Shown here piece by piece: positions 1 through 64,000 of a stretch of 64,000 bases of DNA; position 1 is the stretch's first letter, and every line of letters starts with the position of its first letter. The notes under the pieces are model-generated. The model had not been told where the DNA came from and did no database searches. It saw nothing but the letters and a program-made list of their open reading frames with translations. The stretch comes from Octopus vulgaris (lineage: Eukaryota): assembly GCA_951406725.2 (NCBI GenBank), contig OX597825.1, forward strand, positions 32,612,001-32,676,000. Reading direction: 5' to 3'. Made by a program: the position numbers and the translations under genes.

Positions 1-11
1 GAGTTGGATTC

Positions 12-26
12 ATATATGTATGTATA

Positions 27-94
<68 letters not shown>

Positions 95-122
95 TACACT
101 GATTCGTTTTGCTCCGAATTAT

Positions 123-157
<35 letters not shown>

Positions 158-211
158 CAAATTTGCAGAAAACAATACGTATACATATACATATATACAT
201 ATATATATGTA

Positions 212-245
<34 letters not shown>

Positions 246-724
246 GTGTGTGTGCATCCATGTGCGTATATGAACATGTATGTAAATATCTTTGTGCGTG
301 TATGTGTGTGTGAGTACCGATTACAATGCAAAATCGATAACTGTGCTAAATGATTCGTAAAACTGAAGTTGACGGCAGGTCAGGTTTATTGTTAGAGCCA
401 AACTATGAACAGTGAACGAAAAGGAAGGAGAAAAGGGGAAAAAAGAGGGACACAGAGATAAAAAGGGGGCGAAAGGAAACAGAGAGGAGCAGCAAGGAAA
501 TTGAGAATGAACCAAACAGACAAATACATTGATAGAATAACTGATATGTGCATAATATAGATAGAAAAGCACATATATATATTTTCTGTATTTATATATA
601 TGGACCTATGTGTGAGTGTTTGTGTGTTTTCTCCCTCTCGCTCCCTCTCTCTTCCTCTCATCTCCTCTCTCTCTCTCTCTCCCAATGCGCGCTCGCATAA
701 ATGAGAATGGAATGTATTTTTAAA

Positions 725-767
<43 letters not shown>

Positions 768-948
768 GTGTATACAGACACACCCACACACAAATATATA
801 CATATATATATATATTTATATATATATATATACACATGTATATATATATATATATATACATATACATATCTATGTATGTATATTATCATATATATGTGTC
901 TCTATCTATATATACATCTATATATATATACATCTATATATATATACA

Positions 949-997
<49 letters not shown>

Positions 998-1035
998 GTA
1001 TACAGAGATGGATAGATAGGTAGATAGATAGATAA
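12..1035. repeat. Compound (TA)n/(TG)n/(CT)n/(GATA)n microsatellite block
   Basis: Visible dinucleotide and tetranucleotide runs; the overlapping YIYI ORFs are their translations. Confidence 0.95.
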
Positions 1036-1310
1036 AGAGATAAAGAGAAAGAGAGAAGGAAAGCGAGAGGGAGAGATAAGGATTACATAGAGGGATAGAG
1101 AATGCTAGGAAGAAAGAGAAAGGCAAGTGCAGGAGAGTCCGAGAGATTAGTTGTGAAGATGTGCGATGGTGGGGAAGAGGCGGGGTAGAGGAATGGTGTG
1201 GTAGGAGTAAATGAGCATAATTATGAATGAAAAGGAAAGAAGTGTAATTGGTGCCAGCGTAGGCGGCAATTGTAGAAGGGTAGGGAGAAGAATAAGAAGA
1301 ACGATAACGG

Positions 1311-1311
1311 T

Positions 1312-1378
<67 letters not shown>

Positions 1379-1388
1379 GGTGGTGGTG

Positions 1389-1428
<40 letters not shown>

Positions 1429-1442
1429 TAGTAGTAGTAGTT

Positions 1443-1488
<46 letters not shown>

Positions 1489-1674
1489 GTGATGATGATG
1501 GTGGTGCTGGCGGCGGTGGTGGTGGTGGTGGTAATGATGATGATGATGATGATGACGAGGAGGAGGAGGAGGAGGAGGAGGAAGGGAAGGGAAATGGAAT
1601 GGCAAAGGGAAGAAATGGTAGAGTTGTGAATCCTAAACGACAGAATAGGGACAGAGAAAGGGAAAAAGAAGTAG

Positions 1675-1732
<58 letters not shown>

Positions 1733-1882
1733 GAATTAAAAGCAAGCGAATGAAATATAGGTAGAAAATAATGAACGAACGAAAGTGAATCAGGAAGGAA
1801 AATAAGGAATCAGAAAAAAGTCCAAGAAGGAGAGATTCGGAAAATGAAAAAAAAAATATAAAATCAGGTGAGCTAAAGTTCA

Positions 1883-1948
<66 letters not shown>

Positions 1949-1998
1949 CAGTAGTGGCAGTGGCAACAGCAGCAGCAGCAGCAGTAGTTGTAGTAGTT

Positions 1999-2030
<32 letters not shown>

Positions 2031-2035
2031 TGGTA
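1311..2035. repeat. Compound trinucleotide (TAG/TGG/TGA/GGA) and (GAAA)n microsatellites
   Basis: Visible tandem runs. Confidence 0.95.
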
Positions 2036-2460
2036 AACGAAACATAAAATTGCTGATAAAAATGCAGAATGAATGCGAAGAAAGGAGAAGAAAAAAAAGA
2101 AAGCAAATTCTATATTAGGTGCAACAGTATATATAGATTGGGAAGAGTTGCTTTATGGCGAAATATATAGGTTTGGAGCAGAGCTCTTCAGTGATAAAGA
2201 TAGAAAAGAATCACTATTGAATGTTTGCCAGGAAAACGAGTTATTTGTTCATTCGCAATAATATAAACTTCACGAGGCACATGACTGTCACCCCCGCGCC
2301 ACTGTGCTGAGTTTGGCTTTTTTGGGGTTTTTTTTGGCATTCTGAAGGTGTTAAATGTGATTAGCGATACAAGATCGGAAGACGGTGATAGATAAATGTA
2401 GATAGAAAGGGAGAGAAGGAATAGAAGAATGAGAAATCGAAAGTTAGACTAGTTGATAAA

Positions 2461-3151
<691 letters not shown>

Positions 3152-4276
3152 TAACAGTAAGTATAAAGAGCGGATAATTCTGAGAGGGGGTGTGGTGGGG
3201 ACAGAGTAGAAAGGAGGAGGGAGAAAATGAAGGGAAGAGTATGAGAAATAAAAGTGAATCTTTAGTGTGACTAAGGGAGATATAGAGATGTTAAGAGAAT
3301 GTAAGAGTGGAAGAGAGAGTGTGAGTACGTGAGGAAAAAGGAGGAGGAGGAGGAAACTTTGTAAAGTATCATAAGAAGAGGTAAGAGGGAGCAATAATGG
3401 GGAGACGCAAGCGGGAACTAGCTGGGAAATGGTGGCATAGAACAGTGTTGAAGCGTTAAATGAAACTAAAAAGGAATAAAGAATAAGAGGAAGATGGAGT
3501 TGGGACATGAAGGAATATGAAGACGGACAGAGTGAGAGGGGTGGGAAGAAGAGAGAGGGAGAGGATGGAGAAGTGCTGTGGAATTTAAAAAAGTAAAGGA
3601 GAAATGGACGGAAGGGGAAAAGGAGGGTGTTGAGAGTAGAAAACGAGAGCAAGGGAACTAAAGAGAGATAGGGAATGAGAATGAGAGAGAGCGAGAAGGT
3701 AATCGAGTACAAAAGAGCTATCGAGATATGGCTGTGTGTGTGAGAGAGAGAGAGAGAGAGGGAGGGAGAGAGAAGCCTGCTTTATCTGATGCAGGTCGCT
3801 TTACAAGATCTTTTAAAACTTCTGAAGAATCTAAGGAATATCTCCATATAAAACTAAATATACGAACCAACAATACAAAGAGTAAGTATAGATCAAATGA
3901 TAGAATTAAATAACAACAACATAAACAAAACCCAAAAAAAAAATAAGGAAAAATAACAATAGGAATTACAACAACAATAATGATAACAATAACAACAACT
4001 ATAACTGTAATGATAATCATAATAGGGGTAATAATGTAATGCTGTTCTCAAATGCATATGCTGCAATTTAATCATGTTTCATGCACCAGTTCTCTACTAG
4101 TATTTTTCCATCTCTCAGCTGAATACAGTTTCCCTCTTTACACATGCACGCACAACGAAAAACACATGCATATGCACTCACTGACGTATGCACGATCGCA
4201 GGTATGCACATACATGAACACACGCACATGCACGCACGCACGCACGCCCATCTACACAGATGGTTGCTCAAATATG

Positions 4277-4277
4277 C

Positions 4278-4334
<57 letters not shown>

Positions 4335-4691
4335 AAGGATTTTAGTAGTGAGAGAGAGTGGTGTGAGAGAAGTGTACAACAGCAGTAGAGGGAGGGAAGC
4401 AGAGACTTAGAGATGGAGAGAAGAGGATGAGCAAGCAGGATGTTTTTCTGTGACATCTTTAAGTTTGATATACGTGATTCTTATGATAACTATCAATTTA
4501 TATCGCAAGCATGATTATCGCTAACAACAATCTACCCTTCTTCTTCTTCTTCTTCTTCTTCTTCTTCTTCTTCTTCTTCTTCTTCTTCTTCTTCTTCTTG
4601 TGTCTTCTGTGTGTTTTGTTTTCTCTTACTCAGCTCTTTTCTCCTTTTCTTTCGTTTTTTTTTCATCTTTTCATATTCCTTCATCTCCAGC

Positions 4692-4726
<35 letters not shown>

Positions 4727-4877
4727 TGTCGTCATCGTCGACGTCGTCATCTTGTTGTTGCTGTTGTTTGTCGTTATTGTTGTTGTTGTTCTTCTCCTCA
4801 TTATCCTTTTCTGCTTCCTTCCTCTCCTCCTCCCCCTTTTCTTCTTCCATCTTCTTTGCTATCATCATCATCATCTT

Positions 4878-4925
<48 letters not shown>

Positions 4926-5836
4926 CAGCCACAACAACAACAACGCACATGTCATCAAGGACATGAGCTTGTAGAATCGTTAGCACGCCGGACAAAATGC
5001 TTAGCGTCATTTCGTTCGTCTTTACGTTTTGAGTTCAATACCGCCGAGGTTTGACTTTCCGTTTCAACCTTTGGGGTAAATAAAATAGGGATCAGTCGAA
5101 CATTAGCTCCACTAAATCCCCCACTAAATTGCAGGCTTTGTGCCACTAATAGAAAGGATTATTATTCCGTTCATTTATTATCTCAAGCATCGCCACCGCC
5201 ACCACCATTTTCATCATCACCACTTTTGATGTCACCACCATCACCATCAGACTCGCAATCATTGCAAACGCCACCACCACCACCATCATCTTTGTAATTA
5301 GTACTTCCATAATGCTTATCCTTATTTTCCATCGTTGCTCCGTCATCATCACTATCATCACCATTATCACAAACACTAGCATTATCATCGCCACCATCTC
5401 CACCATCACCTGTCTCGGCATCTTCATTATCACCACCTCTCCCTCTGCTTTTCCACCCACCCCTCAGTTTACCCTCATCAATATCCATTTTCTTTATCAT
5501 TGTACACTCACATATACGTATATCTAAATGATGTGCATCGTCGCCATAGCTATACTTCACTGACACTAATACCATCATCACAACCAGTGCATCCAACCCC
5601 AGCTCCAGCCTCGCCACAGCACAGCAGCCACCACCACAACCAGTAAGCAGTAGTAGTAGTAGTAATGGAAGTAGTGGCAGCGGTGGTAGCGGTGGCGACT
5701 GTGGTGGTTGTTGTGGTTGTGGTGGTGGTGGTGGTGGTGGTGGTAGAACTCTACTAGAGTCTCTCTTACCGTTAAAACTACCAAAAATGTATAACCACCG
5801 CTATCATCACCATCATCAATACTCCCACACTTCCCT

Positions 5837-5910
<74 letters not shown>
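4277..5910. repeat. Microsatellite/low-complexity block with an old family-A SINE at about 4960-5150
   Basis: (TA)n,(TTC)n,(ATC)n,(CAG)n,(TGG)n,(TAC)n,(TAA)n runs; gtagaatcgttagcacgccggacaaaatgcttagc...gagttcaa matches the SINE head seen elsewhere in the window. Confidence 0.9.
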
Positions 5911-5912
<2 letters not shown>

Positions 5913-6045
5913 ACAACTATTTCGACGACAACTACAGCTATTGTACATGAACACCAATATTAAATTGTGTGTTTATATATATATATATATATAAACAACT
6001 TATTCTCTCTCTCTCTCTCTCTTTCTCTGTATATATATGTATATA

Positions 6046-7602
6046 TCTATATATATATAAAACTGAGAATGTGTGTCTGTCTGTCTGTCTGTCTGTCTGT
6101 GTGTTTCCCTAAAACTTGAGAACTACACAACCAATTTCATTCAAATTTTACACATGCCTTACTTAGGATCCGGGGAGTGTCATTGTCTAGAGCGAGCCCA
6201 TAGTATTATCATATCTTCTCCACTATTTCAGTATTACGTGTTAAAAGTGAAACAAAAACATTTCTCTATTTTATGTCAAATACTTTCACTTTAACAATAA
6301 AAATAATAATAACAATTGAATTATATGTAGTAAGTAATAATTAAAATCAAACTAAAGTATAATATAATCGTAACATGACAAAAGTAAAAATAGCAATTGG
6401 TATAAAATTGCATCAATGACTTGAACTTGAATAAGTGGTTTCACATGAATGGGAATAAATTAACAATAAAATTAGCGTGCAGAAATGGAATAGTCCAGAT
6501 GGAGCTGTGCTTTTACATTAGATTATCTGCTAATTAGCTAGCATTAAGTATCTATATGAAGTTTGGCTGTATGTAATATCTGTTTTCTCGAACAGTCGGT
6601 TCTACAGAGTACTGCTGTTTGTCTATTTCTTATACATAAAGGACTAAAGCTTCAACTGCTTACTGCTTTCTGATTCATCGTAAGGTTTGTTGTTATTATT
6701 ATTATTGTTTAACTATTGTTATCACGTTTGTTGGTTCCTCGTAAAGGAAACATTGTTGTGTTGCATTTGTTAAATAATTGTAAACTGTAATCCTCCCCTT
6801 TTGGGAGAAGGAGCTTTGGTTATTGTTTAAAATTTGAATTGTGTCCCTGTTTGGGGAAATTGACAATATTTTCACCGTTTACACGGAAGCATTTTTGTTA
6901 GAATGCTTTCGATAGAAGAAAGTCCAAAAATGAATTTCGCTGCAGCCGTCGGTGGGCGCGAACTCATTGAAATTAAAATAGAAGAAATACAGATTGATCA
7001 ACGACAAAGACGGTGAATCTAGGATAACACCACCAAACGAAATAAAAAATTAAATTAAAGAAAAGACTATTGTCTATAAAGTATACAATGTAGAGAAAAA
7101 AAAAGATTTGAACACCTGGAGGAAAGCACCATCGAAAAGTGTCTTGGTGCGACTATGAAAGATATCTAACTAGAGGCGGTAAATTCGCCACAATAGAAGT
7201 AAGGTTCGAGTCAACGGAGCGTGCAAGGGAGTACTCGACTCGAACCATGCAAAGTAGAAATATTTTATCTTTACCTTTATATCTGGGATGTAGGACGTCC
7301 CGGAAAAAAATTTAAAATGCCCCCTCCCCCAGAAGTAGAGGTAGGCTGTATTGTAGCCACACTTCTATACAAGAGGGGGGACAAGATACAATTGATCGAA
7401 AATGCAAGAGACGGGCCTACAATTCCAGTCTGTTATATATTTTGAGTATTGTTATCACTTGCGATATCAAGATATAACTTTGTATTTTGTATTTTATGTG
7501 TAGATGTATATATATAGATGTACATGTAATATGTACACATATATATACACATATATACATGCACTAGCACTATGACCCGGCAACGACGGGTCATAATGCT
7601 AG
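6046..7602 (+). mobile_element. Non-autonomous Helitron-like element
   Basis: A|TC start followed by tatatataaaactgagaatg and (GTCT)n; 3' hairpin gacccg-gcaacga-cgggtc followed by CTAG|T at 7599-7603; no TSD. Confidence 0.7.
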
Positions 7603-7924
7603 TATATATATAAAATCCAGGATGTCAAGGATTTTATTCACCTTTTATCAGTGTGGATAATACCGGACTGACTTGGTGCTTCAACTTAAGTACCTAATTC
7701 AACTGAATCTCTATTATTTCTTTATATATATATAACTGTAATTATATATTACTTTTTATAGTAATAATATAGGCTCCAATTTAAGCGGCTAACGTGTTTA
7801 CATATTTATAAATATATATATGTATATATAAATATAGCTATATACATATAAATACCCTGTAGAGTACCTTTCTACTCAGGGGTAAATTAGCTTTCTCTGT
7901 GGATTGAAAAGAAATGATAAACTA

Positions 7925-7966
7925 GCTTTACCGACTTTCGAATCTTATTAAATTCTCATCAGAGGC
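7925..7966 (-). ncRNA. Degenerate minimal hammerhead ribozyme-like motif (Penelope-type)
   Basis: Minus strand gcct-CTGATGA-gaat(ttaataag)attc-GAAA-gtcggTA-aagc: core boxes and stem II intact, stems I and III mismatched. Confidence 0.5.
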
Positions 7967-8969
7967 GTCAGTTCATCCGTTTATCTACTCAACAATTACT
8001 AGAGCTACTAATTTGCATATCTTGTTAACACTGCATTTTTAAATATCAGTGGGGATATATGTTGGTGGGGATAAATATTCTTTCTTTGTGAATTAAGAGC
8101 GCTGCCAATGGTTTGACGCAAAATATTCCTGAATCCTTCAAGCCTTCCACTTAAGAATGTTGGTAACACTGATCGAGACATTATATTGAATGCAAGAAAA
8201 TCATCATTTCTTCACGATAGTACTTATTGGGGGAAAAGAAAAAGATGAGCTATTTGATGTCGCCATGTGGAGTCATTGCAAAGCAGATGTAGTGGGTCTG
8301 GTTGTTCTCTGCCTCCAACTATCCTTTACTATAAAAACGCCAATATCTGCTTGTATAGGGATGGTGGTCTAGGTGTAGTACACAATAAGAATAGCCACGA
8401 AGTGGATAAGACAAGAAAAATATGCAAAGCATTTACACAAACATTTAAACACGATAGTTTTGAGCTAACGAAAGAAATTGCATGGTCATATAGCCTACTG
8501 GAAATAACAGCTAAATGTGCCTCCGTTTTGAATATGGTTCCACTTTAAGACGTTACTTTATTGGAAACACATAACTTCTTTCATATTGAAACACCCTCAA
8601 CGATCAACTTATCAACTGCATTATGTATAAAAATACTCACCGAATTTTATTGATAGTGATTCACACGTATTTTTATTTATTTATTTATTTATTTCTTCAT
8701 GTTTAAAAAGAAATAATTAATCACGAGGTATTTTTAAATATCTATGAATATTCAGAGCTGTTTATAAATAAACTCTTCAAGTGGACTACCGACTTCGCTA
8801 ACATAGAACTATAATGCACTCACTGTTTCCTGTTCCTTTCAGTAAGAAAATCTCAGGATAAAATAACGAAAAGGAATCCATAAAAATAATAAAACTAATA
8901 AAAGTATCAACAATGAATCTGATACAAAAATCGATTTCTCACTGGAGAGAAAAAGAAAATGTCCGTCTC

Positions 8970-9154
8970 TTAAAACCTCTCTTTTACAAGAGAATGTCGT
9001 CTGTTTGCTTGATTCACAGTTGTTGAAGTGTCATCCGCTGATATTTCTGTCGTCTGCTCCACTATTGTTGAAACGTCGTTTACTCCACTGCTGATGGAAT
9101 GCTGCAGCCATGCTTTAAATTCTTCTTCTTCTTCGTAGTGAAAAATGATCGGAT
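8970..9154 (-). CDS. Candidate terminal coding exon of an unidentified gene: (D)PIIFHYEEEEEFKAWLQHSISSG...SLVKERF*
   Basis: Strong acceptor tttctttatttttacctttCTAACtttttcgacCAG; phase-1 frame open for 60 codons to TAA; non-repetitive sequence; no homology recognised. Confidence 0.45.
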
Positions 9155-9785
9155 CTGGTCGAAAAAGTTAGAAAGGTAAAAATAAAGAAACGGATTCGTC
9201 AACAGAGTTTGTTGTATAACTGCAAATTGATGGGATGTAAACTTTGACAGGAAACGGCCGGAGGAGATTTCTATTTCTCAAATTTCTAATTTCAGTTGAA
9301 AGTATTTGCTTGACTGACAGAGCTTTCGCCTCTATTGACCTGTATTCGATATTTGTCATACAAAGTTTGTTTATCCTTCCTATACACTTTTCTTTCTATT
9401 CATTAAGTATTCCACTAGACGAGGAAAAAAAAACAAACAACAAGAATATAGCTCTTCGTTCTTACTGTGATTTCACTCTCGAGATATTGACCAAATAAAT
9501 GCATGAATCTTTAACCTCACAGGACATTGTTACCAAATATCAATTGCAGCTTCTGTAAAGGCATGAAAGAATAATACGAAATTCTTGAAAAATTTACAAT
9601 TCCTTTTTCAATATCGCATGTCTGTGGGCTTCTTATCAATGTGGTCATTTCGACAATTGATTTCCTGTTTAGATAGATAAACAGAACTATACAGGTGAGA
9701 GGAGAAATAATTGTCCAATATACAAATCTTTCTCAAGGGATTAAATAACGTAAAGGAGTTGAATTGTTTTCAAGTTGAAATAGTA

Positions 9786-9830
<45 letters not shown>

Positions 9831-9899
9831 GACTGGATTCAGCTGCCCAAGAACTGAACAAGAACCAACGGGAATCAATTCTTTTTTCTCATTCTTAGC

Positions 9900-10390
9900 C
9901 TTTTCTATCTTTTTTTTATCTGTTTTTTCTTTTCAAATCATTTGACTGCGGCCACGCTGGGACACTGATTTTAATGGTTTAGTCGAACAAATCGACCCCA
10001 GTACTTTTTTCCCATAAGTCTGATACTTATTCTGTCGGTCCCCATTGACGAGCTATTAAATTACAGCGACGCAATCAAACCGATATCGTTTGTTAAGCGG
10101 TGGAGAAGAAACACATTAAGATACAAACACATACACATACGCACGCACACACGCACTCACACACAAACACACACACAGACATACACACACAGACACGTAC
10201 ACGCACACATGCTCACATGCACACACATACACGCACACATATACTCACACATATGTACACACACACACACACACATACACACACACACACGCATACATGC
10301 ACACACACGCATACATGCACACACAAAAGTTTTCCACGCAGTTTGTCTACCAGTTTCGCCCCCAAAGTAATTTTTCCAGGCGTGGCGTTG
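9900..10390 (-). mobile_element. Family-B SINE (degenerate) with internal (CA)n tract
   Basis: ttgactgcggccacgctgg...ttagtcgaacaaatcgacccc tail shared with about 15420, 26370 and 62490. Confidence 0.7.
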
Positions 10391-10586
10391 TCCAAGATTG
10401 TGGTATGATGTGATATAAGGTATATTTAGTTGCTATTTCTAACAGGTCAGGTCATCATAAAGAGATTTTCTCGACTTGACAATTTCAGTAATGATAGTAA
10501 ATATAAATTCAAATATATTAGCAAAGGTCAACTGCAAACTCTTTGCATATTCATCCACATTTGATGATAATCTAATGTTAGGTGGC

Positions 10587-10660
10587 ACCGGAAGTGAAGC
10601 ACAGGAAGAGATCACCTAAAGCAAGACTGGCCAGGAAGTGGCTTCTGCTATCCGGAAGTC
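10587..10660 (+). promoter_or_regulatory. Cluster of four ETS-type GGAA motifs (candidate enhancer)
   Basis: accGGAAgtg, acaGGAAgag, ccaGGAAgtg and tccGGAAgtc within 74 bp of unique sequence, all in the same orientation. Confidence 0.35.
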
Positions 10661-11069
10661 ACTCCTGCTGCTTGTCTAATGAACTATATCTCGGTTTATG
10701 TTATAATTTAAAATTGCTCTTTCGCTTTACTGATAAAATCTAACATCACAGCGAAACAGTAATAAATATAGATTTAATTCAACATCGAACGATAAATGCT
10801 CTAAAAACGACTTTCATTGTTTTATTTTATATAATTTCATTTTCTCTGTGTATGCCTGTCAGACCGTCTGTTTGACTGCCCAGCTGCCTGTTCGCCTGTC
10901 TGACTGTTTGTTGTTTTTAAGCCTTTCTTTCTCGAGTCCTTTTTCCCTTTGTCTAATTCTATTTTTGAAACTTCATTTATTTATTTTTTTTGTGCTTACC
11001 CCTCACTCCCATTATTTATCTGTCTGTTTATCTATTTAGCGATCTATCTAAAGGGCTTCACATACATTA

Positions 11070-12056
11070 GCATCAAATTTTGGCACAAGGCCAGCAAGTT
11101 TGAAGGAGGAGGCAAGTCGATTAAATCGACCTCAGTATTCAACTGGTGCTTATTTCATCGACCCCGAAAAGAATCATGGTCGCCCCCGGTGGAATTTCAA
11201 CTCAGAATGTAAAGACGGACAAAATGTCGCTAGACGTTTGCCCGGCGTGCTAACGACTCTAGCATCTCACCGTCCTAGTGCTGGACATATACCATAACTT
11301 CTTAAGACTACCTTTATCTTCCTCAGGTTTTAGTTACTATTTAACAAACATACATTGTGTTTGCTACCAACCAGAAGAGGGCCTCAAAACGAGGCTGATT
11401 AAAACAACTAACAAAAGAACGTCAATAATTCTTCCTATAATAGGCATAAAGCCTGAAATTTGTGGTGAGAGCGATAGTCGATTACATCGACCCCAGTATT
11501 GGACTAGTACTTAATCCATCGACTGATACTTAATTCAACGAAAGGATGAAAGTTAAAATCAAACTTAGTGGAATTTAAATTCAGAACGTAAAGATAGACA
11601 AAATGCCGCTAAGGTTTTCGTCCGGCGTGCTAACGATTCTTATTTTTTATTGCCCACAAGGGGCTAAACATAGAGACGAAAAACAAGGACAGGCAAACGG
11701 ATTAAGTCGATTACCTCGACCCCAGTGCGTAACTGGTACTTAATTTATCGACCTCGAAAGGATGAAAGGCAAAGTCGACATCGGTGGAACTTGAACTCAG
11801 AACATAACGGCAGATGAAATACCTATTTCTTTACTACCCACAAGGGGCTAAACACAGAGAGGACAAACCAGGATAGACAAACGGATTAAGTCGACTACAT
11901 CAACCCCAGTGCGTGACTGGTACTTATTTAATCGACCCAGAAAGGATGAAAGGCAAAGTTTACCTCGGCGGAATTTGAACTCAGAACCTAACGGCAGACG
12001 AAATACCGCTAAGCATTTTGTCCGGCGTGCTAACGATTCTGCCAACTCACCCCCTT
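11070..12056 (-). mobile_element. Family-A SINE cluster; 11641-12056 is a head plus two tailed units nested in an older copy
   Basis: tRNA-like A box (tggcagaatcgttag) and B box (gagttcaaattc); tail ccccttgtggg...aaata joined to ggtattt and to agaatcgttagc. Confidence 0.9.
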
Positions 12057-12766
12057 ACTTAGTTCTAAAATAACAGGTTATAGTTCAGTGCCCCAGACTA
12101 AAATAAGTAACAGTGAGGCTCAAACATGGCTGCCGTGGTCCAATAACTAAATGCAATATGAGAATAAATTAACACACTATCGAAGCAGCCAAATGCTATT
12201 TTCATCTATCCCTGATCAGTCATTAGTTTACACCAAATGATTCCATAACGATCATGCCTCTCTGCGTATGTCTCCATTCAATCACATCTAATCATTATCC
12301 ATTTTGCATGATTGATTGGTTTCTATTGTTTTTATTCTTGTTATTATTGTATTTGTTGTTACTGTTATTATTATTTGTAGTTGTTCAAATTCTGCTGAGG
12401 TCGGCTTTGCCTTTCATTCCTTCTGGGTCAATACAGCATATACCAGCTGAGTACTGGGCGTGGTGGGGTCGATATAATCGACTAGAGCTCCTCCCCCAAC
12501 ATTTCATGCTTATGCTTTTTTCTAAAGCAGAAAACATTAGTGCGTCAAACAAAAGGTTTAGCGGCATTTCTACCAGTTTCTTTATGCCCCGAGTTAAACT
12601 GCCGAGGTCGATTCTGCCTTTCGTCCTTTCTCTAGCATTTGATCTCAAGAATCGATCAAAGCAGCATTTTAGCACTACAGCCGAAGTAATCGGCGTAGCT
12701 CCTTCCCTCAAATTCCTGTTCTTGTGCCAAAATTTGAAACTGTTTCGTTTAGTTATTTTCTGATCA

Positions 12767-13960
12767 AAGGCGGCGAGCTGGCAGAAACGTTAGCACGCCG
12801 GGCGAAATGCTTAGTGGGTATTTCGTCTGCCGCTACGTTCTGAGTTCAAATTCCGCCGAGGTCGACTTTGCCTGTCATCCTTTCGGGGTCGATTAAATAA
12901 TTACCAGTTATGCACTGGTGTCGATATAATCGACTTAATCCATATGTCTGTCCTTGTTTGCCCTCTCTCTGTTTGGTCCCTTGTGGGTAGTAAATGAATA
13001 GGTATTTCGTCTGCCGCTACGTTCTGAGTTCAAATTCTGCCGAGGTCGACTTTGCCTTTCATCCTTTCGGGGTCGATTAAATAAGTACCAGTTACGCACT
13101 GGGGTCCATATAATCAACTTAATCCATATGTCTGTCCTTGTTTGTCCTCTCTGTGTTTAGCCCCTTGTGGGTAGTAAAGAAATAGGTATTTCGTCTGTCG
13201 CTACGTTCTGAGTTCAAATTCCGCCGAGGTCGACTTGCCTTTCATCCTTTCGGGGTCGATTAAATAAGTACCAGTTACGCACTGGGGTAGATATAATCGA
13301 CTTAATCCGTTTGTCTGTCCTCGTTTGTCCCCTCTGTGTGTAGCCCCTTGTGGGTAGTAAAGAAATAAGAATCGATTGCGCGCTGGATAAAATACTTCGG
13401 CATGTCTTTCGACACAATACATTCCAAGTTCAAATTCCGCCGAGGTCGACTTTGCCTTTCATCCTTTCGGGATCGATTAAATAAGTACCAGTTACGCACT
13501 GGGGTCGATATAATCAACTTAATCCATATGTCTGTCCTTGTTTGTCCTCTCTGTGTTTAGCCCCTTGTGGGTAGTAAAGAAATAGGTATTTCGTCTGTCG
13601 CTACGTTCTGAGTTCAAATTCCGCCGAGGTCGACTTGCCTTTCATCCTTTCGGGGTCGATTAAATAAGTACCAGTTACGCACTGGGGTAGATATAATCGA
13701 CTTAATCCGTTTGTCTGTCCTCGTTTGTCCCCTCTGTGTGTAGCCCCTTGTGGGTAGTAAAGAAATAAGAATCGATTGCGCGCTGGATAAAATACTTAGC
13801 GGCATGTCTTTCGACACAATACATTCCAAGTTCAAATTCTGTCGAGGTGGACTTTGCCTTTCATCCTTTCAGGGTGAACAAAATAAGTACCGGTTAAGTA
13901 CTGGGGTCCATGTAATCGACTTCCACCTCCCTACAAATGTTCGGGTTTGTTGCTTGTAGT
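12767..13960 (+). mobile_element. Family-A SINE tandem array (184-bp units plus a 400-bp higher-order duplication) nested in an older copy
   Basis: ggtatttcgtctg recurs at 12817, 13001, 13185 and 13585; blocks starting at 13081 and 13481 are near-identical. Confidence 0.92.
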
Positions 13961-15660
13961 TGAGAGAATTACTATTTGCTGTTTGATGATGTGGAATAAC
14001 AGAATCTTTTCTGCGCCGAACAAAATATTTCGCGCTATTTCTACGGATTCATTACATTGTAGCTTTCAAATCTTATTGAGTTTAGTTTTGCCTTTTATCT
14101 CTTCGGAGGCGATAAAATAAAATAGCGTCCAAATACTGCATCAATTTAATCGATTAATCCCGTCTCCCTTTGGTAATCTTATGCTTAAATCACAAACAAT
14201 TATTTCATTTGTTGCTATTTTGTGTTTGTTATAATTTGTTGTTTGTTGTTTGTTATTTGTTATGTGTTTGTTGTAAATCCATTTTCACCCAGATCAATAA
14301 AACCTATTAATTAAATCACTGAAGCGTTGACTGCCATGCCTTCCCTCTCTTTTCATGTATACTGTACCCCGAATAAATTATCCAATGTATCTAACTTCCA
14401 ATATTGGTAGGGTATGGTTCAAGGAAGATATGACTGCTATTTCTAGCAGCTTGACCAAATCACAGAGATATCTGTTCTTTGTTTCCTTGTAGCTACCTAT
14501 TTTTCCTTTTCATTTCACGTAGCAGTTAGTTTATGAGAAAAGCCATAGCAATAACCACGCCTCCCTTATATAGGTCGTTATTTCTCGTAGCATCACTGCA
14601 GAAAAGTTAACGTTTTCTTTTTCAAAATATTAATTCTGTAATTGTTGCTTTCCTTATTTTTCCTTCTAACACATTTATTTAGCAATTCTCGGTAAATTTA
14701 TAGGATTTCTCTCTATTTAACTTCAGCCAATCAGTAACGTATTGTTACACAGCGCCATGTTAGATAAATACTTTGTCCCCCAAACAGTCAAGTGGAAAGG
14801 AAATTATTTGTTGTTAGCGGATTCAATTGATGGCGATTCTTACTCGATATATACATACATATATAAATAAAAAGAAACTACACATATAAGAAAACACATG
14901 GATATATATATGTGTGCGTGCTTGTGTGTATGTGTGTGTGCATACAGAAGTACACACACACACGCACACAAGATATATCTCCTTTTCCGAAGATATTAAC
15001 CCATCGCAAAATATCTTTAAACAATCGATATTTACCATAGAGTAGTGTGTTCCATTACAGAAAGAGAGGAGAGGAAGCCCCAGGTAAGCCAAGACACCGA
15101 CATGGTTTCACTCTATTGCTATCGCAGAAACACTACAACAGAGAATGGCAAAACTACCTCTAAAATACAAAACTAATTACATTGAAACCATTGCTTATTC
15201 TTCACAGAGTCGAAGACATTGTATTACTAAAGAGCAAATACTTTCATGGGCCCAGACTGAGACGTAGCATCAGTCTTCTGTTCAATCTCATCTTCCGCCA
15301 TATTCATCGTTAATACTCGTTTGAAAATGAATGAATGTCACGTATTCTCATTTCTCTCGTCGTATATCACGGACTGGAAACTTACTCAGTTCGCTCTATT
15401 AATTTTATTCTTTTATTTGTTTCAGGCATTAGACTACGGTCATGCTGGAGTATCGCCTTGAATGGGTTTCATTGATCATACAGACTCCCAATCTTTAAAA
15501 TTTTTTATAAGGTCTGCTTTTTATTTCCGTGATTTCTAAGACACTATTTTTTTACGCGGTGTCACACTTAAAGATATACAGACACAGGTAAGCCACCAGC
15601 CCGGCAAATTTACCATATGTGCGCGTGTGAGTGTGCGTGTGTGAGTGTGTGCGCTCGCAT

Positions 15661-15662
15661 AG

Positions 15663-15695
<33 letters not shown>

Positions 15696-15896
15696 TGTAT
15701 GTATGTATGTATGTGTCTATCTATCTATCTATCTATCTATCGATATATCTGTCTGTCTGTCTGTCAGTCTGTCTTTCTATCTACCTGTCTATCTATCTAT
15801 CATTTAACTATTTATCAATATATCTATTTATCTACCTGTCTCTCTTTCTATCTGTCTATCTATCTATCTATCTATCTATCTCTATCTATCTATCTA

Positions 15897-15941
<45 letters not shown>

Positions 15942-15962
15942 CTGTCTATCTATCTATCTATC
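15661..15962. repeat. (TATG)n/(TCTA)n/(CT)n/(TA)n microsatellites
   Basis: Visible runs. Confidence 0.95.
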
Positions 15963-15967
15963 TTGCT

Positions 15968-16834
15968 ACAGGGTACAAGAAAATGATTTGACATATTTGT
16001 GGGTTTAATAAAAGCGAAATAGAGTAAGGAACGAGAAATGTGATTTTATTTTCGAAATCTACATATAATGCCATTTTGTTTCATTTGGTTTTAGAAATTA
16101 AATCAGTCATATGGGTGCTGTTACTGTACACACACTGCCGAAAGCGTTCACGAAAGCTGTCCATAACTCAACGAGTCATTTCATGTAGAATGGCAGCAAT
16201 TTCTTGACGAATGGCATCTTTTAATTGTTCAATAGATGGAGGGTAATGGGTGTATACATCTGATTTCATGTATCCCCACATAAAACATCGCACGGGTTGA
16301 AACCAGGTGATAGGGCGGGCTAACCGACGTCACCGCGCATTGAGATAAAATGACTGGGGAACATCTCCCTCAAAATCCACTTCGCACGTCGAGAAGTGTG
16401 GGTTCTTGCTCCATCCTCTTAAAATCAAATATTGTACTTATCGTCAAGTTCATTCAATTTGGGTTTCAGAAAACTCTCTAGCATCACATAGTATCGATCA
16501 GAGTTCACAGTCACTATAACATTGTCTTCTTCCAAGAAGTACGGACCCTAAATGCTGAATTCTGCTGCCGTGTAGGTACGGGATCATGTCTACCTAGCTT
16601 TCAGTGCACACGGAACGGTCTTCGGTTTGCAGTTACGAATTCGTTGTTCTTGATAAACGTTTCCACAATGAAAACGTGATGCTAGCTCATCCAATACATG
16701 TTGGTTGGCAAGTGAAAGTGAAATGAAACAAAATGTCACAAATTGCACCTGTTGAAACAAAATGGCATTATATGTACATTTCGAAAATATAAAATACAAT
16801 ATTAGTTCTTTACTTCATTTTACTTTCATTAAAC
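15968..16834 (-). mobile_element. Internally deleted Tc1/mariner-superfamily element
   Basis: Inverted repeats about 16002-16083 vs 16753-16834; minus strand encodes WGYMKSDVYTHYPPSIEQLKDAIRQEIAAI, a typical transposase C-terminus. Confidence 0.8.
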
Positions 16835-17545
<711 letters not shown>

Positions 17546-19147
17546 TGAAGGTGTCCAGTGTTTACGTGTAATAACTATAGCTATCTTTGCGTTCATGTTC
17601 CACATTTAATAATGTTCTTCCACCCGTATCCATTCATCTTCAGTTTCCTGGAAGGGTCGGTGGGTTAGAGTCCTCAGACACCTGCTCCAAAGGATGCAGT
17701 TGGAAGCTAGCCACTAGGTCTCCTGCCATTTGGCTTTGATTGAAGATTCTGACTTGCAGTTCTTTCCTGCAACATTCTAATTGCATGCTTACAGTACTGG
17801 AGTTGTGACCATCTAATGCTGAGAAGTAACAGCTCAACCTGGAGAGACTCCCTGATTTCCAAGCTACAAAATCCTGTCCAGTGACATTATTCCAGAGATC
17901 CTTCAGAGGAATCCCATTTCTGCCGCTTGTATTCGTGATCATACACTTTCGGTCATTCTAACATTCATGACTGTAGCTTAGAATAAGCACATAAACTGTA
18001 TTGAAGGGATGGTCTTCTTCACCAACTTCTCTTCTGAGGATCAAATACTGGAGCTGGTACTTTAGTGATCTAATTGCTCTTGAACAATAACTGAGCCCCA
18101 AAGCGATCATCATATACTGGCAATTCCAATCATTCAGACACGTCGTTTTATATACTAGTTCATTGTTTTATCACCAAGGATTCTCAAAAATCCACTGTAT
18201 ATGGTAATTCTTTTACCAGCAATTTCACAGCAAGAATGGTTCAATGACAATCTTTAAGTATGGATATAGGAGAAAAATTGTTTTGTGTTTTTTCCTTAAG
18301 CTCTGAGGCAGTTTGAGATCCTGTGCATTAGAACGTGTTTAAAGAGAAGTTTTGCATATCGTAAACTCTCAGTATCAGAGTTTAGTGGAGTTCCATAAAG
18401 AATCTCTATTTGGTATTAGACTCGATACCATCTCTATCCAATAAGCAACAACCTTACAATTGACGGGATACCAATAGCTGGTGGTGGTGGTGGTGGTGGT
18501 TGTGGTGGTGGTGGTGGTGGTGGTTTTGGTGATGATGGTGGTGGTGGTGATGGTGGTAATGGTGGTGGTGGTGGTGGTGGTGGTGATGGTGATGGTGATG
18601 GTGGTGGTGGTACTGTAGCGGGGGAGTTGAACACAGAGCACAACAGGAGGAAAAGAAACCGGAAGTCATATCCTCCAGCGTTCTAATGATTCTACCAACC
18701 CAATACCAGAACTGGTATTTGTCATCCCCCCTCACCCGTCCAATAGGATGAAAGTCAGAGCTGGCTTTGCTGTGAGTTGAACTCAGAATTTAGAGAGGTT
18801 GAACGAATAAGACAAAGGATTCCATCTGAAGATCAAGCGATTCAGCAAATTCGCCGTTTTAGAATTTAAGTAAGATATCTAAATCTTTCCCCTGGATCGA
18901 ATGCCAGTCTTTTAAAAGGAAGCGTTCTCACATGATCTAGTCAACAACACCCGACAGATAAATGGACTAATGTCCATTCAATGTAAGTGAAGTATACAAA
19001 CGATATGTATACAGTAGGATTGAACAGAGAAACGACACACACACACCGACACACACACATACACACACACATATATATATACATATATATCTGTTACTCT
19101 TTTTCTCTATATCTTTCTCTTTCTGTCTCTCAGTCTATTTGTGTGTG

Positions 19148-19204
<57 letters not shown>

Positions 19205-19205
19205 T

Positions 19206-19236
<31 letters not shown>

Positions 19237-19247
19237 GAAACAGACAC

Positions 19248-19298
<51 letters not shown>

Positions 19299-19439
19299 TA
19301 TGTTCATTTCCCTATCTCCTTTTATTCCTTTAGAACCTTGGAAAAAATGTATTTTACTCGAAATATCAAGGCTAATTAACTATTACTTAGTTACAATTTC
19401 AATGTTTTGTTGTTGATATTATTAATGTACAAACGTCCG

Positions 19440-20083
19440 TCTGTATTGCTACACACATCTATAAGATAGTCTTAAAGGCTGTGTTGGCAAAGTGGCAGTA
19501 TGTTTCTGAATTTGTAGAAAAATATCACCCTGAAAAAGTAGCTACAAGTCGTGCAGCTGCTTTATTTAATGACTCTGCTCTGGCACATTTTCATAACATT
19601 TTGAAAGGAAGGAAAAAGCAGACTTCTCTTGATAAGTTTCTAATGAAACGACTTGTAAGTGTGAAAAGTGAAGGAAGTGTGTCCAAAAAGCCTAAATTAA
19701 GCGAAGTGAGAGAGAAAACGCCAGAAATTGTTCTTCCTGGAGTCTTAATGGAAAGAGATTCTCTTTCCAAACAGTAATCCTCCTCCCTGCTCTATCATCT
19801 TCCTCGCGCACAAATCGTCCCATCTTTAAGTCAATTCAGTTAATAAAACCAGTTTACATATTTCTTTTGCATTCTCTTTTTTTGTAATTGCCATTTTACT
19901 TCTAACTACGCCGTTTCTGTTTTAAAGCCCATAAAAAATTTATTTTGGAGTGGTTTTGGTGGGCTGGAACGGATTAATTATATTTTAGTTAATTAACCCG
20001 TTCCAAGAAAATTGATTTGTAAAGCGAAGAACTGGTAAAACGAGCTCGGTCATGGGAGGAATTAAACTTGTACTGCGAAGTAT

Positions 20084-20088
<5 letters not shown>
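19440..20088 (+). mobile_element. 3' fragment of a pogo/Tigger-like DNA transposon
   Basis: ORF 19481-19777 FVEKYHPEK...LAHFHNILKGRKKQTSLDKF resembles Tigger-type C-termini; ends in a TIR-like ...cgaagtatttctg|TA. Confidence 0.65.
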
Positions 20089-20133
<45 letters not shown>

Positions 20134-20134
20134 G

Positions 20135-20168
<34 letters not shown>

Positions 20169-20299
20169 CACATACATACATACATACATACATACATACA
20201 TACATACATACATACAAAGAGCCAATTTTGTGCTGTTATTTATATGTCGTTGATGCCAAACCCGTGACTCCAAACCACCAAATGCTTGGGCTGCTTTTG

Positions 20300-21740
20300 T
20301 ATTCGCAGATGTATTTCTGTATCCAGATTTCTATCATTTTGTACAGAGCTCCCAAGAGAGATGAAAAATTTAACAACCTCGAATAACTTACCTTTAACGA
20401 AAATTTTTGTGAGGTTGTAAACAGCAAAGGTTGATACATTACAGCTATTTTTTGGGGTATTTTTTTTTCAAGTTGATGGTCGAGCCAAAATCATCACAAG
20501 CTGAGTCAAATGCAGATACAAGAGAGTACAGGCCTGTTTCAGACTGACTGACTAGATCGCAGTTGTCAGCGTATAAGAGTTCCCTAATGAGTGAAGTAAA
20601 AATCTTCGTTTTGAATTTCAGTCTGGTCAGATTGAAAACATTCCCGGTTGTTTGATATTTTATGTAAATACCTTCCTTGCAGTTTTGAAAAGCGTGTGAC
20701 AGCACAGCAGCAAATTATATTGCATAGAAGGTGGGTTTTCTTGCTTTACCCCATTTTCCACGACAAAAGATTCAGAAAGCCTAGCGCTAAAATTGACTCT
20801 AGCTTTCATATCTTGATTCAAACCCCCGATCATGTTTACAAATTTTTCTGGGTAATCTATTTTCTTTACAATTAGCCACAGAGCATTTCGATTAACAATA
20901 TCAAATACTTTGCTTAAATCAGCAAAGCACTGGTATAAGGCAAGATTCTGTTCAATGCACTTTTCCTGCAATTGTCTGATAGTAAAGAGAGTCAGCTGTG
21001 CCTCTGGAGGAGCGAAAACCACATTGAGAGTCAGACACTATATTTGAAATTATGGAGGTATTTAAACGTACTTGCGGGCAAGTACCTTTCCAACTGCAGA
21101 CAAAAGCGAAATCCCACGAAAATTTGGCCCCGATTTATACAAGCAAACTAAAATGGCATCAATCCAGTTTTGAGGCAGTTTCTCGGTTCTCTGACAGTGA
21201 CAAATTAATATATTTAAGATTTTAAACATTTTGTCACCCCATATCTCAAGGCCCCTGCACAGATTCCATCAGACTCTGGAGACTTTTTGTTATTCAGTTT
21301 ATTCACTGCTAAATAAATATCATTTAGAGTTGGTTCAAATGCCATCTCCTCTATAACTCTAAGTTCTTCGATATTTTTCTATCATGCTCATATCAACAGA
21401 TGATGGGTTATTCTGGTTTATTCAAAAGTGTAGAAAAATGTTCTACCCAGCGCTTATGAACAAAAGCGGTGTCAATCAAAAGCAAATATCTATTTGCTGT
21501 TCTCAGTGGAGCTATTGATGATTTAGGGCCATATACCTCCTTAAGATAAGAATACAAACCCGTGGCATCATTTCTATCATCTGCTTCTTGCGCCCCTTTT
21601 TTCCTGTCATTCTACCATTCTTATTTAATTTTCCTTAGAGCAGTGTGCACTTTCCCTTTCGGCTTTCTGTAAATTTAGTTTGAGTTGGACCTCAAGGACT
21701 GAGAAAGAAGTGTATTGCCTAAGTTTTTATTTTCTCAAAG
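20300..21740 (-). mobile_element. Decayed RTE-clade LINE, reverse transcriptase region
   Basis: FTIRQLQEKCIEQN..FADLSKVFDIVNR, ENGVKQ and IRELLYAD motifs across frameshifted ORFs. Confidence 0.88.
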
Positions 21741-21945
21741 TAGATCATGAAAACAAAAAAATATGTATGTACACACACACACAAATATGTGTGTGTGTGT
21801 GTGTGTGCTCCAGCATGGCAACAATCCTTGGACTGAAAGTATAAAAAATATATTAGCAAAGCCTACGATATCTATATACAATGTAACATGCCTACTTGCG
21901 ATCTGCGTTCTCTTTCTCTTTCCTTTAAATATATATATATAATCG

Positions 21946-21995
<50 letters not shown>

Positions 21996-22601
21996 ATCGT
22001 ATATGTATATATATATAATCGTATATGTATATATATATAATCGTATATATATATATATATAACCGTGCGCATCTGTGTGTACTTAGGCAGTTTGTATATG
22101 AGTGCTATCGTGCATGTGTGTTTCTTATAAAGCACATTAATCATCATTTTTATTTGCAACAGAGCAGCAGGCTTTCTTTCTTTGCTCTACAGTAAACAGG
22201 ATTGAAATTATTTTCTCAAACCAGTAGATTAGAGAGTCTTATCGCTAAAATCCCCCTCCATCTAGCATTTAAGGAAACAAATCTAAATTACTCAAGGAAG
22301 CCAAAATGTCAGAAATAATATGATTAATTATAGTTTTATCCAGGAAAAAATATACCTATAAATATAAGACATTGCTCGGTTTCTCACGACCTATATTTTT
22401 GATGTTTGTTACTAGCGAATACTAAAGGGGAAAAAATGACGACTGAAACCAATTTAGTTTAATAAAACTACAGGCTCTACTTTACAGTTATTAAGATAAT
22501 GATAATAACGATGATGATGATGATGTTGATGATGATGATGAGGAGGAGGAGGAGGAGGAGGATAACAACAATAATGATAATGATAATGATGATAATAATA
22601 T

Positions 22602-22638
<37 letters not shown>

Positions 22639-22717
22639 AATAAAATAAGAATAATAGCAATAATAATAATTATTATTATTATTATTATTATTGTTGTTGT
22701 TGTTGATGTTGTTGTTG

Positions 22718-22748
<31 letters not shown>

Positions 22749-22795
22749 CATCATCATCATTATTATTATTATTATTGTTGTTGTTGTTGTTGTTA

Positions 22796-22844
<49 letters not shown>

Positions 22845-22860
22845 CATTATTATTATTATC

Positions 22861-24853
22861 AGAATGCAAGGCCTCATACGGCTGTAAAGATCAGCAACTG
22901 ATCAATAAAGTCATAAATGAAGACAGCCGCAGAAAGAAGAAGGGTCTAAGTATGGCCTGGATCGATTACTGAATGGCTTTTGATAGTATTTCCCACACAT
23001 GACTCCTAGAAACACTAACCACGAACAAGGTAGCACCAATAATCATAAAATAAGTAAAACATTCCATAAATAAATGGCAGACAGTGCAGCAGCTCAAGAC
23101 AAAAGAGGGACTCATAAAAACCAAAGCCATCCACATTAGAAGAGGAATATTCCAGGGAGAAACACTTTCTCCATTCTTTTTCTGCTTGGTACTGACAGCT
23201 TTATCTGACATGCTACGCAGAACTGGATGTGGATACAACTGTTACAGCAAAACAATCAACCACCTCTTACATATGGATGATCTACGACTGTAGACTACAA
23301 ATGATAAACAGCTGGAAACATTACTACAGATAGTACATGGATTTACCAAAGAAATAAGCATGAAATTTGGCTTAGAAAAATGTGCCAAACCAACCTTGAA
23401 AAGAGGAAAACTAGTTAAGAGTAGCAACATCACACTAGATAAAGCAAAACAAATAAGAGAATTAGACCAAAGTTAGACATACAAATACTTAGGAATCAAT
23501 GAACTAGATACGATACAACACACACAAGTAAAAGAGAAGATAAGAAACGAATACTATAGATGAGTTAAATTGATACTGAAAACAGAGCTCAATGCGAAAA
23601 ATGAGATAAGTATCAACACTCTAACCGTCCCAGTTATAAGTTACAGCTACAATGTTCTTAACTGGACTCTAAATGAATTAATCGAAATAGAGAGGAAATC
23701 AAGAAAAATAATGACAAGATTTAGGTTGCACCACCCAAAACCTGACATAGAAAGGTTATATATACAACGTATGGAAGGTGGTAGAGGCAAGAAAACTATT
23801 TCAAAATAACCATCATAGGACTACAGAAATATCTGCTTCAGAAGGAAGGAAAATTGAAACAAATATCCACAAAAAGCACGAACAAAACAAAAAACTGTTT
23901 TAAGGAAGCTGACAAATATAAAAAAAGTCATAGTATCTAACAAGTATTATGAAAAAGAAACAACAAAAGCTGTAAAACAACTGAAATCCAGGCTAAAACT
24001 GGAACAGCAGCGGATTATGATAAAACGATGGCAAGAAAACGCTCTTCATGGCAAATCCTGGGTTAAACTAAACTAAAGAAACTAAACAAAACAAATAGAC
24101 AAAGAAAAATCCCAACGATGGCTGAGAAGCTCAGGACTCAAAGCAGAGACTGAAGAATTTTTAATTGCAGCACAAGATCAAAGCCTCCCCACCAGAAATT
24201 ACCAAAAACATGTAATGAAAAGAAATACAAGTAACTGCAGAATGTGTAGAGATGAACAAGAAACAATAAATCATATTGTCTCTGGCTACCCAGTCCTGGC
24301 TAAGAAGGAGTATAATCGCAGACACGACAGAGTTAGGATCTATATACACTGGCAGCTGTGTCAACACTATGGATTAACCACAGAAAAAAAGATGGTAAAA
24401 GCACACCCCAGAAAAGGTCACAGAAAATGACAAAGCAACCATACTCTGGGATATGCCAATACACACAGAGAAATTAAGGCCAATAGGCCGGAGATTGTTG
24501 TCAGAGATCATCAAGGGAAAAATGTTTTCTAACTCATGTATGAATACCAATAGATGATAATATTTCTCTAAAAGAAACATAGAAACTTTCAAAATACAAA
24601 GATCTGGAAATAGAGGTAACTCGAATATGGAGTCTAAAAGCAGAAACAATTCCTATCATAGTAGGCGCATTAGCTTTGATAAAAAATATTCAGACAAACA
24701 AACAAAAAAATAGCAGTGCTAGGCACCGCATACATCCTACGTAAAACACTTTCAATACAGTGAAAATAAGAACACCACAACAAATCACAGTAAATACACG
24801 AGGCACGCACAGAGCTGCGCTCAGTAGTGCAGTAAAAGCACGTGATAAAAATT

Positions 24854-24858
<5 letters not shown>
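22861..24858 (+). mobile_element. 5'-truncated R4/Dong-like non-LTR retrotransposon (RT, zinc knuckle, restriction-like endonuclease), pseudogenised
   Basis: MAWIDY, RGIFQGETLSP, NHLLHMDDLRL, CRMC..ETINHIVSG..RRHD and ILWD..RPEIVV motifs; embedded between (ATT)n and (AAT)n. Confidence 0.9.
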
Positions 24859-24901
<43 letters not shown>

Positions 24902-24938
24902 AATGATAATGATAATGATAATAATGATAATAATAATG

Positions 24939-25004
<66 letters not shown>

Positions 25005-25233
25005 CTTTCTGCTCAAAGCCTAAAGGGCGAGGAGGAAGCTTGTCGATTACATTGACTCTAGTGCCCAACTGCTACTTATTTTATCGACTACATCGTGGTC
25101 GATGAAATAACTAATAGGTGAGCACTGCAGTCTAAGTAATAGACTGGCTCCTTCGACCGAAATTTCAGGTTTTTTAGAAAGTATATTTTTAATTAGTAAT
25201 AAATACGACGACAACAACAACAACAGCACTAGC

Positions 25234-25280
<47 letters not shown>

Positions 25281-25481
25281 AGTTTAAATGTCTGTGTTGT
25301 ATCACATGAAGGTATTTCACTATTACCCGTGCCACCCCCTCCCTAAGCTTTCAGTCATACTGTAACATCTGTTATCCTTCACTCGCCCTAGGACGCTGGG
25401 TGTGTCTCGGAATGTGATTGTAAGAAACATGCAGAATAAATGTAAATAATAATAATAATAATAATAAAATAATAATAATAA

Positions 25482-25530
<49 letters not shown>

Positions 25531-26339
25531 TGCTGTGATTCCCTCTGCGTTAGCCCGCCAGTTCATTACAAGTTATCCTGAGATTAAAATGATTTTATAG
25601 TATTTTATTTGGAAAAGCATAATGAAAGAAAAACAGTAAATTTATTCAATTTATTCATTGCGTTCACAAATAAAAAATAAGGAAATTCGAAGGGTTTTTT
25701 TTTATTCTTGGTCAAAGTTCATTTCTTTCAAGTATGTTCCCCTATCTACCAAAAAAAAAAAAGAAGCCATTAATACTTCACTCCCAAATACAATAAGCAC
25801 AGTGTGATGAAAAGAAAAGATATAAAAGTAGACAGATTGGAATAAGAATGCGATAGGTAATAAAAAAATATCGATAGATTTACTGAAACCATCAGTCAGT
25901 AAAACATTCAATTCTGCTGTAAGCCTATTGCGAACTATTGATTGTGGTTTCTGCTACCATTTGTAACTACCTATTTTTGCGGTGAATAAATCTTATTACA
26001 AAATCTTTTTTTAAGACAGTCAGTTCTGCTGTTCGTAGGGTAAATATTTTCCATTTAAATATTTATTGATATAAAACTGTTGTGAAATTTTAAAAAGTCA
26101 TGAAAATCCGTATCGGAATAGTAAAAACTCAGTGAAATTTATCATTTACCACTTTGGTTATGCAAGTGGATGATTTGACTAATATACTTCACTGGAATAT
26201 TACGATAATATTGTGGACAAAATTATCATTAAAACATTTATCCTTAAAAATATTGTATAATGTATCTACTGAGGTTACAGAATATAAATTAGGATGATAT
26301 AAAATAAACATTTTAAGTTAAACATCATTAAAGGATTAT

Positions 26340-26610
26340 CTGTTTTATCTTTTATTCTTTATTTGTTTCAGTCGACTGCGGCCATGTCGGGGCAATACGT
26401 TGAAGAAGTTTAGTCGGGCGAATCGACTACAATAATTATTTGTTAAGCCTGGTACTTATTCTATCGCTAAGTTACAAAAACGTAAATACACCAATACCGG
26501 TAGTTAAACGGTGGTGAGGGACAAGCACAGAGACAAAGACACACACACATACCTATATGTACACACACACGCACACACGCGCACACGCACACACTCATAC
26601 ACACACACAA
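26340..26610 (-). mobile_element. 3' half of family-B SINE ending in (CA)n
   Basis: gactgcggccatg...tttagtcg...ggtacttattctatcg shared with the other family-B copies. Confidence 0.7.
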
Positions 26611-27613
26611 TATGACATTATATAAAATTATTTATTTATAAATGTATAATCATTTAGTATAGCGAAGATAGCTTACTTAAGATTCATAATAAATATTTAA
26701 CTATGAATATGACACATCCTACACTCAATACAAATATCTTCAATGGAACTTAATACGAAATATTAAGAATTAATCAACTAAAGATGTTTTCTCATATGTT
26801 CACATTATTACACAATTAAAAAATTTTAGATAACAAAGCTTAAGTCTCAATACAAGAAACTTTCAGGAGATATAGCCTTATTTTTCCTCAAGCAATACAT
26901 TTCAGTTAGAATTAAGAACTTGTACATCGTTCATAAACACATATTTAGAATAGTGTGTATAAGATAGAACACGCCCACGTCTTTCATTACGTATTTTTTC
27001 TTAGATGTTAAGATCTGATATAATTCGTGTACAAATAAGTTACATCTAGCATCTTTGTATACGCTCTGACATGAATAAGTATTTTCTAATCAATATTGTA
27101 CAATTTATTACTATCGTTTAACTTCCAAAATTCATTTACTCAAACTAGGACTGTTAAACCTATCCCTATTCCTAAAAGTATACTCATGGTTTGTAATTTG
27201 CTTTTTAATAAAATTTGCCGTTGACCCTATGTAAAAATAATTTTTCCTTTCCGATTTAACCTTATATCTATATACAATGTTATTTTGCAAACAAAAATTA
27301 TTAAAATAACACTTATCCTTATATCTACAATCACAAGTTCTAGCTAGATCATTTTCGGTAATAGGATTATTATTTCTATTATTGTAAAAACTGTCTAATC
27401 TTTTATTATTGAGTGAAAAGATAATTCTAAACAAATTTCTAGATACTGGAAAACCTATTCTCATTTTTTTGCTATTAATTATTTTATCGCATTTATGTTC
27501 TTCATTAAATTGCTTAGATATATACGTACTTGGAAATAAGTGTTTTTGATCACAATATGGCATTATATAAAATTATTCATTTCTTCTTCTACTTCTTCTT
27601 CTTCTTCTTCTTC

Positions 27614-27677
<64 letters not shown>

Positions 27678-27780
27678 CATTATTATCATTATTATCATTA
27701 TTATTATTATTATTATTATTATTGTTATTATTATTATTAATTTATAAATTAAATCAATTTATATATGTATAATCATTTAG
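26607..27780 (-). mobile_element. Penelope-like element 3' fragment with GIY-YIG endonuclease and partial direct terminal repeat
   Basis: ORF 27132-27563: CDCRYKDKC..CLQNNIVY..YIGST..NH..F..SLSK; caatatg(a/g)cattatataaaattatt repeated at about 26608 and 27553, tgtataatcatttag at 26643 and 27766. Confidence 0.85.
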
Positions 27781-28630
27781 AGTTTTTATAGAGAAAATAG
27801 GGCGTGCGTTAGGGCGAGTGGTAAAGTAAGTCAGTGGTTTCATGTAAAGGTGGCATTAAGACAGGGTTGTGTGATGTCTCCGTGGCTGTTTAATTTATAT
27901 ATGGATGGTGTGGCGAGAGAGGTGAATGCTAGAAATCTTGGTACGGGAACCCAAATGGGTAGGAGAAAATGGGGAGAAATGGCAGGTGAGTCAGTTGTTG
28001 TTTGCTGATGATACAGCACTGGTGGTTGACTCGGAAGAGCAACTGATGAGATTGGTGGCAGAGTTTGGAAGAGTGTGTGAGATTAGGAAACTCAAAGTGA
28101 ATGTAGCTAAGAGTAAGGTGGTGAGATGTTCGAGAGATGGAATGGCTAGTAGGCTGGATGTGAGTATAAATGGTGAAAGAGGGCTTGAGTGTTTTTAAGT
28201 AGCTGCGATCACATGTGACGGTAGATGGGTGGATGGCTGAGGAATTGGGGTATAGAGTGAGGGAGGGAAGTAAGGCACTTGGACTTTTGAAAGATATACT
28301 GAGAGATAAAACATTGAGTATGAAAGCGAAAAAGTGTGTATGAGGGCTTGATTGTGCCGACAATGTTATATAGTGCATAGACGTAGGAGCTGAGAGAGAC
28401 GCAAAGGAGGCGACTAGGTGTATTTGAGATGAAATGATTGAAGGCTATGGTTGATGTAACATGAATGGACAGGATGAGAAATGAGGAGAGAGAAAAACTA
28501 ACAACAAAACTGGATAGACGAATATTGATGCGGTTTGGCCACATGGATAGGATGGATGAGGAGTGGATGGTAATGAGGATGATGAAGACAGAAATGTTAG
28601 GCAGCATAACGAGAGGCAGACCGGACAAAT
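27781..28630 (+). mobile_element. RTE-like LINE fragment (RT C-terminal half), decayed
   Basis: LRQGCVMSPWLFNLYMDG, QLLFADDTALV and LKVNVAKSKVV motifs; stops downstream. Confidence 0.88.
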
Positions 28631-28826
28631 CGGGTTTGTTTTGATTCTTTTAAAGTTCAGTACTTATTCTGGCGATGACTTTTTGCTAACCCTCTGAGTA
28701 AGGGGAACGTTAACAAACCAATACATAGTAAAAGAAGATATATATATATAAACGAATGAGTGGACAAACGAAAGAAGAGCACTCAACACATTTATTGGGA
28801 GTAATATGTATAAACCAAATTCAAAA

Positions 28827-28866
28827 TGGCTGAAGACTAGCATCACGCATGAAACTCGGAGTACCA
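28827..28866 (+). ncRNA. Minimal hammerhead ribozyme-like motif
   Basis: tgg-CTGAAGA-ctagcatcacgcat-GAAA-ctcggagTA-cca: stem I tgg/cca, near-palindromic stem III ACTC-G-GAGT, weak stem II. Confidence 0.55.
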
Positions 28867-28891
28867 ACGAATTTGAATCAAACTGTTTTGA

Positions 28892-28921
<30 letters not shown>

Positions 28922-28922
<1 letters not shown>

Positions 28923-29080
28923 TCGACGGGCTTCTTTCAGTTTCCGTTTACTAAATCCACTCACAAGCTTTGGTTGGTCCGCGACTGTAGTAAAAAATAC
29001 TTGTCCGGGGTACTACTCAGTAGGACCGAATCCAGAACCTTGTGGTTAGGAAGGAATCTTCTTACCACACAGCCACGCCT
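28922..29080 (-). mobile_element. Family-B SINE 5' half (tRNA-like head)
   Basis: Minus gtggctgtgtggtaagaag...ggattcggtcc...gagtggattt; homologous to about 49800, 61005 and 62730. Confidence 0.8.
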
Positions 29081-30189
29081 GTTAAACAATTGAAATACTT
29101 CATCAAAAGTAATTTGTTTGCCTCCTTCAAATCATTAACATCTCGTATAGTTTACACTCAGACTAGGCTTCGCAAAAGAACTGCCCACGACCACCACCAC
29201 AGGCGAGCGGTACAGATGACAACGTCTCGCCTAACTTTGTTGAAGACGTTTCTTCTAATTGGAACCATTTATCAATGCCACGTTTCTTCATATCTACTTC
29301 CCTTTCATGAAAGTAGTACCTTAAACTTTCCTAAATTGAAGGCAGCTAGTTAAATTATTGCTCACCGATCTTAACATATAATTTATTTCTATTTGCCATT
29401 CTCAAACAAATACAGCTGTCGGAAACTAGTATATAATAGAAATACGTCTGTCGTTTGAATGCAGTCGAGCAGATTTTAATAAATACTGTACATTCAACTC
29501 GCTAAACTAAGTATTTTTTTCGATTTGGATGCAATATTTTATAACAATCACTGTCATATATATAAACAAGAAGAAGAAAGAAACGAGGAGTTACCAGGAT
29601 GGTGTTATTTCAAATATTTTCATTTAAAGAAAATCAACAGTTAACAGAATTTCGTGTACACTGATTATGATAATGATTTGCCAACCTTCCATTTATAGAC
29701 GCAGGTATGACCATCTTAAGACGATCTCGTCAAAACAATATTGTTCTTTGATCAATCCTACTATGCAGCAACTTTGGCAAGAGTTCATTACTATAACCTC
29801 ATGATGTGTGACAGATGTGAGGACAGTTCGGTTGAGAGAAATTCTGCCGGATGAATAGATACGTATATAGTTCTCCATCTTCACAGATGGTTGGCGTCTC
29901 TTTGTGGTTTTTCGTTGTCTGTAGCATTTCTGACTTTCCGCCCATAACCTCTCAGATGACAATTCAACCCCATTGCAGATCTACATGGTCTGAAGCATAA
30001 GAGACTGACGAAATTTGTATCTTACTGCGCGCTTTCAACTAGTTAGGTGGTCTCACGTCGCCAAATTCTTCCTCTGTCATAAGACACCATAGAAAGGCAT
30101 CTATACATCATTATATTATATTGATAAACGCTTCTACGACTCGAACAGCATTATCTGAGTCTCCGTGATTACCACCCAGCGACAGGCTG

Positions 30190-30590
30190 AAGTGTTGAAG
30201 TGTGTTGTTTTACAAGAGCTTTGTCCTACGAACAAAACCTTCATGAATTCGGATGTGAACTATGACCAGCTGGACGAATTAAATGCAGCGATGCACCACA
30301 AGCGTCCAACACTTGTTAATGTAAAGGGCATTGTTTTCCATTACGACAATGCCAGACTCTACACTTCTTTGCGTAAGCAGCAGAAGTTGCTGGGGGCTTG
30401 AGTTTTGCCGCACCCGACCCTGTTTCTCAGATTTCCACTTGATCCGGTCTCTTCAAAATTCATTCAATGGACACACTTTCACCTCTGAAGATGTTAAAAT
30501 TCACTTGGAAGATTTTTGTTGCCATTAAAAACAGGAAATTCTTTGAACATGGGATAATGAATCAGCGCACAAAATGACAGAGGATATCGT
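30190..30590 (+). mobile_element. Mariner transposase fragment
   Basis: YDQLDELN..KRPTLVN.KGIVFHYDNAR and SDFHLIRSLQN motifs. Confidence 0.85.
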
Positions 30591-30742
30591 TGAGATGACG
30601 AGCAATCACGTGGAACCGCAAGGTTTACTTCAGAATTTCCTATTCCTAGAAAGATGCTGGCAACAACGAGAATTCCTTCACTTTCCGATGTTTTGCAGCG
30701 GATCCTGACACCGACCAGCAGTATTTCTGCGTCCCCGCGCTT

Positions 30743-30802
<60 letters not shown>

Positions 30803-31105
30803 GGAGTGCCTGCGCTTATGTTTACACCTGTTTAATATGTGTGTGTGTGTGCGCGCGTGACTGTGCTTCTGTGCTTATGTGTATACACATACACACATAA
30901 ATATATCTGCGATGCCTGCGCTTAAGTTTCCACCCGTCAAAACAATCATGCTGTTTATATTACATCATTTTACACCCCGTTACTTACCACCAAACTTAAG
31001 TAGAGGATGACTTAAATAGAAGATTACAATAATTCTGAAATTGACTGTGCTCCAGCTTGACCACAGTCCAATGAACGAAGCCTAAAATTTCGTTTGTATA
31101 TGTAT

Positions 31106-31138
<33 letters not shown>

Positions 31139-31139
<1 letters not shown>

Positions 31140-32050
31140 TGGGTTGACCAATAGGTGCTTTCGATTTTTTTAAACGAGAATGAGACAAATTTTAAACACA
31201 TTCAATCAACGATATCATTATGGTTTCGTACCAATATCTTCTGTCAATTTGTGTGCAGATCCATTATTCCATATCCAAAGAATTTCCTGTTTTTATTGGC
31301 AACAAAAATCCTCAAGATGAATTTTTACATATTCAGAAGTGAAAGTCTGTCCATTGAGTGTATTTTAAAGACACCGGAACAAGTGGAAATCTGAGAGGCA
31401 AGGTCAGATGCGGCAAAACATCCCATTCAAGCCCCCAGCAACTTCTACGACTTACGCAAAGAAGTGTGGAGTCTGGCATTGTCGTGATGAAAAGCAATGC
31501 CTTTTACATTAGGAAATCCTGGACTCTTGTGGTGCATCGCTGCATTTAATTCGTCCAGCTGGTCATAGTTCACATCCGAATTCATGAAGGTTTTGTTCGT
31601 AGGACAAAGCTCTTGAAAAACAACACCCTTTCAATCGCACCAAATTGAAAACATAAACTTCTTCGGGTGAACTCCTGTTTTAGAGGTTGTTTGTGGTGGT
31701 TCGCCCTTCTTTCCCTATGGTCGTTTATGCTTCCTATTGTTATAGGCAATCTATTTTTCGTCGTCTGTGACCATTCCCTTAAAAAAAAAATGAATCGTTT
31801 TCTTCACATTTCTGCAACTAATCTCAGGGGAAAAATCTTTGGACAAGGTTAGTCTCATTCACTTAATGTAAAACTCAAACATGGAGCCTACTGACACAGC
31901 TAAGTTGATGCAGATGAATTTTAACACGTGATTTGGATATTTGAAGAATATTTACGATCTTTTCGACTAACTCCTTCTTTACCGATCAGAATCTTCAAAG
32001 CCACTTGAGTCCCTTCTCTAACTTACTATATTGCCTTTTTCATAGCCCCA
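31139..32050 (-). mobile_element. Decayed mariner element with one TIR
   Basis: TA-ttgggttgaccaatagg TIR-like end; inverted homology to 30190-30590. Confidence 0.8.
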
Positions 32051-33573
32051 AACTTTACAGAAATCTTTTCCAAACCTACAAATTTCATGCAGTCATACGT
32101 TCAAAAACTTCTCTTGTATCATAGGCCATTATAAAAATTGATTCTTTCAGCATACATGGTCGCTCAATCAACTAGAAATGACAGCCAACTTTATTCAAAT
32201 TTGCACCCTACAGTCATCAAAACAAGAGAGAGAATGTTTTGATAGTGTTGTCCTGGACAGCCGTAAGCAGCACGTGATTGTCGAAGCTGGAACGCCTTTG
32301 ATCATATTTCTGTTCGATCATGTTTGACGTAAATTTAGACTACAGCAACGACCACAGCAACAACAGTAACAATAATAATGAGATGATGAATAATGCAAGT
32401 GTAAATTAATAAATATATATTTTTCTTTGGATGCGACGTATTAGATCCCTTGAGGCATCAGTTTTCGCTGTTATTGTTTCACACGTTCTGTAGTGTTCGT
32501 TACCGTTAAAAGTACAAGTGCCTGTGCAAAGCTTAGCTATCTATTTGCTAATTCAATAAACAAAGAGTTCAGTTGATCAAATAACTGAGTACAGTGCAAT
32601 ACAGTACAGCTATCTGGGGCAGACGCGAACGAGTGACTCGTTGCCCTACATTATGCTTTCACTAATAGTTTTAAGGGGTTACATAGTTTCAGCCAGAGAG
32701 GGAAAAGCCTTCAGCCCATTCACCCTCTAACAGCTTGAGGGAAGGACAGAGAGAAAGAGAGAGTGAGTATGAGAGAAAGGAATGGAAAGAGAGAGAAAGA
32801 GAGCTGTACTTGCAGCTAGCTGGTACTTGTCTGCGGCTTAATTACACTGGATCAACGTGAAATGAAGTACCTTGATCAAGAACATAATGCATCGCATGGT
32901 CTCCGGATTGAATCCACGGCTTTCAGGACATGAGCTGAGCATCCTAATCATAAAGCCACGCGCTGGCACAATTAACTGAATAATTATTGTGGAAACCGTA
33001 GGAGATTCATTGACTTTTACTTTATGGGGTTAAATATTAATCCCCACTCACATCTCAACCATTTTTTACAATAACTTGCTCGAGAGCCATATCGATTATT
33101 TTATGGAGCTTCAGCGTAGTTAGTAAGCCTACTTAAAACAACTGTAAGCTCTACTACGCACCACTCGCGACGATCTTAAAAACGGAACGCCATATTTGAT
33201 AATGTAACTCATGATACACTACCTCTTAAAAAGAAAATCGGAATGGTCACAACTAGAATTACTTTGATTATAGATCTGTTCGATTTGGACTGATCGGATA
33301 CTACCTCAACGATCCACAGAAAGTTCATATCTTTCTATTTTTATTTATATTTTGGATTCTTTCGCTTAATTCAAAATTAGTGCTAAAGGACCCGACGCAA
33401 ACACGCTCCAGGAATCGAACACACGACCTTATGATAGTGAGGACAGATATATTTTTTATACATACATACATACATATATATATACTTTTACATATATAAT
33501 ATATATATATATATATATATACACCATAGGGCAGCGATATCAACTATCAAGCTACCTAAACCTTTTTACGCAA

Positions 33574-33613
33574 ATTTCCTGAAGAAGTGGTCCTAAACCT
33601 AAAATGTTGAAAT
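33574..33613 (+). ncRNA. Decayed hammerhead-like motif
   Basis: atttc-CTGAAGA-agtggt(cctaa)acct-aAAAtgtt-gaaat: 5-bp stem I; cgaaacgtt eroded to taaaatgtt, consistent with CpG decay. Confidence 0.4.
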
Positions 33614-33974
33614 ACCAGATTATCTTGGCTTAATAGTTTGGCACAAGGCCAGCGGTTTCGGGGAAGGTAATACGATTATATCAACTCAAGTGTTCAGCTC
33701 GTACATATTATAAGGATCCCGAAAGGATAACGGGTAAAGACAACCTCAGCGAAATTTGAAGTCAGAACGTAAAGACGGACGAATCACTGCTAAGAATCTT
33801 ACTCATCGAGTTAACGATTCTGCCAGTTCATCGCCTTAAAACCAAGTAATATTACTAAACGTTGACCTGTATTATTAATTTTAATAACTTGTATTGCTCT
33901 TTGTTGGCTTTAAATAGAATATCTAAAACATTTCTATATATCAGACAATGGCTTATATATATATATATATATAT

Positions 33975-34192
33975 AACACCTTTCAAAATGTGACCTCGTG
34001 TGTACCGTTGGCGATTTTTTTTCCTCTGTCTTCCCTTCTCTGGATCTTGCCTTCTCCTATGTTTCCGACGAAGAGCTCCGCTCGAAACGTTAAACCCTCC
34101 TTCTTTCCTTCTTTCCTGAGCGTCCAATAATACTATATTTGTTCCACGTCCTCGCGTTGTTGTGTTTTTTTTGTGCTTTCTTGTTTGGATTA

Positions 34193-34196
<4 letters not shown>
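33975..34196 (+). mobile_element. Short (TA)n-flanked element carrying a hammerhead-like motif at 34061-34095 (Penelope pLTR-like)
   Basis: gttt-CCGACGA-a-gagc(tcc)gctc-GAAA-cgTT-aaac; (TA)n on both sides. Confidence 0.65.
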
Positions 34197-34234
<38 letters not shown>

Positions 34235-35832
34235 GAAATGGAGAAAACCACATGTTAACCAACACATCTGTTGGACCACATTTATAGCTTATTTTTAATA
34301 CAAAGCATGACAATAGAATAGCTGACGTAACATATCTTATGGCCGTTACTGATCATATTGCCAAAGTGTAGGCTATACATAAATGCGAGATAAAATTCCT
34401 CATCTTCATAGAGCATTCGAATTAAGGCAACGAATCTTCATCAGAGTGAAAAACAAGAGCATATAATGTAAACAAAAGGAAGAAGGGAAAAAAAAGAAAA
34501 CATGGCTTGGACAAATAGTCTAGAAGTCTAATATGTGAAGAGCAAATAATGATTTACCATCAGAGCTATAGGGTCGGTAGGTAAAAGAGTGAGCTAGTAA
34601 AGGTATAGCGAATACTAAAATTTATTAACGGATAGGTGCAATTTTAAGGATAGGGGCTCATGGTGTTTAAGAAAAGAAGTTATCAAGAAACGATATATAA
34701 AGAAAATACTAACATGATTATCAAAGGACAGTACCTATGCTACCAGAGTAAACTCTAGTAAAAGTAAACAATTATCGTAGAGAGCTAAAGAAAAAAAATT
34801 ACTCAAAGAAATTAATACGGTGAATCCCACCTATAATCCACAATGGGACAAGTCTAAGTTCAGCGATCTCTAGAATTGGTCAGTTACAATTTGAACCGGG
34901 ATCATAAGTTAAAACCGTTATAAATGATTAGTTTATGAATTAGACAAGAAAAGAAAAAGAAACGAGGAATAAGTCAATGCATAGATACTGAGGGCCGTAT
35001 ATGGTGTGCCTGCACACCATTGCCTGAGGATAATACAGGTAACGAATACCGATAGTATATACGGATATCTTATCCCTTACTCGGTTACTATAACCGCTCT
35101 AAAGTAAGAGACGAGCTACGAAAAAGTATCTCTTACTAATAATAATAATAATAATAATAACGATAATTTTGGCACAAAGCCAGCAATTCCGAGGGCGGGG
35201 TGAGCCGATTACATCGACCCCAGTGTTTGACTGGTACCTATATTATCGACTCGAAAGGATGAAAGGCAAGGACGAACTCGGTGAAAGTCAGATCGGAAAA
35301 GTTCATACGAATCGGCGCCAAGCATTTTTCCAGGCGTCTTAACAATTTTGCCAGCTCGCCGATTTACATAATGATAATGGTGATGATGATGATGATGATG
35401 ATGATGATGACGATGACGATGATTTCAAACATATGCATTATTTCACATCTACAGATATTTTCAGTAAGAAAATAGTCGAAGCACTTGACTTGTAAATATT
35501 TTATCGACCCAGAATTTAGACGAAGGTAACTCGAAGGCTGGTGATGTTGGTGGTGTTTGTGCTGGCGAAGCTGGGGAGGGTTAACACACAACGTAATGGT
35601 AGGTACTTAAATGCTGCAAGCAATTTCCTAATGTCTTTATTTACAATATAATTCTTACTTAAATATTTAATTTAATAAATATTGATTTTTATTTCTTTAT
35701 TTTTACCATAACTGAAATACGAACAATTTACATTAGATTTCTGTTACAAGTGGAAATATTTTGGTGTCTAAATACACAAGCAGGAAATGCAAATAAGAAA
35801 TTGAGAAATATGACAAAATTATATAGAGTTAA

Positions 35833-35933
<101 letters not shown>

Positions 35934-36061
35934 ACACACACACATATACACACGCATATCAAGTAAATGGATTCTCCGTCAATCTCGACGGTGACTGTTC
36001 CAGACGTTCGATAAACTGAACTGCTTGTATATTAAATAGCAATATAAACGAGTGTATGTAT

Positions 36062-36114
<53 letters not shown>

Positions 36115-37095
36115 ATATATTCATGTATGTATGTATGTATGTATGTATATTAGTATATGTGAATGTTATTATTCAGTTTCTCAAGATTTCTTGTCAATAG
36201 AGAAAGAACCGATTTTGGAACCAAGATCTTGCTTACATGTACGTATAAACATATATATATTTCATCTGGTTAGTCTGTTGGAGTATTTCAACTGATCAAA
36301 ATGTAAACTCTGTAATGTCCATTTTACCCTGAAAATTTTCCACCCAAGATATTCAAAATGCAACTTATATTATCATACGTTAGTAATTTAAATTGGGTGT
36401 GAAGTGAAACAATTGTAGGCAATGTTAATTAATTAATAAATCAATTTATATCCGTTGAATCTCTCCCTTTTCAAACTTATTAATGTATGTGTCTGCGTGC
36501 GTGCGTGCGTGTGCGTGCATGTGCGTGTGTATGTGTGTGTGTGCGTGTGTATACTGGCTAAAAAGCTGCAATCTGTGCAGACTTTTGAGCTCGCTACTCC
36601 GGAGGGATAACTAGGTTGCGGTCCAAAACTAATGAGGGTTAATAACATGACTATAATACGGCTATAATGACTATATGCCCCTGCGGTATTTCATCAGAGG
36701 TTAAGGACGGATGAAAATAAATTTTCTAATGCAATCATTCTATTGTTCCAGTCCCAAGTTGAATTCCAAATGCTGGTCAATCAGTCCCCAAGTCTTTATC
36801 TCGACGTAAAACTATCGAAGTGAAGGTCATTTGTCCCCCACCTCTTGATCTCTGATGACATCTGACAAGCGTCAACCAAGATGGCGTGAATCAGCCAAGC
36901 TTTTCCTACTAGAAATAGCAACGCAAATGCTTTTACATTAGATCCCAATGCTGGATGTTCAAGAACCAAATGAAGGGCAGATTTTTAATCCCGGGATCAT
37001 CCTGATTCCCAAAAAGTTATAATATATCTATGTACAGCAAATGTAGACTGAGGTACAGGGTCCCAAACAGACAGATAGAATTTCATATATATATA

Positions 37096-37392
37096 TATAA
37101 ATTAAATTAGAGATAAAACCACTATTAGGCAAATCAAACAATGAAAGACATAAACCAAAACATAAAAATAAATATAATTAATATAATATACAAAATATAC
37201 AAAATTTAAAATTTATATTATTTAAAAAATTTTAATTAATTAAAAATTGAAAATTAAAATTTTTTAAATAATATAAAATTTTAAATTTTATATTTTGTAT
37301 ATTATATTGATTATATTTATTTTTATGTTTTGGTTTATGTATTTCACTGTTTGATTTGCCTAATAGTGGTTTTATCTCTAATTTAATTTATA
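37096..37392. repeat. About 297 bp near-perfect AT-rich palindrome
   Basis: agagataaaaccactattaggcaaatcaaaca ... tgtttgatttgcctaatagtggttttatctct; arms about 140 bp. Confidence 0.92.
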
Positions 37393-37457
37393 CTTATACT
37401 GTGACATTTGATTTAATCCTAAATCTAATTTTTCCCTGTAAGTTTGGATTTACTCCC

Positions 37458-37561
<104 letters not shown>

Positions 37562-37567
37562 GGAGAA

Positions 37568-37626
<59 letters not shown>

Positions 37627-38419
37627 TAAAGGGTAAAGACTAAATGATTGTCCCTAGAATTTTCCCCTTCGACGTACAAGACAGGGGAAGGTTGTTTTGT
37701 GGAAGCTGTAAAGTACATCATATTTGTCAAGCATATTAAAAGTGGAGAAATAAGTAATATCTAAATTCATTTCGATTATATTTCACAATAGTTTTGATTA
37801 AATGGCAGGATTTCGAAAGAATTTTTGAAATTTATTACCTGTATTTCAAATATGCTGAGTTACACCGTGGAATTTCCACGGGTCTCGCTAGTTGTCATCA
37901 GCGTCTAAGTCGCTGTTTTCTCCTTTTTTTTTTCTCTGATCCATTTTTTCCTGTTGTGATGTTGTTGCTCTAATCAGCTCCCATTATTTATGCACGCGTG
38001 CGCGCGTGAGCATGCATGTGTGCGTGTGTATCTATATATTCGTGTGTTGTTTACATTAGTAGAGCAGTCAGTAAAACTGCATGTCTTTTGTTTATTCTTT
38101 CTCCTCATAACAATATTTTTCTTCCCTAAATGGAAATATTTCTCACAATAACTACTATAATTAGCTCCATAATAACTTTACTGAAAATGTATTTCTGTGC
38201 TGAGAACAGAAGCAAATAACAAAATTATAAAATTCTTCCACCAAATAGGGAAGTTATCAAATTAGTTCTCCTCCTTCTTGCTACATATGTTAGCATTGAA
38301 CGAACTCGACGTAATCCAACATGCGTTAGAAACTAAACAACGAGAAGAGCTTTAAAACGAGTCTTTACACAACAATAATTACATGAATAACGACAACCAT
38401 ATTATTTTTTTCTTCTACT

Positions 38420-38730
38420 ATAGATAAAGTCGACCACGGCGGAATTTGGGCTCAGAACGTAATGACCGACGAAATACCGTTATGCATTTTGCCCGGCGTG
38501 CTAAACATAGAGGGGAGAAACAAGGACAGAAAAACGGATTAAGTCGATTACATCGACCCCAGTGCGTAACTGGTACTTAATTTATCGACCCCGAAAGTCG
38601 ACCTCGGAGGAATTTGAACTCAGAATGTAACGGCAGACGAAATACTGCTAAGCATTTCGCCCGGCGCGCTAACGTTTCTGCCAGCTCGCCGCCTTCGGCG
38701 TGCTAACGATTCTGCCAGCTTGCTGCCTTA
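38420..38730 (-). mobile_element. Young family-A SINE (38505-38695) nested in an older family-A head
   Basis: 11-bp duplication cggcgtgctaa at 38494-38504 and 38696-38706. Confidence 0.9.
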
Positions 38731-39227
38731 ACAACAAGAATAATAATGAATTCTAATTTAAACTGATTACCAGTAATTTTCAATGGGAAAAGCTTAGTCA
38801 ACACCATCGATCCCAGTACTTGATTGGTACTTTATGCTATCGACCCTGGAAAGATTAAAGCACCGTTGACATCGACGACTTCCGATATTCTAGCAATTCT
38901 GTTTGTCCACCGTTTTATTTCTCAGTTTAATCGACTCCCCATCTTCATTCCTCGAATTTATGAAAAGCAAAGCTGACCTCGGCCGTATTTGAACTTAGAA
39001 CACACATCTGGAATATACAAATGCTAACACTTCTCTATGTCTTCTGTTTTGTATTTCTGCTTATTTATTTACCCCAAACGAAGCGAAGCAAAGCTTACTT
39101 CGGTGGTATTTGAACTTAGAGAAGTAAAAATAAAATGGAACAAATATCGCAAAACATTTCCTGTAACCCTTTAAACGCTTCTATTCATTTGGCACCCTAT
39201 TTTTCACCGCATATCTTTAATTTGTGA

Positions 39228-39520
39228 AGGTACATAGCCTACATAGCATGTTGCACTCGCGATCTCTAGATCGTGGGTTTGATTTACGAACCAAGCGGCG
39301 TGTTGTGTTCTTGAGCAAAACCCTTCATTTCACATTGTCCGAGTCCCCTCAGCTGTAAAAGAATCACCCTGCGACGGAATAGCCTTCTGATCAGGCGAAT
39401 GTTGACCTGCTCGCTAAGCCACCAGGGTGACATCACTCGGAAGCTAAAACGATGCAAAACGCACTGTGATCAGCGATGTATAGCAACATCCGTTAGTTTA
39501 GGCGATCACATGATCAAGTG
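39228..39520 (+). mobile_element. Family-C tRNA-derived SINE (CORE-like segment), degenerate
   Basis: gtgttcttgagcaaaac..cttcatttcac motif shared with 41078-41334 and 59190. Confidence 0.7.
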
Positions 39521-40184
39521 ATATTTTCATGTAATATATATATAACCCTTCGTTCTTAATGGACAACTAACCCCCATTATTTATTCCTAATGACAAGCGG
39601 TCAAATACCCCTCCCCCAGTATTTATTCCTAATGACATGTGCATAAGGACTGATTCAAACTCAATGTCAGTTTTAATTATTTCATTCTAATTTACTTTAA
39701 TTGTTAATATTTTCACCAGCAACATTTCCACATTACTCTGTTAGAACCATTTGTTTATTTATTGATGGATTCTACTGATTACGAATAGTTAATTAGAAAA
39801 TACAGACATTTGATTAATTAATTAATAAAATATTTATTTTTATCTCTCTTTTGATTAGTGAAGACGCGATATATTCGTGTTGGACTACCAACTCATAGAT
39901 ACTCAGTAATATTGTATAGCAGACGTGTTGTTGTTAATTTCGGTAAAACACTACAGTCTACATGTTTAAGTTCACCTAGGTGTAGCAAAATGTACCGCAT
40001 CATCTATGTGTCCTATGTTGGAACAGTTTATCTTTTAACTATGAAACATAATTACATTGGAGTTGAACACCAGCACTTACAACCCTGGGAATATTTGGCT
40101 TGGCACAATTAATGCAAAGAGGTGTATTTAACATATATAGCAATAAATTGGCTGACACTTCATTGCTTTTAATAATTCTTAGTT

Positions 40185-40620
40185 TTGGCACAAAGCCAAC
40201 AATTTTAGGGAGAACGGTTGGTTGATTACATCAACCCTTGTATTATCTGGTACTTATTTTATCGATTCAGAAAGGACGAATGACAAAGTCGACCTCGGCG
40301 GAATTTGAACTCAGAACGCATTGTGTCAGAAGAAATGCCGTTAATCATTTGTCTCACGTGTTAACGATTTTGCCTTCACGCCGCCTTGGTGATATTAACA
40401 ATAACGGAAATGCAGTGGCCAGGCAGAATCGTTAGCATGCCGGACAAAATGCTCAGCGGCATTTCTTCTGGCTTTACGGTCGGAGTTCAAATATCACTAA
40501 GGTTGACTTTGCCTTTCATCCTTTCTGGATTGATAAAATAAGTACCAGGTAAGTGCTGGGGTGGATGAGATCGACTTTCCCCTTCCCTCAAAATTGCTGG
40601 CTTTCATCCAAAACAAGAAA
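40185..40620. mobile_element. Two old family-A SINEs in inverted, head-to-head orientation
   Basis: Minus copy about 40185-40388, plus copy about 40415-40620. Confidence 0.82.
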
Positions 40621-41077
40621 GATTATTAAGAGTACCAATCAATGTAACAATATTTTCTGAATTAATATCAGAATTTCAAACGAAATCTAACATATTATTA
40701 TTATTATTTTGTTTTAAACAACAAATTATATCCACCAACCACAGTCAAAGAACTACAAGAAAAGCAATTAAAGCGACAGGAATAAGAAAATCAACTTCAG
40801 TAAAAACGACTGCAGCAATGATTTTTAAAAAAGAATGAAACAGGAAGTTGTGATGTTCATGATTGGAGTTATCCAACGCTCCATTAATTCTGTTGGATAT
40901 TAGCTGATATACCTGAATAGACATGTATCCGACGGTCTCTCGTACAATTTCTGTCTACTTAAATCTTTCGATACCCTGGTCAACAAATGCTATGATAAAA
41001 GACACCAAATTTCACTCGCAGATCTCTAAAGACTTTGGGCCAAGTAAAGATCTTTGCTTGACCTAAATCACTTGCTA

Positions 41078-41334
41078 ATTCCTTCTCCTTCTCGAGCCAT
41101 GCCAGGCTTATAAAGGCTGGTTTCCCGGTTTCAGTGGCGTAGAAATTCCTCACCTGGACGGGACGCCAGTCCGTCACAGGATTACTCATTTTTGCCAGCT
41201 GAGTGGACTGGAGAAACGTGAAATGAAGTGTTTTACTCAAGAACACAGCGCATCACCCAGTCCAGGAATCGAAACCACAACCTTACGATCATGAGTTCAA
41301 CACCCTAACCACTAAGCCATGCGCCTCCACACTT
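41078..41334 (-). mobile_element. Full-length family-C SINE with 12-bp TSD
   Basis: Head ggaggcgcatggcttagtggttagg...ggtttcgattcc (A/B boxes); TSD aatcacttgcta at 41066-41077 and 41335-41346. Confidence 0.9.
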
Positions 41335-41655
41335 AATCACTTGCTAGAGAAAGGTTTAACTCTAATTCCGTTAACGTTGTGGAAACTGGAGTGGAGCACT
41401 GGAGTGTTGATTCAAGTTGAAATACGATGTGTCTTGAACCATTTGTTCCAGCTCTCTACGCCTTGACTTCAAATCCTTTCAAGGTCAACTTCGCCTTTCG
41501 TCCTTTCGGAGCCCTTAAACAGTATTTGTCAAGGATACTGACGGACGCAACTGTCAGACTATTAGACAAGGATGTCTTGTGATATCCGTTTCAATTGTTT
41601 GTACTCGGAGTTATTGGGTGGAAAACTCAATCCATTGTTCAGTTAATACCCCTAC

Positions 41656-41797
41656 CTTGTCCTTTGATGTCTTTAGAAGAATACATATTGTTGCGAGGAT
41701 TCTGGTCAGTGCTCTGCTTTGAGAATGAGTTTGTCGCATCATTCTTGGTCTCGCAGGCCTTGAAAAACAAAGGCTCGTGGGTACTGCTCTTCTCTTC
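41656..41797 (-). CDS. Candidate internal coding exon (142 bp): EEKSSTHEPLFFKACETKNDATNSFSKQSTDQNPRNNMYSSKDIKGQ
   Basis: Acceptor ttttgtttgtttttgctgtttaatCAG|G, donor AAG|GTAGGG, open frame from phase 0 to phase 1, unique sequence. Confidence 0.5.
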
Positions 41798-42759
41798 CTG
41801 ATTAAACAGCAAAAACAAACAAAAAGTAATCATAAAGAAGCCAAATCTTGTTCAAAAGTCTTTCATCGAATTAAAGAAACCCTGGAAGACACAGACCCAA
41901 GGAAACGTACTAGTCCAACTCAAATACCTTCATTTCTCTCTTGGTACAAGACCTGAAATTTTATAGGAAGGGACTGGTCGTGTACACCAACCCCGGTGCT
42001 TATTATATCAACCCTGAAAAGAAGGAAGGTAAAGTCGACGTCGGCGGAATTTGATATCAGAATATAAGGCCTTTGTCCGTCCTGGTAACTGTTCTGGCAG
42101 CTCACCACCATATTACAACGTGAATATTTTAACCGTACAGCCATTTCCCGTGCGCTCATTTCAGTTCAATTATAAATATTTCCAAAGGTTGATATCCTCA
42201 ACTTCATTTCCACCAAGAAAATAAGTAAATAAATATAAATAACTGACAGGAGAAAAGTAAGGAAAAATAAAAGATTTGAAGAAAATGAGATCACAATAAA
42301 TAATACTGAGACCAATAATGATAAATTACGTGGAAAACATGAGAAACGGAACAAAATTTTTTTACCATAAAACAATTGGCAACAACAGTCATAGCTTATA
42401 ATTGCATCATTTCAGAGCTTTCGTCTTTCACTTTTTCTCCTTCCTCTATCTCTTTTGTCTATCCTTCTCAGTTCCTTCCTAGCATTGCTCACTCAGTCTC
42501 CAAGGCTCTCTCGTTTTATTTCTCTCTAATATGTCTTACTCTGTCTCCTCTCTTCACGCTCTCCCTGTATCTTCTCACTTCCTTGTTTCGTTTCTTATAT
42601 TTTTCTCGTTACAGTCCCACTCGCCTTTTCTTTCCCGCTCCCCTCTCGCTCCTTTCCCCAACCACTTTCCCCTCATCTATTTCGGCCACCATTCGATTGG
42701 AAACAATAATTCTAACAAAGTGATCGTTTATCAATAACAGGAAATACTTCAGACTTTCT

Positions 42760-43718
42760 CAATCTCCCTCTCTATCTCTCTCTGTCTCTCTCTCTCTCTC
42801 TCACAAACACGCACACATATATATATATATATATATATCATATAGCATCATGAACAATGGCGGTGTAAATATAAATGTTTCTACAACCACCAGCACCACC
42901 AACAACCAGACGAATACGACGGCGTCCACCACCACCAGCACCAGCACCACTACCACCACAACCACCGCCATCGTTAACACAATTAACACCACCAATAATA
43001 ACAACAAACAATAATACTACTATCACCACTAGTAGTATAACCATTACCACCAACACCAACACCACCACCACCACATCTACCATCATAACCATCACCATTA
43101 ACAGTATAACATCACCACCACTATCAACACCATCACCACCTTCACCACCAACACCAACACCCTCATCATCAGCACTACCACCACCACCACATCTGCCAGC
43201 ATAACCATCGCCACAACCACCACCAAAACCGTCACGACTACTACTATATTATCACCACCACTATCAACACTATCACCACCTTCACGATCAACGCCAATAC
43301 CCCCATCATCACCATTACCACCACCATACCACCGCCACCACCACCACCACCACCGCATCTACCATCATAACCATCACCAGAACCACCAGCAAAACCGTCA
43401 CGACTACCAAGACTACTACTACTACCAACTACAACACCAACACCATCATGACTTCCTTCTCTCTAACAATTAGATCAAGACCTGAAGTCAAGCGGTAATA
43501 AATGTAACACGGTTGATGATCTTCAATTCAACGCTGATGGAATTGTTCTTGTTGTTATTGTTATGGTACTTATTTCTGCTGCTGTCATTGTTTTTTTCTT
43601 GTATCCCTCTTTTCATGACTTAATCGGGGTACCGGGAATGCAATACCCGTGACCTACGAAGGCCCTCCGAGACTAATGAGATCAATATTGCTGCATTTGT
43701 TGTAAAAATGCTTATTAC

Positions 43719-43787
<69 letters not shown>

Positions 43788-43793
43788 TACTAC

Positions 43794-43830
<37 letters not shown>

Positions 43831-43962
43831 TGGTAATATAGTTATAAAGTGTAGTGAAACAATGTGGTAAATACAGCGTCAAATATTGGGGTAATTTCTG
43901 TTGTAATTCCTAAAGGAAATAATGTAAAGCATTAATTATTGCCACATTATTTATTATTATTA

Positions 43963-44017
<55 letters not shown>

Positions 44018-44177
44018 CATTATTATTATTATCCTCATCATCATGATCATCATCATGATCATCATCATCAGAAGTAGTAAGTAGTAGTAGTAGCAGTAGC
44101 AGTAGCAGCAGCAGCAGTAGCAGCAACAGCCGTAGTAGTAGTAGTAGCAGTAGTAGTAGTAGTAGCAGCAGCAGCTA

Positions 44178-44221
<44 letters not shown>

Positions 44222-44275
44222 TGATGATGATGACGACGACGACGACGATGATAATGTTCATCATCATCAGTGCAG
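42760..44275. repeat. Low-complexity (ACC)-rich block and (ATT)n/(TAG)n microsatellites
   Basis: Visible runs and short internal duplications. Confidence 0.9.
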
Positions 44276-44695
44276 CGATGTAGCAGGAATGAAATTGCTT
44301 CGGACAAATAGCAAAGCGTCTTTTGTTCCAGCTCTTCTCGTTTTCAGTTCAAATCCCGCCGACGCCAACTTTTACTTTTATCATTTGGAGGTCTATAAAA
44401 TAAGTACCAGTTGAGATTGAGGGGTCGATGTTCTAAAATTGCTGACCTTACTACTAAAGTTTGAGAAAAGTAGAAGCGGCGAACCGACAGAGATGTTAAC
44501 GCGTCGGACAAAATTATTAGCGTTATTTGTTCCGACTCTTTATGTTTCGAGTAAAAATCTTGTCGAGCCCTATCTTACCTTTCATCCTTTCGGAGTCTAT
44601 GAAATAAGTACTATGGTCAATGTTATCGATTAGCTTCTTCCCCAATATTTTTTGGCCCTTGTAGTTATAGTAGAAAGAATTGTTGATGATGATGA

Positions 44696-44771
<76 letters not shown>

Positions 44772-44774
44772 ATT

Positions 44775-45400
44775 ATTTACTTTTATTCTGCATGTTTGTA
44801 ACAATCACTTGCCGAGACAAACCTAGCGCCCTTGGGCGAATGAAGGATAAAAGATGTTACAGTATGACTGAAAGCTTGTGGGCGGAGTATCAAGGGCAGT
44901 AGCGAAATATCTTCACATAATACAACATAGACATTTAAATTGATAGAGTTTTTCTAAGGTTGTGGGCAGTACTTGTCAGCAGAATCTTTTGGATTTCTCT
45001 GAGACATAGTTCTCCTGGGATCTTATCTAGATGTTTTTGACATCCCTTTTTTATCATGCCAAGGGCACCCTCAATAACAGGACCGGTTCCCACTTTAAGA
45101 TGTCACATCTTTTGCGCTTCAATTCCCAGGACCTTATATTTACTTAATTTGTCAAATTCCTTAACAGATATATTTTTATCAGTGGGAACACTTAGATCTA
45201 TTAGTTTACAAGTATTTTCTTCTATGTCTTTAATGACTATGTCTGGTCGATTAGCCTCGATCGTTCTATCGGTGTTGACTGGAAAATCCCAGTGGATAGT
45301 GATATTTTTACCTTCAACGAGTGGCTGAGGATGATGTTCATACTAGTAAGCAGGAGTGCTGATTTTGTAATGTTTACGTATTTTCCAATATAAATACCCT
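44775..45400 (-). mobile_element. 3' fragment of an R4/Dong-like LINE (endonuclease region)
   Basis: Minus FPVNTDRTIEANRPDIVIKD..LIDLSVP..KLSKYK; followed by (AAT/AAC)n. Confidence 0.82.
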
Positions 45401-45429
45401 ATGATAATAATTATCATTGTTGTTGTTTG

Positions 45430-47690
45430 TTGCTGTTATTTTATCGTGCTTGTACAGCTTCTAACCCTGGTGATGTACTACGGTCTCAGCTGTTCATTAC
45501 CAGTGAACTAAGGTAACGCTCCTTATTTTTCGAGTACCATCCGGTGTATGCGAGCAGTTCCAAACAGTGCTGTTTTCTGCAAGTGATCAACCCTTATTGC
45601 AGCCCCTATTTGTTCCATGTACTTCTCCAGATTTTTATTCACTGTTCCCATGGCTTCGACGATTATTGGTACTACTACCACCTTTTCAGCGATCACAAAT
45701 GCTTGTTGCAAAGTGTCCAATGGACAGTCCTTGCTATGTCATGATTTCTCTTATATTCTCTCTGGCTAGTGGCGTACATAGACTGGTAATATGCCATACG
45801 GTTTCACCATTTTATCCACAAATTCTGCACTTATCACTTTCTGATGTGTTGTCTATTCTGTATATGATGTAATTCGTTCTTAACGCTTGCTCTTGGACAG
45901 CACACATTAGAGCCTCCGTTACCGGTTTTAAATCAGTTTTAGTCATTCATAGCTATCCTTTTTCTATGTCTTTCTTATCTTCAACATCCCAATGAAATTT
46001 TCCTTGCATTCTTTTCGTTGTCCACCTATTTTCAATTTCATTCATTCTCAAATCCTTATGCAGTGCTCTATCTTTGGAATCTCCCATCCTACACAAGCCT
46101 GGTCTTCTTACCTCCAATAATAGCGGTTCTGTGGAATTTTTAACATACTATGCTATGCTGTTTTCTTCTGCGCTGATGTTGTGTTCGCATCCAATCATTC
46201 CTCTTCCCCCTCTTTTTCTTGGTACATTCAGTCTGCCCGTATCACTTTTTGGGTGGAGTATACCATATCTAGTTAGCAACTTCCTCGTCTTTCTGTCTAA
46301 GCTGTTTAGTTCCTCTAATGTCCTGCTTCATATCTAAGGACTCAAACGTCTCTTCTATTTGCTTCATAACCTCCCCCGACAGTATCGCTAACCCTTTCAA
46401 TCATTTAATTTTGCCTCTTTTAAAAACGAACACACCACACTTTCTCAGTCTGAACTCGATTCTGATATCAGCACTGAAAGTATACACCGTATTAACGAGG
46501 GAACTGACTTGGGATTCATCTTTGCCATAAGTTTGAGGTTATCCATGAATAACAAGTGATTGAGTTTTTGTTGGCGGCTCTTGAATACATATCTAGTCTT
46601 TACTTTCCTCAGAATCAGTGTAAGTGGCCTCATGCACAGTACAAAGATCAGTGGGGACAGTCAGTCCCCTTGGAAGATGCCTCTCCTGATTTCTCTTGTC
46701 CCTAAACTTCTTCCCTACGCTATCAGTTCCGTCCTCCACTTCGCCATACTTTTTCCAAGCAATCGCTCAACATTCGATGTAATACCAAATAGGTTAATAT
46801 ATTCCATAATCCAAGAATGTGGGATCATATAATATGTCTTACGATAATCGATCCATGACACTGCTAAGTTAGTTTTCTTCATCTTGCAGTCTTTAACAGT
46901 TTTGTCTACCAGAAGTTGATCCTTGATACCTCTGCACATACACTCATGTGGTAGGACACCATTTTTTTTCAGATGTTCGTACATTGACTCTGCGACTATT
47001 CCAGTCAATAATTTCCACATAAGTGGCAGGCAGGGTATCGGCTTGTATTGTCTTTTTCGATGTTTTTCAAGCTTAGCACTGTCCTACCCATTGCCAGCCA
47101 CTCTGATGTTACTTGGTCGGCATTTAGCAAGGTGTTGAGTTGTGCATGACATTCACCAAATCTTTTGATACAGTAGCCTTGAACTCCATCTGGTCCCTGG
47201 GTTTTCCATTAGCCCATTTTTTGCTGATTTCTTTCACTTCCCTAACTGAAATGACTAGTTCTGCCTGTTTTGAACAGACTATTGTTCGTTTCAGTTCTTG
47301 CAGCCATTCAGCATCCTTCTTGTGCTCCTTGTCTTTGCTCCAGAAATTACTCGAAAACCTTTGATTTTCTATGTTATCTGGTATCAACATTTCATCTGTA
47401 CACTCTCCATTTATTTCTTTATAGAATCACTTCTGATCTACTCCGAAAAACCTATTTTGCTGGTGTCCGTTCAACCTTTAGTCGTATCTTACCACCTTTG
47501 ATTTCTTTGCAACGAGGCGCTGTTTTAGTTCCTTCATTACCACTTTCAGGCCCTTTCTTTCAATATCATACTTCCTGTTCAGTGCCGTGTATTTTTGTTC
47601 GCTTTTAAGCTACCCCTTCTCTTCCCAGTCTAACACAGAAATGTTCTTCGAGAGCATATCTAACCCGCCTGTATTCCTTTTTCCCACCAT
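45430..47690 (-). mobile_element. Decayed R4/Dong-like LINE, second family
   Basis: [32 protein letters not shown] and VVPIIV..LQKTALFGTARI motifs. Confidence 0.88.
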
Positions 47691-47799
47691 TATTGTTATT
47701 ATTATTGTTGTTGTTGTTGTTGTTATTTTTTATCACACATGTTTTGTTGGAACTCCTGGAGACTTGCATACGTAGTAGTAATAGTAGTAGTAATAGTAA

Positions 47800-47855
<56 letters not shown>

Positions 47856-47939
47856 ATGTTGTAGAAGGATGACAGCCATAACAATTTTTAAATGATATTT
47901 GCATAAAATTTTCCACCATAACAGTTAAAGCAATATCTG

Positions 47940-50300
47940 AATTCCCATGCGGTATCAGCCATCAGCCATCTTCGGACTCAATTCTGTAAAGGGAACCCTT
48001 GCGTATATTAATTCTCTGCTCTATTTAAGTTTTGATTACTTCATTTCTGTGCATCTTCATTACGTCATCGCCAATATTCCTAATAAGCTAATTTACTACA
48101 TTCACAAATCAAAGATGTTGTTACGCTTCCATTCCTCTTGTCATAGAATCTATGAAATGATGAATCAATACACTGTGGAATTGGATCTATATCGTGCCCA
48201 GAGCCTGTTACTATATTATAAAGACAATTCTTCAATTTCAAGATTTAGGTTTGACTTTCTCATCCATGTTCACGAGCAAACAGTATTAATACCTTCAGCC
48301 ATATCTTATGTTTCCATAAATTTTGTATTTCGATACGTAGAATTTTTCGGTTTTAACTGTTATAATCTCGTTAGCTGTTTACCTCCTTTACCAACGATCG
48401 CCCGCGGTTTCTTATGTGCACTATCCTTCGCAGTTTCTTTCTACACTATCCTTCGCAAATAATCTATAATTTAAGCACTGTCGCATAGACATGATCAAAT
48501 GCATTACAGTTACGATCATCTCATCTTCATTTCTAGACATAGTTTTGTTTAGGATACATTATCCGATACCTTTCAGCTTTTTAAGAAACAGGATACGATT
48601 TGAGGGAGTCTTGGTCGTTCTTTCTGGTACATATAGACTCCCAGATTGTCATGTTTGCTCTTTTACCACTCTTTGCAACAAGGCGTTATTAATCTTATTA
48701 ATACTACTGATGAAATGTTATGTCCCATGTGAGCTTTCTAAAGTTAATCGGTTCTACACATTTCACTTTCGAATCCTTCATTAAACTTCAAAAGAGATAT
48801 TATCTTGTTTTTTGTTGTTGTTTTTTTCCATAACCTATATATTACATTCTCCATTAAACGATTTAAACATTAATTCCGCTATTTTAGATATTCTCATTAT
48901 TCCAAAATATGCATTTCACGCTAGTCTCCATTATCTTATCTAACCTACGTATTTATAATCCCCTATGTGCAGCAGTTTTATGAATTCGTTATCTGCTAAG
49001 TGTATGCCATTATTTTCCATTCCATTGAACCAACGCATTGTTTGAAATAAAGAGCTCGTAAGAATTGTGTTCTTTGCAAACAGATTCAAGGCGACCCTCC
49101 AGCATACTCTTAGCCTTCATGGTTAAAACAGAGCAAAGACCTGAAGAACATCGTGACCTAAAAATAAGGAACAGCAGATATTTATGCCGCTCTTCCTTGA
49201 AATACACGTAACTAAGTATTCGCGATGCTTGTGTTAACGTTATCATTTATACCATGAAAGGCCAAGAGGACACGCGATCATCTCGGGAAATTCTTCCAAT
49301 TATCTTTCTAAATAATCTTTTTTTCTTCTGACTCCAAACTCTTTAATTCCAGCTTTCTCATATATTCTGTTACTGCAATTCTTTATTCAACTATTCAGCA
49401 TTCAATTATGAGATTATTATCAAGGGGATAGTTTTGCATTATAATTCACCCCTGCGATTGTAATATATGCATTTAAAGTTATTCTCAAGTTCCGTTATTC
49501 CTTATGCAGCATCACTTCAATATTTCTATTCTAATGGCAGTATGTACTTTATGTATTTCTGGTTATTCTGAAGTTCCTTTATTTCTTCCATAGTATCACT
49601 TCTCTTCTGACGGAAATACATCCTTTATGTATTTTTATTCTCAAATTCCTTTATTCTTTCTACACTTCTGTTCTAAAGGCAACACACTCCTTTGTGAATT
49701 TGTAGTTATTCTCAAATACCTTTATTCCTTCTACAGAATCACTTTTCTTCTAATAGCAATATGCCCTTTATATGTGTGTAATTATTCTCATGTGCGACGC
49801 CATAGTAAAAGACAGAAAACACTTGCCCAAGGTGCAGCGCAGTGGGATTGAACCCAAGGCAACATGTTTTGGAACCAAGCTTCTAACGCACCCAACCATG
49901 CCGCTGCCAATTGGTCTTCCACTATCACAAGGTCTGGATACATCTACTCACGCTTTATCGAAGTTTCTGCAGCCATTTACCGTATTTCTTACTCTCGCTT
50001 TCTTCTATAATCTTCTGTAATGTGTTCAGTTTTTTTGACATTAGAGATAAACTTCCTTTCATTCAATCCCTAACATTCCTTTGTAGAATTTCTTTTTCAT
50101 CTCCGTGAATGATGCAGTTTTGTTTGCATAAGTCTATTTTCTGCTGGCATCGTTTTATCTTTCTTATTAGGGCGATGTGTTTTTAACAGCATTTTTTTGA
50201 AAACCCTTTAGATTTTACGTACAACGTATTTCTTACCTTTTTTACGTATTTTTCAATTCACCTTTCTATACCTTCGAAGTATTTTATTATTCAACATTGC
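47940..50300 (-). mobile_element. Highly decayed R4/Dong-like LINE
   Basis: Residual minus-strand WMRKSNLNLE and LICECSKLAY*EYWR resemble the zinc-knuckle region of the other copies; family-B SINE piece at about 49800-49905. Confidence 0.5.
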
Positions 50301-50350
50301 CTTTTGACGTTTTCTTCAAATCAAATCAAATTATTATGTTTATCATAATA

Positions 50351-50411
<61 letters not shown>

Positions 50412-52170
50412 TCATTGTTCATAGTTTGAAAAATATATCAGGAGTTTCCTTCAAACAAGAATTAGATACATCTTAGGAAGCATGCATAAAATATTCAAGA
50501 TTAATACAATGATGCTCAAGATGAATAATTCTGTCAGAATAATGCCCTTGCAATATTTGAAGATCCAGTTTGTAGTAGGATGGATGGTGGTAGTGTAGGT
50601 GGCGGTAGTAGTGCAGTGGGGATAGTGAGGGGTAGTGGGGTATAGCAGTGGGGTAGTGGGGTGGTAGTGGATTGGTGGTAGTGGTGGTGGTGGTGGTGGT
50701 GGTGGTGGTGGTGGTGGTGGTGGTGATGGTAGTGGAAGTAGTGTTAGTGGTGGTGAGGTAGCGGTTGTCGACATGGTGATGGTGAAGATTTCGACTGTCG
50801 AAACCCTGGAGTTTGCCCACTCGACCAGACGTGCATGATGAACCCTCATCGTATATGAGGCAGAAGTAACAGCAGCGCTACATGATGGCCAAACCGAAAT
50901 GAAAAATTACATCAGGTTATGCGAAGGTGACTCAGAAAAATGCCATGCTCACCACTTATCTTCTTTCTGGCACATGGACAGTAGTAAAGCCACTAAGTTG
51001 GCTAACCACACACACAAACGCGCGCGCCTGTGTGTGTGCGTGTGTGCAATATGGCGTTGCAGAATGCGGGCTGTTTCACATATATCTGTCTCCATAATTT
51101 ACATCGTTGTTTCCTAGGTGAAATTTAAAATAAAGAGTAATTAACAGACATAGAATATATCACCTGACCTATTATTCAAAATATAACATTTTTGATATAA
51201 AATCTCAGGAAATCTATTTATTCTTCAGATTACATTCACATGCAATTTGGTCCAAATATGGAAACTAAAACGTAACAAATTTGATTGACAGATGGAAAGT
51301 GCAGGGCTTCAAATAGATTTATTTTTAAACGGAAATTAGTCCATTGAAGATGGAATATAGAGTACTAATATTTTTGATAAATCAAAGCGTGATGAGAAAG
51401 TCAGAGTTTAGTTAAAGGAAACAACTTTTTGTAGACTAGATTTGACGTCGATTAGGAAGGGAAATTAGCAACTAGTTGAATAAACCAATTTGTAAATGTA
51501 CAATTATCAGATAATAACTTGTTTTTATATTTACACTGTCTTTAAAAACGGAAATGAAAATAATAAATCTTTTGATTGTTAACAATCATAATAATAAAAT
51601 AACAATATGAAAATTTTAAAAAAAACATAGCACAAAGTTAGAAAATTAACGACTATTGAATATAATACAAGTTAGTATGTTTACACTACATATGAAAATA
51701 GAGGAAGAAAAAATATCATTTAATTCCATAAAAGTTTAATTTTTTCTAGTTCCTTGTGTTATGAATTAAACGTAGAAGAAAGCGACTATTTGAAGAGATT
51801 CATTTACAACTTATAGATTATATTTCGGCTTTACAATATGAATTACTATAGAAACGGTGTCTACGAAGATAATAAGAAACTGACTAGTAACTTAGTATTT
51901 CAACAGTTTTTATCCCAAACTACTAAATGCAGATACAATAGACAGTGCACTCATTAGGAAGTGGCATTGTAAATTTTTACCTTAGCTACTTTCATAAGTA
52001 ATTGGTTCTTTTTACATAATAATAAGGCAGATGTAACCCTTTTTTCTTCTTGTTCAGACAAAACGGGAAAATGCCGTTATGAATGAACGAATTACAGAAT
52101 TAAATTGACTAAATGTGTTTGTTTTTATAGAAGAATCACTTAAAGAGTCTAAAATGGTATTGTTAATATA

Positions 52171-52843
52171 CAAGGTGTATTCTAGAAGTTTTGAAACTCT
52201 TTTCAGGAGAGGCATTTATTTATTTCAAAGAAGCACAAAAGTAATTTCCTTCAATGTAGGATCCTCTGACTTCAAAGTACCTGTTTTAGTGCTCCAGCCA
52301 CTTCGTGAAGGCCTCATGGAGGTCCTTGAAAATAAAGGTGTTCTGGACCTTTTCACAGCTTCCTTCATCTCCAATGTATTCAAAACGACTGCTCCTGAGG
52401 TTCTTCCTCAACTTGGGGATTGTAAAAGGGTAAGAGATAGTTTTGCTGTCTCTGTCAAGTAGATGGTTACCAGTACGGAATTGTGAACTGCTACTCGGCT
52501 CATACAACTTAACCCCCTGACCAATCTGGAGCATTTCATAAGATTTTGTAGTATTTTTCTCCAGTTTAACACAAAAGTTTATTGCATATCGAGCTTCGAC
52601 ATTGCCTTTACGTCCCGGCTGCATTCTGCAAACTCGTCACTCGTCAGCTGTGACAAGCAATATTTAGTGGGGTGCGTTCAAAATGCTGTTACAGTCATCT
52701 CCTTCAAATAGGAATAACAAAAGTTGGCAGGAGGTCAGCTTATTACATGTATAGCAATGATATGCAAAAATTGCAATAATCTAGGATAGATTATTGCTAG
52801 CTAGTACTTCTAAAAAGTCTCAAAACTTCTGGAATGCATCTCA
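52171..52843 (-). mobile_element. Internally deleted mariner with both TIRs and TA TSD
   Basis: TA|caaggtgtattctagaagttttgaaact ... agtctcaaaacttctggaatgcatctca|TA; ORF joins the N-terminal EARYAINFCVKLEKN..SYEML to the C-terminal AFTKWLEH. Confidence 0.88.
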
Positions 52844-53997
52844 TATGCTTAAACAGTTCCTTAGTTATTTCAGCAGTAAACAATAGAAGTCTTTAATTAT
52901 TCTAATTTAAATTGTTTCTTAATAAATATGCATTTTAATAGTAAATAATAAATATATATTTTAATTTTATCTCGTCAACTTTTAAAATGTGTTTACTAAT
53001 GTCTACAAAACCAAAATTAATATAATGCTCATTCGATTCAGTGGAAATATAAAAAAAAGTGCATATTACTATTAAATAATATTCTATAAATATGTACTGA
53101 ATAAAATATTATTAGGTTAGTTGAACGACAAATCTTTTGCAGACTCTGTTTATTCTAACTCGAATCAATATCTAATATGTAAACAGTTGAAGACATCTAT
53201 AGTCGAACCGTATATTAAGTTACAGTAAATAGAATATTAATTAGTTTCTTCAGCTATAAAACTCCAAAACTGAAGTTTTATAGCTGAGCAAACCATTTAA
53301 TGCTCTATTTGGGTGGTTTTATTACAGGATTTTGCATGCACTTTTCAAAGATTATGCTTGTATCTTCTATAACGTCTACTGACATTTTCCCAGCCAATTG
53401 TATTTAACGTCTGTTTTTGTTAAGCATTGACAGACAAAATGAAAAGTTCTTCGCGCCTAAAAAGCTTATGTGATGTTCTAAAACATTTCAACGAACATCC
53501 GATAATTGCATGCTGTATCTCTCTTGTAAAAATAAAATCTTTCTGATGTTATCTAGTTATTTGGTAACTTTCTACGATGTGTGTATGTGTTAAGAGATTG
53601 CTGTTATGTTATGATTAACATAGTAAATAATCAAGTCATGACAAGCTAATAAGAAATAATTATCTTCAACATTGTTAATTAATAACATTAAACATTTTCC
53701 TATTTGTAATGTCCAATTTGTTGTATTTTCGTTTCACTTGTTAAATTAAGAAATACTGAAATTGCTGAATGATAAAAGTGGAGAGACCTCTTATTAACAT
53801 TGGCCATATTCAGCTACAATTAGAACAATCTCTATAATTAGCTGAATTCTGGGTGTCTTATAAACTTGCTAAACTGTTCAAGAATATTCCATAAGAGTCC
53901 TAGACGCGAAAATTAAACTTTTCTTTATGTCTGTCAATACTTATCAAAAAGTGCGTCAAAGACGATTGGCTGGAAAATTTCCTGTCCAGTCGCTGTT

Positions 53998-54725
53998 GGG
54001 ATCTTTACCTTTTGACTTACAGATATAAAAAATATTTTTTTGTAACTAAACGCTTTCAAACTTCGGACACTGGTAGAATGTGTCATATAAAACATGTTTT
54101 ACTCTTAGTATTTTTGAGAAAAGCTTATATTTACAAAGTTATTTCACGTTAAAGTAGTCCTATTTCAATAATTTCAACCAATCAATGACATGTATTCAGC
54201 TGAATAAAATTACTGCTGTTGTTTGCCAGTAAGAACTTCTGGCGGTGCATATTTCGTTTGTCACTGTTATTTATGACAACCCTAACCTTAACCCTAAAAC
54301 ATTAACCCTAATCTAAAACCTAACCCTAACCCTTAAACCCTAACCCTAAGCCCAATCTAAAACATAACCCTAACACCCTAACCCTAACCCTAAAACCCTA
54401 ACTCTAAAACCTTAAAGCTAAAACCAGTACGAACGATCGAACGATGTCATAAATAACAGTGACAAATGAAAAATACACCGCCGATAGTTGTGTTGACAAA
54501 CAACGGCAGTAATTTTATTCAGCTGAATAAACGTCATTGATTGGTTGAAATTACCGAAATAAGACTACTTTAATGTGAAATAACTTCGTAAATATAAGTT
54601 TTTCTCAAAAATGCTGAGAGTAAAACATGTTTTATATGACACACTCTACCAGTGTCCGAAGTTTGAAAGTGTTTAGTTACAAAAAATTATTTTTTTAAAT
54701 CTGTAGGTCAAAAGGTAAAGATCCC
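53998..54725. mobile_element. MITE with about 281-bp TIRs and a degenerate (CCCTAA)n core
   Basis: TIRs 53998-54278 and 54445-54725 (gggatctttacc...ggtaaagatccc); flanks gctgtt and gatgtt form a probable 6-bp TSD with one mismatch. Confidence 0.92.
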
Positions 54726-54937
54726 GATGTTGTATTAGGGTTCAAGGACAGGACAAACAAAATAAAACAACTCCGAATATATTGGTAAAATTATCCAGTA
54801 ACTTCGAGAAAGTGGGTAAGTTGATTACATCAATCTTGGTGCTCAAATGGTACTTATTTCATTCACCCCGAAAGGATGGAAGGCAAAGTCGACTTCTGCG
54901 AATTTGAACTCATAACGAGCTAACAATTCTGCTAGCA

Positions 54938-55173
54938 TACCTATTTCTTTATTACCCACAAGGGGCTAAGCACAGAGGGGACAAACAAGGACAGACATAG
55001 GTATTAAGTCGATTACATCGACCCCAGTGCGTAACTGGTACTTAATTTATCGACCCCGAAAGGATGAAAGGCAAAGTCGACCTCGGCGGAATTTGAACTC
55101 ACAACGTAACGCAGACGAAATATCGCTAAGCATTTCACCCGGCGTGCTAACGTTTCTGCCAGCTCGCCGCCTC
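54938..55173 (-). mobile_element. Full-length young family-A SINE nested in an older family-A head
   Basis: 14-bp TSD caattctgctagca at 54924-54937 and 55174-55187; 3' end ...aaagaaataggta. Confidence 0.93.
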
Positions 55174-55209
55174 CAATTCTGCTAGCACGCCGCCCTAACT
55201 TTACCAAAT

Positions 55210-56050
55210 GTATTAATATCAGTTGTTAGTGGCAACTTTCTCTTGTCAATATTACCAAAAATAGTAATAGTATTCGCTGGCTCTTTTGACTTTCAAACTT
55301 AAACATTCCATGTTCAAATTCGAGGAAGCCTGTCTGCTACAAGATTTACGTGAAAGGTATTATTCTCTGTTTGTAAATCTTTGCAGAACACTACATGTAT
55401 GTTGGTAAACTTTCCGTTTTGTATATTTGTAAGGAACAGACTCTATTTGAGCGTTAAGAGTGTTATTTATTTAATCGAATTTGATTTCTAGTTGTATAGC
55501 ATATCGCTGATTTTCTTCTTTATATTTCATTCGTCTTTGTTCATAATAACAGATAAATTGCTATTATCACATTTATAAATTACAATTTTCTCGTTATTTT
55601 TCAAGTCTTGCAGAGCAAGTATAATATCCACATTAAGTATGATTTTATTTTGTTTACAAGTTCTTTGTCTGTTGCTTTCACCCTTGAATAAGTTCCACAG
55701 TTTGTCATTAATTTCTAAAATGAGATTTTTTTTAAAAATGCTAACAGTCACCAGAGACTGATAAAGTAATTCAAGTTAAAGGTTCTTTATATTTTCTTTC
55801 GAGGTATAAGTTAGAACAAAAGTGAAGCGTGTAAATTGGTCAGGCTGAGCATGTTCTGTGAGACGTTAAAGATGTTGTCTTCATGAGTAGGCAGCAACGT
55901 TTTTCTCTTATAAATACCAGCAGCTAGGCTTCTGTTTGTCGTTGGTCATTATTTATTCGACATGAATGGGCAGTTTGCGCGTTACAGATATTTCAGATAA
56001 TTTTTTCATGTTCTAATTAAGTCGAAGATTTTCCATGAACAATATATTTT
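55210..56050 (-). mobile_element. Penelope-like element fragment (region upstream of and at the start of RT), decayed
   Basis: ALQDLKNNEKIVIYKCDNSNLSVIMNKDE resembles the PLE L..L......I..ADKG..V.M motif. Confidence 0.65.
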
Positions 56051-56179
56051 AGACTCTGTGTCCCTATAGCTATTTGATATTCGATACTAGAATTCTCATA
56101 TATATATATATGTATATTATATTATATTATATTATATTATATTATATTATATTATAGTATATTATATTTATAAATGGTA

Positions 56180-56464
<285 letters not shown>

Positions 56465-57070
56465 TGTAAGATCCGGGTATCCAAGTGTAGGGAGGTTGTA
56501 AATTTCAATCAGTCCCTGATGGGTATAAAAGTTAATCCTCACACAGAAGAATTACAATAATCTTAATTGGTGAAAAAAGAAATTATATTAATGTCATGTA
56601 CCTCTTGGTGAACGACAACTATTGATTTCATATCGTACACATATTACATACCTGTGATTTTGTGCAATAAACGTCGAGTTCATCCCCTTCTTCAGACATT
56701 TTAATTCGTTTCATAGTTAAGTCTTGTTTAATTTGATTGTGAATCGAATTATGTCTGAACACGTGTTTAAAACTGCATAACGTTTTTATGTAACATGAAA
56801 TAAATGTTGCTCGTTTACCGAAATGTATACAAAATTAATTTCCTAGATATGTGTGTGCGGATAGTCGCAGACATGGCTGTATGGTAAGAAGTTCGCTTCC
56901 CAACCACATGAATCCTGGTTTAGTACCAAAGTATATGGATCGGGCCACCCAAAGCTCACACTTGGAGATAAGTCGATTATATCGACCTCTGTGTTCAGTT
57001 TTTACTTATTTTATGAACGGTAAAGACAGCCTCAACGGTATCAGAGCTCAGACCGTAAAAACAGACGAAA

Positions 57071-57306
57071 TACCTATTTCTTTACTACCCACAAGGTGCT
57101 AAATACAAAGAGGACAGACAAGGACAGACAAACGGATTAAGTCGATTATATCGACCACAGTGTGTAACTGGTACTTATTTAATCGACCCCGAAAGGATGA
57201 AAGGCAAAGTCGACCTCGGCGGAATTTGAACTCAGAACGTAACGGCAGACGAAATACGGCTACGCATTACGCCCGGCGTGCTAACGTTTCTGCCAGCTCA
57301 CGCCTT
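57071..57306 (-). mobile_element. Young family-A SINE whose tail is fused to the body of an older copy (about 56965-57070)
   Basis: Minus ...aaagaaataGGTAtttcgtctgtttttacggtctgagc. Confidence 0.9.
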
Positions 57307-57692
57307 CCATTCACCTTTATATGAATAAAAATGTAAACGTTGACTCAGCAATTTTGCAATTCGTAGCCATTTTGCTTTTATATTCGCTTATCTGGAAAAA
57401 AAGAAGAAATTAAGACTTTTCGAGTGTCCTTCACTCATTTTCAAAAATGATTTTAATCTCCTTTTTTTTTGTTTTATACTGTTATGTGATGGTTTTATGA
57501 AGACTGTCATAATGTGAGGATTTTCATGCGATTGATATGAAGTTTAATTTTTTCATTGACCTTTAAAACATGGCTGATGTCTTTAGATGTCATACTTTAT
57601 TCTGTAGTGATGTCAATAATGACGTCTATATTGTTAAGAACATCAAGGAAAATATTCTCCTGAATTTGAGTGTTTTGGTGTGTGTATGTGTC

Positions 57693-57746
<54 letters not shown>

Positions 57747-57755
57747 CGTGTACAG

Positions 57756-57787
<32 letters not shown>

Positions 57788-58711
57788 AGTATCTATGTGT
57801 GTGTGTCTGTGCCTTATGACTGAAATACGATGAATATTGAAGAGATTATAAACGAACGGGAGGAAGAAAGGAGCTAAGACAGAAAAATCGAAAAACAGGA
57901 AATAAATTAACGATATAGAGATAGAAATAAAGAGAGACACGGAGAGGAAGATAAAGAGAATGAATAATGGGGTGGAAGTAAGCGAGAAAGAAAAAAACGT
58001 TAGTAAACCAATTACTCGAGAATTCAAACATCGTTGCTCATTCAGTCCTTTGTTTAATTTCAAGATAATTTGACACACGCAGAGCAAAATGTTTTAGTCA
58101 CATTTGCTCTGTTAGTCGGTGATTGATACAGGCGAGACAGTGGAAAATTTACACCGTTTTACACCGCCTTAATTAGAAAGTTGTTTTTACAAACCAGCAG
58201 CAACAGCTACTTTCACATCTTGCTAGCCAAACTAACTCAATCCAACAAACCCAGACTCAACTCGGTCAAAATAATCAATTTTCCACGCAGCCACTTAATG
58301 TATTTAATAAATCACGATTAGAGATGTCAACGTTACAATATATTCTTACAGTTTAACATACTGTTGCCTGCTGTTTCGCTAGTTCCACCATATTATTGCT
58401 TTTACCATTACACATGTCTATATGCATTCCGATTTATGTGTCTGTATGTGCTTATGTTTGTATGTGTCCGTGCGTGTACGTCTGCTTCTGTGTGTGTGTG
58501 GAGGTGTGTGCACATACACACCTTTTTTTGCTTTTGTATTGTATTTTCTGTAATATTGTTGAATGTTTATTTTAGCCTGGGTCGTGTAGTGCATTGCGTA
58601 ACATGGTAAACATAGTCTGCTAATTAATTTCGTAAATGCAACTATAAACACGGTCATAGTTATACATCCATCCATCCATACATATGTGTGCGTGTGTACA
58701 TATACATATAC

Positions 58712-58744
<33 letters not shown>

Positions 58745-58823
58745 TATAGACATATGTATATCGATTGATGGATGCACATGCACACAGACCTACAAACCCA
58801 CACGTACACGAACAGACAAATAA

Positions 58824-58883
<60 letters not shown>

Positions 58884-58946
58884 CTTTATTGCCAACAAAG
58901 GGGCTCGCTGCCTTTTATATGTTCCTATTAATATTAATATTTATTA

Positions 58947-59160
58947 AGGCAGTGAGCTGGTAGAATAGATACCGCGCCGGACGAAATGCTTAGCGGTATT
59001 TCGTCCGTCTTTGCGTACTGTGTTCGAATTCTGTATGGATAAACTTTGCTTTTTATCCTTTCGGGGTCGATAAAATATATACCGGTTCAGTACTGGGGTC
59101 GATGCAATCGACTTAATACCTTTTTCGAAAATGCTGGCTTTCTGCCAAAATTTGAAATCA
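58947..59160 (+). mobile_element. Old family-A SINE without the young tail
   Basis: aaggcagtgagctggtagaat...gttcgaattc...cctttcggggtcgataaa; further old copies at about 12385, 14000, 18700, 33640, 35170, 41940, 44290 and 63030. Confidence 0.85.
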
Positions 59161-59189
59161 GTATAAATATGACTATAATGAATTCATGT

Positions 59190-59758
59190 GAAGCTGCGTG
59201 GCTCAGGGGTTAAGGTGCTCAGCTCACGATCTTAAGGTCGTGAGTTCAATTCCAGGCGACACGTCGTGTCCTTGAGCAAGACACTTTATTTCTCTTAGGT
59301 CCAATCTACTAAGCTGGCAAAAATGAGTAGTACTTGTAATTCAAAGGGCCAGCCTTGACACATTCTGTGTCACGCTGAATCTCCCAAAGAACTACGGCAA
59401 GGGTACATGTGTCTGTGGTAGGCAGCGAGCTGGCAGAAACGTTATCACACCGGGCGAAATGCTTAGCGGTATTTCGTCTGCCGCTACGTTCTGAGTTCAA
59501 ATTCCACCGAGGTCGACTTTGCCTTTCATCCTTTCGGGGTCGATTAAATAAGTACCAATTACGCACTGGGGTCGATATAATCGACTTAATCCGTTTGTCT
59601 GTCCTTGTTTGCCCTCTCTGCGTTTAGCCCCTTGTGGGTAGTAAAGAAATAGGTACATGTGTCTGTGGGGTGCTGAGCCACAGGCACATTTTCACGAGCA
59701 GGGTGTTCCGTTGATCGAATCAACTGGAACCCTCGTCGTCGTAACCGACGGAGTGCCA
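59190..59758 (+). mobile_element. Family-C-like SINE interrupted by a young family-A SINE (59419-59655)
   Basis: Host head gcgtggctcaggggttaagg...gagttcaattcc, gtgtccttgagcaagacactt; duplication ggtacatgtgtctgtgg at 59402-59418 and 59652-59668. Confidence 0.9.
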
Positions 59759-60054
59759 TTACTGAATTCATAATACGATATATAAGACATGCATAACATG
59801 ATATACATAACACTTTGTTTTAGTACCCAGCTGTATTTCTTCAGAATCGCTCTCATAAACATTACATAATTCCTCAGTTTGTTCGTTACAGATGGAAGAA
59901 AGTATTAGCAGGTCACCACACACACACACACATACTTGTCCTTGGTCTGAAGAGTATATATATTGTACCAGTGTGTGCGTGTGTGTGTTCATGCGTGCGT
60001 GCGTCTGTGTGTACATGTACATATATACATATATATATATACATATATATATTT

Positions 60055-60101
<47 letters not shown>

Positions 60102-60730
60102 CATACTTTATATACACACACATACACTCCTTTCACCCAGACAAAATAACTTCGTTGCTATTGACCTTCGTTAGTGACCCCTTGGAGAAGCTTCTCGAAG
60201 AGTTTTGTCGTCAAAGTACAGAATATTCCCCTCTTTTTTCATCATTTCCAGTCCTACTTCTGCACCACACCATTTATACACGGAGTTTTCTCCGATCCTC
60301 ATTCTAACGGTTTAGTTATATATTTGACATTCTACATCGACAATGTGTAACTGTATCATTTGAGTGAACACACGCATCCATAGATGATACCAACTTTCAT
60401 TTCATATAACTTTCTGCATATATCTTGTGTCACAATGCAATTTTAATGCGTCACCTCAGTCGTATACTACTTCTAAAACAAAGATCATGAAAACATCCTC
60501 CAATTGGAACACGACAGCCTAATTTCGTTCAATATCTCTGAGACAATTCATTGCATGCATCAAAAGATACACGCAATGCTTAGATCTTTCTCGTCATGTA
60601 AAACTCACAATGAAAAATATTTATAGTCTTTACGGGTTATAAAGGCATCACAATTCCAAATCACGGCGACCAGGTATTAGCAACATAATAAAAACAGAAT
60701 TCTAAGTGCATGGTTCTGTTGAGAGCTACG

Positions 60731-60763
<33 letters not shown>

Positions 60764-60975
60764 TGTATGTATGTATGTATGTATGTATGTATGTATGTAT
60801 GTATGTATGTATGTATGTATGTATGTATGTATGGATGGATGGATGGATGGATGTATGTATGTATGTATGTATGGATGGATGGATGGATGGATGGATGGAT
60901 GGATGGATGGATTTATGTATTGATGTATGTATGTATGTATATATGTATGTATTTATATACACATGTACTTATGTA
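60731..60975. repeat. (TATG)n/(GATG)n microsatellite
   Basis: Visible runs. Confidence 0.95.
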
Positions 60976-61004
60976 TGTCATTATTCAGTTATTTCAAGAT
61001 TTCT

Positions 61005-61121
61005 TGCCAGGTTCAGTCCCACTTCGTGGCACCTTGGGCAGGTGTCTTCTGCTATAGCCTCGGGCCGACCGAAGCCTTGTGAGTGGATTTGGTAGATGGA
61101 AACTGAAAGAAGCCCATTGCA

Positions 61122-61176
<55 letters not shown>

Positions 61177-61330
61177 ATGTATGTATGTATGTATGTATGT
61201 ATGTATGTATGTGTGTATGTATGTATGTATATGTGTGTATATATTTGTGTATTTGTGTTTGTCCCCCAACATCGATTGACAACCGGTGCTGATGTGTTTA
61301 AGTCCCCGAAAACTTTATTCGTTCATGATA
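61005..61330 (+). mobile_element. Family-B SINE with internal (TA)n(TATG)n
   Basis: ggttcagtccc B box, CORE-like accttgggcaggtgtctt, then microsatellite, then tgtttgtccccc..gacaaccg. Confidence 0.82.
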
Positions 61331-62454
61331 AAACTGCTTTGATGATCGATGTTACTATCCTCAAGGAACTTTCTATTAACATATCCATACAGAGTCTTCT
61401 GTTCATATAGGCTCATCCTTTCATCTGATGATACGTTATGGTGGAGTCGTGCAACTTCTTTGGGCATGTATTCTAGGTTATCAAAGAGTGTTGCTCAAGA
61501 GGCTACCTACCAAGTCATAGGAGGCAAACTTGGTCAAGGGATGCACTTCGACACTTGGTGGTTAAAAGATGTTACCGAAGGGATATGATGCGACATTCAA
61601 AGGCATTGTATGTATTACGTACGTATGTATTATGTATGTATGTATTATATATGTATGTATGTGCAGATTTGTATGTTTTAAGTATGTATTCTCATGCATA
61701 TAGTTGTATATCTAGACATGCTCTTATATAGTTAAACATTAGATCGATCGGATGTTTTCTCACTCTCGTTGGGAATGGCTTGTTGCTCAACGAAAGCTTC
61801 GAGAAAATAGCAAAATTTTTGGCGAATTGTAATTTTAAAATGTATTTGCGTTGGTTTACTGTGCAGTCTTCGCTACTGAGGCAAGTAAGTTTGGATACAT
61901 GTATGTATGTATGTATGTATGTATGTATGTATGTATGTATGTATGTATGTATGTATGTATGTATGTATGCATATGTACGTATGTATGTATGTATGTATGC
62001 ATATATGCATGCATGTAAGTATGTATGTATGTATGTATATGAGTGTGTGCATGCTTGTGTACGTGTGTGTATGTGTTTGTTCTTGTGTACCTTTAGGCTA
62101 ATTATATCGATGGACGATGTTCCACAATGAGAAAACCGGCGCTTTCGAACGAAGTCCCTTATGATATTAGTTCCGCCTAAGTTCTTCATACAACCCCTTA
62201 TCACACTCTCCATCTTGAAATCTGTAAACCCACGATTGACTAATCACTATTAATTACAAGATTAATTCCATCGACATCCACATTTTCCTTGATGCATCAA
62301 CATAGATGCATCTAGAATGCAATATGCATAAATTGAAATTGAATATCAACCGTATTAATCTCACCACTGTAGGGGAGACTAGACCTATTATAAATCTTAC
62401 ACTTTCCATTTCAGACAGTTAATAGCAAACCCTGGTATCAGGAATTGCCCATCT

Positions 62455-62645
62455 TTATCTTATTTTTCTGTCTCTTACTAGTTTCAGTCATTGGACTGTG
62501 GCCATTCTGGGGCACTGCCTTGGATGGTTTTAGCCGAACAAAAATTGGCCCCAATTAATATTTTTCTGAAGTTTTCATTTTTTATCAGTCTCTTACGTCG
62601 AACTGCATACATGTGTGTGTGCTAATGTCTGTGTGTATACACACA

Positions 62646-62704
<59 letters not shown>

Positions 62705-62890
62705 ACACACACATATATATATATATAATGCGCCGGGCTTGCGAGCAATTTCTGTCTATCAAAATCACTCTTAAAGTATTAGTCGGCCTGGGGCTATAGT
62801 AGAAGACATTTGCTCAAGGTGCCGCGCAGTGGGACTGAATCCGAAACTATGTTGTTGCAAAGCCAGCCTCTTAACCATACGGCTATGGCT
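62455..62890 (-). mobile_element. Near full-length family-B SINE with internal (CA)n
   Basis: Head at about 62890, microsatellite at 62610-62727, tail gactgtggcc...ttagccgaacaaa. Confidence 0.8.
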
Positions 62891-64000
62891 ACAGGTACAG
62901 TTACTTAGCAAATAACTTACCCGTGTCATAGATGTACTCCTATGCAAAATTACAACTTGGGTGTTGAAATCTGGCCTACAAGGTGGAACTTATGATACAT
63001 TCCATTCACATTTTTTATATTGATTTCAAACTTTAGCACAAGACCAGCAATTTTCGAGTGAGGGAGCACTAAGTCGATTACAGTCGATTATTTATCAGTC
63101 CCCACTGAATGAAAAGTAAAGTCGAGTTTGGTGGAATCTCAACTCAGAACGTAAAGACAGACGGCATTCACTATTTTATATTAAGATCACATTCACTTCC
63201 TGGAAGCATTCTTAGCGGTTTTCTTCATATAATTCAGAGCGATATCGTTTCTATTTATTCAGAATTTCTTTTGATTTTCACAAGTTCTTTTCAGTTTTTA
63301 TTCCTTTATTTTATTTATTTCGTCCTATTGTTTCTTAGTACATCATTAAGTTTTTCTTTAATATATAATTTTTTTTTTCACTAGCTATTTTGAAACATCT
63401 TTCTCGATTTATGACGATTATTATCACTAAAGATCTTTTTCCTGCATTTTTATTCGGTGTTAGAGATTTTTCCCCGACTACTGCAATTATTTTTTTACTC
63501 TTATTCTTACTCTTATTATTTTTCATAATTATGTTCTGTGCAACTTTATTTTACTTGTTTGTTTAAATCTTTCTCTCTTTCTGTACCTCTTTCTCTCTCT
63601 CACACACACACACACACACACTTGTACTTACACACATACGCATACATATATTAATGAAGACCATGATATCTCGGGAGATATTTATTTAATTATTCCCCTT
63701 TAGGCATTGGACGTAATTAATGCTTGCTTCGTTGTTTTAATGACTTTGCTATAATTTAAGTAATTTTTTCATCTTCCTCTTCCTTTACTTGGAAATTTTC
63801 CGATATTTGTGCTGATTACAAGACTTTACAAAAGAAATGAAACAACATCTTTTTTTCTCCATCAAAGCAGACAAAGTAAAACAGCCAGCAAATGTCAAAG
63901 TCGCTTCCCACCGATTGTTGATCGTGTTTTCTCGCCAAACCGGCTTTTTATCGCGAGATTGGTGGAGTATTTTTTTTTTCGTATAATCTTTTATACGGCT

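Follow-up and report, generated by a model that had tools for sequence, protein, structure and literature searches.

The closest described system is that of SINEU and the crocodilian Tx1-Mar LINEs, in which, according to the sections of the report drawn on here, the SINE prefers fixed positions in a repeat and this preference is ascribed to Tx1-group machinery (PMC4494074). The tailed SINE of Octopus vulgaris described below behaves similarly but differs in its target: SINEU enters a Mariner element that is shared by its LINEs (same sections of PMC4494074), whereas the octopus SINE enters its own head, a site at which none of the examined LINEs with the common tail was seen. A second precedent is provided by R2Ol, R1Bm and SART1, for which the excerpted reports describe downstream target sequence on the RNA annealing to the primer, thereby raising efficiency and precision (PMC6530143, PMC7265360); in the case of R2Ol, read-through target sequence lifts insertion from 12% to 96-98% (excerpt of PMC6530143). 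These are, as presented in those excerpts, autonomous LINEs whose endonucleases are site-specific and which target host genes (PMC6530143, PMC7265360), while the octopus element is a passenger that appears to bring its own guide, and several guides in parallel. In RTE-related SINEs the RNA 3' terminus correlates with the first bases of the target site duplication (TSD), a match which in the relevant part of the report comprises 1-2 bases from a simple-repeat tail (PMC6007223); in octopus it covers 4-7 bases or more, lies outside the element proper and matches the head. Finally, arrays composed of one full head, then head-less units, within one TSD occur among blood clam SINEs (PMC11481361) and squamate SINE-derived satellites (PMC10702118), where the passages available discuss them as unequal recombination products, making up about 3% of copies in clam. 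In octopus, by contrast, about a third of the tails are concerned, and the arrays are short, mostly of independent units and often in other-tailed hosts. Among the papers listed by our literature search, which did not extend to the original octopus SINE paper or Repbase, none describes a SINE that targets its own head.

The octopus element has a unit length of 232 bp, and its exact tail occurs 101,678 times in the genome. It is short, non-coding, of high copy number and flanked by variable TSDs, as expected of a tRNA-type SINE; in sampled pairs, these TSDs measure 13-22 bp and start directly after the tail. Box-like motifs are located near head positions 12-22 and 74-84, as judged by eye against the A and B box consensus, and the head yielded neither an ARAGORN gene nor a tRNA match in Rfam. 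Named groups to which such an element might belong, by homology of its central domain, are the octopus OR1/OR2 (CORE), Nin and Meta SINE superfamilies. The element lacks a T4 run of its own, so that Pol III would be predicted to read through into the flank. In folding tests the tail hairpin did not stand out (z of -1.0, -0.6 and +1.1), and conservation is therefore the sole basis for this structure.

This SINE inserts at position 49 of heads of its own family, and less often at position 16, far above chance. The position-49 head motif follows 33,083 of the 101,678 exact tails (32.5%) against a chance expectation of 5.4e-5, an enrichment of about 6,000-fold which bears out the self-targeting proposed in an earlier, sequence-only reading of this DNA; all 30 checked position-49 junctions were true family heads. 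Head position 16 follows a further 2,611 exact tails. The value of 32.5% exceeds the threshold used in the SINEU report, where a retroposon counts as target-specific once over 20% of its flanks fall within a single type of repeat (PMC4494074). In a sample of 142 tail ends, chosen without regard to flank and weighted toward the first megabases of one contig, a family head follows 63, of which 33 lie in hosts of another tail type. The remaining 79 contradict the claim that tailed copies are found only inside other SINEs: their flanks comprise 54 with no repeat seen, 17 in other repeats, four in microsatellites and four in the family's own sequence elsewhere, a distribution similar to that of 400 random DNA positions (296, 67, 24 and 13, respectively). 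Since non-self flanks meet other repeats at the background rate (17/79 versus 67/400), a general targeting of SINEs is unsupported.

Within the window, i.e., the whole 64,000-nucleotide stretch analysed, all six tailed loci reported by that reading were located at near-identical coordinates, as were its three TSDs of 11, 14 and 17 bp (the copies at 38505, 54942 and 59420). The features are as follows:

11426..11640, minus strand: older same-family host with a different tail, resuming at head position 16
11641..11823, minus strand: second tailed unit of a dimer, starting at head position 49
11824..12056, minus strand: first tailed SINE unit of the dimer, its one head seamless
12767..13767, plus strand: five-unit tailed array with junctions at head positions 49 and 16
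13768..13970, plus strand: remainder of the older host, from head position 16
38505..38695, minus strand: full-head copy inside a host head; 11-bp TSD 38494-38504 / 38696-38706
54942..55173, minus strand: full-length copy inside an old host head; 14-bp TSD 54924-54937 / 55174-55187
56969-57074: rest of the host, strongly diverged, resuming at head position 49 after the 57075-57306 copy
57075..57306, minus strand: full-length young copy
58879..58913, minus strand: seventh tail, in which the first 11 bases of the head are joined to a tail stub, followed by (TA)n
59420..59651, plus strand: reference copy of full length (232 bp), lying in another SINE-like repeat; 17-bp TSD 59402-59418 / 59652-59668

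The 35-bp head-plus-tail remnant at 58879-58913, which runs into (TA)n, is at odds with the statement that no tailed copy lies in unique DNA or microsatellite. The host at 59420 does belong to a different multi-copy repeat, with 80 BLAST hits in the sample. GGTA, previously given in brackets at the end of the tail, is not a fixed part of the element, as the TSD begins directly after AAAGAAATA; the 17-bp TSD of the 59420 copy itself starts with GGTA. The tail of the copy at 38505 stops early, at its point of match to the host head. At 54942, five bases (54937-54941) precede the TSD on the 3' side, and two of them depart from the 5' copy in the direction of the head motif.

Several results favour the view that read-through RNA pairs with the target. 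Outside heads, insertions per 1,000 free sites rise from 0.47 through 2.47 and 4.48 to 6.15 at 4, 5, 6 and 7 matching bases, a graded preference also seen in non-SINE DNA, and reach about 98 per 1,000 sites in heads. Of 35 TSD pairs sampled irrespective of flank, 13 show differences within the first five bases, ten of them toward a flank motif, one away from it and two equally (p=0.012; 7 versus 1, p=0.07, once three doubtful alignments are removed). Most targets already carry the motif (38-44 of 45 TSDs per position), so an endonuclease preference would give the same pattern. In one host type, the donor-type base at position 62, which lies 14 nt into the host, occurs in 10 of 21 hosts that follow a position-49 junction, in 2 of 20 lone hosts and in 1 of 18 that follow a position-16 junction (10/21 versus 3/38 pooled controls, p=0.0008). 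A pooled host comparison was set aside as confounded by host type; per type, most differences in divergence fell short of significance, and the diagnostic bases alone held. The flank motif also correlates with the tail variant: by hand counts, the C variant accounts for 28 of 100 tails overall, against 9 of 200 where a GGTA flank lies outside heads and 89 of 100 at position 16. In one copy (L053), 29 nt of head sequence continue beyond the tail, inside a 21-bp TSD.

We consider that this SINE of more than 100,000 copies, with a tail common to Tx1-like LINEs, probably homes to its own head through pairing of read-through RNA with the nicked target. Pol III would read past the source copy into its flank, and the LINE enzyme would begin copying at a fixed base downstream of the tail, while the RNA bases that follow are paired to the primer. 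Source copies located at position 49 would carry family head sequence as their guide, pairing over 4-7 nt in ordinary DNA and over 15 nt or more in a head, which would create a self-reinforcing loop. The cDNA end would then anneal to the host's upstream head, leaving one partly renewed head, and multimer retroposition and DNA duplication would contribute to the arrays. More tentatively, and with the balance tilted somewhat against it, this may amount to a heritable target memory, in which the downstream flank of the source copy acts as guide RNA for its daughters, the choice residing in neither element nor enzyme, such that lineages landing in a head of their own family enter self-reinforcing homing and overwrite old Pol III heads. 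Should the RNA beyond the tail determine the site, a passenger element could gain or change target specificity without protein change. This would offer a route to the origin of sequence-specific retroposons, a testable principle of programmable insertion, and a natural record, 100,000 events long, of how RNA pairs with the primer and how homology drives the 5' join, two open questions in target-primed reverse transcription. Head-less SINE arrays, moreover, need not stem from unequal recombination alone.

The targets might instead be inherited from a helper LINE whose endonuclease nicks head position 49 (with other helpers for position 16 and for TA repeats), the tail variants then marking helpers or periods. 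A LINE group sharing the tail does exist, as the search suggested by the sequence-only reading revealed: SINE positions 190-231 recur at the 3' end of a 17-locus LINE family and positions 175-204 in other LINE families. No single LINE with the whole tail was seen, and two pattern searches, for a LINE with the whole tail or at position 49, yielded none. Eighteen matches from one of them resemble, as judged from their listing rather than from one-by-one LINE protein checks, mutated SINEs or microsatellite-adjacent tails. One tail-sharing LINE (L332) encodes a 459-aa frame with zf-CCHC and a 1,132-aa frame with PF03372, PF00078 and PF13966, which corresponds to the Tx1 layout of two ORFs, a zinc-knuckle ORF1 and an ORF2 with APE endonuclease, RT and zf-RVT. 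These LINEs are probably Tx1 elements; a homologue search returned no named Tx1 reference. The families at the top of the RT search, which are presumably CR1-like and RTE-like, were rejected as partners since the tail is not shared at 30 loci. Enzyme-based targeting is real in this LINE group, as related families have fixed targets (14 of 14 loci of one precede another repeat's head, while another precedes (CT)n). Position 49, furthermore, adjoins the loop of a 12-bp inverted repeat, and SINEU takes its targets from Tx1-Mar in the sections of the report drawn on (PMC4494074). Against a helper endonuclease, no LINE locus lies at position 49 or 16 among the 160 inspected out of roughly 25,000 candidates, and none of 30 odd-tailed position-49 junctions (of 175 matches) has LINE protein upstream. 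About 60 LINE ends bear the same stem-loop, none of them at these positions, and two apparent LINE ends at the head turned out to be SINE copies. An endonuclease alone, moreover, would not put donor bases 14 nt into the host or correct junction mismatches, and we regard this explanation as rather unlikely.

It is very unlikely that rare junctions were multiplied by retroposition of multi-unit read-through RNA, tandem duplication or unequal exchange, with little new targeting, although several observations speak for such events. In the array at 12767-13767, about 400 bp stem from duplication at the DNA level: the segment ~13030-13400 has a near-identical second copy 400 bp farther along (48-50 identical bases per 50-base bin from 13050 to 13400), and whole units share private mutations in some arrays (L083, L103, L107, L124). 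Units of tailed-into-tailed dimers are equally old and correlated in age (0.041 versus 0.045, rho 0.57, n=34), an outcome expected under co-retroposition or duplication; a host-head TSD stands in front of only 3 of 72 first units with a full head, and tail stubs precede position 49 in unique DNA (L399, L425, L428). Against this stand the 33 self-junctions entering other-tailed hosts, which are about twice as diverged as the preceding tailed unit (0.089 versus 0.043, n=20, p=0.005) and retain old outer TSDs: these are perfect in 4 of 18 such composites compared to 43 of 74 lone tailed copies (p=0.008), and in 4 of 19 lone hosts. Young units in older hosts with old outer TSDs indicate that many tailed units are new insertions. 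Most neighbouring units, furthermore, share no private mutations, and the graded preference extends to non-SINE DNA. A further alternative, which concerns the 5' join only and which we hold to be unlikely, is an ordinary full-length insertion with a TSD at position 49, after which recombination between the two neighbouring heads reduces them to one. Some copies of full length do lie behind a host-head TSD (38505 and 54942 in the window; L050, L066 and L147), and the divergence of composite heads (0.097) falls between values of 0.156 and 0.060. However, about 69 of 72 doubled heads would have to vanish in copies that are 4-6% diverged, while adjacent 184-bp tandem units persist.

The preferred reading, pairing of read-through RNA followed by annealing to the host head, is in keeping with the finding that most self-insertions possess one seamless mosaic head, which supports the earlier suggestion of homology at the 5' join. 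The accompanying idea that host promoters are refreshed holds in part: heads are partially renewed, yet they are mosaic rather than fully young, the fully young heads of a smaller head-age test having been replaced by the mosaics of a larger one. No empty allele was found at 57075, where the 5' junction is already present in organisms B, C and D, as judged from their contigs (E is without cover), and a search at L108 gave no bridging contig among those listed. The 57075 copy, one of those previously described as fused to the host head, has donor-type bases at head positions 44 and 49, and its head is thus not simply that of the host.

A genome-wide search for the 24-base tail pattern returned 101,678 exact matches, 33,083 of which are followed directly by the position-49 head motif and 2,611 by the position-16 head motif, these being the bases of the SINE family head at which insertions cluster. 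The loci checked proved to be heads in 30 of 30 cases at position 49 and in 27 of 30 at position 16. Since the background (arbitrary stretches plus the window) contains only 34 intact position-49 heads per 628,000 strand-bases, insertion at this position is enriched approximately 6,000-fold. The tailed SINE thus targets the head of its own family, as the sequence-only reading had proposed.

That reading had also held that the tailed SINE inserts exclusively inside SINEs, and that SINEs in general are its target; neither claim was borne out. A flank-blind sample, drawn from the 30 leading matches, 35 stretches with a listed match at their centre, 25 stretches of 10 kb taken arbitrarily, and the window, yielded 142 tail ends, of which 79 have no family head after them, 33 run into a host with another tail and 30 into another tailed unit (an earlier pass over tail ends gave 64/143). 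Other repeats are not enriched in the non-head flanks (17/79, versus 67/400 in random DNA); therefore, the target is the SINE's own head, not SINEs generally, and not exclusively. A minor self-target, a GGTAC site in the SINE body on the opposite strand, was seen at 4 of 30 loci of one sampled set (L111, L159, L176, L180) and at L236.

The original observation is confirmed in part, and its interpretation partly supported. The six tailed loci are present in the window as described, as are the TSDs of 11, 14 and 17 bp; the statement that no tailed copy lies in unique DNA or microsatellite fails on a seventh tail. Box-like motifs mark the head of the 232-bp element, which continues with a body common to older relatives and a 60-bp tail terminating in AAAGAAATA; at least three other tails occur on older relatives of the same head and body type. 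The relevant window features are as follows:

59420-59651 (+), reference copy of the tailed SINE
59452-59480, 12-bp inverted repeat in the SINE head, its loop adjoining position 49
58879-58913, seventh tail, adjoining (TA)n
53998-54278 / 54445-54725, 15659-16083 / 16753-17156 and 30198-30587 / 31234-31630, two-copy segments of 280-425 bp from self-comparison, with provisional pairing and orientation

A DNA hairpin formed by the inverted repeat could aid nicking at position 49.

Are these junctions new insertions or inherited ones? Other-tailed hosts are more diverged than the unit preceding them (0.089 versus 0.043, n=20, p=0.005; 0.090 versus 0.055 in a second comparison, n=15, p=0.024), with part of the host mismatch possibly stemming from the hosts' own junction pairing. 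Perfect outer TSDs occur in 4/18 composites (unit plus host) with an other-tailed host, much as in lone hosts (4/19) and less often than in lone tailed copies (43/74; p=0.008), TSDs having been detected in 18/32, 19/50 and 74/116 of these loci, respectively, and in 0-1 of shuffled controls. Private mutations common to neighbouring units are absent for most and present in some arrays, and the window array contains a 400-bp DNA duplication. In tailed-into-tailed dimers, the two units do not differ in age (n=34, p=0.42, rho 0.57); co-retroposition or duplication therefore plays a part in these. Identical junctions are present in contigs of related organisms, and no empty allele was seen in those examined.

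With TSDs anchored solely on bases from +8 onward, the duplication begins immediately where the tail stops: of 45 pairs in the GGTA class, 38-44 agree at each position from +1 to +7, as against 9-18 from -1 to -4. The flank motifs are few (GGTAT, TATAT, AGAAA and variants), and insertions per 1,000 free non-head sites climb with the match to the head motif (0.47, 2.47, 4.48 and 6.15 for 4, 5, 6 and 7 bases), compared to ~98 within heads, free-site numbers being estimated from 0.3-0.7 Mb. The first five TSD bases differ in 13 of 35 flank-blind pairs, 10 toward a motif, one away and two equal (p=0.012; 7 versus 1, p=0.07, minus three doubtful alignments). The tail variant is linked to flank type: by hand counts of printed match lists, the C variant occurs in 9/200 listed non-head GGTA flanks, 28/100 overall and 89/100 at position 16. 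At locus L053, 29 nt of head follow the tail, within a 21-bp TSD. Finally, within one host type, the base typical of the inserted SINE is found at base 62 in 10/21 hosts entered at 49, versus 2/20 lone hosts and 1/18 entered at 16 (p=0.0008), and at base 64 in 7/21 entered at 49 versus 3/38 (p=0.026). These results fit an RNA that would extend into the head and pair with, or overwrite, the target. Such pairing may be general across the family, since the loop CTTGT recurs in older tails (L062, L087, L050, L131 and others), there set in a different stem, and most of the TSDs of these older copies start with AATAT.

At the 5' side, 72 of 93 first units at self-junctions have a full head, with a host-head TSD upstream in just three of these, and a host head also precedes two further first units, which are truncated; away from self-junctions, full length is the rule among copies with a TSD (58 of 64). 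Where a position-49 composite has an other-tailed host, the divergence of its head (0.097, n=22) falls between that of lone hosts (0.156, n=30) and that of lone tailed copies (0.060, n=125; p ~0.001 for each difference); such heads are therefore mosaics. Of the suggestion that host promoters are refreshed, partial renewal of the promoter region stands as a fact of sequence; it may date from the insertion itself or result from a subsequent collapse.

RNA guidance is the best-supported, and a fairly probable, cause of self-targeting. Its main rival, endonuclease specificity of a helper LINE that was not found, seems rather unlikely as the cause, and the two can act together. The top LINEs of the RT search were rejected as tail partners, belonging to other clades and lacking the tail. 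A zf-RVT search did recover LINEs sharing the tail, as the sequence-only reading anticipated: many two-ORF families (endonuclease, RT, zf-RVT), presumably Tx1-like, have tail-like ends, with 17 of 30 loci representing one family whose end matches SINE positions 190-231, and other families matching 175-204. Fixed targets exist among these LINEs, one family lying directly before the head of a different repeat at 14/14 loci, and another of the same group always being followed by (CT)n, like Kibi (L347, L432, L434, L437, L438, L440-L448, L484, L493, L504). The 160 LINE loci covered, a small share of the candidates, contained 65 stem-loop ends; the head of the SINE family followed just two of them, both of which proved to be SINE copies, and no LINE among these loci lay at position 49 or 16.

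RNA-target pairing, as proposed here, is described for R2Ol, R1Bm and SART1 (PMC6530143, PMC7265360), and SINEU likewise travels with Tx1-like LINEs as a passenger with targeted insertion (PMC4494074). The tailed SINE differs from all four in that its target is its own head and its guide would sit outside the element. Clam SINE tandems resemble it in array shape (PMC11481361). No report of a SINE targeting its own head in this arrangement was found in the literature searched, whose coverage was incomplete.

For one LINE of this genome, the best match among named homologues comes from Argonauta (60%), which makes an octopod source probable. A young LINE family (L385-L398, L430, L431), whose frames reach 1,150 aa, has its end at one particular base in the head of a different, tRNA-like repeat; near 56870-56930 the window holds a relative of that repeat. 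At L338 (G000:C2:73043000-73052999), LINEs are stacked head to tail at ~5.4-kb spacing, and several further such pairs occur in the zf-RVT match list. Among the 30 best RT loci, 24 belong to a very young family (L278-L300) that ends in (ATT)n and that we take to be CR1-like; many of the listed frames are 949 aa long.
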